Source: an uncultured Gammaproteobacteria bacterium (GTDB lineage: Bacteria > Patescibacteriota > Patescibacteriia > UBA2591 > UBA6264). Taken from it: a stretch of DNA of 32,068 nt. The notes under the pieces are model-generated. The model was not told the DNA's origin. It did no database searches and saw nothing but the letters and a program-made list of their open reading frames with translations. Below are positions 1 to 32,068 of the stretch, piece by piece; position 1 is the first letter of the stretch, and the number at the start of each line of letters is the position of its first letter. The position numbers and the translations under genes are program-made. The stretch lies in the NCBI GenBank assembly GCA_964485025.1, contig CAZAGY010000001.1:1-32068 (forward strand), read 5' to 3'.

Positions 1-1
1 C

Positions 2-1189
2 GCTCAAGACATTAAAGACCCTAAAAATAAAAAAGTAATCGTTAAAGCCAATGAAATTATCGGCAGAGATAAAGCTGAACAGGTAAATGAAGCTGACCCC
101 GAAAAAGTTTGGATTCGTTCAATCCTTACCTGTAAGACAAGTCGGGGAATTTGCGCCAAGTGTTATGGTAATGATTTAGGTTACAATCGTCCGGCGGAAG
201 TTGGCGCGCCGGTTGGAATAGTGGCGGCTCAAAGTATTGGCGAACCGGGCACCCAGTTAACTTTAAGGACGTTTCATACCGGCGGTGTTGCCGGTCAGGA
301 TATCACCCAGGGCTTGCCTCGGGTTGAAGAGCTTTTTGAAGTACGGCCCGTAAAGAAAAAGGCCGTTATGGCTCATCATGACGGAGTGGCGGAAGTTATC
401 CAGGAGAAAGATCAGAAAAAAATAATCATCAAGTTTAAAGGAGAGAAAACAGAAACCTATTTGTTAGATGAAGAAAAAAAATGGGACATTAAAGTTAAAA
501 ACGGGCAGGAGGTTAAAAAAGACGAAATTTTAGCCGTCCTTGATAAAAAGAAAATAAAAGCTAAATATAAGGGTAAAATAAATATTAAAGACAATATGAT
601 TCAGGTTGTCTCTAAGGGGGACGACGAAGAAGAATACGATGTTGCCGGGTATGGTATTTGGATTAAGGACGGAAGTAAAGTGACGGCCGGACAACAGCTG
701 ACAGACGGAAGCCTGGACCTCCATGAACTTTATGAGTTAAGGGGCAGAGAAGAAACGGAAAAATATATTTTAAAAGAAATTCAGTATATTTATTCCTCCC
801 AGGGGCAAAAATTAAATGACAAGCACGTGGAAATAGTCATTCATCAAATGTTTTCTCGTTGTCTGATAAAAGACGGCGGTGATACAGACCTTCTTCCCGG
901 AGAATTAGTGCCGAAGTCATACCTTTGGGAATGTAATCGAGAAATAAAAGCCGTTGGTAAAAGACCGGCCGAAGCTCAGGAACAATTAACGGGAATCACC
1001 CGCGTTTCCCTCAGTACGGACAGCTGGCTTTCCGCCGCTTCATTTCAAGAGACTTCCAGAGTTTTGGTCAAAGCGGCCATTAGTGGCCGGCCGGATTATT
1101 TAAGGGGCTTGAAAGAAAATGTAATTGTTGGTAGATTGATTCCTGTGGGAACGGGACTAAAGGGCTTTGTCCGAAATTTGGAGCGTTAG
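2..1189 (+). CDS. rpoC: DNA-directed RNA polymerase subunit beta' (C-terminal part; 5' end lies outside the window)
   Basis: The frame is open from base 2 (AQDIKDP...CKTSRGICAKCYGNDLGYNRPAEVGAPVGIVAAQSIGEPGTQLTLRTFHTGG...). It carries the invariant beta' motif AAQSIGEPGTQLT-RTFHTGG and the C-terminal SWLSAASFQETxxVL...GRLIPVGTG signature. The track ORF start at 221 is an internal GTG. Confidence 0.95.
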   Translation, partial: AQDIKDPKNKKVIVKANEIIGRDKAEQVNEADPEKVWIRSILTCKTSRGICAKCYGNDLGYNRPAEVGAPVGIVAAQSIGEPGTQLTLRTFHTGGVAGQDITQGLPRVEELFEVRPVKKKAVMAHHDGVAEVIQEKDQKKIIIKFKGEKTETYLLDEEKKWDIKVKNGQEVKKDEILAVLDKKKIKAKYKGKINIKDNMIQVVSKGDDEEEYDVAGYGIWIKDGSKVTAGQQLTDGSLDLHELYELRGREETEKYILKEIQYIYSSQGQKLNDKHVEIVIHQMFSRCLIKDGGDTDLLPGELVPKSYLWECNREIKAVGKRPAEAQEQLTGITRVSLSTDSWLSAASFQETSRVLVKAAISGRPDYLRGLKENVIVGRLIPVGTGLKGFVRNLER

Positions 1190-1217
1190 CGAACGAATTT
1201 TGGTAACAAAACCTTTA

Positions 1218-1273
1218 CCCTGTTAAATGCCGCAAAGAGGTAATTTCGCCTTTGGCGAAATTATTTAACAGGG
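1218..1273 (+). terminator. Nested inverted repeat downstream of rpoC (possible terminator or attenuator)
   Basis: The outer arms ccctgttaaat (1218-1228) and atttaacaggg (1263-1273) enclose the inner hairpin aatttcgcc-ttt-ggcgaaatt (1242-1262). No clear T-tract follows, so terminator function is uncertain. Confidence 0.4.
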
Positions 1274-1406
1274 TGCTCAAATTTATAAGAACCTACTCGC
1301 TTCGCTCGCAGAACCTTGAAATTAAATATCTATTAATATAAAAATTAAAGCAATTTAATTATAATAAAATTTAATTCGCTTCACTCTAAATTTTAACAAA
1401 TTTGGC

Positions 1407-3704
1407 ATGGCCAAAAAAAGAAAGCTAGCCAAAGGCAGCCTGTCCGCCCATTGGCGGAGGTCTGCCTCCCGTTCAGGGTCTGAGGACCCCTCAGGGTCTC
1501 GAACGACTGGCGGAAAAAAAGAGTCCGGATTTTCTTTGGACGTCCAGACGAGGCGTTTTATCGTCGCCATAATTTTATTTATTTTGGCGATTATTTTATT
1601 TTTAGGATTAATTAATCTGGCCGGGGCGGCCGGAGAATTTTTAGTTTCGGTTTTAAAAATGGCTTTTGGCTGGGCCAGCTGGTTTATTCCGATTTCCTTG
1701 TTAATAGCCATATTTTTGATTTTAAATTATCAAAAAATCAGGGAAATGAATGGCGCTCTTGAAAAAAAACATCCTTCATTTATGGCCCGATGCGTCAGTT
1801 TGTTTTTTTTAATTTTATTTCTGGCTTCAATTTTTCATTTGTATTTTATCAACGATAACTTGGCCTTGATTGAACACCGGGGCGGCGGATACCTTGGTTA
1901 CGGCGTCAGTTACCTGATGATAAACACTTTTGGTTTCTGGGCCGGCTGGGTGATTTTATTCGGATTTTTAGTCATTGACCTGATTATAATTTTTACCGGT
2001 TTTATTACTCGCCGTTCATCCGCTAATGGGGCGGGTTTATCCGCCGATGAGGCGAAAAGAGGCGAGAAGACGGACATTTTGATTCAACGAAGTTTATTCG
2101 AAAAATTTTTCAATAAAGTAAAATTAATGTTCAGAAAAAAAGAAAAATTGGTTTTAAAGCCGGAATCAACGGAAAGATTATTGGAAAGACCGACAGAAAA
2201 TGAGGTAACGGAAGAAGTGCCGGTTAAAGTCAAAAAAAGAAGCATCTTCACCAAAAATAAGGAAGAAATAGACATTTCTTACGTAAAGATTGACAAGAAA
2301 ATTGATTTGCCGATAAGTTTATTGGAAGCCGATTCAACTAAACCCAATGCCGGAGATATAAAAGAAAATAAATTAATCATTCAGAAAACTTTGGAAAATT
2401 TCAATATCCCGGTGGAAATGGGGGAGATAAAAGTCGGGCCGACCGTGGCCCAATACACCCTTAAACCGGCTGACGGGATAAAATTGTCTCAGATAACCGG
2501 ATTACATAACGACTTAGCCCTGGCTTTGGCCGCTCATCCCATCAGAATTGAAGCTCCGATTCCCGGGCAGTCTTTGGTGGGGATTGAAGTTCCGAATCAA
2601 AAAGTGGCGGTCATCAGATTAAGGCAGATTCTATCGGATGAAATTTTTAAAAACAGGAAGTCAAACCTGACGGTTGCTTTGGGTCGGGACGTGGCCGGCA
2701 ATATTTGGCTCGCTGACATAGGAAAGATGCCCCATTTATTGGTGGCTGGCGCGACCGGCAGCGGAAAAACCATTTTTCTCAATGCCGTGATCGTCAGTCT
2801 GATTTATCAGAATTCTCCCGCTGACTTAAGGTTTATTTTAGTTGACCCCAAAAGGGTGGAATTGACCCTTTACAATGATTTGCCGCATTTATTAACGCCG
2901 GTCATTACCAATGTCCAAAAGACAATCAACGCCTTAAAATGGGCGGTTAATGAAATGGAGCGCCGTTTTGACGTAATGGCTGAAGCGAAGAAAAGAGACA
3001 TCCATTCATTCAATGAGGCGAATCCGGAAAATAAACTGCCCTTTATAATTATCATTATTGATGAATTGGCTGATTTAATGGCCGTGGCAGCCCAGGAAGT
3101 AGAAGCCTGCATCGTTCGTTTGGCCCAAATGGCCAGAGCCACGGGCATTCATCTGGTTATGGCCACTCAGCGGCCTTCAGTTGATATTATCACCGGTCTG
3201 ATTAAAGCCAATATTACGTCTCGCGTGGCTTTCTCCGTGGCTTCTTTAATGGATTCCCGGACCATTCTGGATTTTTCCGGAGCGGAAAAGTTGCTGGGAA
3301 GGGGAGACATGCTGTTTATGTCGGCGGAATTATCAAAGCCAAAAAGAATTCAAGGCGCTTATGTTTCCGATGAAGAAGTAAAAAGAATCGTTGAACATTT
3401 AAGGAATATTACCGAACCTGACTTTCAAGAGGATATCACTGACAGTCGGCAGGCGGGGTCGAATTTAGGGCACGGTGATTTAAAGGAGGATGAATTATTG
3501 TCTCAAGCCAGAGAAACGGTTATTCAGGCCGGCAAGGCCTCGGCCTCTCTTTTGCAGCGCCGTTTGCGTATCGGCTATGCTCGGGCCGCGCGGCTTCTGG
3601 ATTTACTGGAGGATGAAGGGGCAATCGGGCCGGCCGATGGAGCCAGACCAAGAGAGGTATATCAGAGTTTCGACGATAAAAATCAAGACGAAGGAATACA
3701 ATAA
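1407..3704 (+). CDS. ftsK: DNA translocase FtsK/SpoIIIE
   Basis: The N-terminus has several transmembrane segments. The motor domain has Walker A GATGSGKT, Walker B IIIIDELADLM and MATQRPSVDIITG. The C-terminus has the gamma winged-helix ASASLLQRRLRIGYARAARLLDLLEDEGAIGP. The exact start is uncertain because the first 40 codons are an atypical GC-rich basic segment. Confidence 0.95.
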   Translation: MAKKRKLAKGSLSAHWRRSASRSGSEDPSGSRTTGGKKESGFSLDVQTRRFIVAIILFILAIILFLGLINLAGAAGEFLVSVLKMAFGWASWFIPISLLIAIFLILNYQKIREMNGALEKKHPSFMARCVSLFFLILFLASIFHLYFINDNLALIEHRGGGYLGYGVSYLMINTFGFWAGWVILFGFLVIDLIIIFTGFITRRSSANGAGLSADEAKRGEKTDILIQRSLFEKFFNKVKLMFRKKEKLVLKPESTERLLERPTENEVTEEVPVKVKKRSIFTKNKEEIDISYVKIDKKIDLPISLLEADSTKPNAGDIKENKLIIQKTLENFNIPVEMGEIKVGPTVAQYTLKPADGIKLSQITGLHNDLALALAAHPIRIEAPIPGQSLVGIEVPNQKVAVIRLRQILSDEIFKNRKSNLTVALGRDVAGNIWLADIGKMPHLLVAGATGSGKTIFLNAVIVSLIYQNSPADLRFILVDPKRVELTLYNDLPHLLTPVITNVQKTINALKWAVNEMERRFDVMAEAKKRDIHSFNEANPENKLPFIIIIIDELADLMAVAAQEVEACIVRLAQMARATGIHLVMATQRPSVDIITGLIKANITSRVAFSVASLMDSRTILDFSGAEKLLGRGDMLFMSAELSKPKRIQGAYVSDEEVKRIVEHLRNITEPDFQEDITDSRQAGSNLGHGDLKEDELLSQARETVIQAGKASASLLQRRLRIGYARAARLLDLLEDEGAIGPADGARPREVYQSFDDKNQDEGIQ

Positions 3705-3706
3705 AA

Positions 3707-4372
3707 ATGCCTTTTACCAAGAAAGAAATAAAAATAAACACTTTAGGCGGGCTTTTAAAACAAGCTCGTCTTTCGCAAGGATTAAAACTGGAAGAGGTTT
3801 CTAAAAAAATAGGCATAGAAGTGAAATATCTCGAATTCCTGGAAGCGGATGATTTCTATAAATTACCGAGTTCAACTTACGCCCGCGGTTTTTTAAAAAG
3901 ATATTCTGAATTTTTAAAACAGGACGCGGAAGAAATTATCAAGCAGTGGAATTTAAAATACCACCATCGGGAAAAAGATTTTCCAAAGGAAAGGATGAAA
4001 AAAGAAAACTTTTTGGAAAAAATCAATCCTAAAATAGTTTTTATCGGCATCATTGTATTATCAGTTATGTTTTATTTCGGTTGGAGCGCGAAAAAAGTTT
4101 TATTTGCTCCGAAAATTGAACTTTTATTTCCTCTTCAAGATACGGTTGTTAAAGAGAGGCCGTTCATAATTCAAGGGAAAACAGATTCCCAGGCGGACGT
4201 TTTCGTCAACAACCAGTTAGTGGAAGAATTTGAAAAAGGAATTTTCCAACAGAGGATAGATCTTTTGCCTGGTTTGAACACTATTGAAATTTCCGCTAAA
4301 AAGAGGTACTCTAAAAAGAGCATTATTTATCTTCAAGTGGTATTTGAAGAAGGACAAAATTTAACAGAATAA
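3707..4372 (+). CDS. RodZ-like helix-turn-helix membrane protein
   Basis: The N-terminal Xre-type HTH ([58 protein letters not shown]) matches the RodZ N-terminal pattern. One transmembrane segment ([17 protein letters not shown]) and an extracytoplasmic beta-rich tail follow. The start lies 3 nt after the ftsK stop. Confidence 0.7.
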
Positions 4373-4389
4373 AAATAATATTCAACCAT

Positions 4390-5409
4390 ATGGTTAAACA
4401 ACAAGAAGAAACTCCCCGTCAAAAAGCGGCCGAAATGGCGGTGGAGCAGTTAAAAGCCCGCTTTGGAGATGGAGCGATTATGAAAATGGGAGAAGCTAAA
4501 AGGATGGAAGTGGAAGTTATTCCCACCGGCTGTCTTTCTTTGGACTTGGCCTTGGGTGTCGGCGGTATTCCCCGCGGCCGGATAATTGAAATTTTCGGTA
4601 TGGAGATGAGCGGTAAAAGCACTTTAACCCTGCATATGATTGCTGAGGCCCAAAAAAGAGGCGGTACTGCGGCTTTTATTGACGCCGAGCACGCCTTAGA
4701 CCCGGAATACGCCAAAAAGATAGGGGTGAACATTGATGAACTTTTGATTTCTCAGCCGGATACCGGTGAACAAGCCTTGGAAATTGTGGAAACTTTGGTG
4801 CGGTCAAACGGTGTTGATATCATTGTCATTGATTCCGTTGCCGCTTTAACGCCCAGAAAGGAAATAGAAGGCGAGATGGGGGACCAGCAAATGGGTTTAC
4901 AGGCCCGTTTAATGAGTCAGGCTTTAAGAAAATTAACTAGCATTGTCAGTAAGACCAAGACGGCAGTCATTTTTATTAATCAGATAAGAATGAAAATAGG
5001 AATTATGTTCGGCAATCCGGAGACAACCACCGGAGGTTTGGCCTTGAAGTTTTATTCTTCCGTCAGAATTGAGGTCAGGCGGTTGGCCCAGATTAAAAGA
5101 GGAGAAGATGTCATCGGCAATAAAGTAAAGGCCAAGATTGTCAAGAACAAAGTGGCGCCGCCGTTTAAGGTCTGTGAATTTGAGATTATGTATGACGAAG
5201 GCATTTCCTGGACTGGAGATTTGTTGAATATAGGGGCTAAACACAATTTGGTCAAGAAATCGGGCAATACTTTGAGTTATGGCGAAAACAAGCTGGGCGT
5301 CGGTTGGGAAAATGCCAAAAAATTTCTGAAGGACAACAAAAAGGTGGCGCAGGAGTTAAAAAAAGATATTTTAAAAGCCATTAAAGAAGAAGAAAAGCAA
5401 GCCAAGTAA
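4390..5409 (+). CDS. recA: Recombinase RecA
   Basis: The protein is RecA-like along its full length: [30 protein letters not shown]-loop [39 protein letters not shown] and [17 protein letters not shown]. Confidence 0.97.
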
Positions 5410-5441
5410 AAGGAATAAAAAAAGAAAATCCGTAATATATC

Positions 5442-5475
5442 AAAAATCGCCGTTAAAGGCGATTTTTGTTTTTTG
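5442..5475 (+). terminator. Rho-independent terminator after recA
   Basis: A 10-bp stem, aaaaatcgcc (5442-5451) paired with ggcgattttt (5458-5467), has loop gttaaa and is followed by a T-run (gtttttt). Confidence 0.75.
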
Positions 5476-5627
5476 GTTTTTCTAATGAGGTCGGACCTCT
5501 TTAAATCTAAAATTCCGTCCTCACCCCAACCATCCACACCCCCTTACCTGTAATTATTTATCAACAACGTTATTATACTGTTATATGTTAAAAAACACAT
5601 ATTTCGGAAACAAAACAAGACTAAATT

Positions 5628-6239
5628 ATGCAATTTATAGAATTTAAAAGAAAATTAAAAGATTTTGTTATTTTTAGCTTGAATGATATTCGTAAAATTG
5701 AGGCCGATTTTGATTTGCGTCGTCTTAACGAGTGGGCTGGCAAAAATTATATAAGAAAGATAAAGAGGGGATATTATATTTTTTCCGACCTGCTGATAAA
5801 CGAACAAATTTTATTTTTAATTGCTAATACCATTTATCAACCATCGTATATTTCCCTGGAAATGGCTTTTTCTCTATATAATCTTATTCCCGAGGGGGTT
5901 TATAAAATAACCGCGATAACTTCAAAAAAGACAAATAATATTAAAACTGACATTGGCAATTTTACATATAAACACATTAAGCCTGAATTAATGTTTGGTT
6001 ATGAGCTTAGAGAATATGACAATCATCGCTATTCAGTGGCCGAAATAGAAAAAGCCGCGCTTGATTATCTTTATCTTAATTCTCATATAAATAGCAAAAA
6101 AGATTTTGACGGCTTAAGGTTTAATTTTTCCGAATTTAAGATTAAGGCCGATATGAATAAGTTTAAAAAATATTCTAACGCTTTTCATAATAAGGCGTTA
6201 TCTGTTAGAGTTAATAAATTTATATCTTATCTTAAATAA
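5628..6239 (+). CDS. abiEi: AbiEi-family antitoxin/transcriptional regulator (type IV TA / abortive infection AbiE)
   Basis: The N-terminal pattern FSLNDIRKIEADFDLRRLNEWAGKNYIRKIKRGYYIF matches the AbiEi N-terminal winged-helix (...G.l.ri.rG.Y). It sits 2 nt upstream of an AbiEii gene, which is the typical operon arrangement and size. Confidence 0.75.
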   Translation: MQFIEFKRKLKDFVIFSLNDIRKIEADFDLRRLNEWAGKNYIRKIKRGYYIFSDLLINEQILFLIANTIYQPSYISLEMAFSLYNLIPEGVYKITAITSKKTNNIKTDIGNFTYKHIKPELMFGYELREYDNHRYSVAEIEKAALDYLYLNSHINSKKDFDGLRFNFSEFKIKADMNKFKKYSNAFHNKALSVRVNKFISYLK

Positions 6240-6241
6240 AT

Positions 6242-7018
6242 ATGCTCAATCTTTCAAATATAGAAAAATATTATCCGGAAAACGAGCGACTGTTCAAGAA
6301 AAGCATTTTGCGGGAGTATTTGCAGTATAAGATTTTAGAAATTATTTTTAATTCAAAAATTGGACAAAAATTGTCATTTCTGGGCGGGACAACCCTTCGC
6401 ATTATTTACAACAACAGTCGATTTTCCGAGGATCTTGATTTTGATAACTTCGGTCTGAGTAAAAAGCAGTTTGTTTCCCTTACTGATGAAGTTAAAAACG
6501 GATTAGAGTCTCAGGGATATAAAGTTGAAATAAAAAACGTATTTAAGGGCGCGTGTCGTTTCTATATCAAAATACCCGGTCTTTTGTTTGACAATAAAAT
6601 GTCTAATATGCAAGATGAAAAGATTTTAATCCAAATTGATACGGCTCCGCATTTTTTTAATTATACGAGAGAATTAAAAATCATCAACAAATTTGATGTT
6701 TTTACCCAGGTTTATACGACGCCTCTTGATATACTTTTGTCGCAAAAAATTTACGCCGCATTAAATCGACCTCGAGCCAAAGGCAGGGATTTTTTTGACA
6801 TTGTTTTTCTTTTCCCCCAAACCGAACCTAACTACGAATATCTAAAAGAGAAGATCGGCATTAAGGATGGGTCGGGATTAAAACAAACGTTAATATCCAA
6901 AACTGCCAATTTTGATTTTGATAAATTAGCTAAGGACATTGAGCCGTTTCTTATCAACGCTGATGATGTTAAAAAAGTAAAAATGTTTATTCCCTATATT
7001 AAGTCTTTAAAGTTTTAA
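6242..7018 (+). CDS. abiEii: AbiEii/AbiGii-family nucleotidyltransferase toxin (DUF1814)
   Basis: It has the hallmark N-terminal motif LREYLQYKILEIIF...LSFLGGTTLRIIYNNSRFSEDLDFDN (GGTaL...RfSEDlDF) and the C-terminal RAKGRDFFDIVFL (RxRDxxD) motif. Confidence 0.85.
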   Translation: MLNLSNIEKYYPENERLFKKSILREYLQYKILEIIFNSKIGQKLSFLGGTTLRIIYNNSRFSEDLDFDNFGLSKKQFVSLTDEVKNGLESQGYKVEIKNVFKGACRFYIKIPGLLFDNKMSNMQDEKILIQIDTAPHFFNYTRELKIINKFDVFTQVYTTPLDILLSQKIYAALNRPRAKGRDFFDIVFLFPQTEPNYEYLKEKIGIKDGSGLKQTLISKTANFDFDKLAKDIEPFLINADDVKKVKMFIPYIKSLKF

Positions 7019-7021
7019 GAT

Positions 7022-7070
7022 TACGCGGAACAATAAATTGGGCGTTGGTTGGGAAAACGCTAAAAAGTTA
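7022..7070 (+). pseudogene. Diverged remnant of a recA 3' segment (codons equivalent to Y297-K311 of the intact gene)
   Basis: tacgcggaa-c-aataaattgggcgttggttgggaaaacgctaaaaag aligns with recA 5278-5322 (tatggcgaaaacaagctgggcgtcggttgggaaaatgccaaaaaa). After a 1-nt indel it translates as [12 protein letters not shown], identical to RecA, and nearly all differences fall at third codon positions. It starts 3 nt after the abiEii stop. Confidence 0.7.
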
Positions 7071-7100
7071 AGGAGCCTCGTTCCTCAAATTCAGCTAATA

Positions 7101-7133
7101 ATACAAAACCCTCTTTTGAAGAGGGTTTTGTAT
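7101..7133. terminator. Bidirectional intrinsic terminator (perfect 15-bp stem)
   Basis: atacaaaaccctctt-ttg-aagagggttttgtat lies between convergent genes, with abiEii and the recA remnant on + and the 7152..7547 ORF on -. A- and T-rich flanks occur on both sides. Confidence 0.75.
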
Positions 7134-7151
7134 TGTATTGAAAAATAAGTT

Positions 7152-7547
7152 TTAATTCCGGTTGGGAAAAATTTGAAATTCCTTCAGCATTTTGATTTCT
7201 TCTTTTTTAAGAATATTCTTATTTTTAAGAAATTCAATTAAGAGTTCAACTTTTTTATCTTGTTTTCTCTGCCGGACGATTACAGAACCCTCTAAATCTG
7301 ACAATTTATCATCAAGATAGGATTTGGTAACCATATTGTTTTCTACTCCATCTAATCGGTTTTCTACTCCATCTAATCGGTTTTCTACTCCATCTAATCG
7401 GTTTTCTACTCCATCTAATCGGTTTTCTACTTTGATAAAATGTTTATCTATTTTATCAAAAGAGGGCTTGATAATTTTTATCGCCAAATCGTCAATTTCA
7501 TCATTCATTATTCTTTTTATTTTTTTCAAATCTTTTTCTTCAAGCAT
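7152..7547 (-). CDS. Small coiled-coil protein with perfect VENRLDG heptad repeats (function unknown)
   Basis: The 131-aa ORF contains VENRLDG x4 plus VENNMVT, encoded by identical 21-nt units. A consensus sigma70-type promoter lies 27 nt upstream of the ATG. No family was recognised. Confidence 0.6.
   Translation of the reverse strand: MLEEKDLKKIKRIMNDEIDDLAIKIIKPSFDKIDKHFIKVENRLDGVENRLDGVENRLDGVENRLDGVENNMVTKSYLDDKLSDLEGSVIVRQRKQDKKVELLIEFLKNKNILKKEEIKMLKEFQIFPNRN
7338..7431 (-). repeat. Tandem 21-nt repeat, 4 perfect copies plus a 10-nt partial copy
   Basis: The unit gttttctactccatctaatcg occurs at 7338-7358, 7359-7379, 7380-7400 and 7401-7421, with a partial copy at 7422-7431. The copies run head to tail with no spacers and are in frame with the minus-strand ORF. 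Confidence 0.95.
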
Positions 7548-7573
7548 ATTTTTATATTTATCTCTTATATCCT

Positions 7574-7601
7574 ATTATATCACCCTTAGGCAAGATGTCA
7601 A
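7574..7601 (-). promoter_or_regulatory. Consensus sigma70-type promoter with extended -10
   Basis: The minus strand reads TTGACA (7601-7596), a 16-nt spacer ending in TGa, then TATAAT (7579-7574). The ATG at 7547 lies 27 nt downstream of the -10 element. Confidence 0.5.
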
Positions 7602-7659
7602 ATGGCATATAAAAGATTTATGTTTTCATGTTCCAATGTTTTTTCCAATCCCCAATTGA

Positions 7660-7725
7660 CCAATTACCCGACTCTCTTTTATATAATCCCAATTACCCAA
7701 TTACCCAATTACCCGACTCTCTTTT
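7660..7725 (-). repeat. 21-nt direct duplication of the wzz 3' end plus an 8-nt tandem repeat (CCCAATTA)
   Basis: ccaattacccgactctctttt occurs identically at 7660-7680 and 7705-7725. Between and overlapping these copies are four C3 runs (7688-90, 7696-98, 7704-06, 7712-14) separated by aatta. Confidence 0.85.
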
Positions 7726-8696
7726 CCAAAGTATTCCGCGGCAAAAGCGTAGAAAACACCTACAAACAAGCCGATAATCCCGGCAATCATCACGTTTTGT
7801 TTTCTTTTGGGGCTGATTCTCGTTTCCGGTAAAGTGGCCTCCACTTCTATTTTTGTCGGTTTGGTTTGATAGGCCTTTTCATATTCTTTTTGTTGAATTG
7901 ACTGGTTTAAAGAAATCAATCCTTGTTCCAAATCTAAAATTTGCGCTTCTTTGTTTTCTTTTTGATTTTTGACAGAAGCTAAGAGGTTAATGTAACTCTC
8001 GGCGATTCGTCCCTGTCCTTCGGTCTGAATATCGCTTCTTTTGGATATTTCCTGCTCGTATTTTTTTATGTCGGTATTTAAGCGGACGATATCGGCTTTT
8101 ATTCTTTCAATGTCCTTTTCAGTCTTTTCTTTACTTTTAACAATTGTTTCCACTTCTGATTCAAAGGTTTCTTTTGCTTCGGAAAAAAGTTTATCGTGGC
8201 GTTCAATCAGCGCGTCAGCAACCACATTAGCCACTTCAACCGATTTTTTCGGAGTTTCCGCCCGGCCCTTGATTCTTAAGAGATTAGAGCTGGCGCCCAT
8301 CGGCGATTCAATAGTGAAAAATTCTGATATAGATTCAATATTTTTATCTTCCGGCAGATTCAATTTTCCCGCGATTTCTTTTAAAATTGTTCGGCGAGCG
8401 AAAATTTCTTTAATTTCATCCGGCGTTTCCAATATTTTATCTTTACTTTTACCAATTTCAACTAAATTAATAGCTTCATAAGTCGGGGACATGAGTAAAC
8501 TGATAATCGCTGCGGCGATAACCGTGATTAAGAAGATAGCCCCGATAGCCCATTTTCTTTTAATTAAGACGTTAATATAGTCCCGCAAGTCAATTTCGTC
8601 GTCATTATAATGACCCTCCGAAGCCTTGGCGGGGGTGGACTTTTCAAGTTCCGGTTTTGGCCGATTTTGGTCAAGATGAATGTTGTAATTTTCCAT
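7701..8696 (-). CDS. wzz: Wzz-like polysaccharide co-polymerase / chain-length determinant
   Basis: The N-terminus DDEIDLRDYINVLIKRKWAIGAIFLITVIAAAIISLLMSPTYEA is a Wzz-type signature with TM1. A long coiled-coil periplasmic region follows, then a C-terminal TM (NVMIAGIIGLFVGVFYAFAAEYF). No kinase domain is present. Confidence 0.8.
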   Translation of the reverse strand: MENYNIHLDQNRPKPELEKSTPAKASEGHYNDDEIDLRDYINVLIKRKWAIGAIFLITVIAAAIISLLMSPTYEAINLVEIGKSKDKILETPDEIKEIFARRTILKEIAGKLNLPEDKNIESISEFFTIESPMGASSNLLRIKGRAETPKKSVEVANVVADALIERHDKLFSEAKETFESEVETIVKSKEKTEKDIERIKADIVRLNTDIKKYEQEISKRSDIQTEGQGRIAESYINLLASVKNQKENKEAQILDLEQGLISLNQSIQQKEYEKAYQTKPTKIEVEATLPETRISPKRKQNVMIAGIIGLFVGVFYAFAAEYFGKESRVIG

Positions 8697-8805
8697 ATCT
8701 TTATATATTTTATATTTATTTAATTATTCGTTTATTATATCATTTTTATAAGATATTTCAACCCAAGCACCCAATCCCCAAGTACCGGAGTACCCAATCT
8801 ATGCT

Positions 8806-10683
8806 TTAATGTTCCAATGTTCCTCGTATCGGCACTAAATCGTTTAGTGTTTTGATTAAGGCTTCTTTGTCGTTCTTTTCCAACCCTTGTTGAAATTCTT
8901 TCAGGCTGTTTAAGAGTTTTTGTTCGTCAATATCAGAGAGTTTGGCAATGAATATTTTTTCGTTCTTGGTGGGAATTTCGTTTTTAGTCAGGATTTCCTC
9001 AAACAGTTTTTCGCCGGGCCGGACGCCGGTGAAAACAATAGGAATATCCACATCCGGTCGATAACCGGCCAAACGGATCATTTCTTTGGCCAAATCAACG
9101 ATTTTAATCGGTTTACCCATATCCAGGACGAAAACTTCGCCGCCTTGGCCGATGGCTCCGGCTTGCATGACCAATAGGCATGCTTCGGCCGTAATCATGA
9201 AATATCTTTTCATTTCCTGGTCAGTTACTTCCACCGGCCCGCCTTTTTCAATTTGTTTTTTAAACACCGGCACCACGCTGCCTTGGCTGCCTAAAACATT
9301 GCCGAATCTGACAGCGCAGAATTTTGTTTTGTTTTGCTTATTAAGCCAGACGCAGACCATCTCGCAGACTCTTTTGCTGGCGCCCATAATGGAAGTGGGG
9401 TTAATGGCCTTGTCCGTGGAAATCATGACGAATTTTTCCACCTGGTGCTTTAGGGCATTTTGCCCCAGGTTTAAAGTTCCGAAAATGTTATTTTTTATCG
9501 CTTCGTCCGGATTTTCTTCCATTAAGGGAACGTGTTTATAGGCGGCGGCGTGAAAAATGACCTGAGGCTTAAGGTTTTCAAAGATTTTGTCAATTTTATT
9601 CACATCGTAGATATCAGCGATGATAAACGTCTTCTTTATTTGCGGAGATAATTTATTTAAGTCTTTTTCCAGATAAAAAGTGCCGGTTTCACTTTGGTCC
9701 AGAGTAATTAAATGTCGGGGTTGGAATTTTAAAATCTGTTTACAAAGGTCGGAGCCGATTGACCCGGCGGCCCCGGTGACCAGAATGGTTTTATCGGTAA
9801 TATAGTTTTGAATTGATTGCATGTCTATTTCCACCGGATTTCGTCCCAGTAAGTCTTCAATTGATATTTCCCTTAAATGGCTTAAACTGATTTTTTCCGC
9901 CAGAATTTCCTTGGTGCTGGGCAATATTTTTATTTTTTCCACTCCGGCGACTCTGGCCAAAGATACGGTCTGGCGGATTGTTTTTTGGCTGGCGGAGGGC
10001 AGAGCGATGAATATTTCTTTAACTCCGTATTTTTGGATTATCCCCGGAAGGTCGTCTTTTTTACCCAAAACTTTAATGCCGTGGATTAAAATCCCTTGTT
10101 TCATGTAGTCGTCGTCAATAAAGCCGATAGGGGAATAAATGGTTTCTTTTGAAGAAAGAATATGCCTGACTAATTGTTCACCGGCTTCGCCGGCGCCGAT
10201 TATCAGGACCGGTTTGCCGATTATTTTTTTACCATTGCGGTTAAGGCTGATTTTAAAGCCGTGAAGATAGATTCTTTTGGAGAAACGGAAACCGCCGACC
10301 AATAGAAAGCTTAAAAATCCGGAAATGAAGATGATGGAGCGGGGAAAGCCCTCAAAAACCGGAAAATGGCGGATGATAAACATAACTGCGCCGACTGACA
10401 AAAAACCGGCAATAATTCCCCGGGCAACCCTTAAAAGCTCGCGGACGCTGATATATGACCAGGAAATGGAGTACAAATGTTCCAATAAGAAGAAAAAAAT
10501 GGTCAGGGGTACGGCCAGGGCGATAAAGCTTTTAATCATCGGCCAGTAATGAGAGGGGATTTGGCCGTCAAAACGCAATAAAAATCCCAGGACGCAGGAC
10601 AGGGAAATTAAGACAACGTCGCCAAAAATGAACAACAGTATTCGTTTGAAATTGGTTTTTTTAAATATTTTAGATACTAACAT
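8806..10683 (-). CDS. capD: Membrane-bound nucleotide-sugar 4,6-dehydratase (CapD/PglF/WbpM family)
   Basis: Four N-terminal TM segments are followed by two Rossmann motifs (IIGAGEAGEQL; VTGAAGSIGSDL). It also has FHAAAYKHVPLME, ISTDKAINPTSIMGASKR and RFGNVLGSQGSVVP, which are typical of this family. Confidence 0.9.
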   Translation of the reverse strand: MLVSKIFKKTNFKRILLFIFGDVVLISLSCVLGFLLRFDGQIPSHYWPMIKSFIALAVPLTIFFFLLEHLYSISWSYISVRELLRVARGIIAGFLSVGAVMFIIRHFPVFEGFPRSIIFISGFLSFLLVGGFRFSKRIYLHGFKISLNRNGKKIIGKPVLIIGAGEAGEQLVRHILSSKETIYSPIGFIDDDYMKQGILIHGIKVLGKKDDLPGIIQKYGVKEIFIALPSASQKTIRQTVSLARVAGVEKIKILPSTKEILAEKISLSHLREISIEDLLGRNPVEIDMQSIQNYITDKTILVTGAAGSIGSDLCKQILKFQPRHLITLDQSETGTFYLEKDLNKLSPQIKKTFIIADIYDVNKIDKIFENLKPQVIFHAAAYKHVPLMEENPDEAIKNNIFGTLNLGQNALKHQVEKFVMISTDKAINPTSIMGASKRVCEMVCVWLNKQNKTKFCAVRFGNVLGSQGSVVPVFKKQIEKGGPVEVTDQEMKRYFMITAEACLLVMQAGAIGQGGEVFVLDMGKPIKIVDLAKEMIRLAGYRPDVDIPIVFTGVRPGEKLFEEILTKNEIPTKNEKIFIAKLSDIDEQKLLNSLKEFQQGLEKNDKEALIKTLNDLVPIRGTLEH

Positions 10684-10764
10684 TTATGTCTAATATTAGC
10701 GGCGACTGGAGATAATACTTAGCATTTTATCATATTAAAAATTATCGGCGAATCTTAAATAATA

Positions 10765-11367
10765 TCATATTTTACTTAAAACGGCTTTTTTTAGTTTGGA
10801 AAATTGATGTTGATTTAGATTTAATTCAGAAACCTCAGTTGTTGTTTTTAATAATTTTTTTAAATCGTCAACAAAATTTTGTTTTTTTTGTGTTTTCAAA
10901 ATTTTTAAATAGAAGTTAAAGTCAAAATTTTGCCGGAGCATGCTAATAATGTCAATTTTATCTTTTTCCCCTTTAGTAGACCCAACGCGGTCTTGGAAAG
11001 CATGTTGTTTTAAAACCATTAAAATTTCCATTTTAGGGACTGTGAAACCGGAATGTTTAACAGTATTTTTTTGTATTTCGTCATAAGGGATTCCTAAATC
11101 GGAAAAAAACGGCAGATAAATATCAATATCGGTATTATCTTGTTTAATTTCATATTTCTTTAATCTTTGGTTTTTGATCAAATCGTAATTTTTCCGTAAT
11201 TTCTCTAATTCTTGATAATCGCAGATAAAATCAATATCTTTTGATTTTAACCCATTTGTGTAAATAAAAACAGCCCATCCGCCAATTAAAATGAATTTAT
11301 ATTTATTCTTTAAGTCTTGAAGGGTTTTCCAGCTTTTTCCGGTTATTAAGTTATGGTAAAAAGACAT
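10765..11367 (-). CDS. Minimal Pol-beta-superfamily nucleotidyltransferase (putative toxin/effector of a two-gene module)
   Basis: It has the NTase signature ILIGGWAVFIYTNGLKSKDIDFI (GG...x...DxD), a second acidic cluster NTDIDIY, and a C-terminal KGEKDKIDIISML (KD..D) motif as in AbiEii/DUF-type NTases. It starts 3 nt after the upstream wHTH gene. Confidence 0.65.
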   Translation of the reverse strand: MSFYHNLITGKSWKTLQDLKNKYKFILIGGWAVFIYTNGLKSKDIDFICDYQELEKLRKNYDLIKNQRLKKYEIKQDNTDIDIYLPFFSDLGIPYDEIQKNTVKHSGFTVPKMEILMVLKQHAFQDRVGSTKGEKDKIDIISMLRQNFDFNFYLKILKTQKKQNFVDDLKKLLKTTTEVSELNLNQHQFSKLKKAVLSKI

Positions 11368-11369
11368 AA

Positions 11370-11957
11370 TTAGATATTAATTTTGTTTTTTAAGGCATTT
11401 AGAAAATCCTGCGCATACCATTCCCCGACATTCCATAAATCAACAAAGGTTTGGCACAAAGGAGTGGTTTCTCCGTAATTACGCAAGAATTTATCTTGTT
11501 TTATAACAATTAAGTTTGGATAGCCCTTTTTTGAGGGAAATCTTTTTTTTATTTCCTCCAATTCTTTTTCCTTTGAATAGATGTAAATTTTATCATAATC
11601 GGCGGGTTGATCGTCAAAGCGCTGATTATAAGCAGTGTAAAGGCCGTAAATTATTTTAGGAGGCATTAAGGCTTCAATTTTTTTAGGAGGTAAATCAACT
11701 TTCGTTTGATAAATTATATCTTTTTTTAAATTTCTATAAGTGGCCCAGAGATATAAGAATTTTTCCCTATTTATTATTCGGAAATTTCGACTATTAACTT
11801 CAATAATTTTTAATTGGCGGGGGACTTTCAGCGCATTAAAAACAGTGCTTAAAGAAATAGAAAATTTTTGGGCTAATTCTTTTTGGGTAAATTGCTCAAT
11901 ATTTTTTTCAATAGTTTGATAAAGGATTTCTCTCCAGATTATTTCTTTTTTATTCAT
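11370..11957 (-). CDS. Winged-HTH regulator, AbiEi-like putative antitoxin
   Basis: The N-terminal HTH is FTQKELAQKFSISLSTVFNALKVPRQLKIIEV. The C-terminal domain ends ...PLCQTFVDLWNVGEWYAQDFLNAL, resembling the AbiEi/COG5340 C-terminal pattern (...e.tl.Dl...). It is tightly coupled to the NTase gene. This assignment comes from pattern memory, not a search. Confidence 0.55.
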   Translation of the reverse strand: MNKKEIIWREILYQTIEKNIEQFTQKELAQKFSISLSTVFNALKVPRQLKIIEVNSRNFRIINREKFLYLWATYRNLKKDIIYQTKVDLPPKKIEALMPPKIIYGLYTAYNQRFDDQPADYDKIYIYSKEKELEEIKKRFPSKKGYPNLIVIKQDKFLRNYGETTPLCQTFVDLWNVGEWYAQDFLNALKNKINI

Positions 11958-12122
11958 TTCGATTTTCTTTAATAAATATATAGCTCATTTCTATAATAAT
12001 CGAAACGAGATATTAGTCAACCCGGTTAGAAACTATATCTGTGGATAACATAAAATATACAGGTGAAACCTGTATAATCGTGAAAAACTATTTTTTGGTA
12101 TTAGATTTTTTATTTCACAAAA

Positions 12123-12221
12123 TGGCCGTCAAAACGCAATAAAAATCCCAGGACGCGGGACAGGGAAATCAAGACAACGTCACCGAATAAAAACAGCAGT
12201 ATTTGTTTGAAGTTGGTTTTT
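12123..12221 (-). pseudogene. Remnant of a capD 5' end (codons 9-41), lacking a start codon
   Basis: A 99-nt ungapped match to 10562-10660 has 10 mismatches. It translates as KTNFKQILLFLFGDVVLISLSRVLGFLLRFDG, versus KTNFKRILLFIFGDVVLISLSCVLGFLLRFDG in the intact gene. Similarity stops abruptly at 12122/12123. Confidence 0.85.
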
Positions 12222-12222
12222 C

Positions 12223-13428
12223 TCAGAACTTCATTACGGCATCAATTAGATTCTTAATGACGTAATTAATCTGATTTTTTTTCAAGTTACTATAGAAAGG
12301 AAGGGCAATAGTTCGGTCGGAAACATCTTCGGCAATCGGGAATTCTCCGCCCTTATAACCGAACAAGTTCTTATAAAACGGCTGTAAGTGAATACATTGA
12401 AAATAGTTACTGCATTGAATTCCCTTTTCCCTTAGTTTTTGCATTATTTTGTCTCTATCTTTGCGAGTGTATTTTTCAGCCAATTGAATTACATAAACAA
12501 ACCAAGATATTTTAGCTTGCCCCGCATTAAGCTTGCTTTGGTGCGGGACCCAAGGGGATTGGAAGGGGAGAGTAATTTTACCTTGTTTTGATAAATTCGC
12601 AAGTTTATTATTATACATTTTTGCCACCTTATTTCTTTTTCCAAGAATTTCCTTAATTCGGGATAATTGAGCTACGCCCAAAGCTGCGTTGATATCGCTC
12701 ATGCGGTAGTTATAACCCAACTGGACGTGTTCTAACCATTTATTCCCGTCAACTTTCCGTCCTTGATTCATCATGCTGCGGCAATTATCGGCAATGTCTT
12801 TATTATTAGTGACAATCATTCCGCCCTCCCCGGTAGTCATAGGTTTATTTGGATAAAATGAAAAAACTGCTGCATCGCCAAATGCCCCGCATTTCCGCCA
12901 CAACAGGTCGTTCCTGCCCTTAGGCAGGTGCGACCTGCCAGAGGAATATTCTGCCCCTAACGCTTCGCAAGAATCTTCAATCACTTTCAAATTATGTTTC
13001 TTGGCGATTTTTAAAATAGAGTCCCAATCAGCCGGATGGCCAAAAATATCAACAATCACCAAAGCTTTTGTTCGTTTAGTAATTGTTTTTTCAATTTTAT
13101 TCGGGTCAATGTTTAAGGTTAGGGGATCAATGTCTACAAAAATAGGCTTAGCGCCTTCGTATAGAGCACAATTGGCAGTAGCAATGAAACTGAAAGGTGT
13201 GGTGATTATTTCGCCCCCATTTTTAATACCAAGGGCTCTAATAAGTAGGTGTAATCCGGATGTGCCGGAGTTTACGGCTATGGCGTATTTAACCCCGATA
13301 TATTTGGTAAAATTATCCTCAAATTCCTTTAATTTTGGTCCTAAAGCCAAATTAGGCGTTTTTAAAACGTTTACTACGCTGTTTATTTCCTTTTGCGTAA
13401 TGTCCGGTTGTGATAAGGGAATGATCAT
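12223..13428 (-). CDS. DegT/DnrJ/EryC1/StrS-family PLP sugar aminotransferase
   Basis: Family motifs are present: AIAVNSGTSGLHL, VIEDSCEALGAEY, FSFYPNKPMTTGEGGM (PLP-lysine region) and ALPFYSNL. It carries two short insertions relative to the paralogue at 22499..23629. Confidence 0.9.
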   Translation of the reverse strand: MIIPLSQPDITQKEINSVVNVLKTPNLALGPKLKEFEDNFTKYIGVKYAIAVNSGTSGLHLLIRALGIKNGGEIITTPFSFIATANCALYEGAKPIFVDIDPLTLNIDPNKIEKTITKRTKALVIVDIFGHPADWDSILKIAKKHNLKVIEDSCEALGAEYSSGRSHLPKGRNDLLWRKCGAFGDAAVFSFYPNKPMTTGEGGMIVTNNKDIADNCRSMMNQGRKVDGNKWLEHVQLGYNYRMSDINAALGVAQLSRIKEILGKRNKVAKMYNNKLANLSKQGKITLPFQSPWVPHQSKLNAGQAKISWFVYVIQLAEKYTRKDRDKIMQKLREKGIQCSNYFQCIHLQPFYKNLFGYKGGEFPIAEDVSDRTIALPFYSNLKKNQINYVIKNLIDAVMKF

Positions 13429-14369
13429 AAATTATAGATTAAGATGCCTGATATTACTATTATACTTTGAATAAAGCAGCAAATCAAGACTGTTTTTTTA
13501 ATTGATAATCCTTTTAAGTGTAAGCGGTCGTATAAATGTCCTCGGTCGCCCAAAAGCGGGGATTGTCCATGACCGACTCGGCGGATAATTGCCCAACTGG
13601 CGTCAAAAATTGGCAAACCAATAATTAGGATTGGACCAATAAATTGCTTGATGTTATATAAAGGATGCCCAGTAAATGTAATTGCCAAAATAGCCAGTAA
13701 AAATCCTAAAAAATGACTGCCATTGTCGCCCATAAAGATTGAGGCCGGATTCCAATTATAAACCAAAAAACCGATAATTCCGCCCAATAGACTTAAAGAT
13801 AATATTAAACCAAAAATATTGTTTTGTATCGCCGACAGAATAGCAAAGCCGGTCAAAGAAACAACAGTTACACCGCCGGCCAAGCCGTCCATTCCATCTT
13901 GCATATTTAAGGCGTTCATAGCGCCGACAACATAAAAGCCGGCGATTAAGGCGGCTAAAATCGGATAAATGGAAAAATTAAAATTAACCCCGATTTTTAT
14001 CAAAATAAGCACGATGACGGTTCCGGCTAAAAGTTGGCAAAATAATTTGAGAAAAGGGCTGCCAAATTTTTTCCATTTTAAATCGTCCCAAAAACCCAAA
14101 AGTAAAATGACAATACTGCCGATTAAAAGGCCGAGAGATTGAAGACCTGATATTTGGTGAAATATTCGAGCTATGGCCAACCCGGCGCCGAACCCTATAA
14201 AAATACCAATTCCGCCAAGATAGGGGATGGGCTTTTGATGAATTTTCAAAGCGTCTCCCGCCGGGTTATCATAAAGGAGATATTTTATGGAAAATCTTTT
14301 AAGTAAAGGAATAAAGATAAGAGAGAAAGTAAAAGCGATTAAAATGGAAGAAAGTAGTAATAAATTCAT
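13425..14369 (-). CDS. Polyprenyl-phosphate HexNAc-1-phosphate transferase (MraY/WecA/WbpL family, GT4 superfamily)
   Basis: It is a polytopic membrane protein with NALNMQDGMDGLAGG (the DGxDGLA motif) and FMGDNGSHFLGF. It overlaps both neighbours by 4 nt (ATGA). Confidence 0.9.
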   Translation of the reverse strand: MNLLLLSSILIAFTFSLIFIPLLKRFSIKYLLYDNPAGDALKIHQKPIPYLGGIGIFIGFGAGLAIARIFHQISGLQSLGLLIGSIVILLLGFWDDLKWKKFGSPFLKLFCQLLAGTVIVLILIKIGVNFNFSIYPILAALIAGFYVVGAMNALNMQDGMDGLAGGVTVVSLTGFAILSAIQNNIFGLILSLSLLGGIIGFLVYNWNPASIFMGDNGSHFLGFLLAILAITFTGHPLYNIKQFIGPILIIGLPIFDASWAIIRRVGHGQSPLLGDRGHLYDRLHLKGLSIKKTVLICCFIQSIIVISGILIYNL

Positions 14370-15361
14370 TTTTTTATTTTAAAATAAGTTAAAATTCCCC
14401 AAACAGATCCGAATCCGTAACAAAAGTGTAGGGTAAAAAAGAAAACAGGAAGTAATAGAAAATATTTTAACCCGTTTTTTTTGGCGATTTTGAAAGAAAA
14501 AAATAAATTGCCGGCAATATATGGAAAAACAATTAAAAATAAAAGCCATTTTCCTATTGGGTTAATAAAAAAAATTAAGACACTTCCTAATAAACCAACA
14601 ACAAAACAAAGAGGAGCAAAATGTCTTAGGTGGAGAGAGCCAGGAACTAATCTAGAGGTATAAACATTCCACAAGCCATTAGAAAAACCTTGTTTAGCAA
14701 ATTTAACAAAGGAATCAGAACAATGATAATATGATTTTATTTCTGGGGTCATAAAGATTTTACCCCCGTTTTTTATCAAACGAGTATTAAATTCAATATC
14801 GTGATTGCGAATTAATTTTTCGTTAAATAATCCGATTTTATTAAAAATATTTTTTCGATAGGCTCCATAAGCAACCGTATCCACATATTCTTCTTTTTGT
14901 GAATAACGAAAATTAGCCCCTCCGACCCCAAAAGGCGAGCCGAGGATAAAAGAAATAATTCTTCCAATAAATGATTCGCCAATAGTTTCAATTGGTCCAC
15001 CAACGCAATCAGCCTGAGTTTTTTCTAAATATTCAACATTTTTAGCAATAAAATTTTTATCTACGAAGCTGTGAGCGCCTAAAAATATAATTATTTCTCC
15101 TTTAGCTTTCTTTATCCCCAAATTGAAACCAAAAGAATTGAATTTTTTATGATTGTCTAAGAGTTCAATTTGATAATGGGAATTAGAGGTTTGAAATTTT
15201 TTGATTATTTCCTTAGTGTTGTCCGTACTTACTCCATCAACAACAATGATTTCAAAATTTTCTTTTGGATAATTCTGATTAATTAAAGAATAAAGACACT
15301 TTTCTATGTGTTTTTCTTCATTTCTACAAGCAATGATAGTTGAGACAAAGGAATTAATCAT
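14366..15361 (-). CDS. Family 2 glycosyltransferase with C-terminal membrane segments
   Basis: It has the GT-A N-terminus VSTIIACRNEEKHIEKCLYSLINQNYPKENFEIIVVDGVSTDNT and an ...HDIEFN (DxD-like) region. The C-terminus has 3-4 TM helices. Confidence 0.85.
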   Translation of the reverse strand: MINSFVSTIIACRNEEKHIEKCLYSLINQNYPKENFEIIVVDGVSTDNTKEIIKKFQTSNSHYQIELLDNHKKFNSFGFNLGIKKAKGEIIIFLGAHSFVDKNFIAKNVEYLEKTQADCVGGPIETIGESFIGRIISFILGSPFGVGGANFRYSQKEEYVDTVAYGAYRKNIFNKIGLFNEKLIRNHDIEFNTRLIKNGGKIFMTPEIKSYYHCSDSFVKFAKQGFSNGLWNVYTSRLVPGSLHLRHFAPLCFVVGLLGSVLIFFINPIGKWLLFLIVFPYIAGNLFFSFKIAKKNGLKYFLLLPVFFFTLHFCYGFGSVWGILTYFKIKK

Positions 15362-15370
15362 AACAAATTT

Positions 15371-17233
15371 TTATTTATTCAAAATAAATTTTCTGCCCCA
15401 TAATTCTAAAATGAAAAATCTGAAAAATAGATTACTGGCATAAACCGACCACCCCGATCTATATTTTTTAAAACGATCTAACAATTTTTTAATGTCAATG
15501 TAATTTGAGAGGAAAGAAGCGTTTCTAAAGACAGAATCAATATCTGTATAAATTATTTTTTTAAACCAAATATCTTCGGGAGTATCGAAGCCCAATTTAT
15601 TTTTTCTCAATCTTATTTTTTTCGGCAAAATTCCCTTCATCGCATTTCTTAAGACAAACCTAGTCCAGCCATTCCGCATCTTTTGATTAAGCGGGAGAGC
15701 AGATATAAATTCTACTAATTGATAATCTAAAAACGGTACCCTGGCCTCAATGGCAAAAGCCATTGAATTTTTATCTTCATAACGTAAGAGCACCGGTAAA
15801 CTCCAAGAGGTAAAGTCCCTTTTAATGCGCCCCCCAATATTATTTTGATAACCAAAGGTTAGATTTTGTTCGTTAAATTTATTTAAAAATTGCGGATTGA
15901 ATAGGGTGTCTAATTTTAATAAATTTTTTCCTATTCTGAAATATTTTAATCCCTGCTTAATGTTTAAGGTTTTTAAAATATCAATTGACGAAAAGAACTT
16001 CGCGCACTCATTAATAAATAAAAGATATCGGCGGTTCTGCAGAAGTTTTTGTAAATAAAAGATATAAAATTTTCTGTAACCACACAACATTTCATCACCT
16101 CCTTGTCCATCCAATAAAACTTTAATTTTCTTATTCGCCATTTCCATTACTTTCCACTGAGCGTAAATACTAGTACTGGCGAAAGGTTCTTCTTGGTGCC
16201 AAAGTAATTTATCTAAATCTTGTAAAAATTTTGTTGGCTTAGGAAAAACATAATTTTTTTCGGCGCCAGTTTGCTTAATTATTTGTTTGATATATTTTCT
16301 CTCGTCAAAACGTTTTGTTTTAAAACAAGCAGAAAACGTTTTTTGTTTTTCTCCAATATTCAATATTTTTTCTTTTTTTAATAAATTATTAACCACACAA
16401 ACTATTGAAGAAGAATCTAAACCCCCTGAGAGACAAGAGCCAATTGGCACATCGCTTCTTAGGCGAATTTTTACCGCATTAATAAATAACTTGCGAAAAT
16501 TTTCGGCGCATTTTTGGTCAGAAGATAAATTATTAATTTCATCAGAAACATTAAAATCCCAGTAATTTTTTATAGTTACTAGCTCGTTATGTTTAATTTT
16601 TAACCAAGAGGCGGCGGGTAATTTTTTAATATTTTTGAAAAATGTTTCATCGGTATGATCTAAAATTCCAAATTTCAAGAAATCATAAATTAATTTATCA
16701 TTCGGCTCTCTGTGAATATTGTATTCTAAAATTGCTTTTATTTCCGAGGCAAAAATAAATTTTTCGTTATCATTATAATAATAAAATGGTTTAATACCAA
16801 ATCTATCTCGGCTACAAAAAAGTTCTTGTTTTTTATTATCCCAAATAGCAAAAGCCCACATTCCATTAAATTTTTTAACGCAGTCGGCTCCCCATTCCTC
16901 ATAAGCGTGGATAATAATCTCAGTATCAGTGTTTGATCTAAAGTGATGTTTTAGTTTTTTTAATTCGTAGCGGATCTCCAGATAGTTATATATTTCGCCG
17001 TTATAGGTAATCCAAATAGTTTTATCTTCGTTAGTCATCGGTTGATGGCCAAGGGGAGATAAATCAATAATTGAAAGGCGACGGTGTCCCAAACCCAGTT
17101 TTTTATTAGGCGATAAATAAATACCGGCGTCGTCTGGTCCGCGGTGAACCATTGTATCGCGCGCTTTAATTAAAGTTGGTTCATTCACCAACAGGTTGTT
17201 TTTATAATAAAAAATTCCAACTATTCCGCACAT
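15371..17233 (-). CDS. asnB: Glutamine-hydrolysing asparagine synthase-like amidotransferase (AsnB/WbpS type)
   Basis: The N-terminal nucleophile MCGIVGIF and the Ntn glutaminase domain (HRGPDD, RLSIIDL) are present. The synthetase domain has the PP-loop SCLSGGLDSS. Confidence 0.9.
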   Translation of the reverse strand: MCGIVGIFYYKNNLLVNEPTLIKARDTMVHRGPDDAGIYLSPNKKLGLGHRRLSIIDLSPLGHQPMTNEDKTIWITYNGEIYNYLEIRYELKKLKHHFRSNTDTEIIIHAYEEWGADCVKKFNGMWAFAIWDNKKQELFCSRDRFGIKPFYYYNDNEKFIFASEIKAILEYNIHREPNDKLIYDFLKFGILDHTDETFFKNIKKLPAASWLKIKHNELVTIKNYWDFNVSDEINNLSSDQKCAENFRKLFINAVKIRLRSDVPIGSCLSGGLDSSSIVCVVNNLLKKEKILNIGEKQKTFSACFKTKRFDERKYIKQIIKQTGAEKNYVFPKPTKFLQDLDKLLWHQEEPFASTSIYAQWKVMEMANKKIKVLLDGQGGDEMLCGYRKFYIFYLQKLLQNRRYLLFINECAKFFSSIDILKTLNIKQGLKYFRIGKNLLKLDTLFNPQFLNKFNEQNLTFGYQNNIGGRIKRDFTSWSLPVLLRYEDKNSMAFAIEARVPFLDYQLVEFISALPLNQKMRNGWTRFVLRNAMKGILPKKIRLRKNKLGFDTPEDIWFKKIIYTDIDSVFRNASFLSNYIDIKKLLDRFKKYRSGWSVYASNLFFRFFILELWGRKFILNK

Positions 17234-17239
17234 AAAATT

Positions 17240-17416
17240 TTAATAATTTTGCACTCCATTTTCCCAATCATATTTTTTGAAATCCTCTTTTATTTCTTTA
17301 TCGTCCATTCCATCAGCAGCAATGACTTCAAGATTTTCTTTTGGATAAGTTTGTTGAATTAAAGAATTGAGGCACATTTCTATGTGTTTTTTTTCATTTC
17401 GGTAAGCAACAACCAT
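17240..17416 (-). pseudogene. Truncated copy of the GT2 5' end (about 58 codons)
   Basis: MVVAYRNEKKHIEMCLNSLIQQTYPKENLEVIAADG...KEIKEDFKKY parallels IIACRNEEKHIEKCLYSLINQNYPKENFEIIVVDG...KEIIKKF of 14366..15361. The nucleotide match runs from 17307 to about 17425 versus 15231 to about 15350, roughly four-fifths identical by eye. It stops after 58 codons. The longer track ORF (to 17536) overlaps the GT4 gene 3' end and is not credible. Confidence 0.8.
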
Positions 17417-17450
17417 GGAAGACAAAAATTGGCTAATTTTTAAAAAATAA

Positions 17451-18533
17451 TCAACAAGTTGTTTTATATAGTGATATAACTTTTTCGTAAAATTTTTCCA
17501 TTTTTGAGATATTATCGTCCAAAATAGCGCGTTCACGAATAATTTTTAAATTTGTTTTTTTAGCATCATTAATTAATTGTTTATTTTCATAAGCCTCTAT
17601 AATTTTTTTGGCCAAAATAAAAGAGGAATTAGTCGGAACCAAAAAACCATTTATTTCATCTTTAATCCATTCGCGATTGGCCGGAATATCAGTACATATA
17701 GGAAATAAACCGCAAGCCATTGCTTCATTTAATGAAACGTTATTCATATCAGAAAATGAGGTCGATATAAAAATATCAGCCCTTTTTAATTGTTCTAAGA
17801 GTTGATTATGAGGAAGATTTCCTAAAAAATTTACATTATTTTTTACTCCTAAACTTCGAGACAGTTTTTCTAATTTTTTTCTTTGACCACCATCACCAAT
17901 AATCAGACATTCTAATGTGTTATATTTTTTTATAATATAAGGTAGTGATTTAATTAATAATTCAACATTATAAATATAATCTAAAGATCTTGTGCTTATT
18001 ATAATAAGACTCGTTGGCTCTTTAAAACTTTTTGAACCGATTTGTTCCATTAATGACTTATCAATTCCAAAAGGCAGGACAACGATTTGATTTGGTTTTG
18101 CTCCTAAATCAATTAAATTTTTTTCTACAAAATTCGCTAAAGAATGGATTAAACAAGCTTTTTTTATTGTAAAACGTACAAAAAATTTCAACAAAAGATT
18201 TTTTTGAGGACTTATCAACACATCACTCCCCCAAGCAGACACTACTAAAGGACGAAAACCAGTGCAAGCGGCAATAAAACCGTAGCTTGTTAAATAATGA
18301 GCATGAACCACATCAGGTTTAATAGAGTGAATCAATTTTTTTATGGACGATATATTAAAGATATAATCTAATTTTGTGGGAATTTTTCGTTTAATATGAT
18401 GTATTGTTATGTTTTCCAGTGGAGATGTTTTTTCAAAAGAAATGACATCTATTTTATGCCCCTTTTTATTTAATTGTGACGCCCAGCGTTGCAGATGCAC
18501 GCTATTAATATTACCCAAAAGGCAAATTTTCAT
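17451..18533 (-). CDS. Glycosyltransferase, GT-B fold (GT4 family / group 1)
   Basis: It has the N-terminus MKICLLGNINSVHLQRWASQL and the C-terminal donor-binding region FISTSFSDMNNVSLNEAMACGLFPICTDIPANREWIKDEINGFLV (the E-x7-E type motif). Confidence 0.85.
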   Translation of the reverse strand: MKICLLGNINSVHLQRWASQLNKKGHKIDVISFEKTSPLENITIHHIKRKIPTKLDYIFNISSIKKLIHSIKPDVVHAHYLTSYGFIAACTGFRPLVVSAWGSDVLISPQKNLLLKFFVRFTIKKACLIHSLANFVEKNLIDLGAKPNQIVVLPFGIDKSLMEQIGSKSFKEPTSLIIISTRSLDYIYNVELLIKSLPYIIKKYNTLECLIIGDGGQRKKLEKLSRSLGVKNNVNFLGNLPHNQLLEQLKRADIFISTSFSDMNNVSLNEAMACGLFPICTDIPANREWIKDEINGFLVPTNSSFILAKKIIEAYENKQLINDAKKTNLKIIRERAILDDNISKMEKFYEKVISLYKTTC

Positions 18534-18538
18534 TTTGA

Positions 18539-19459
18539 TTAGTTTTTAAATTTTTTAAAAATAAATTTTAGCACATCAAAATATGCTTTTAATCGCGTCT
18601 TACTCTCAATGTTTTTATTTAATAAATACTGAAGATAATCTATGGGAATTCTAAATATGACTTCTAAAAAAATTAATGTTTTAACTAAAAATATTTCTTT
18701 TTTAGTATGGTGTTTATAAAAATATTTTATTTTACTTATTCTTCCAAAATAGGCAGGGGCATATCTGTTGCCCCCGGAACTCATTCCGCCGTGGTGATAG
18801 ATAATGCTTTGAGGAAAATAAACAACTTGCCAATCATAATTCTTTATCCTCCGGCACAAATCAATGTCGTCCATAAAGAATAAACTTTCATCTAACCCTC
18901 CAATTCTATCATAAACATCTTTTTTAAACAGGAGACAACACCCGGACACGGCATCAACTTTTTGTGGCATATCTTGCTTTAGAAATTTAGAACTCATCTT
19001 ACCGAAGACTTTAAACAATTTATTTAAAAAGAGTATGTCTTTCAAAAATATCCATATATTAGGGAAGAAGAAAGCGGTGTCTTGAAAGTTTCCATTAGGA
19101 TATAGAACTTTTGGGCCGATGACTCCGACCCCATGATTTATTTTTATATAACTAACCATTTTATCAATGGCTTCGTAAGTTAATCTGGTGTCGGGATTCA
19201 ACAATAGAATAAATTTTGACTTAATGGTTTTAAGGATTTGATTATTAGCGGCACAGAATCCTATATTTTCTTTATTTCTGATCAGGGTACAATTCGGAAA
19301 ATTTTTAGCTACCAACCATGAATCATCTGAAGAGTGGTTATCAACCACAAATATTTCGTAAGGTATTTTAATATTCGTTTTAATGGATTCAAGACATTCT
19401 TGGAGTAGATGGTCAGTATTATAATTTACGATTATTATTGATAGGGTTGGATAAGCCAT
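18539..19459 (-). CDS. Family 2 glycosyltransferase
   Basis: LSIIIVNYNTDHLLQECLESI..., LLLNPDT and FFMDDIDLCRR are typical of GT2 rhamnosyl/galactosyl-transferase-like enzymes. Confidence 0.85.
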   Translation of the reverse strand: MAYPTLSIIIVNYNTDHLLQECLESIKTNIKIPYEIFVVDNHSSDDSWLVAKNFPNCTLIRNKENIGFCAANNQILKTIKSKFILLLNPDTRLTYEAIDKMVSYIKINHGVGVIGPKVLYPNGNFQDTAFFFPNIWIFLKDILFLNKLFKVFGKMSSKFLKQDMPQKVDAVSGCCLLFKKDVYDRIGGLDESLFFMDDIDLCRRIKNYDWQVVYFPQSIIYHHGGMSSGGNRYAPAYFGRISKIKYFYKHHTKKEIFLVKTLIFLEVIFRIPIDYLQYLLNKNIESKTRLKAYFDVLKFIFKKFKN

Positions 19460-20835
19460 TTTTTATTTAGTATTTTAAAATTTATATAAATTATACTCAT
19501 TGTTATCCAAAAAAGTATAAAAAATTGATAACCAAAAAAACTAGATTCAACGAAAATATGGACAAGCACACCAATAAATCCAGACAAAACACCAATAGTC
19601 CAGTAATAAAAATAAGAATCATGGGGTATTACTCCAATCAGCTTGCGAATATTTTTATAACTTATAACAAGAAGTGATATAAAGAAAAATAATCCCAAAA
19701 CGCCCATTTCGGCTAAAATATGTAAATATTCATTATGAGCTTTATATGTACTTCCGTTTGTGAATTTTTGCATATAATATTGTAAGCTACCCGTGCCGGA
19801 TCCAATAATAGGATGAACTAAAAACGTTTTTAACGCTCCATAATATATAATTTTTCTACCGCTTAAAAATCGGCCGTTGAGGTTATATATTTTATAGAAC
19901 ATAATTTTCGTAGCAGGATGCAACATTACTATAATGGTAAATAGAACTATCAAAACAATAATTTTAACTTTATTTTTATGAAAGGTTTTAAAAATAAAAA
20001 TTATCAAAGAGACTAAAAAGGCAACCAAAGCTCCTCTTGATTCGGTTGTAATTAAACCCACCACCATCAGGATTAAAGAAATTGATAGATAAAATTTTGT
20101 TAAGATAGCGTTTTTTTTATAAAATAACAATCCTAGGGTCATCGGGATTAAAAATATAAAGAACGTAGCTAGATAATTGGAATGTCCCCAACTAACGGAA
20201 ACCACAGATTTAGTTAACGTTCCAGAAGTAGATACGTTATAATATAGCCATCCAGCTAAAATAGCACCGAAGAGGGGTAAAGAATATATAATTTTTTGAC
20301 TGACCGATTCTTTATTTATTATATTAATACATAAAAATAGGACTAAAAATCCTGTTAAATATAATTTTAAAAAACCAATACCTCTAAATAAATCAGGGGT
20401 GACAAAGAGTGAAATTATGGTCATTCCTAAAAAGCCTAGAATCCAGGGGGCATAATTACTGACTATAAATGCAGTTTTTTTCTTTTGCAACCATATCGTT
20501 ATGAATAAACAAAATAAAAAGAAAAGATAAAAATCTTCGTAGAATATATTAGGCGTTTTATTTCCGATATGAATAGCTCCAACTGGACCGAATAATAGTA
20601 GAAAAATTATAAATATTATTGAATATGATCTACAGAAAAAGACACTTATAATTGTCGCAATTACAGATATTATTATCAACAGATACAAGCAAACCTCTTT
20701 TAATGGAAGTTGTATAGAAACAAACAATAAGCCCAATCCTATTGAAATAAATAATACATATAATAAAATATGCTGTAATATTTTCAAATTGTTTATTGAT
20801 AATTTATTTTTTAAACGATTGATAAATTGATTCAT
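19435..20835 (-). CDS. wzy: O-antigen polymerase/ligase-family membrane protein
   Basis: It has about 11-12 TM helices, a Wzy_C-like segment TTESRGALVAFLVSLIIFIF and a large loop with HNEYLHILAEMG (H-N-x-Y/L). The start overlaps the upstream gene by 32 nt and may be mis-placed. Confidence 0.75.
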   Translation of the reverse strand: MNQFINRLKNKLSINNLKILQHILLYVLFISIGLGLLFVSIQLPLKEVCLYLLIIISVIATIISVFFCRSYSIIFIIFLLLFGPVGAIHIGNKTPNIFYEDFYLFFLFCLFITIWLQKKKTAFIVSNYAPWILGFLGMTIISLFVTPDLFRGIGFLKLYLTGFLVLFLCINIINKESVSQKIIYSLPLFGAILAGWLYYNVSTSGTLTKSVVSVSWGHSNYLATFFIFLIPMTLGLLFYKKNAILTKFYLSISLILMVVGLITTESRGALVAFLVSLIIFIFKTFHKNKVKIIVLIVLFTIIVMLHPATKIMFYKIYNLNGRFLSGRKIIYYGALKTFLVHPIIGSGTGSLQYYMQKFTNGSTYKAHNEYLHILAEMGVLGLFFFISLLVISYKNIRKLIGVIPHDSYFYYWTIGVLSGFIGVLVHIFVESSFFGYQFFILFWITMSIIYINFKILNKKWLIQPYQ

Positions 20836-22012
20836 ATTTATTTATAGACTGTTTTAGAGATAGATTATTTTCAATAAATTTACGACATCTTATGTTTGTG
20901 TTTTTATCTTCTAAAATTTTGAGAATGTTTTTTACTCCGGTTTGATAATTTTCTTTATTAAACTCATCAATCACTACGCCAAGGTTATTTTTTTTAACCA
21001 TTTCATCAGTGCCACTAATCTGGCCATTAATAATTACTGGCAATCCTGTAGATAAATATTCAGCAAACTTAATTGGAGAACAAGCTATCTTTTTTGTAAA
21101 AGTAGGTTGAATAAAAGAAATAGCTAAATCTGCGATAGAAAGATAATTTGGCATTTCTTGGGGTGGCACATCTATTATAGTATAATCCACCTCAATTAAA
21201 TTATTATTTAGTATTGTTTTTGTTTTGTCTTTTTCGTACGACAGAATAAGAAAGTGGGCACGATTTGATGTTTTTTTTAAAACAATAAAGAAATTTATCA
21301 TCTTGTCTATCAAATGCCATTCAGCAAATGAACCACTATAAACCAAGACGAGTTTATCAGATAATCCCAACTTCAATCGTAAATTTTTTCTTTGTTTGGG
21401 ATTGAAAACAAACTTATTTACATCAACACAGTTGGGGATGACAGTGATATTTTTTTTAGTTTTATAGAGAATGGAGTTTTGAATATAATCTTTAAAAGAT
21501 TCATTGACAACTACAATTGAATCGGCTGATAAAATAAGTTTTTTTTCCACATATTTAGCTAACTTATATTTTAAAGATCCTTTTGGCCAATTGCCGGAAT
21601 ACGCTTGTTCGTCAGGAATTAATCCTCTCATGTCAAAGATAAAATTTATTCTAAAAAATTTTTTAATAAACCAAACCATGATTGCGGGAATATAGCTTCT
21701 GGTTTGAATAACTTCTATTTTCTTTTTTTTAATAAGCCAACTAATATAAAAAATTCCTCGAATAATGTCTAATAAGCTAGCTGGAAAAAATGGCCAGTGC
21801 CAATAATTTAGAGTGTACCAATTTATCCCACTTTGTTCTAGTTCTTTCACCAACCAATCAACTTTTTTGGTTGATTTGTGTTGGAAAGAAAAAAATATAA
21901 AATGAATTCCTTTTTTTGATAGTTCTTTCATTTGAGGAATTCCCTGGGAGTAGACTATGGGGCTAATGCCAGAATGACTGATAAATAAAGCCTGCATAAA
22001 ATTATTTAACAA
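20804..22012 (-). CDS. Glycosyltransferase, GT-B fold (GT4 family / group 1)
   Basis: The C-terminal region LAISFIQPTFTKKIACSPIKFAEYLSTGLPVIINGQISGTDEMV is a typical GT1/GT4 nucleotide-sugar binding motif. Confidence 0.8.
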   Translation of the reverse strand: MLNNFMQALFISHSGISPIVYSQGIPQMKELSKKGIHFIFFSFQHKSTKKVDWLVKELEQSGINWYTLNYWHWPFFPASLLDIIRGIFYISWLIKKKKIEVIQTRSYIPAIMVWFIKKFFRINFIFDMRGLIPDEQAYSGNWPKGSLKYKLAKYVEKKLILSADSIVVVNESFKDYIQNSILYKTKKNITVIPNCVDVNKFVFNPKQRKNLRLKLGLSDKLVLVYSGSFAEWHLIDKMINFFIVLKKTSNRAHFLILSYEKDKTKTILNNNLIEVDYTIIDVPPQEMPNYLSIADLAISFIQPTFTKKIACSPIKFAEYLSTGLPVIINGQISGTDEMVKKNNLGVVIDEFNKENYQTGVKNILKILEDKNTNIRCRKFIENNLSLKQSINKYESIYQSFKK

Positions 22013-22505
22013 TAATACTCATTACCAATACATCGTGAAATTTATTATGTTTAAATATTTTGTCTTTAAGAACGCCTTCCTTTTCAAATCCACATTTTTC
22101 ATATAATTTAATAGCTCTTTTATTAGTGATAAATACTTCTAAATAAATTCGATGTAAATTTAATTTTTTAATAGCATAATCAATAATTTTCTTAACTAAG
22201 ATTCCGCCATATCCTTTCCCTTGTACTTCTGGAGACAAACAAAACCCAACCTCACAAGAACTATTTGCACGGTCTATATGGTTTATTTGACCATAGCCAA
22301 CAGGAATTTTATCATCAAGAAGAACAAACATTAAGTATGTTTTATTATTTAAGTAATAGTTTTCATACCATTTTTTTTGGGCTTTTTTGGAAATTTTTAC
22401 GTCTTTATAAAGGTACTTATTTATTTCGGGATGATTTCGAATTCTTCTTAAGAATTCTAAATAGCGTTTTTTTAATGGGATTAGAGTAATTTTCATATTT
22501 ACCAC
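22002..22505 (-). CDS. GNAT-family N-acetyltransferase
   Basis: The acetyl-CoA binding motif QGKGYGGILVKKIIDYA (Q/RxxGxG/A) and ...NKRAIKLYEKCGFEKEG are present. Its position after an aminotransferase suggests amino-sugar N-acetylation. Confidence 0.85.
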   Translation of the reverse strand: MVNMKITLIPLKKRYLEFLRRIRNHPEINKYLYKDVKISKKAQKKWYENYYLNNKTYLMFVLLDDKIPVGYGQINHIDRANSSCEVGFCLSPEVQGKGYGGILVKKIIDYAIKKLNLHRIYLEVFITNKRAIKLYEKCGFEKEGVLKDKIFKHNKFHDVLVMSIIVK

Positions 22506-23629
22506 CCTTGATTTATTATTTTAGATATTTGATAGATGTCATTTTTAGTCATTAATGTATGTATTGGCAGAGAAATAATATTTTTCGCGATTTTTGTAAC
22601 ATTTTTAATATCGGCTCTACATTTTTTATACATTGGATAGGTGTTATTAGGTATGTAATGTACACCCGGAGCTATTCCGCTAGCTTTTAGTTTAGCGATT
22701 AAATCGTCCCTTCTTTTAACTTGTATTACATATAAATGTTGGGAGGTAATTATATTTGGCGATGTATAAGGTAGAGATATAATATCAGAATTCTTTAATT
22801 TTTGATTATAAATTGCAGCTAATTTTCTTCGATAGATATTTTGTTTGTTCAATAATTTTAATTGTTCTATGCCAATTGCCGCATTAATATCATTCATATG
22901 ATATTTATAACCAACTTCAGGCACGTCGTATTGCCAAGCATAAGTGCCAGTTTTTTTCTTATCATTAGTCGTTCTATTGTAAGTGCTCTTGTCTATCCCT
23001 AACCACCTTAATTTATTTAGTCTTTCGTATTGCTCTTTGCTGTTAGTTGTGATCATTCCACCATCACCAACTGGTAAATTCTTAACCGCATGAAAACTGA
23101 AACAAGTTAAGCCAAAAGAACCAATTTTTTTATTTTTATAAGATGCACCGCAAGCGTGGGCCGCATCTTCAATTACTTTAAGATTATATTTTTTAGCTAT
23201 CTGATAGATTCTATCCAAATCACAAGGATGGCCTCCATAATGCATAGCTATTATTGTTTTTGTTTTTTTTGAAATCATTCTCTCAATAGATAACGGATCA
23301 AGACAATAAGTTTTTGGATCAATGTCAGCAAAAACAGGAATAGCTTTTTGGTAAAGAATAACATGGTTAGTTGAAACAAAGGTGAGGGGAGTTGTGATAA
23401 CTTCATCGCCCTCTTTTATTCCATTGACTATCAAGGCAAGGTGAAGGGCCGCAGTACATGAATTAAGCGCTACGGCATATTTTACTCCAATATATTTGGC
23501 AAATTTTTTTTCAAATTCGGCGGTTTTGGGACCAAGTCCAATCCAGCCCGACCTAAGAACGCTAACAACGGCTTTTATTGCCGCTTCAGAAATATTTGGT
23601 TTAAGAAGTTGAATAAAATTTTTTTTCAT
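22499..23629 (-). CDS. DegT/DnrJ/EryC1/StrS-family PLP sugar aminotransferase
   Basis: Family motifs are present: AVALNSCTAALHLAL, VIEDAAHACGASY, FSFHAVKNLPVGDGGM and ISLPIHTLM. Confidence 0.9.
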   Translation of the reverse strand: MKKNFIQLLKPNISEAAIKAVVSVLRSGWIGLGPKTAEFEKKFAKYIGVKYAVALNSCTAALHLALIVNGIKEGDEVITTPLTFVSTNHVILYQKAIPVFADIDPKTYCLDPLSIERMISKKTKTIIAMHYGGHPCDLDRIYQIAKKYNLKVIEDAAHACGASYKNKKIGSFGLTCFSFHAVKNLPVGDGGMITTNSKEQYERLNKLRWLGIDKSTYNRTTNDKKKTGTYAWQYDVPEVGYKYHMNDINAAIGIEQLKLLNKQNIYRRKLAAIYNQKLKNSDIISLPYTSPNIITSQHLYVIQVKRRDDLIAKLKASGIAPGVHYIPNNTYPMYKKCRADIKNVTKIAKNIISLPIHTLMTKNDIYQISKIINQGW

Positions 23630-23653
23630 AAAAATTTAAATAAAATTTTTAAT

Positions 23654-24307
23654 TTATTTTTTTTGAGCACAAACTATCAAAATATGACGATATTCCGAAT
23701 GTTCTAGTCTTTTAAAATTAGTAAAGCCACATTCTTTCATTATTTTTGTAAGTCGATCATATGTAAATCCAGTTAAATGATCTTGATGAAAATATGTTTT
23801 ATCAGGGCTTTTGTTTCCACCATAAATATTATTAATGGCTTCTTCTTCATTTAATGTTCTGTTATCAAGCCAATTTCGAAACACCCTTTCTAAATCAGGA
23901 ACCTCTATTTGAATCGTTCCTTGTGGCCCTAGAATTCGGTACCACTCTTTTAATGTTTTTATAGTATTCCAAGGAGGAATATGTTCAAGTAAAGCATGAG
24001 CGAAAATATGATTTACTGAATTTTCACTAAACATAAAGAGATTAGAGGCGTCGGCAACTAGATCACATATACCAGACCAGTCTTCAATATCAATATTAAT
24101 AAAATCTTTTAGATAAATATTTCCACAACCAAGATGTAATTTTAGTGGCGATTTTTTTCTAAAATAGTATTTTTTAACATTTTTTTTTATAAAAGTTCTT
24201 ATTCGTTTAGAAAAGTGACTAGAAATGACTTTAATTATTTTTATTAATCCTCCTTCATGATATAAATTAATTAATTTTTTAATTGTTTTTTTTATTTGTA
24301 TGGTCAT
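23654..24307 (-). CDS. Class I SAM-dependent methyltransferase
   Basis: LHLGCGNIYLKDFINIDI (motif I) and ...IFAHALLEHIP...LGPQGTIQIEVPD (Methyltransf_11/23-like). Confidence 0.7.
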   Translation of the reverse strand: MTIQIKKTIKKLINLYHEGGLIKIIKVISSHFSKRIRTFIKKNVKKYYFRKKSPLKLHLGCGNIYLKDFINIDIEDWSGICDLVADASNLFMFSENSVNHIFAHALLEHIPPWNTIKTLKEWYRILGPQGTIQIEVPDLERVFRNWLDNRTLNEEEAINNIYGGNKSPDKTYFHQDHLTGFTYDRLTKIMKECGFTNFKRLEHSEYRHILIVCAQKK

Positions 24308-24313
24308 AAATTT

Positions 24314-25831
24314 TTAAGAATTAAGTTCTTTAGAAATTTCACTTAGAAATTTAAAATCAATATTTTTAAATGATTTTATTGTGTTAACAATATTTTTAAA
24401 ATTATCTTCTGTTAAATTATTTTCACATCGACTTACTAGATGGCCTCGGTGAATATAATATTTATTAGAATCTAAAAGTAAATGTTTATAAGGATTAACT
24501 TCACAATATTTTTCATTCTCCTTAATATCGCTATTTGCAAATATTCTTGGAATTTTAATATCTCTATGTTTTTCATAAAATCTCGGAGAATCAGAAACAT
24601 AAAGATAGTTTAGTTCTTCTAAAGCTTCTCGGGTTCCAGAACTCATTTCCCATCGAGGCGGCCGAAAGCCTTTAGTATATTTTATTCCAGCATTTTTAAA
24701 TGCTTCTTCACATTTTAAAATTAGGTTTATCGCTTCAACTTTTGATAAATATTTAAATTCAGGAGTCTTTATTTTATCATCTAGATGATGATAATAACCA
24801 TGGAGAGCAATCTCAAAATTTTTAGGAGAAAGTAGGCTTATTTTTTGACACCACTTAGAACTATTAAGAATATTATTTTTATTGTCACCCCAATCCCTGC
24901 TATTAATAGGTGTAAATATAGTAATTTTAATTTTTGGAAAAAGTCTGACCAATTTTTTTAAAAGAGTAAGGTCGGAATAACATGGTAAAAGGTCGTCAAA
25001 ATTTAAGTTATATTTAACAGATTTTTTAGAAGAGAAATGGTTTATTAAAATTGGTTCTTTAGAAATAAGTTTGTTTTTATAACATACTGCAATTATAGGT
25101 GTTATCTCAGAATCTAAATTTTGTTGATGAGTCAGTGTAGAGTCAAAAAATTTAATATTTTGGAAATATAAAGACAATACATTGTAAAATTCTTTTATTG
25201 TCCACTCTCTAATATAATATTTGTTTTTTGGTTGATTTTTTCCTAGATTTTTATTATTTCTATTAGTGAACGAAATGTATAATATTCCGTCGTCTTTTAG
25301 TATTAGTTTCATTTTTTGGAATGCATTATGATAATCAGAGATGTGTTCAATTACCTCAATAGCTATAATTGCGTCAAAAATTTTTTCACAACAAGAATAC
25401 ATAGTGATATCTCCATTTACGTATTTAATGTTTTTTACTGGAGAACATTTTTGAGCAAATTCAGTGCATTTTTCTATTTTTCCCACACTAACCACCGATT
25501 CAGCTTCTTGCGATAGAATTAAGCTTCCTAATCCCGAGCCACAGCCAATATCACAAACATCCATTTTTTTAACTGATTTTGTAATAGTTTTATATATTTC
25601 AAGTTGAGCTGGCTCAAGAAGGAAACCACTTCGTTCCCATCTTGTAAGCATGGATTTGACCATATCATCATTCATTTCAGAATTTTCAATATAATGATTT
25701 TTAGATGATAATTTTTTAACTTGCCATTCCGCGATAATACGAGATAAAGCATGTTTTAAAAATCCTAAAAAACCTCTTAGTTTATAGGAAGACAATATAT
25801 CTTTTAGCGTTTTTTGAATTTGTTTCAACAT
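24314..25831 (-). CDS. Fusion protein: SAM-dependent methyltransferase + DUF2334/NodB-like (polysaccharide deacetylase-fold) domain
   Basis: The N-terminal half has VCDIGCGSGLGSLILS...AIEVIEHISDY...DGILYISF. The C-terminal half has KITIFTPINS...FEIALHGYYHH...PEFKYLSKVEAINLI...GFRPPRWEMSSGT...YLYVSD, matching the DUF2334 pattern (HGY.H...EF...gF.pP.w) from memory. Confidence 0.6.
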   Translation of the reverse strand: MLKQIQKTLKDILSSYKLRGFLGFLKHALSRIIAEWQVKKLSSKNHYIENSEMNDDMVKSMLTRWERSGFLLEPAQLEIYKTITKSVKKMDVCDIGCGSGLGSLILSQEAESVVSVGKIEKCTEFAQKCSPVKNIKYVNGDITMYSCCEKIFDAIIAIEVIEHISDYHNAFQKMKLILKDDGILYISFTNRNNKNLGKNQPKNKYYIREWTIKEFYNVLSLYFQNIKFFDSTLTHQQNLDSEITPIIAVCYKNKLISKEPILINHFSSKKSVKYNLNFDDLLPCYSDLTLLKKLVRLFPKIKITIFTPINSRDWGDNKNNILNSSKWCQKISLLSPKNFEIALHGYYHHLDDKIKTPEFKYLSKVEAINLILKCEEAFKNAGIKYTKGFRPPRWEMSSGTREALEELNYLYVSDSPRFYEKHRDIKIPRIFANSDIKENEKYCEVNPYKHLLLDSNKYYIHRGHLVSRCENNLTEDNFKNIVNTIKSFKNIDFKFLSEISKELNS

Positions 25832-25844
25832 AAAATAATAATTA

Positions 25845-27023
25845 TTAATATTTATTTTTATTAGAGACCCCCATTTCTTCTATATATTTTTTTCGTAAAT
25901 TAATTATTTGTAATATTCTTTGGTCCCAAGTGTGATGAGTTAAGACTTCTTGTCTTCCCATCTCTGCTATTTTTTCTCGTTCTTTGTTAAAAGTAAGATA
26001 ATATTTTATTAATTTAATTGCTTCGGGTATGGAATTAAACCAAACTAAATGTTTCTTATTTTTGAAAATTTCTTCTAGGCCTGGGAAATAATTAGTTAAG
26101 TGAAAAGCTCCACACGCCATTGAGTTAAAGGTTCTGCGCCACGAGGCATACATCCGTACATTATTTACAGCATTAATACCCAAGGTTATTTTTGAGTTAG
26201 AACACGCTTCGGCAAATTCTTTATTATTTACAAATGGATGTATATAAACATTAGATATATCAGAAAGATATTCCCAGTTATTTCCAAAAACATGGATATT
26301 GATTCCTTCTTTTATTATAGCAGAAATTAATTCTTTCCTTAATTTATGTCCCTCCAAAAAATCAGAATTATTAGCCATAAAGACTACGTCATAAATTTTA
26401 TCTCCTCCTCTAGGATAGAAGACATCTGGATCGGCACCAACCCACCAAAATCCTATATTTTTTATCCCCAATTTTTTGTATTGTTCAATAAGAAAAGACT
26501 CTTTGTGATAGAGAAGAGTGTAATCAGCGTATTTACCAATATCAACAACCCAAGGTTGTACTTCCCACCGGAAATCCCCATAGAAATGAACAACACAAGT
26601 ATTTATTTTTTGTTTAATTTTTTTAATTGTTAAACCATAAATTAACTCCGATTTACCAAGATGAATTAAATCAGGTTTAAAGGAAATGGCGGCCCTGATT
26701 AACATTTTATTCATTTGAAATTGGTTGTATTGGCTGGCTAATTTTCGGTAATCAAAAACCTCTAATGTACTGATTTTACTATATGCTTTAATAACACCAT
26801 CAATATTGGTTTTAGCCTGTAGCTCATTAATTGTATCTACATAAAGTACTTTAAATAATTTATCATTTTTAGATGGGATTATTTTAGATTTAGATAAGAG
26901 AGAGGGTAATAATGTATATAAATAAAATCGATATCTATTTAAAATATAGGATATGTGAGATAAAGCTGATTTTATGAAATTTATTATTTTTTTAATTTGT
27001 ATTGTTTTGTTTTTTTGTCGCAT
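25845..27023 (-). CDS. CgeB-like glycosyltransferase (DUF3880 / Glyco_trans_1_2-type)
   Basis: The C-terminus ...HLVWFNSIPEAIKLIKYYLTFNKEREKIAEMGRQEVLTHHTWDQRILQI matches the CgeB-family tail (e...yyl.....r..ia..g......htw..R). Assignment is at family level only. Confidence 0.6.
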   Translation of the reverse strand: MRQKNKTIQIKKIINFIKSALSHISYILNRYRFYLYTLLPSLLSKSKIIPSKNDKLFKVLYVDTINELQAKTNIDGVIKAYSKISTLEVFDYRKLASQYNQFQMNKMLIRAAISFKPDLIHLGKSELIYGLTIKKIKQKINTCVVHFYGDFRWEVQPWVVDIGKYADYTLLYHKESFLIEQYKKLGIKNIGFWWVGADPDVFYPRGGDKIYDVVFMANNSDFLEGHKLRKELISAIIKEGINIHVFGNNWEYLSDISNVYIHPFVNNKEFAEACSNSKITLGINAVNNVRMYASWRRTFNSMACGAFHLTNYFPGLEEIFKNKKHLVWFNSIPEAIKLIKYYLTFNKEREKIAEMGRQEVLTHHTWDQRILQIINLRKKYIEEMGVSNKNKY

Positions 27024-28008
27024 TTAAAAATTGTTTAACCCTATTGTTCCAAGTATGAGACAGGGCTATTTTTTTACCTCTTTCCATTAATTCTAATCTT
27101 TTTTCAGGATTATTTATATAGAAATCAGTAAGTTTTTTTAAGTGTTCCGGTGATTCATATTGAGGAACCGCATCTCCAAATATTTTTTCAATACCAGGAT
27201 TTTTATCCGAGAGACAAAATCCACCGCTGGCTAAAATATCAAAAATTTTTACAGAAACAAATCCTTCTTCAGCCATATCTTGATGATGGTCATTTAAAGT
27301 TATTAAAGAAGAGCTATATAAATCATTAAGTCTTAGATAGTTAATGTATTCTCCGCCATAATATTTTTCCGGCAATATTTCTTTCCAACCTTTACCCCAT
27401 ATTTTTAAATTATAAGGTATTGGCAAAAGGTCGTGGATAATTTTTCTACCACCTTTTATGGGTCGAGTATTTCCGACAAAAGTAATATCATATTTTATAT
27501 TATTACTGTTTTTAATTGGTGTTTTGTTTGTTGCCCCAATCATCAATTCTACATCAAAACCCCATTTTTTAATTTTTTCAGCAAATAAAGACGATAAACA
27601 AAAAATCTTGTTATATTGTCTAAGCATAAATGGATTAATCCAATTAGGATGGCTATAAATCCAGGCGATATTAAAGGTGTTTTTAGGTAATTTGATCGGC
27701 GTTCCCAGTAAATGGATAATAATATTTGGATTTTTATCGCCAACAAAATAATCCAATCCTTTAAATTCTTTGGCTAGTTCGTATTTTACCCAATAATCCC
27801 CCCATTTGAGTTGTTCTTGTTTTGGTTTTTCATCCGAACAGGCTATTATGGTTATTCTTTTTTGAGTAGAATTAATTTTTATTTTTTCTTTTCGAAAAAG
27901 ATATTTTGGGTATTGAAATGATTGTATTTTAGCTAAAATAAACGAAGAAATAGATAAATTATTTTTAAATATAGTTTTTTTTAGATATTTAACAAATTTT
28001 TCTTTCAT
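26992..28008 (-). CDS. CgeB-like glycosyltransferase (second paralogue)
   Basis: The C-terminus VPQYESPEHLKKLTDFYINNPEKRLELMERGKKIALSHTWNNRVKQF has the same family tail as the neighbouring gene. Confidence 0.6.
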   Translation of the reverse strand: MKEKFVKYLKKTIFKNNLSISSFILAKIQSFQYPKYLFRKEKIKINSTQKRITIIACSDEKPKQEQLKWGDYWVKYELAKEFKGLDYFVGDKNPNIIIHLLGTPIKLPKNTFNIAWIYSHPNWINPFMLRQYNKIFCLSSLFAEKIKKWGFDVELMIGATNKTPIKNSNNIKYDITFVGNTRPIKGGRKIIHDLLPIPYNLKIWGKGWKEILPEKYYGGEYINYLRLNDLYSSSLITLNDHHQDMAEEGFVSVKIFDILASGGFCLSDKNPGIEKIFGDAVPQYESPEHLKKLTDFYINNPEKRLELMERGKKIALSHTWNNRVKQFLNATKKQNNTN

Positions 28009-28019
28009 CTCAAGTTTTA

Positions 28020-29513
28020 TTATTTTGTTTTTAATAATTTGAAGATAAAATTTAAATCTTTAAATGTCGAATAATTAGTCCATTTATGAAATAAAAATAT
28101 GCACCCCAAAAAAGTTATTATACCGAAAAAAACAGAAACAAAAAATCCGATTAATTGAAATTGGTTTAAAAACTTTCCGAGAATGAATATGATCACCGAC
28201 ATTGCAAATGTAGCAAAAAATGGAGGCAGGAACACTTTTGTATAGTCATTTATTTTTAAGTCACTCAATTTGGCGATTTCAAATAGAAACATAGGTAAAC
28301 AAGCACAAATAGCCAGAAGCACGGCTAATGAAGTTCCTGTTATTTTCCACATCATAGTTAAAGGGTAAATTGTAATTGCTAAGGTAAGTACCCTAATGAG
28401 GTTTATTTTAAAATCAATGTCTGGTCTTCCTTTAGCGCTAAATAATGCGCCACTTGTGCCGATTATTTCTCTAATTAATGACGAAATGGCCAATATTCTT
28501 AAAGCTGGAACTATTGGCATCCATTTGTTTCCTAAAAATATTTGAGTGAGTTGTGGAGCTAATAAAAATATTCCACCAGCAAGTGGTATGGTTAAAAAAG
28601 CAAAAAGTCTTATCATTTTTAGATAAGCATTTTTTAATTTTGGGAGGTCGTCTTGCAGTTTAGAATAAATAGGAAAAGCTATTCTTGATAAAATACCGAT
28701 TTCTGAGGACGGTAAATTAGCTAGACGAAAAGCCATTTGATAAAAACCCAGAGCAACGACGCCTAAAATTTTACTGACAAATAAATCATCGCCTTGGGTG
28801 GCAAGAAAAACAACAATACTTGAACCAAAAACCCATTTTCCAAAATTAAACAAATTTTTTGCCTTTTTAAATTCCAGATAGAAATGTGGTCTATATGGAT
28901 GGATAAAATAACTTACAACAAGTCTAACAAAATTCCCAGCTAACAATCCAAATACAAGTGCCCAAACATTTTTAAATATTAAAGCAACGGAAATCGCTAC
29001 AATAAAGTCTGCTAACGTGCCACTCAGTTGATAAATAAATTCTTTGTTGAATTCTAGTTCTTTCCGAAAGTAAATTACGCCGATATTAGTAAAAGCTCCT
29101 AATAATATTGAAAATCCAATGAGTTGAATTATCAGTTTTGCTTGTGGTGCTTTAAAAAAGACTGCGGCATAGGGACCGATGAAGTACAAAATTACAAATA
29201 GAATAAATCCACGGATGATTGCTATTGTCCAGGCAGTATTAAGATAAGATTCAGTATCATCCTTTTTTTGAATTAGAGCAGAATCAAATCCAGTTTGAGA
29301 AAAAGTTTCTAATACAGACATCGTTAATAAAGCGATTCCCATTAAACCAAAATCGTATGGAGCGAGAACACGTGCTAAAATTACCAATCTAATAAAGCTA
29401 AAAATTCGTTCAACTATTTTTGACGCAATTAACCAAATTCCGCTTTTAATTGAGCGTTGAGAAAGATTTTCTCCCGGCCTTATTAAGTTATCTAAGAATT
29501 TTTTAAAGATCAT
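28020..29513 (-). CDS. wzx: Wzx-type oligosaccharide flippase (MOP/PST family)
   Basis: It has about 12-14 TM helices. The N-terminus ...KSGIWLIASKIVERIFSFIRLVILARVLAPYDFGLMGIALL is typical of polysaccharide biosynthesis (Polysacc_synt) flippases. Confidence 0.85.
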   Translation of the reverse strand: MIFKKFLDNLIRPGENLSQRSIKSGIWLIASKIVERIFSFIRLVILARVLAPYDFGLMGIALLTMSVLETFSQTGFDSALIQKKDDTESYLNTAWTIAIIRGFILFVILYFIGPYAAVFFKAPQAKLIIQLIGFSILLGAFTNIGVIYFRKELEFNKEFIYQLSGTLADFIVAISVALIFKNVWALVFGLLAGNFVRLVVSYFIHPYRPHFYLEFKKAKNLFNFGKWVFGSSIVVFLATQGDDLFVSKILGVVALGFYQMAFRLANLPSSEIGILSRIAFPIYSKLQDDLPKLKNAYLKMIRLFAFLTIPLAGGIFLLAPQLTQIFLGNKWMPIVPALRILAISSLIREIIGTSGALFSAKGRPDIDFKINLIRVLTLAITIYPLTMMWKITGTSLAVLLAICACLPMFLFEIAKLSDLKINDYTKVFLPPFFATFAMSVIIFILGKFLNQFQLIGFFVSVFFGIITFLGCIFLFHKWTNYSTFKDLNFIFKLLKTK

Positions 29514-29714
29514 TTCACTAAATTTTTATAGCAGATATTATTTTTTAAATTTAATTTTAATTTTTTATTTTTATCATCTTGATTTTATTTCACTGAGTAT
29601 GATCTCGCAAACGTATCCTCTAAATATAGAAACGCTACAAACGGAATATACGAATGTTACGAATCAAATATATGAATGACACAAATTACGAATAATGTGT
29701 AGTAAATTTTATTT

Positions 29715-29782
29715 ATAAAACTTTTTGATTTTTTGAATGATATAATTTTATTTTTTTTCAGCGAGTTCGGGATAAATCGGCA
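29715..29782 (-). pseudogene. Remnant A of a DegT-aminotransferase 3' end (in-frame stop)
   Basis: A 68-nt ungapped match to 31906-31973 has about 6 mismatches. The minus strand reads LPIYPELAEKK*NYIIQKIKKFYK*, versus LPIYPELTEKEQNYIIQKIKEFYH in the intact gene end. Confidence 0.75.
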
Positions 29783-29903
29783 GGAAGAAATGAAACCAGC
29801 ACCGATAATAGAGTAGTTCATAAATTTGATTTTTAATTTTTTGTTTTATTTTGTTTTAGATTTTTGAATTATTGGAAAGAGTTAGTTGTTTTGAGGTTGG
29901 GTG

Positions 29904-29931
29904 TGGACAATTTTTATAATTCCATTATAAC
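29904..29931 (+). promoter_or_regulatory. Possible promoter for the nuclease gene
   Basis: TGGACA (29904-29909), a 16-nt spacer and TATAAC (29926-29931) lie about 40 nt upstream of the ATG at 29971. This is weak evidence in AT-rich DNA. Confidence 0.25.
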
Positions 29932-29970
29932 AAAAGTATAAATATAAACAGAAAGTTCTAAATAATTTAT

Positions 29971-30813
29971 ATGATAAAATTTAATATAGGAATAGGAAAA
30001 TTGAGCCGGCGCGACATAAGAGATTTGATTTTGGGCGGGATTATTATCGTTGCCGGAATACTTGGTGTGGTTACTTTATTTAACGGGACTGAAGGATTAA
30101 GAAAGTTTTTAAGCGGAATACTTGTTATTTTAATGACCATATTAATAGCTAGTGGGATAATTTCTTCGGAAATGAATTCCAATGCGATTTCTGAATCAGA
30201 AGCTAATTTAGTATCAGTTGTCAGAGTAATTGACGGCGACACAATAGTTGTAGATGGAGACGTTCATGTTCGTCTCTTAGGGATTGATGCTCCTGAAGCA
30301 GGGGATTGTTTCTATGAAGAATCTAAAGACGCTCTTGTAAATCTTGTTGACGGAGAAGAGGTTCGCTTGGAGAAAGATATTTCCGATAAGGACAATTTCG
30401 GGCGTTTGCTCAGATACGTGTTTTTGGAAAATAATTTATTTGTTAACGATTCTCTTTTAGAAGAAGGGTATGCGGATGTTTTGCCTTCTGGTCAAGATTT
30501 ACTATATAGGAGACTTTTAACCTCCAGTCGCAATCAGGCGATTACACAACGCCAAGGCATGTGGGGGGCCTGTGAAAATCAGGAAGAAGAGGCGGAAACC
30601 ATTTTTCCTTTGGAAAAAAATGATGTTCCAACCGATTCGGAATGTCTTATTAAGGGTAATATCTCAGAACACGGATACGGCCGAACTTATTTTTCTCCCG
30701 GCGACCCCAATTATGACACGGTAAAAGTGTCTTTTGACAAAGGGGAACAGTTTTTTTGCACAGAGCAGGAAGCCGAAGCGGCAGGCTACAAAAAGGCGGC
30801 AACTTCTTATTAG
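29971..30813 (+). CDS. Membrane-anchored thermonuclease (SNase-fold) with a Cys-containing C-terminal module
   Basis: Two N-terminal TM segments precede the SNase core VVRVIDGDTIVVDGDVHVRLLGIDAPEAGDCFYEESKDAL...GRLLRYVF...EGYA. The C-terminal motif is CLIKGNISEHGYGRTYFSPGDPNYDTVKVSFDKGEQFFCTEQEAEAAGYKKA. Confidence 0.85.
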   Translation: MIKFNIGIGKLSRRDIRDLILGGIIIVAGILGVVTLFNGTEGLRKFLSGILVILMTILIASGIISSEMNSNAISESEANLVSVVRVIDGDTIVVDGDVHVRLLGIDAPEAGDCFYEESKDALVNLVDGEEVRLEKDISDKDNFGRLLRYVFLENNLFVNDSLLEEGYADVLPSGQDLLYRRLLTSSRNQAITQRQGMWGACENQEEEAETIFPLEKNDVPTDSECLIKGNISEHGYGRTYFSPGDPNYDTVKVSFDKGEQFFCTEQEAEAAGYKKAATSY

Positions 30814-30856
30814 GATATTTTGTAAAAAGATCTGATTTTTTGAATGATATAATTAT
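30810..30856 (-). pseudogene. Remnant B of a DegT-aminotransferase 3' end (short)
   Basis: The minus strand reads NYIIQKIRSFYKIS*. The core tgattttttgaatgatataatt differs at 1 position from 31917-31938 of the intact gene. Its stop overlaps the nuclease stop codon. Confidence 0.55.
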
Positions 30857-30884
30857 TTAGAAGATACTGGTAAAGAGATTAATT

Positions 30885-31826
30885 TTACCTCTTTCGTTTT
30901 CTGTCGCGAATATATCTTTCAATCGCTTCTTTAGTGGTTAACCAGTTTCTTTTTTCTTTATGCGCTTCCAATTTCCCTTGCCGAACCAAAAGATTAAGAT
31001 ATTTCGCCGAATAAGGACAAAAATTGCTTGCTTCTTTTAAGGTAAGAATTTTTTCTCTTTTTTTGGAAATAGGAGTAAGGGTTTTTAAATAAATATCCAA
31101 AGAACGTTCTATTGCTTGCGCGATAAATCGGATAAAGGGGATTAAATTATTTTTATCAGCTTCGGCCAATACTCGGTAATATTTTTTTCTATCATTTTTT
31201 AATACAATAACCAATGGATACCCCGTTCGCATTAAAATTAAATTCATTATTAATCTTGCCGTTCTGCCGTTTCCATCAAAGAAGGGATGGATATAAGTTA
31301 ATTTATGATGAATTATAACGGCTAATTCGATTAGGTGCGATTTCTTTTGATTTTGCCTCCACCATTTTATTAGTTTTCCCATTTCGTATGGAACATCAAT
31401 GGCCTCCGGCGGTTTATGCTCCGCGCCGCCAATAATCACGCCACTGTTTCTATATCTTCCCGCCCATTCTTTGTCAGTCTCCTGAATGATTAATTGATGT
31501 AAACCGCGAATCAGCTGTTCGGAAATGGTCTGTTTTTTGTCTTTTTCTATTAAGTCAGATAAGTATTCCAATGCTTCATAATGATTTTTCGCTTCAAGGT
31601 GGTCTTTAAGAGGTTTTCCTTTTATGGTGATTCCTTCGTTAATTACCAAAAATGTTTCTTTTAAAGTTAGGCTATTCCCTTCAATCCCATTTGAGTTGTA
31701 AGTCATTTCTATCCTAAATTGTTCCCTAAGTTTTTTAACGGCCGAAGGTGGTAAGGGCCTAAGTTTATTCAGGGCTTTTAATTTATTTTCAATTCTGTCT
31801 TTTATTTTTTTTTCCAAATATTGCAT
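30885..31826 (-). CDS. Fic-family protein (class II, self-inhibited AMPylase type) with C-terminal excisionase/MerR-like HTH
   Basis: The Fic motif HPFFDGNGRTARL (HxFx[DE]GNGRxxR) is present. The N-terminal inhibitory motif SNGIEG fits [ST]xxxE[GN]. The C-terminus is LTLKEASNFCPYSAKYLNLLVRQGKLEAHKEKRNWLTTKEAIERYI (HTH_17-like). Confidence 0.9.
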   Translation of the reverse strand: MQYLEKKIKDRIENKLKALNKLRPLPPSAVKKLREQFRIEMTYNSNGIEGNSLTLKETFLVINEGITIKGKPLKDHLEAKNHYEALEYLSDLIEKDKKQTISEQLIRGLHQLIIQETDKEWAGRYRNSGVIIGGAEHKPPEAIDVPYEMGKLIKWWRQNQKKSHLIELAVIIHHKLTYIHPFFDGNGRTARLIMNLILMRTGYPLVIVLKNDRKKYYRVLAEADKNNLIPFIRFIAQAIERSLDIYLKTLTPISKKREKILTLKEASNFCPYSAKYLNLLVRQGKLEAHKEKRNWLTTKEAIERYIRDRKRKR

Positions 31827-31875
31827 AGAAAATAAGGGTTAATATGGTTTATCTATATTTTTATAATATACCATA

Positions 31876-32067
31876 TTAAGAAATGTTATCAAGTTTTTGG
31901 ACGTGATAAAACTCTTTGATTTTCTGAATGATATAATTTTGTTCTTTTTCAGTGAGTTCAGGATAAATCGGCAAAGAAAGGACTTCTCGGCAGGCTTTTT
32001 CCGTTTCCGGCAAAGAGCCTTTTTTATATTTCAAATATTTAAAGGCGGGCTGGAGATGAAGAGGATA
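31876..32067 (-). CDS. DegT/DnrJ/EryC1/StrS-family aminotransferase, 3' end only (gene continues beyond the window)
   Basis: The minus-strand frame is open from the window edge: YPLHLQPAFKYLKYKKGSLPETEKACREVLSLPIYPELTEKEQNYIIQKIKEFYHVQKLDNIS*. This is the canonical DegT C-terminus (PLHLQPAF...P.aE......LSLPiyPeLt.e). It is absent from the ORF track because it has no Met and is truncated. Confidence 0.85.
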   Translation of the reverse strand, partial: YPLHLQPAFKYLKYKKGSLPETEKACREVLSLPIYPELTEKEQNYIIQKIKEFYHVQKLDNIS

Positions 32068-32068
32068 C

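Follow-up and report, generated by a model that had tools for sequence, protein, structure and literature searches.

Genomic islands integrate into the 3' ends of tRNA, tmRNA or protein genes and bring along a replacement 3' end for the target, and they are bordered by identical att core repeats that are made by the element-encoded integrase. AbiE is a type IV toxin-antitoxin and abortive infection system consisting of AbiEi and AbiEii (DUF1814), known from Lactococcus (pNP40) and Streptococcus agalactiae. At rhs, CDI and T6SS effector-immunity loci, a displacement of C-terminal regions occurs that has been proposed to proceed via homology-facilitated illegitimate recombination (PMC5361080). 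In Vibrio cholerae, the recA gene itself is the site of a recA mobile element (RME). This element is 32.8 kb long, encodes a phage integrase, has inverted repeats of 9 bp, contains a second recA in full and undergoes precise excision (PMC4405046).

The locus described here, the recA 3' end with an AbiE cassette behind it, lies in a 32-kb stretch of DNA from an uncultured Patescibacteria bacterium (hereafter, the window; coordinates in Table 1). As at the rhs, CDI and T6SS loci, the incoming module would bring a fresh 3' end together with the genes behind it and recombine through the conserved 5' region of the resident, and the old 3' end appears pushed downstream as an orphan. The corresponding features are present: a recA 3' end of different ancestry, an orphan tail downstream (complete in the second carrier lineage, L013), and unoccupied relatives. 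The differences are that the resident is the housekeeping gene recA instead of a polymorphic toxin, that the passenger is a defense toxin-antitoxin pair, that of the displaced piece a short, non-coding relic is left instead of an orphan toxin tip with its immunity gene, and that the recA locus shows only one displacement layer. With the RME, the locus shares the mobile element at recA and the compensation of the damage by recA sequence of foreign ancestry, but the cassette has only about 1.65 kb, has no integrase and, among the repeat pairs found in the window, no terminal inverted repeats, and replaces the last few recA codons without bringing a second recA. As at 3'-end islands, the target is intact, with a recA end of the L013/P0010 type, and a direct repeat of the target 3' end is found at both borders, but the repeat copies are 82% identical alleles and not identical att cores, and no integrase was found. 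In our opinion, the AbiE cassette probably displaced the recA 3' end by a combination of homologous and illegitimate recombination, and then spread horizontally.

Table 1. Features of the recA-AbiE locus, in window coordinates
Feature	Position	Strand	Evidence or remark
Intact recA, 339 aa	4390..5409	+	Pfam RecA E 1e-134, plus RecA_C
Left repeat copy, recA codons Y297-F312 of the functional gene	5278..5324	+	Codon usage of the L003/L015 type
Recombination breakpoint block AAAGAAGAAGAAAA, common to all alleles	5383..5396	+	Identity jump against the L013 tail
Imported recA end (QAK-stop, last four codons) and terminator T1	5397..5470	+	93% identical to L013 tail end and terminator
Spacer, presumed abiE promoter/operator	5471..5627	+	5513-5627 92% identical to L095
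abiEi, predicted antitoxin and transcriptional regulator, 203 aa	5628..6239	+	PADLOC AbiEi E 6e-59, full length
abiEii, predicted nucleotidyltransferase toxin, 258 aa	6242..7018	+	PF08843 E 7e-18; PADLOC AbiEii E 3e-92
Conserved right junction GAT-TACGCGGA	7019..7029	+	11/11 identical in L013
Relic of the displaced recA 3' end, Y297 to about D315	7022..7074	+	1-nt insertion and 4-nt deletion; closest to L006 type
Degenerated rest of the former downstream region of recA	7075..7099	+	Seen by aligning the downstream sequences of L006 and L003
Ancestral bidirectional terminator T2	7100..7134	.	Perfect 16-bp hairpin 7100-7115/7119-7134

An AbiE pair between recA and T2

Judged by their sequences, the two genes between recA and the relic are a genuine AbiEi/AbiEii pair, as had been assigned before from the open reading frames. 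The AbiEii match to PF08843 is above the gathering score, the PADLOC match spans residues 1-255 of 258, and the translation contains an intact pol-beta nucleotidyltransferase motif, GG-x12-DLDFD (LGGTTLRIIYNNSRFSEDLDFD). AbiEi has no match in Pfam and reaches 28 bits against NCBIfam TAA_AbiEi, which is under the 150-bit cut-off. The genes are bicistronic on one strand, with the antitoxin gene first, and the stop of abiEi at 6239 is directly followed by the abiEii start at 6242. The cassette thus resembles other AbiE systems in being a two-gene operon with the antitoxin/regulator in first position and a PF08843 nucleotidyltransferase with a GG...DxD pol-beta-type motif in second position, and it belongs to a Patescibacteria-wide AbiE subfamily of 258 aa plus 203-205 aa, with 65-81% identity across many candidate phyla, which for AbiEii extends over all 258 residues. 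Unlike the known AbiE systems, it is fused to recA tail sequence on either side. By analogy to these systems, AbiEi presumably represses the operon and neutralizes AbiEii, and freed AbiEii would arrest growth upon phage infection.

Upstream of the pair, the recA tail has its own terminator T1, a hairpin at 5441-5468 followed by a T run, and then a spacer of about 150 nt, which agrees with the earlier note on this DNA. T1 may serve to isolate the cassette from recA transcription. T1 together with the start of the spacer reads ATCAAAAATCGCCGTTAAAGGCGATTTTTG. In the spacer, the palindrome GAGGTCGGACCTC lies at 5487-5499; it is unique in the window, and L013 has two copies. The best AbiEi contigs, L095 and L096, both break just right of this palindrome.

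The cassette segment is indeed more AT-rich than recA, as the earlier note had stated, but this has no value as evidence for a foreign origin: with 28-33% GC, the cassette is close to the contig mean of 33.5%, and it is recA that is the outlier with 44%. Base composition was therefore rejected as a sign of foreign origin.

A relic of another recA allele behind abiEii

Only three bases behind the abiEii stop codon, a repeat of the recA tail begins. Positions 5287-5324 and 7032-7069 align without gaps over 38 nt with 82% identity (31/38), and the repeat extends back to 5278/7022 if a 1-nt insertion is permitted (an extra A at 7029/7030), and forward to AAGGA at 7074 if a 4-nt deletion is permitted. 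Within the window, the recA content is thus one recA plus a relic of 53 nt. The repeat had been noticed before, together with the possibility that it is no better than a chance match of AT-rich DNA. We ran the corresponding check: the local alignment of recA with 7019-7140 scores 21, whereas 496 other 122-nt windows of the contig give a mean of 9.6 and a maximum of 15.5, and 500 shuffles give a maximum of 12.5. The 12-residue peptide that reappears exactly as in RecA once the 1-nt indel is taken into account is also the sole RecA peptide of at least nine residues that recurs outside recA in the six-frame translation of the contig.

The relic is supported as the leftover of a recA allele other than the window's own, which according to its codons probably diverged under selection. 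Among 15 codons, 5 are identical, 8 are synonymous and 2 are non-synonymous (G to A and E to D); the former statement that the copies differ at almost every third codon position was thus too strong, but the allele-like pattern on which it was based, with 8 of the 10 differing codons synonymous, is real. In the stretch N300-K311, 7 of 12 codons differ, and all 7 do so synonymously. The differences are spread throughout, and the longest exact core common to the two copies within the window does not exceed 11 nt. The L006-type allele has the same base as the relic in 37 of 39 positions, 31 of them in one uninterrupted match, although this comparison covers no more than 39 nt of a conserved region. 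This is closer than the 82% to the recA next to it, which bears out the proposed origin from a different allele.

These data also bear on the idea that the recA tail was locally duplicated in tandem and AbiE inserted later, or that the match is due to chance or to a chimeric assembly. Direct repeats around an insert can arise by duplication, and the neighboring wzz gene even has a 21-nt tail duplication, but the exclusively synonymous differences between N300 and K311 are unexpected for the decay of an unselected duplicate, and the relic is closer to the allele of another species than to the adjacent recA. The chance match is contradicted by an alignment score far outside the null distribution. 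As to a chimera, three independent assemblies agree: the junction structure is identical in L001 and L002, two independent assemblies from other samples, and the structure is thus not an assembly artefact. We regard all three variants together as extremely improbable.

The fragment was believed to run straight into the terminator, which is not the case. The likeness to recA ends at about 7074, and about 100 nt of the old tail including the stop codon were deleted before the hairpin. The RecA tails of 80 other species, as well as those of the relatives, were each compared with the locus they come from, and this revealed no further tail relic.

Empty sites in sister genomes

An alignment with related genomes had been suggested as a check, and it is informative. 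In the sister genomes L003-L008 and L018, the gene order of the window is kept (FtsK, HTH_25, recA, the convergent gene, Wzz, CapD), but recA is directly followed by a T2-type hairpin, without AbiE. The cassette of the window is therefore an insertion between recA and T2, and the T2-type hairpin of these AbiE-free sisters is the ancestral terminator. This substantiates the proposal that the perfect hairpin, placed at 7101-7133 before and in fact one base pair longer, is the original recA terminator. T2 faces the convergent ORF 7152-7547, and hairpins homologous to it lie directly after recA in L003, L006 and L018. An Rfam search of the window gave only sub-threshold matches on hairpins, and no tRNA genes were found in it.

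A second carrier lineage and the foreign recA end

What is new here is a second lineage that carries the same cassette with the same junction. In L095 and L013, the cassette has 92-98% nucleotide identity to the window (97% for abiEi against L095, 94-98% for abiEii against L095/L013), as compared to about 76% for recA. The latter value refers to the recA of L097 (RecA P0010), the lineage closest to the L013 tail; the L013 tail itself is 69% identical to window positions 5278-5380. The cassette has thus been transferred horizontally between lineages. In both the window and L013, TAA-GAT-TACGCGGA follows abiEii, and the high identity between the cassettes stops at this junction. Thereafter, L013 has an undamaged P0010-type recA tail, which is a third allele, a T1-type terminator and a syntenic 115-aa gene, and the downstream gene set of this lineage differs from that of the window. 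In viral contigs, the 17-mer spanning the junction had three matches, all of them unrelated and due to chance.

At the left side, the L013 tail is 69% identical to the window at 5278-5380 but 93% identical at 5381-5470, which places a recombination breakpoint at 5383-5396. The stretch before it (5278-5380) is closer to L015, with 83% identity, and to L003, with 81%. The block 5397-5470 is native after recA in L097 and absent in L003, L006, L015, L098 and L018. Sequence comparison therefore supports that the foreign recA end and T1 travel with the cassette, and indicates that the demonstrably foreign part of recA comprises no more than its last four codons together with T1. The recA genes of four sister lineages are about 81% identical to that of the window at the nucleotide level, and a nearer allele was not found; sliding-window comparison with nine alleles gave no value above about 82% and no switch point. 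As there is no close allele of this recA in the data, a breakpoint in the recA body is not mappable, donor and recipient are indistinguishable for 4390-5382, and a crossover within the recA body had to be dropped as not locatable. The earlier idea that a segment carrying the recA 3' end and AbiE replaced the native end hence holds for the extreme end with T1, with a mappable crossover only at 5383-5396.

The earlier note also assumed a one-off illegitimate join at Y297. The corresponding history would be a single private event, with a crossover in the recA body and a random illegitimate join, followed by vertical inheritance only. The arrangement as such fits what homology-facilitated illegitimate recombination predicts, but a lineage whose recA-type sequences are only 69-76% identical also has this junction, along with a cassette of 92-98% identity, the tail allele and the downstream gene set are different there, and the sole mappable breakpoint is in the tail and not in the body. 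We therefore consider this history highly improbable.

Could the cassette instead be a non-autonomous integrative element whose recombinase is encoded elsewhere, with an att core in recA codons 294-300 and the recA-like ends as attL and attR? Exactly the same junction nucleotide in two lineages, with differing tails behind it, would agree with this, as would the preservation of recA by an end that the element itself supplies, in the manner of islands at gene 3' ends, and a recA-targeting island with an integrase does exist in Vibrio (PMC4405046). However, none of the 28 window ORFs of at least 110 aa contains an integrase, recombinase or transposase domain, and the cassette encodes nothing but abiEi and abiEii. 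Moreover, the repeat copies are 82% identical and have no exact core longer than 11 nt in the window, and, in recA coordinates, about 100 nt separate the left breakpoint at 5383-5396 from the site of the right junction, an offset that is not expected from a simple reciprocal exchange by a site-specific recombinase. Such an element thus appears improbable to us.

Currently, the arrangement has a narrow distribution: its carriers are two lineages only, no relic was detected in the 80 other recA loci, and no flanking repeat of the upstream gene in four other AbiE cassettes of the same family (L011, L012, L014, L029). In L029, AbiE is found about 900 nt downstream of recA, without a relic.

Proposed history of the locus

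In the displacement that we favor, one founding event would have linked the abiEii end with recA codon 297. On the left side, this event would have been a crossover between homologous recA sequences, and on the right side an illegitimate join, i.e. homology-facilitated illegitimate recombination. The join may have been guided by microhomology: the abiEii end ...GTTTTAAG-A-TTAC and recA ...CTTT(G/A)AG-TTAT share a 6-nt match (TTTAAG) plus one extra base, which is possibly a coincidence. The junction GAT-TACGCGGA itself would be the beginning of the old recA tail, and the displaced host tail would persist past this junction as an untranslated relic ahead of T2. The mobile block would then be about 5397-7029 (about 1.65 kb), comprising the recA stop region, T1, the promoter spacer, abiEi, abiEii and the fixed junction, and its landing region would be the variable stretch between recA and the convergent downstream genes. 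Thereafter, the cassette, now with recA sequence on both sides, may have passed from one related Patescibacteria species to another through normal homologous recombination that depends on RecA, either by double crossover of imported linear DNA or by integration of an excised circle. As the crossovers would occur at differing points of the tail, a mosaic of three allele ancestries results. In the genome analyzed here, the left crossover would have taken place at 5383-5396, and the relic would have decayed afterwards.

At least three ancestries are juxtaposed in the locus as judged by allele comparison, and more than one recombination event is thus needed. A single event also leaves the damage of the relic unexplained (one additional nucleotide, 4 missing nucleotides, and about 100 further missing nucleotides). 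A direct transfer from an L013-like donor by a single (Campbell) crossover was rejected, as neither of its predictions agrees with the data: a crossover at 5383-5396 should have produced a P0010-type relic, and a crossover just past the junction should have produced a P0010-type left tail, and neither is observed.

More speculatively, the cassette could be a self-propagating, integrase-free element that homes to recA. With its permanent flanks of recA-tail sequence, it would be looped out by the host RecA as a circle [tail-T1-spacer-abiEi-abiEii], be taken up by other cells, and be inserted by RecA into a similar naive recA tail. An intact recA would always be regenerated, and pieces of the tail would be swapped at each passage, which would lead to the three-way allele mosaic. 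This would fit the assembly breaks that are found exactly at the tail in L009 (MAG GCA_028713575.1), L010 and L015; the contigs of L009 and L010, which have an L006-type recA, stop at the position equivalent to 5383-5396. If true, a defense module would parasitize a universal recombination gene as landing pad and as engine, but we regard this as rather unlikely.

As for the displacement with subsequent spread, the locus would provide a nucleotide-resolved example of a defense cassette that moves between ultra-small Patescibacteria species without a dedicated mobility gene, with a conserved housekeeping gene as homology arm and a datable scar left behind. The locus alone does not change what is known about the functions of AbiE or RecA. 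If more carriers turn up, the recA tail could mark a recombination-driven exchange of defense systems in uncultured lineages. The L013 strain and L095 are from the same metagenome (3300037067) as the empty-site relative L006, and such empty and filled sites within one metagenome point to an ongoing turnover.

Structure of the AbiE locus and of the recA relic

The gene pair behind recA is, according to its PF08843 toxin and the full-length PADLOC matches, a genuine AbiE system, and a domain search of the ORFs assigns the rest of the contig to a surface-polysaccharide gene cluster. A Fic/DOC and HTH_17 protein (30885-31826, minus strand; PADLOC SoFic match, E 1e-40), adjoined by an SNase (secreted-nuclease-like) ORF at 29971-30813, is a further candidate defence gene on this contig.

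Parts of the recA-AbiE locus in the window
Feature	Position	Remarks
recA	4390-5409	Pfam RecA and RecA_C
Hairpin terminator T1	5441-5468	3' of recA
Spacer between T1 and abiEi		about 150 nt
abiEi	5628-6239	PADLOC AbiEi, full-length, E 6e-59
abiEii (toxin)	6242-7018	PF08843; PADLOC AbiEii, full-length, E 3e-92
recA-like relic	7022-7074	starts 3 bases past the abiEii stop
Hairpin terminator T2	7100-7134	perfect, 16 bp; opposite the convergent ORF 7152-7547

The recA segment 5278-5324 recurs at 7022-7069 with an ungapped core of 38 nt (82% identity), and a 1-nt insertion together with a 4-nt deletion stretches the match over the whole relic. The alignment score of 21, against control maxima of 15.5 for 496 windows of this contig and 12.5 for 500 shuffles, confirms the repeat that the earlier note had described behind abiEii, and a six-frame translation of the contig contains no further copy of the 12-residue RecA peptide of the relic outside recA. 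As the window agrees base for base at all junctions with assemblies obtained independently from two other samples, the structure of the locus is real. When the extra A is omitted, the relic yields a 15-residue RecA-like reading that differs from the functional copy by 8 synonymous and 2 non-synonymous codons, and its E to D change is the natural state of one sister allele. Such mostly synonymous codon differences mark the relic as a different allele, as had been proposed, with a past under selection, and do not have the look of a fresh duplicate in decay. It is nearest to the allele type of the empty-site sister genome L006, with an exact 31-nt run, 37/39 identical positions and an alignment score of 80 versus 57 for the window's own recA.

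The empty site in relatives

The nearest RecA proteins are 89-92% identical and belong to Patescibacteria. The gene order of these relatives is FtsK, HTH_25 protein, recA, a convergent small gene, DUF5674, Wzz and a CapD-like gene, and AbiE is absent behind recA from all contigs of the closest-RecA relatives that were inspected. Alignment with the empty-site genomes L003, L006 and L018 places recA directly before a hairpin (AAAAYCCTCTT..AAGAGGRTTTT) that matches T2. T2 is therefore the ancestral terminator of the clade, which bears out the assignment of 7101-7133 as the original recA terminator, and the cassette is an insertion before it. Between about 7074 and T2, some 100 nt of the old recA tail with its stop region are missing.

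The recA-to-wzz interval is variable in the clade, with differing gene sets in L003, L006, the contigs L098 and L099, and the window, and gene order downstream of recA is fluid. Beyond the CapD-like gene, the window carries an ORF pair of 200 and 195 aa (10765-11957, minus strand) without Pfam or PADLOC match, and its homologues (70% and 81% identity) directly follow recA in L098 (5076-6267). ORF 7152-7547 (minus strand), for which the relatives have no homologue, stands in place of their 115-aa gene and DUF5674 gene and encodes a coiled-coil-like product of 131 aa. It contains a perfect 21-nt tandem repeat (7338-7431, 4.5 copies) encoding VENRLDG repeats; in L001, an otherwise identical strain, two of these copies are lacking and the product has 117 aa. 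A consensus sigma-70 promoter (TTGACA-16-TATAAT with TG) is found at 7601-7574 on the minus strand. At the convergent wzz, an exact 21-nt direct repeat (7660-7680 and 7705-7725) doubles the last seven codons (KESRVIG), with an 8-nt tandem repeat (CCCAATTA, 3.4 copies) between the two copies, and the Wzz C-terminus reads GKESRVIG versus SKEK[VMA] in relatives. Possibly this duplication is a further 3'-end scar, on the opposite border of the variable region.

A second carrier of the same junction

The top AbiEii homologue (95% amino-acid identity) lies on L013 and the top AbiEi homologue (97%) on L095, two contigs of a second cassette-carrying lineage that share their metagenome with the empty-site genome L006 and overlap each other, L095 with its end and L013 with its start. 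Nucleotide identities to the window are 92% for the spacer, 97% for abiEi and 94-98% for abiEii, and the junction GATTACGCGGA is 11/11 identical in L013. Directly past this junction, L013 continues with the recA tail of a third allele, complete and without interruption (46 residues and stop); the natural counterpart of this tail is the RecA protein P0010 on contig L097. Next in L013 come a terminator of the T1 type and the syntenic 115-aa gene, whose product is 81-83% identical to its L003 and L006 homologues at the amino-acid level. The recA genes of L097 and the window are 76% identical, and the L013 tail matches window 5278-5380 at 69% identity. As the cassette is 92-98% identical and recA-type sequence only 69-76%, the cassette moved horizontally and recently, and carried the junction along. 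Both carriers share an unusual TAC-GCG at the junction (Tyr-Ala, not Tyr-Gly), which points to a single origin. The earlier reading of one illegitimate join at codon Y297 fails in that this join is not private to the window's lineage but shared with that of L013.

In L095, a 113-nt hairpin-rich insertion (732-844) separates the abiEi stop from the abiEii start; it is absent from the window and may be a miniature repeat element. The palindrome GAGGTCG(G/A)ACCTC occurs once in the cassette spacer of the window (5487-5499) and twice downstream in L013 (1366-1378 and 1399-1411), and the second-carrier assemblies L095 and L096 both break just right of the spacer palindrome position. In L097 (1040-1086), the loop of the T1 hairpin of the native P0010-type recA locus is interrupted (ATCAAAAATCGCC|CTTATGATCTG...) shortly ahead of the contig end, and what follows T1 there is different.

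Mosaic structure and mechanism

Judged from these identities, three ancestries meet inside 1.8 kb of the window. The recA gene up to about 5382 has four sister alleles at much the same distance (about 81% identity). The part 5397-7029, comprising the last four recA codons, T1, spacer, abiEi, abiEii and the junction, is 92-98% identical to L013/L095, and the recA C-terminal block with T1 is native to P0010-type genomes. The third part is the L006-type relic, behind which stands T2 as native to the clade. It is the shared block AAAGAAGAAGAAAA (5383-5396) that contains the left recombination breakpoint. Of the proposed replacement of the recA 3' end, the last codons are demonstrably imported, but nothing further of recA is. 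AT-richness is no evidence of foreign origin, as the cassette GC of 28-33% equals the contig mean (33.5%) and recA (44%) is the outlier. Two contigs with L006-type recA, L009 (6017) and L010 (1802), end exactly at the equivalent of 5383-5396, and L015 ends (4483) 43 nt past its recA stop, which hints at strain-level variation at the recA tail in other populations.

How could the cassette have reached this position? The same pattern of C-terminal displacement is known from rhs and T6SS effector loci, where it was attributed to homology-facilitated illegitimate recombination (PMC5361080). A single event of this kind is proposed as the founding step, and ordinary homologous recombination, with recA as left arm and the relic or downstream DNA as right arm, would have spread the structure thereafter. 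For the window genome, the simplest history would be a double crossover with a hypothetical donor that already held the full structure and an L006-type relic, with crossing over at 5383-5396 on the left and at or past the relic on the right. Immediate transfer by one crossover from a donor like L013 is excluded, since it predicts a P0010-type relic or left tail, and neither is seen. A site-specific recombinase acting in trans could in principle have moved the cassette, but nothing supports this. None of the 28 window ORFs of at least 110 aa has an integrase, recombinase or transposase domain, no tRNA genes were found in the window, and the two recA repeat copies are allelic rather than identical att cores.

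Generality

The observation is thus confirmed and its earlier interpretation supported in part: both the defence system and the recombination that placed it are of known kinds. Noteworthy is the fixed recA-tail junction, which the cassette, itself lacking any mobility gene, takes across species. The AbiE subfamily of the cassette is very widespread in Patescibacteria, other members examined have unrelated contexts without flanking repeats, and a recA tail relic is absent from all 80 other recA loci searched; the arrangement is so far confined to two lineages. Contig L029 (3857-5240) carries an AbiE pair (49%) about 900 nt downstream of recA, after a 200-aa ORF and without a recA relic, and in L003 (5763-7000) a more distant AbiE pair (AbiEii 52% identity) lies just past the CapD-like gene.

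Follow-up and report, generated by a model that had tools for sequence, protein, structure and literature searches.

Gene-end remnants beside accessory genes as probable rearrangement scars in a patescibacterial recA–polysaccharide locus

How does an uncultivated member of the Patescibacteria come to carry, five times within 27 kb, an intact gene end, an accessory gene and then a diverged remnant of the same gene end? The window analysed here is an entire contig (32,068 nt) of a metagenome-assembled genome, on which recA adjoins a cell-surface polysaccharide gene cluster that also holds defence and toxin genes. The original prediction read the recurrent geometry as a record of cassette capture without a recombinase, by homology-facilitated illegitimate recombination (HFIR). 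Domain searches returned the gene identities that it had assigned: RecA, AbiEi/AbiEii, a capD-type Polysacc_synt_2 protein, a DUF6036 nucleotidyltransferase (NTase) with an HTH partner, GT2, asparagine synthase, SNase, Fic and DegT.

Self-blastn and a repeat search placed all five pairs of intact end and remnant where they had been predicted, exactly or to within a few bases. As a control, each gene end was searched solely against the non-coding gap predicted to hold its remnant. Every repeat pair scored above all 2000 shuffles and above every other window of the contig, event 5 being marginal (score 22, the highest score elsewhere on the contig being 20). Across the five events the repeats are 36 to ~130 nt long and 75% to 91% identical, the copies of the gene ends thus differing by 9–25%. 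These differences had been described as mostly synonymous, which applies to event 1 (7 of 8 changed codons), weakly to event 2 (6 of 10) and not to events 3, 4 and 5; the synonymous share is 5 of 18 changed codons in event 3 and 2 of 6, plus an in-frame stop, in event 4. The exclusion of transposon target duplications and assembly repeats was borne out. Nor are the remnants ancient elements independent of cargo, as relatives that lack the cargo lack the remnant too. Since relatives with empty sites for events 1–3 have no remnant, the remnants accompany the rearrangement, and these sequence comparisons support the view that the five structures are rearrangement scars.

In event 1, intact recA (4390–5409, plus strand; Pfam RecA 1.4e-134 and RecA_C) is followed by its own terminator hairpin (~5443–5468, plus strand) and by AbiEi (5628–6239) and AbiEii (6242–7018), a toxin–antitoxin or abortive-infection pair on the same strand that forms the cargo of this event (PADLOC 6e-59 and 3e-92; Pfam AbiEii). 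Part of the recA 3′ region (5271–5324) recurs at 7014–7069 with 77% gapped identity and an ungapped core of 31/38. The remnant itself (~7020–7069, plus strand) is followed by ~30 nt and then by an old recA terminator hairpin (7100–7134). As only an internal stretch of 44–50 nt precedes the old terminator, the former recA tail has lost ~100 nt. Relatives L001, L081 and L082 have neither AbiE nor remnant, and their recA–wzz spacer is 113 nt. The remnant matches recA of another lineage, L036, at 38/40 positions, and the adjacent terminator resembles that of the L036 lineage. These matches support an origin of the two copies in different lineages, the remnant having diverged as an allele while under purifying selection. 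The junction is found base for base in L161 (ENA) and L162 (JGI), the sole difference being in a 42-nt tandem repeat; as these are independent assemblies from other samples, it is not an assembly artefact.

Event 2 involves an intact capD-type sugar epimerase/dehydratase gene (8806–10683, minus strand; Pfam Polysacc_synt_2 2.5e-114), whose 5′ region at 10562–10660 pairs with 12123–12221 (89/99 identical, gap-free). Between them, on the minus strand, lie the DUF6036 NTase (10765–11367) and its HTH partner (11370–11957), identified with Pfam; this cargo also gives a weak AbiEii-like PADLOC match. The remnant (12123–12221, minus strand) corresponds to capD codons ~9–41; it ends at capD +122 and lies directly against the stop codon of DegT. 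At the empty site in L001, L081 and L082, which have neither cargo nor remnant, DegT overlaps capD by 26 nt. The ten mismatches all fall within the 65 nt far from the cargo and the remaining 34 nt are identical, an end that looks like an att core, though the block is conserved across lineages regardless.

The sister lineage has its own capD 5′ remnant, of independent origin and beside other cargo (L166). It ends at +134, 12 nt from the break at +122 in the window, and both breaks fall within the 53 nt (+91 to +143) that form the longest run of perfect conservation in capD. The piece that bears it is present or absent among genomes that are 98–99% identical. In L170, of the same lineage, cargo adjoins capD without any remnant, and the L166 remnant sits on an extra piece with a different gene from the L170 cargo; the idea that cargo was imported jointly with the intact gene end is not borne out by this arrangement. 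The L166 remnant is 88% identical to its own capD, and the 99-nt capD 5′ end of L166 is 100% identical to that of L036 (98% over capD–wzz), yet 90% identical to the alleles in the window. Cargo upstream of capD varies (AbiE in L083 and L084, Fic in L005, AAA_14 ATPases in L166), and from genome to genome a given gene boundary is occupied by other accessory genes, in some genomes without any remnant.

The junction of event 3 is of another kind. The intact GT2 glycosyltransferase gene (14366–15361, minus strand; Pfam), which carries the intact copy of the repeat at ~15232–15349, has as its neighbour the cargo of this event, a homologue of glutamine-hydrolysing asparagine synthase (15371–17233, minus strand; Pfam Asn_synthase 7.7e-69). 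The repeat pair spans 15190–15349 and 17276–17426 (75% gapped), with true GT2 homology in the remnant limited to ~17306–17426 (90/116). This 5′ remnant (17306–17426, minus strand; self-blastn and alignment) is decayed, with an indel and many non-synonymous changes, and the ORF that lies over it (17240–17536) retains a weak Pfam GT2 match. Directly upstream of asnB is a foreign 3′ end fragment of a GT1-family gene with its stop codon (17240–17300, minus strand), which resembles the 3′ terminus of a GT gene in L168 (77% over 79 nt) and L036 7-70 (78% over 64 nt) but not the terminus of the GT1 gene that the window itself carries. The GT2 remnant and the GT1-type fragment, two unrelated gene fragments, meet at ~17300–17309, where ATGG is a possible microhomology. 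In L166 the site is empty: 9 nt separate GT1 from GT2, and both asnB and the remnant are absent. Judged from the alignments, the boundary in the window is an illegitimate join with a ragged end and does not mark the edge of a cassette. Since the GT2 5′ fragment is joined to an unrelated GT1 end, the imported piece would have begun at a random break in the donor gene.

Events 4 and 5 share the 3′ end of a DegT-family aminotransferase gene that runs past the contig end (31872–32068, minus strand; Pfam DegT 310–359/360) and is 83% identical to DegT of L163. For event 4, 29682–29793 pairs with 31872–31982 (79%; ungapped core 62/68). Remnant A (29682–29793, minus strand) contains an in-frame stop, lies ~170 nt upstream of wzx, is 81% identical to the L163 DegT end and begins immediately after a 31-nt perfect block. 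A membrane-anchored SNase-family nuclease follows (29971–30813, plus strand; Pfam SNase; PADLOC SNc+LTD), convergent with DegT. It had been taken for recent cargo, which is not obviously so, as L163 has its nuclease in the same position and orientation, downstream of DegT. Remnant B (30810–30854, minus strand), the last 12–15 DegT codons and stop, adjoins the nuclease stop codon; over 30819–30854 it matches remnant A (29712–29747) at 31/36 positions and the intact copy at 28/36. The two remnants start 66 nt apart, and remnant B starts with AATTATATCATTCA, which is common to all three copies of the DegT end. Between remnant B and intact DegT is the cargo of event 5, Fic with a C-terminal HTH_17 (30885–31826, minus strand; Pfam Fic and HTH_17; PADLOC SoFic 1.4e-40). 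Where the window has Fic, L163 carries AbiE downstream of DegT, without a repeat.

The locus was compared with its relatives block by block. Identity to L163 and L166 ranges from 63% to 99%, and in 300-nt windows it is mostly 65–85% to the best relative. A ~2-kb tract (19500–21300, minus strand) that is 95–99% identical to JGI contig Ga0378408_0000012 marks recent homologous exchange, the locus being on these alignments a recombination mosaic. In 2.2 Mb of other capD loci we found about four comparable scars (L104, where a perfect 33-nt repeat flanks a Fic gene; L106; L092; L166), the same scan giving 63 matches in direct orientation against 5 in the inverted control. Five scars per 27 kb is far above that rate. 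Parts of mobile elements were also sought. A Pfam domain search found no recombinase or transposase domain in any contig ORF; the 32-kb contig has no tRNA gene, no match to an Rfam RNA family and no convincing terminal inverted repeats, its inverted repeats being AT-rich and at noise level only. The predicted absence of integrase, transposase, terminal inverted repeats and tRNA genes was thus confirmed for the contig. Viral contigs searched with the cargo genes and the capD block gave zero matches, and junctions compared across sites share no sequence motif.

We favour, with a probability of roughly 55%, an HFIR-like process acting on DNA from diverged Patescibacteria lineages. In each event linear foreign DNA would integrate by two joins: a homologous crossover inside a conserved gene (recA, capD, GT2 or DegT), and an illegitimate join at the other end of the incoming piece. 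The terminus of the conserved gene would be present on both the incoming piece and the resident chromosome, so that one copy remains on the gene body and its counterpart is left behind as a short remnant without function. Compactness of the genome and selection, not targeting, would place the joins in gene termini. With empty-site spacers of −26, 9 and 113 nt, joins would therefore survive mainly inside a duplicated gene end, the redundant terminus being the only landing place for a ragged end that spares needed genes. The remnants may be short partly because pairing at 75–85% identity would start at the first long perfect block near the gene end; long direct repeats, moreover, would re-delete the DNA between them. 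Uptake by transformation, the strand-level mechanism and the imported side of each scar are what we infer. The empty sites, the chimeric junction of event 3 and the recent exchange all agree with the HFIR-like reading; the direction of import is an assumption of the prediction. A junction of unrelated gene fragments, as in event 3, is what a homologous crossover plus an illegitimate join predicts, and the variable breakpoints (remnants A and B 66 nt apart; varied lengths and identities) also speak for it. Against it, the capD and remnant A breaks lie at perfect blocks, as a core-site recombinase or Campbell crossover would equally predict; the 34-nt identical end in event 2 resembles an att core; and chance plus selection explain the density of scars only loosely.

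Campbell-type integration, which we think unlikely, would use small circular cassettes with a host gene end as attachment site. The agent would be a site-specific recombinase whose gene lies elsewhere in the genome, or RecA working at a short conserved core; the gene would be repaired by the copy on the element, and the displaced host end would be left as the remnant. Phage 21 and e14 in icd are integrative elements that bring a replacement end of their target gene, and in streptococci cis-mobilisable elements undergo tandem accretion, the tandem arrays sharing one att site. Both kinds encode an integrase or use a known one and recombine at a fixed core. The window has the same succession of intact gene end, element and diverged displaced gene end, exactly the attL/attR geometry around an element with a replacement gene end, and events 4 and 5 resemble tandem accretion. 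A core site would also account for the 34 identical nucleotides on the cargo side of the event 2 remnant, for two independent capD events with different cargo breaking 12 nt apart in one 53-nt block, for AATTATATCATTCA in all three DegT-end copies and for the 33-nt perfect repeat around Fic in L104. However, no integrase was found in or near the cargo or elsewhere on the 32-kb contig, viral contigs gave no match and the sites share no motif. Breakpoints vary, as the 66-nt offset of remnants A and B illustrates, and the longest identical runs in events 1 and 3 are at most 11–16 nt. The event 3 boundary falls within the 3′-terminal part of an unrelated gene, implausible as a defined element end, and relatives L163 and L170 hold cargo at the same boundaries without a repeat. 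The predicted absence of a recombinase applies to the contig, while capD breaks within one conserved block would fit a trans-acting recombinase, or Campbell-type integration through a conserved core, as well.

Less probable still is a single origin of the scars elsewhere followed by ongoing spread through ordinary double crossover, each remnant serving as a portable short homology arm beyond the cargo; a defence gene between two conserved-gene ends could then be transformed into any relative with that gene. The L166 remnant, foreign to its own genome (88% to its own capD), fits this, as do the variable presence of its piece among 98–99% identical genomes and the retention in remnants of the gene-end block that is conserved best. 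Yet we found no second genome with the same cargo and remnant, arms of 36–50 nt at 80% identity (events 1 and 5) fall short of what efficient RecA pairing usually requires, and the initial junction would still require an illegitimate event. In-place partial duplications that later diverged, or assembler chimeras, are very improbable even for a metagenome-assembled contig from samples in which related strains co-occur: the copies are 9–25% different, the almost purely synonymous differences of event 1 imply divergence while both copies were functional genes, its remnant is 95% identical to another lineage, its structure recurs in two independent assemblies, and similar structures occur in unrelated ones (L104, L166).

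The window has several close known counterparts. As cited in PMC3240628, PMC2884548 and PMC5361080, HFIR is demonstrated in transformable bacteria (Acinetobacter, Streptococcus pneumoniae, Pseudomonas stutzeri) and proposed for analogous arrays; PMC3240628 adds E. coli conjugation. There, as here, a homology anchor in a conserved gene at one end goes with a non-homologous join at the other, without dedicated recombinase or element ends, the event 3 junction between unrelated gene fragments being of this type. In published experiments HFIR usually deletes resident DNA past the anchor, whereas in the window the join falls within the anchor gene's resident copy and partly duplicates it; our case is also read from scars and was not observed in progress, with donors 10–25% diverged, an uncultivated host and five scars in 27 kb. 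T6SS effector–immunity, Rhs and CDI loci form sequential displacement arrays by 'C-terminal displacement', leaving orphan 3′ fragments, for which PMC5361080 and references in it report no integrase and propose HFIR. They likewise show an intact gene followed by stranded older 3′ ends with companion genes, a readable, ordered history. Unlike those arrays, where the exchanged variable tip is the toxin itself, the window duplicates housekeeping and biosynthetic ends (recA, capD, GT2, DegT), 5′ as well as 3′, and its cargo consists of separate genes. In Neisseria meningitidis the capsule island has an intact galE on one side and a truncated galE copy on the other (regions D/D′; PMC5349592). It too is part of a polysaccharide locus, was acquired horizontally and is framed by an intact conserved gene and the truncated duplicate of that gene; it is one 24 kb island with long repeats, in contrast to several 1–2-kb insertions with 36–130-nt remnants.

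Pilus and competence genes are reported to be prevalent in Patescibacteria (PMC12455944). The locus is best read as the work of a process already known, and what stands out here is its unusual density.

The 32,068-nt window is a complete contig of an NCBI metagenome-assembled genome, and its closest relatives are Patescibacteria, near Parcubacteria/Staskawiczbacteria. The end of rpoC, ftsK, an HTH gene and recA lie on the forward strand, and a long locus for surface polysaccharide (Wzz, capD, DegT, GT4, several GT1/GT2, Wzy, methyltransferases and Wzx) occupies the reverse strand. The original prediction was of five places, here E1 to E5, where an intact gene end, a cargo and a diverged remnant of that gene end follow one another, and all five repeats were found where it had put them. 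At E1 the 3′ end of recA (5271–5324) recurs at 7014–7069, with an AbiEi/AbiEii pair as cargo (PADLOC E-values 6e-59 and 3e-92). E2 pairs the capD 5′ end at 10562–10660 with 12123–12221 (89/99 identical, gap-free) around a DUF6036 nucleotidyltransferase and its HTH partner, and E3 pairs the GT2 5′ end at 15190–15349 with 17276–17426 around an asparagine synthase homologue, asnB. The DegT 3′ end (31872–31982) has two stranded copies, remnant A at 29682–29793 (E4) and remnant B, of 36–45 nt, at 30810–30854 (E5), accompanied by an SNase-family nuclease and a Fic protein (30885–31826; PADLOC SoFic, 1e-40). The Fic protein ends in an HTH_17 domain, an excisionase-type DNA-binding domain; the Fic genes of a related locus, L104, likewise end in HTH domains.

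For significance, each gene end was searched solely against the non-coding gap where its remnant was predicted, with 2000 shuffles and all other windows of the contig as controls. Every repeat scored above 2000/2000 shuffles and above all other windows, the margin being slight for E5 (22, against 20 for the best match elsewhere in the contig). The repeats span 36 to ~130 nt at 75–91% identity. Differences between copies had been described as mainly synonymous; this is true of E1, where 7 of 8 changed codons are synonymous, weakly true of E2 (6 of 10) and untrue of E3–E5. An assembly chimera is ruled out at E1 by two independent assemblies from other samples, where the recA–AbiE–remnant structure is the same and differs solely by two fewer 21-nt tandem units. 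These units belong to a small coiled-coil protein (ORF 7152–7547, reverse strand), in which five of them (7317–7460) encode the heptad repeat VENRLDG; unit number varies in the population, as the same strain in an ENA contig (L161) has two fewer, seen as a 42-nt gap. Exact-protein look-ups for strain-level alleles of recA, capD, DegT, wzx, Fic and the nucleotidyltransferase gave no match; that of AbiEii alone succeeded, in the same arrangement as in the window.

Related loci supplied empty sites, with gene spacings of −26, 9 and 113 nt. Loci L001, L081 and L082, whose CapD is 87% identical in protein sequence, are collinear with the window and carry neither cargo nor remnant of E1 and E2: DegT and capD overlap by 26 nt, and 113 nt separate recA from wzz. 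In a 517-kb JGI contig, Ga0378408_0000012 (L163/L166), GT2 begins 9 nt after GT1, with neither asnB nor a remnant. That the remnants might be ancient elements independent of cargo, one of the cases named as fatal to the original prediction, is thus contradicted for E1–E3; remnants go with the rearrangement. Alternative cargo was found as AbiE directly upstream of capD (L083/L084), Fic upstream of capD (L005), two AAA_14/DUF4143 ATPases between DegT and capD (L166) and, with no remnant, AbiE between DegT and the nuclease (L163). Since the L163 nuclease has the same convergent position after DegT as in the window, the window nuclease may be a long-standing neighbour of DegT rather than recent cargo. 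The recA–wzz spacer is a third variable spot, holding AbiE and the coiled-coil gene in the window, nothing in L001, and a conserved pair, DUF5674 with a 115-aa protein, in L083 (4318–5014) and L036 (13989–14682).

We favour homology-facilitated illegitimate recombination (HFIR), in which one homologous crossover in a conserved gene is combined with one illegitimate join, usually with microhomology of a few bases, and give it a probability of roughly 0.55. The clearest junction is E3. Just upstream of asnB, positions ~17240–17300 are a GT1-family 3′ end, stop codon included; the gene it comes from is not related to the GT1 of the window and matches a gene in L168 and L036 (77–78% over 64–79 nt). 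The scar therefore reads GT2 5′ fragment, foreign GT1 3′ fragment, asnB, GT2, the two fragments meeting at ~17300–17309 with a possible ATGG overlap. Joining to an unrelated gene fragment makes this an illegitimate join rather than the edge of a defined cassette. Imported DNA would have started at a random break in the donor gene and been joined, possibly at ATGG, to the resident GT2 near position +120. E3 is the sole junction of the five with a recognised donor side, and tblastx of the cargo edges found no other foreign gene fragment.

Other observations fit HFIR. The E1 remnant is identical at 38 of 40 positions to the recA end of L036 and is followed by a terminator hairpin resembling that of L036; the working recA end of the window is 80% identical, with a terminator of its own. 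Judged by these sequences, the two ends each diverged as part of a working gene, in separate lineages. The polysaccharide locus is a recombination mosaic, with 63–99% identity to L163/L166 across 300-nt windows: the Wzy region (19.5–21.3 kb, ~2 kb) is 95–99% identical and the rest 63–90%, which points to a recent homologous transfer of 19500–21300 between otherwise species-level-diverged lineages. As to the homologous anchor junction that HFIR calls for, the intact end is continuous with its gene body in 5/5 events, and relatives 15–30% diverged do not allow the crossover to be placed. HFIR also requires natural transformation and RecA: recA lies in the window, which carries no competence or pilus genes, and such genes are reportedly prevalent in the phylum (PMC12455944). 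In a compact genome, hardly any place would tolerate a ragged end except the stretch of the anchor gene freshly duplicated by the incoming DNA, so that compaction plus selection could account for the gene-end geometry; long direct repeats would be deleted again.

A second capD scar, independent of the first, bears on the direction of import. L166 carries a 130-nt capD 5′ remnant (15693–15822), 88% identical to its own capD, between the two ATPase genes. Across capD, L166, L170 and L036 are 98–99% identical, yet L170 has ATPase2, a 101-aa ORF and capD with neither the remnant nor ATPase1, and L036 lacks both ATPases; the remnant-bearing piece is thus polymorphic within one species. The intact capD 5′ end of L166 (99 nt) is 100% identical to that of L036, so the L166 remnant is the foreign copy. 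Because cargo can lie beside capD without a remnant, as in L170, arrival of cargo together with the intact end, assumed in the original prediction, is not to be presumed in the window. Comparison of both repeat copies with relatives did not separate native from foreign at E2–E4, and at E3 the remnant is just further decayed. The observation itself stands, and its interpretation does so in part: the chimeric join at E3, the mosaic locus and the E1 lineage match agree with it; the direction of import remains an assumption, and a general synonymous bias does not hold up. A conserved intergenic element (~130 nt, two hairpins) follows three different upstream genes in L166 (14108–14236), L170 (8038–8166) and L036 (9479–9574) and lies at the left border of the variable cargo region before capD; it is lineage-specific, is absent from the window and gave no meaningful Rfam match.

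The rival that survives best is a recombinase acting in trans on a core site, or a Campbell-type crossover. The capD remnants end at +122 in the window and +134 in L166, both inside a perfect 53-nt run (+91 to +143; window 10541–10593, L166 17798–17850) that is the longest between capD genes 78% identical overall, and remnant A starts directly after a 31-nt perfect run. The 53-nt run encodes part of an N-terminal membrane segment, with third codon positions conserved too. These breakpoints would also follow from homology-guided pairing that begins at the first long stretch of identity. E1, E3 and E5 show no association with perfect runs, and comparison for an att core gave a 34-nt identical stretch at E2, runs of ≤16 nt at E1 and E3, and starts 66 nt apart for remnants A and B; breakpoints vary between events. 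No ORF of the 32-kb contig has a tyrosine or serine recombinase or transposase domain, and neither the capD block nor the HTH partner nor Fic was matched in the viral contigs searched. Replacement-end integrative elements share the geometry, but they come with an integrase and a fixed core. A broader version, which we consider improbable, is that in this clade of Patescibacteria small defence or toxin–antitoxin cassettes are put into conserved-gene termini by a (semi-)dedicated route guided by short perfect nucleotide blocks such as that in capD, either through an unrecognised trans-acting recombinase or with gene-end fragments serving as portable homology arms, spread by transformation without a mobility gene of their own. 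Were the block association a real targeting mechanism, it would represent a new route of cassette mobility.

Other known element types do not fit. A Rhs/CDI/T6SS C-terminal displacement array has only the geometry in common, as the duplicated ends belong to recA, capD, GT2 and DegT and to no polymorphic toxin gene. A diversity-generating retroelement (DGR) is rejected on the mixed, not adenine-confined, substitution spectra of E1–E5 and the lack of a reverse transcriptase; a repeat pair of the DGR type turned up only at L092, an unrelated locus. No motif common to the junctions was found; TCCACACCC occurs twice in the contig (~0.05 expected), in non-coding sequence flanking cargo at ~5530–5545 (forward strand, upstream of AbiEi) and ~29895–29910 (reverse strand, upstream of the nuclease), and was dropped as a boundary signal because related loci (2.2 Mb) show no conservation of it. 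The predicted lack of integrase, transposase, tRNA and terminal inverted repeats was borne out within the contig, where inverted repeats are AT-rich and at noise level. Transposon or IS target-site duplications, already excluded in the original prediction, would be short, identical and of fixed length, with terminal inverted repeats and a transposase, and so do not match repeats of 36–130 nt at 75–91% identity; integron cassettes, which have attC hairpins between them and an IntI integrase with attI, are dismissed by inter-cargo sequences that are copies of neighbouring gene ends with no imperfect palindromes or integrase, and tRNA-linked islands and known RNA elements by tRNA and Rfam searches of the window, which gave no match.

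Such scars are rare. A scan of 3143 gene ends at 160 capD loci (2.2 Mb) gave 63 direct matches and 5 in the inverted orientation used as control. Most strong matches, and all outside Patescibacteria, are tandem paralogues or adjacent short repeats (L066, L057, L052 and L077), so the phenomenon is rare outside the window and specificity to the phylum is not demonstrable. Genuine scars were found in L104 (a Fic gene beside a perfect 33-nt copy of the end of the gene before it), L106, L092 (at a ribosome-hibernation-factor, HPF, gene end) and L166 (the capD 5′ remnant). Five in one 27-kb stretch is exceptional, though the window was picked for them. The L092 cargo is a DGR-like unit, with a variable repeat at the 3′ end of ORF 7488–8216 and a template repeat downstream; its repeats (8077–8196 and 8494–8613) differ almost only at adenines of the downstream copy, a DGR signature, and the whole unit lies between the intact gene end and its remnant of 114 nt. 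In L111 (4774–5452) and L118 (13324–14018), a lone PaaX_M/Cas2-like gene (193–196 aa) lies between direct repeats of 38–41 nt, which are unlike between the two loci and hence target-derived; the two loci may represent a further kind of small insertion in Patescibacteria.

The closest process is HFIR (PMC3240628, PMC2884548). Among genomic patterns, those most alike are T6SS/Rhs loci with their orphan arrays, where HFIR is the proposed mechanism (PMC5361080), and the capsule island of meningococci, which has galE on one side and a truncated galE on the other (PMC5349592). On balance, the scars probably belong to a known process.

Patescibacteria make up a large part of bacterial diversity and do not grow in isolation, and their routes of gene acquisition are known mostly by inference. 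To our knowledge, natural, readable scars of imprecise recombination have rarely been documented. Empty sites, a chimeric junction and presence/absence alleles among genomes 98–99% identical together provide direct sequence-level evidence that these reduced genomes acquire and rearrange genes for defence and surface glycans with no need of classical mobile-element machinery. The general point is that, where intergenic DNA is nearly absent, an illegitimate join would survive almost only within a gene end that has been duplicated, and random processes can thereby mimic site-specific targeting.

What the first reader, a model, noticed from the sequence alone, without database searches (positions are those of the whole stretch)
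29715..31973. Three nested copies of one aminotransferase 3' end bracket a nuclease gene and a Fic gene
The intact DegT gene ends at 31876. Its last about 25 codons (LPIYPELTEKEQNYIIQKIKEFY) recur twice downstream as decayed fragments. Remnant B is at 30810-30856 (NYIIQKIRSFYKIS*). Remnant A is at 29715-29782 (LPIYPELAEKK*NYIIQKIKKFYK*; 68 nt with about 6 mismatches and a CAA to TAA stop). The Fic-HTH gene lies between the intact end and B. The SNase nuclease gene lies between B and A. After A comes the normal spacer and wzx. This is what two successive insertions at the same gene end would produce, each bringing its own version of the DegT terminus and displacing the previous one. The DegT 3' end therefore behaves as a reusable cassette-acquisition site that has collected a toxin-type and a nuclease-type gene. 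As an alternative or additional role, the conserved core contains TGATATAAT (an extended -10) on the plus strand, which in remnant A points toward the nuclease gene.
Basis: partly seen in the sequence, partly recalled or inferred. Interest (0 to 1): 0.75.

Follow-up and report, generated by a model that had tools for sequence, protein, structure and literature searches.

The report
Aminotransferase gene-end copies: two different scars
The three copies of the aminotransferase gene end are real, but they come from two events: a mobile Fic defence gene inserted at the gene's end and pushed the old end downstream, and a second copy of the sugar-modification operon beside the nuclease gene was deleted and left a stub.

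Summary
Copy C (31906-31982) lies inside the intact DegT 3' end. Copy A (29715-29785) is 91% identical to C. Copy B (30815-30884) is shorter and more decayed. The shared 21-mer occurs 3 times against 0.02 expected, and it is not a dispersed element.

The Fic-HTH gene (SoFic-like) behaves as a mobile unit with its own promoter. In four loci it sits between a DegT 3' segment and a displaced DegT end, and that displaced end carries the same 17-nt deletion in all four. In other Patescibacteria genomes the same unit sits between duplicated 3' ends of two other genes. Its synonymous divergence between relatives (dS 0.04) is far below that of the adjacent DegT (0.70).

The SNase gene is not cargo. 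In a relative it is the divergent upstream neighbour of a GFO-Hexapep-DegT operon. Copy A is fused to the first 12 codons of that GFO gene, so it is a deletion scar. The closest relative carries a longer version of this kind of scar.

The same window has three more gene-end duplications flanking inserted genes: at recA (AbiE), at CapD (nucleotidyltransferase plus HTH) and at a GT2 gene (AsnB). The mechanism is inferred, not shown. The closest documented architecture is the terminus duplication around mobile ORFs in fungal mitochondria.

The parts
31876..32068 (-). 3' end of a DegT/DnrJ/EryC1-type aminotransferase gene, cut by the contig end
   Evidence: Translation. It aligns with the DegT C-termini of L024, L026 and L037, which carry Pfam PF01041.
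31906..31982 (-). Copy C: the functional DegT 3'-terminal segment (..SLPIYPELTEKEQNYIIQKIKEFY)
   Evidence: It is 91% identical to A but only 78% identical to the equivalent segment of L026.
31827..31905 (-). Left end of the Fic unit. It supplies the last 10 DegT codons (HVQKLDNIS*, 31876-31905) and a promoter-like site (TTGATA-16-TATATT, 31892-31865).
   Evidence: The same tail follows every Fic-linked DegT segment (L026, and the detached copy in L024/L025), whereas plain DegT alleles end FYK* or FYEKK*. The stretch 31883-31839 is conserved upstream of Fic in the non-DegT contexts L027-L036. Promoter scan.
30885..31826 (-). Fic-HTH_17 gene, SoFic-like. It carries the HPFFDGNGRTAR active-site motif and an SNGIEG inhibitory-type motif.
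   Evidence: Pfam Fic 7.5e-24 and HTH_17 3.2e-6. PADLOC SoFic 1.4e-40. More than 100 clusters at 70-95% identity, with source names from Patescibacteria lineages.
30815..30884 (-). Copy B: the displaced native DegT 3' end that travels with Fic, decayed and with a 16-17-nt deletion
   Evidence: The same left part and the same deletion are found in the window, L024, L025 and L026. It starts at the Fic stop codon.
30786..30813 (+). Novel last 8 codons of SNase (YKKAATSY*): a recombination joint between the Fic-B segment and SNase
   Evidence: Five relatives end ..EAAGF[VM]KNES[FW]*. Nucleotide homology to all of them stops at 30785.
29971..30813 (+). Thermonuclease (SNase) gene with an N-terminal membrane segment. 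It is a resident neighbour, not cargo.
   Evidence: Pfam SNase 7.4e-13. Its homologues fall off gradually in identity (85, 79, 72, 71%...). Contexts in L037, L038, L040 and L042.
29822..29970 (.). Native divergent intergenic region between SNase and the former GFO gene. It holds a promoter-like site for SNase at 29891-29920 (+).
   Evidence: The same divergent arrangement is seen in L037 (93-nt spacer) and in L042.
29786..29821 (-). Remnant of the first 12 codons of a GFO_IDH_MocA oxidoreductase gene (MNYSIIGAGFIS)
   Evidence: 82% nucleotide match to the start of the L026 GFO gene. 10 of 12 residues match the L024 and L026 GFO N-termini.
29715..29785 (-). Copy A: the last ~24 codons of the deleted resident DegT gene, with an in-frame stop, joined to the GFO stub within ATTTCTTCC (TTTCT is shared by both parent sequences)
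   Evidence: A longer homologous scar is present in L042.
29514..29714 (.). Native spacer between DegT and wzx. It contains three ATTCGTAW motifs at 29648-29693.
   Evidence: The stretch 29671-29752 is 80% identical to the sequence after the displaced DegT end in L026. Motif positions.
28020..29513 (-). wzx-type flippase (Polysacc_synt_3)
   Evidence: Pfam 1.2e-80.

Best explanation
The three DegT-end copies are scars of two unrelated rearrangements in a Patescibacteria glycan locus.

(1) Fic insertion. A compact mobile unit, made of a promoter and a SoFic-like Fic-HTH gene of about 1.03 kb, sits at the 3' end of DegT. The gene now reads through its own terminal segment (copy C) into 10 codons supplied by the unit. 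The previous DegT end was pushed downstream and decays there (copy B). This arrangement is shown. It is old and shared: the displaced end carries the same deletion in four loci.

How the unit spreads is inferred. Once a gene is flanked by two copies of a conserved gene terminus, those copies can act as homology arms. RecA-type recombination with a naive DegT allele, or loop-out and re-entry as a circle, would then insert or remove the unit and recreate the duplication each time. No recombinase is needed in the unit.

(2) Operon deletion. SNase is the resident divergent neighbour of a second GFO-Hexapep-DegT operon that lay directly upstream of wzx. A deletion from GFO codon 12 to about 24 codons before the DegT stop, at a short TTTCT microhomology, removed that operon. 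It left copy A fused to a GFO start stub. The stub and the fusion are shown; the order of events is inferred.

(3) Joining. The DegT-Fic-B segment was joined to the 3' end of SNase by illegitimate recombination, which replaced the last 8 SNase codons. The joint is shown.
For: - Repeats are real and above chance. An independent assembly is identical over A-SNase-B-Fic.
- The Fic unit is bracketed by a DegT 3' segment and a displaced end in the window, L024, L025 and L026. The displaced end has the same 16-17-nt deletion in all four.
- The HV[SQ]KLDNI[SF]* tail is found only on Fic-linked DegT segments. The Fic promoter region is conserved in non-DegT contexts.
- The history is mosaic. Between L024 and L026, dS is 0.037 for Fic, 0.225 for GFO and 0.695 for DegT. 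Between the window and L026, dS is 0.28 for Fic while the adjacent DegT 3' part is saturated. The high-identity tract between L024 and L026 ends exactly at the end of the displaced DegT end.
- The same Fic unit sits between duplicated 3' ends of other genes: HTH_17 in L027 and the 193-aa gene X in L045 and L046, twice in L046.
- SNase is resident. L037 has SNase divergent from GFO-Hexapep-DegT-...-wzx.
- The GFO stub is identified at nucleotide and protein level. L042 has a longer GFO|DegT scar next to SNase.
- The SNase tail is replaced and homology stops at 30785.
- A differs from C by 3 synonymous and 4 non-synonymous codon changes, one of them CAA to TAA. Three of the changes are G-to-A or C-to-T, as expected for neutral decay.
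- There is no hairpin in the repeat, no Rfam family, and no integrase among the window ORFs scanned against Pfam.
Against: - The upstream part of the intact DegT operon lies beyond the contig end. Whether a GFO-Hexapep pair precedes it is unknown.
- A is closer to C (91%) than to the L042 scar (76%). This needs gene conversion, a recent within-lineage duplication or a close donor, and it is unresolved.
- The scars in L042 and in the window have different breakpoints. They may be independent deletions or successive erosion of one.
- The homology-arm mechanism is not shown. L024 has the DegT own end with its stop codon immediately followed by the detached DegT segment. A simple double crossover does not predict this arrangement; it fits a discrete unit inserted by another route.
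- The first insertion of Fic into each new host gene (DegT, HTH_17, gene X) cannot be explained by carried homology.
Confidence: 0.65

Rival explanations
1. Two successive cassette insertions (SNase first, then Fic) occurred at the same DegT 3' end. Each brought its own DegT terminus and displaced the previous one.
For: Three direct copies have one gene between each pair, at similar spacing (1107 and 1084 nt). True multi-cassette arrays at a gene end exist in relatives (L024; L046).
Against: A is fused to a GFO start stub. SNase is the native divergent neighbour of GFO in L037. L042 keeps a longer GFO|DegT scar at the same place. SNase homologues show a gradual fall in identity and stable glycan-locus contexts. 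The B|SNase joint clips the SNase coding sequence.
Confidence: 0.07
2. Site-specific integration. The DegT terminal segment is an att-like site, or the target of a homing endonuclease. A trans-acting integrase or endonuclease elsewhere in the genome inserts cassettes that lack a recombinase, as in accretion of cis-mobilizable elements at a gene 3' end or homing of mobile ORFs.
For: - The left and right limits of the Fic unit are nearly the same in three host-gene contexts: just upstream of its -35 box, and at its stop codon.
- The detached DegT segment in L024 and the displaced DegT end start at about the same DegT position, GAAGT.
- GIY-YIG elements with perfect 14-16-nt terminal inverted repeats lie in the same loci. 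One is flanked by a recoded duplicate of the WecB 5' end.
- A and B share an identical 22-nt core.
Against: No integrase or endonuclease lies in or next to the Fic unit, or among the window ORFs scanned against Pfam. The targets in DegT, HTH_17 and gene X are unrelated sequences. The duplicated lengths vary from 32 to more than 120 nt. The repeats have no hairpin.
Confidence: 0.2
3. Segmental tandem duplication within this lineage. A block containing SNase, GFO, Hexapep and DegT, with or without Fic, was duplicated. The second copy was then trimmed by deletions, which left A.
For: A and C are 91% identical, far closer than orthologues in relatives at 76-78%. The pattern of differences looks like decay from a near-identical copy.
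Against: It needs at least three steps: duplication, loss of the second Fic, and the GFO-DegT deletion. SNase is single-copy in the contig. The clipped SNase 3' end points to an illegitimate joint with foreign sequence rather than a clean tandem junction. L042 already has a scar without Fic next to SNase.
Confidence: 0.15
4. The repeats are copies of a dispersed intergenic element (promoter, REP or MITE-like), or they are an assembly artefact.
For: The core contains TGATATAAT on the plus strand. The sequence comes from a metagenome.
Against: The 21-mer gave only 12 single hits in the metagenome collection, none at a DegT end or in an array, and none in viral contigs. There is no Rfam match and no structure. 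The copies translate as DegT C-termini. A second assembly is identical over both junctions. The copies differ by 9-14%, unlike k-mer collapse artefacts.
Confidence: 0.03

Closest known systems
Mobile-ORF (mORF, free-standing homing endonuclease) gene hybrids in fungal mitochondria: atp6, atp9, cox2 and nad3 in Glomus, and atp6 in Allomyces (PMC3630166; also PMC6279837)
   Same: The architecture is the same: host gene core, then an inserted terminus read in frame, then the mobile ORF, then the native terminus as an untranslated downstream duplicate. The inserted and native termini differ in sequence, and the arrangement spreads horizontally. The GIY-YIG/WecB case in L026 is a mirror image at a 5' end, with synonymously recoded codons.
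   Different: Here the cargo is a Fic/SoFic-type defence gene (elsewhere AbiE, a nucleotidyltransferase-HTH pair, AsnB), not an endonuclease. The host is a bacterial chromosome of the Patescibacteria. In the window the upstream copy C looks resident rather than foreign.
Integrative elements that target the 3' end of a gene and restore it, and their tandem accretion with cis-mobilizable elements, such as the ICESt1/ICESt3-CIME arrays at the fda 3' end in Streptococcus thermophilus (from my own knowledge, not checked here)
   Same: Direct repeats made of a gene's 3' end bracket the inserted DNA. Repeated use of the same end gives three or more repeat copies with one element between each pair. 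Elements without a recombinase can sit in such arrays.
   Different: No integrase or excisionase system is identified. The units are single genes of about 1 kb. The same Fic unit is bracketed by the ends of three unrelated genes. Repeat lengths vary from 32 to more than 120 nt.
Integron gene cassettes
   Same: Arrays of single promoter-poor or compact genes are separated by a recurring punctuation sequence, and the cargo is enriched in defence and toxin genes.
   Different: There is no IntI. The punctuation is host-gene coding sequence without the imperfect palindrome of attC. The Fic unit has its own promoter.
Gene remnants at recombination junctions of polysaccharide (O-antigen, capsule) loci, and toxin-antitoxin islets spread by recombination in flanking core genes (PMC13617665)
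   Same: Copy A, the AsnB/GT2 duplicate and the remnant of a UDP-sugar dehydrogenase 3' end in L042 are ordinary fossils of module replacement in a glycan locus. Small toxin or defence islets that lack mobile-element genes are thought to move by homologous recombination.
   Different: That literature, as far as I read it, does not describe systematic duplication of the adjoining gene terminus around each islet.

Membership tests
DegT/DnrJ/EryC1 aminotransferase 3' coding end (identity of the repeat) | The repeat is in frame with a DegT ORF and matches the C-terminal sequence of family members | tested here: met
   C is in frame. All copies align with the C-termini of the PF01041 proteins of L024, L026 and L037.
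Fic / SoFic defence protein | Fic domain with the HPFx[DE]GNGRxxR motif, and a match to the SoFic profile | tested here: met
   Pfam Fic 7.5e-24. PADLOC SoFic 1.4e-40 over profile positions 31-329 of 361. HPFFDGNGRTAR is present in the translation.
Fic / SoFic defence protein | Confers protection against phage | not testable with these tools
   This needs an experiment. The host is uncultured.
Integron cassette array | An IntI-type tyrosine recombinase next to the array | tested here: not met
   No integrase domain among the window ORFs scanned against Pfam, nor in the Pfam listings of genes called in L024-L054.
Integron cassette array | The punctuation repeat is an imperfect palindrome (attC) that folds as single-stranded DNA | tested here: not met
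   The DegT-end repeat copies fold no better than shuffles (z +0.65 to +1.9).
Integrative element with att duplication of a gene 3' end (including accretion arrays) | Direct repeats derived from the target gene end bracket the insert | tested here: met
Integrative element with att duplication of a gene 3' end (including accretion arrays) | A site-specific recombinase is encoded by the element or shown to act in trans at a fixed core | tested here: not met
   The element encodes none. Action in trans cannot be tested here. The core shared by A and B is 22 nt, but the crossover point cannot be determined.
mORF / free-standing homing-endonuclease terminus duplication | Order: gene core, inserted terminus, mobile ORF, native terminus remnant | tested here: met
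   Window, L026, L024, L045 and L046. Description of the family: PMC3630166.
mORF / free-standing homing-endonuclease terminus duplication | The mobile ORF encodes a LAGLIDADG or GIY-YIG endonuclease that cuts the empty site | tested here: not met
   The ORF is Fic-HTH. GIY-YIG genes occur nearby in L024 and L026 but not in the window unit.
Dispersed repeat (REP, MITE or promoter element) | Many copies at unrelated loci | tested here: not met
   Only 3 copies in the window, all at this locus. There were 12 single chance hits in metagenome contigs, none in a DegT-end frame, and none in viral contigs.

The most novel reading that the evidence does not exclude
In Patescibacteria, single-gene defence and selfish units (SoFic-like Fic, AbiE, nucleotidyltransferase-HTH, 23S-IVP four-helix proteins, GIY-YIG) form integron-like arrays without an integrase. 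Each unit enters at the terminus of a conserved gene and is left flanked by a 30-120-nt duplicate of that terminus. The duplicates then serve as portable homology arms, so the host's own recombination after DNA uptake can copy the unit into any genome with that gene end. It can also stack several units at one end and loop them out again. An unknown trans-acting activity, for example the ubiquitous 81-aa HTH_17 proteins or GIY-YIG enzymes, might make the first cut.
Probability: 0.3. Interest if true: 0.7.

Novelty: new variant of a known kind. Interest (0 to 1): 0.5.

Why it matters
How small defence and toxin genes that lack any mobility gene get into and move between bacterial chromosomes is an open question. 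It is hardest for uncultured, reduced-genome Patescibacteria, which are thought to rely on DNA uptake. This locus and its relatives give a readable signature: a duplicated gene terminus on both sides of the unit. That signature marks such insertions, dates them, and could be searched for genome-wide.

If the duplicates do act as carried homology arms, that would explain recombinase-free spread and stacking of defence genes at conserved gene ends.

There is also a practical point. Short 'pseudogene' stubs in glycan loci have at least two origins, displaced termini and deletion scars. The neighbouring fragment tells them apart; here it was the 12 GFO codons.

Tried and rejected
- Exact look-ups of the Fic and wzx proteins found nothing on record. 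Only the SNase protein was on record.
- The wzx-based scan of GTDB genomes gave relatives of 59% identity or less, from unrelated phyla and with different upstream genes. It was not informative about cassette alleles.
- The 21-mer scan of metagenome contigs returned 12 chance hits and no relatives. The viral contig scan returned none.
- A dispersed element or structured RNA was rejected.
- The extended -10 promoter reading was rejected as unnecessary and not conserved (and the L026 sequence).
- A target-site duplication made by staggered cuts was considered as a general mechanism. It was rejected for several cases because the two copies differ mostly at synonymous sites or by serine-codon switches and in-frame indels. 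They therefore diverged as functional genes in different lineages (WecB in L026; CapD; GT2; gene X in L045).
- An ATTCGTAW decamer-like motif downstream of A was tested as cassette punctuation. It is not enriched over the window.
- dN/dS calls for Fic window vs L027 and SNase window vs L042 were misaligned and are not used.
Full report
**1. The observation.**

The window is a complete 32,068-nt metagenomic contig. The SNase protein is on record with a longest contig of exactly that length.

On the minus strand it carries a long glycan-biosynthesis locus: Wzz, a CapD-like dehydratase, DegT, several glycosyltransferases, AsnB, Wzy, and a wzx flippase at 28020-29513. At the right end, a DegT-family aminotransferase gene runs off the contig and stops at 31876.

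Three direct copies of its terminal coding segment are present:
- C at 31906-31982, inside the gene.
- A at 29715-29785. It matches C at 62/68 nt ungapped, or 79 nt at 88.6% with one gap, E=6e-22.
- B at 30819-30854, 86-89% identical over 36 nt.

The shared 21-mer occurs three times against 0.02 expected. An independently assembled ENA contig, L041, is 100% identical to window 29514-31251, which spans A, SNase, B and a third of Fic. The junctions are therefore not peculiar to one assembly.

**2. The repeat is not a dispersed element.**

- The 21-mer hit 12 metagenome contigs once each. None of these hits lies at a DegT end, so they are chance matches in AT-rich DNA.
- It hit no viral contig.
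- The window has no Rfam match.
- None of the copies folds better than shuffled sequence (z +0.65 to +1.9).

**3. The Fic gene is an inserted, horizontally exchanged unit, and B belongs to it.**

The protein has a Fic domain and a C-terminal HTH_17 domain. It matches the SoFic defence profile at 1.4e-40. More than 100 protein clusters share 70-95% identity with it; those named by their sources come from Patescibacteria lineages (Wolfebacteria, Nealsonbacteria, Parcubacteria), and many sit on contigs of only 1.1-1.2 kb.

The two closest homologues lie downstream of a GFO_IDH_MocA-Hexapep-DegT operon (L024 and L026). Nucleotide comparison gives the following:
- Window 31967-30815 aligns to L024 3728-4879 and to L025 at 91.6%.
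- Window 32067-30837 aligns to L026 at 90.4%.

In all four loci the Fic stop codon is followed at once by a decayed DegT end. The left part (AATTAATCTCTTTGCCTGTATTTTCTAA) and a 16-17-nt deletion are the same in every case. This displaced end, B in the window, is therefore a shared derived feature that travels with Fic.

Upstream of Fic, every Fic-linked DegT segment continues into the tail HV[SQ]KLDNI[SF]*. Plain DegT alleles end FYK* (L024's own gene, and remnant A) or FYEKK* (L037). The tail overlaps a promoter-like site, TTGATA-16-TATATT at 31892-31865. The stretch 31883-31839 is also conserved upstream of Fic in loci where there is no DegT (L027-L036).

Divergence is discontinuous at the unit's edges:
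- Window vs L026: DegT body 80%, repeat 78%, tail and promoter 88%, Fic 93%, displaced end 75%.
- dS between L024 and L026: 0.037 for Fic, 0.225 for GFO, 0.695 for DegT.
- dS between the window and L026: 0.28 for Fic, with the adjacent 54 DegT codons saturated.
- The 97.6% tract shared by L024 and L026 stops exactly at the end of the displaced DegT end.

**4. The same unit sits in duplicated ends of other genes.**

- In L027-L036, Fic lies in an array of NYN, AbiEii, NERD and PDDEXK genes. The array is punctuated by four copies of the last 32 nt of an HTH_17 gene.
- In L045-L054, Fic follows a 193-aa gene X. The last 55-61 nt of gene X recur right at the Fic stop codon. In L046 they recur again after a second, divergent Fic.
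- In L024, the DegT gene keeps its own end and stop codon. This is followed immediately by a second DegT 3' segment, which is itself interrupted by a GIY-YIG element with perfect 16-nt terminal inverted repeats. Then come the tail, Fic, the displaced end and an HTH_17 gene.

**5. SNase is not cargo, and A is a deletion scar.**

SNase homologues fall off gradually in identity (85, 79, 72, 71, 70%...) and always lie in glycan loci with a convergent HTH_17 gene. In L037 the order is SNase, a 93-nt divergent spacer, GFO_IDH_MocA, Hexapep, DegT, further genes and wzx.

In the window, the 36 nt directly upstream of A on the minus strand (29786-29821) encode MNYSIIGAGFIS. This matches the first 12 residues of the L024 and L026 GFO proteins (MNFSIIGTGFIS..) and is 82% identical in nucleotides to the start of the L026 gene. 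The joint lies in ATTTCTTCC, and TTTCT is present in both parent sequences.

L042 carries the closest SNase found (85% aa). At the same place it has GFO codons 1 to about 70, with a W-to-stop change, fused to the last ~35 DegT codons (..SLPIYPELSLKDQNYIIQRIKEFYT*). This is a longer scar of the same kind. Beyond SNase, L042 has a free HTH_17 gene rather than Fic.

A is thus what remains of a resident SNase|GFO-Hexapep-DegT-wzx operon. Its differences from C are 3 synonymous and 4 non-synonymous codon changes, including CAA to TAA. Three of the changes are G-to-A or C-to-T, as expected for decay.

The other junction is also visible. Five relatives end SNase with ..EAAGF[VM]KNES[FW]*, whereas the window has ..EAAGYKKAATSY*. 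Nucleotide homology to all of them stops at 30785. The DegT-Fic-B segment was therefore joined inside the last codons of SNase by illegitimate recombination.

**6. What stays open about the history.**

- A is much closer to C (91%) than to the L042 scar (76%) or than C is to L026 (78%). Gene conversion between A, B and C (A and B share an identical 22-nt core), a within-lineage duplication, or a close donor could each explain this.
- The contig ends 95 nt upstream of C, so the genes ahead of the intact DegT are unknown.
- The L042 and window scars differ in both breakpoints. They may be independent deletions or successive erosion of one.

**7. The pattern recurs in this window.**

- **recA.** A segment of the recA 3' end (5271-5334) recurs at 7013-7075, right after an AbiEi/AbiEii pair at 5628-7018. 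[12 protein letters not shown] is preserved in the remnant, and a terminator-like hairpin follows at 7100-7134.
- **CapD.** The first ~100 nt of the CapD-like gene (10562-10660) recur at 12123-12221 at 90%. This remnant lies directly after the stop of another DegT gene and ahead of an HTH plus DUF6036 nucleotidyltransferase pair (10765-11957). Of the 10 differing codons, 6 are synonymous.
- **GT2.** The 5' end of a GT2 gene (15233-15333) recurs at 17309-17409 at 84%, with in-frame indels, on the far side of an AsnB-type gene.

Relatives add three more cases:
- A 42-nt remnant of the WecB 5' end before a GIY-YIG element in L026, with nearly every codon recoded synonymously.
- A 48-nt 5'-end repeat around a sulfotransferase gene in L037.
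- A presence/absence polymorphism of a 23S-IVP cassette, flanked by ~100-120-nt copies of an intergenic palindrome (L049 against L045).

In several of these pairs the two copies diverged under protein-level selection. They therefore come from different lineages, not from a fresh staggered-cut duplication.

**8. Mechanism.**

What is shown: the architecture (gene core, terminal segment, unit, displaced terminus), its recurrence at unrelated gene ends, and the separate evolutionary history of the unit.

What is inferred: once two copies of a conserved terminus flank a unit, they provide homology on both sides to any naive allele. Ordinary recombination after DNA uptake can then insert the unit and regenerate the duplication. 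Recombination between the copies can loop the unit out. Repeated entry would stack units.

Three observations fit this:
- The exchanged tract ends at the displaced DegT end.
- Copy C is of resident type over its whole length.
- There is no recombinase in the unit.

Two observations do not fit:
- It does not explain the first entry into each new host gene.
- It does not explain the L024 arrangement.

These points, together with the nearly constant unit limits, keep a site-specific or endonuclease-driven route alive; I give that rival 0.2.

**9. Comparison with known systems.**

The closest documented architecture is the mobile-ORF gene hybrids of fungal mitochondria. There an endonuclease ORF brings a foreign C-terminus that is read in frame, and the native C-terminus persists downstream (PMC3630166; PMC6279837). 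The present case shares that order but not the endonuclease.

From my own knowledge, integrative elements that restore a targeted gene 3' end, and their accretion arrays, are the closest bacterial analogue. The defining recombinase is missing here. The integron criteria (IntI, a folded attC) were tested and not met. Copy A on its own is an ordinary recombination fossil of a glycan locus.

I did not find a description of terminus-duplicated, recombinase-free defence units in Patescibacteria in the searches I ran. That is weak evidence of absence.

**10. Verdict.**

- Novelty: a new variant of a known kind.
- Interest is moderate (0.5). The triple repeat itself is largely explained. The recurrent terminus-duplication signature around defence genes in these genomes deserves a systematic survey.

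Noticed in passing
window 5271-5334 and 7013-7075; cassette 5628-7018: A segment of the recA 3' end (..[12 protein letters not shown]..) is duplicated directly after an AbiEi/AbiEii pair inserted downstream of recA. A terminator-like hairpin (7100-7134) follows the remnant. This is the same terminus-duplication signature as at DegT/Fic.
   Followed up: partly
window 10562-10660 and 12123-12221; cassette 10765-11957: The first ~100 nt of the CapD-like (Polysacc_synt_2) gene are duplicated at 90% right after the stop of an upstream DegT gene. An HTH plus DUF6036 nucleotidyltransferase pair lies between the remnant and the intact gene. The intact gene has 8 new N-terminal codons. Most of the differing codons are synonymous.
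   Followed up: partly
window 15233-15333 and about 17270-17420; inserted gene 15371-17233: The 5' end of a GT2 glycosyltransferase gene is duplicated (84%, with in-frame 6-nt and 3-nt indels) on the far side of an AsnB-type amidotransferase gene. Ordinary glycan genes, not only defence genes, are therefore flanked by such remnants.
   Followed up: partly
L024 3338-3728 and L026 7501-7763: Small GIY-YIG genes are bounded by perfect terminal inverted repeats: CCCCCACACCAATTAT/ATAATTGGTGTGGGGG in L024 and ACCCCGCACATTCT/AGAATGTGCGGGGT in L026. One is inserted inside the Fic-linked DegT segment. The other lies between a 42-nt remnant of the WecB 5' end and the intact, synonymously recoded WecB start.
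   Followed up: partly
L049 1943-2771 compared with L045 3261-3370: A presence/absence polymorphism of a 23S_rRNA_IVP (four-helix bundle) gene. The occupied allele has three copies of a ~100-nt palindromic Wzy-X intergenic element around the gene. The empty allele has one copy.
   Followed up: partly
L027 6000-6060, 8581-8631, 8709-8769, 9219-9259; window 29648-29693; L024 5195-5230: Phased roughly 10-nt repeats of the type ATTCG[CT]AWAA / ATCCGCWTAA follow the 3' ends of several cassettes and of the DegT remnant. They might be protein-binding sites or terminator substitutes. They are not enriched over the whole window.
   Followed up: partly
window 7317-7460 and 7645-7714, 8771-8795: A 21-nt tandem repeat (GTTTTCTACTCCATCTAATCG, about 5 copies) lies inside or next to a small coiled-coil ORF (7152-7547). 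Eight-nt CCAATTAC-type repeats flank the Wzz gene. L026 has similar CTTACCC-type runs near or within the WecB 5' region.
   Followed up: no
L042 1654-1848: A remnant of the 3' end of a second UDP-sugar dehydrogenase (..VVDTRNAIKSRKYKTVFHL*) lies between an intact UDP-glucose dehydrogenase gene and HTH_17. This is another gene-end fossil in a relative's glycan locus.
   Followed up: no
window 22499-23629 and 12223-13428: Two further DegT-family genes lie in the same contig. Their C-termini are different (..LPFYSNLKKNQINYVIKNLIDAVMKF* and ..LPIHTLMTKNDIYQISKIINQGW*) and they do not carry the repeat. They share only a 65% identical 203-nt internal stretch.
   Followed up: yes
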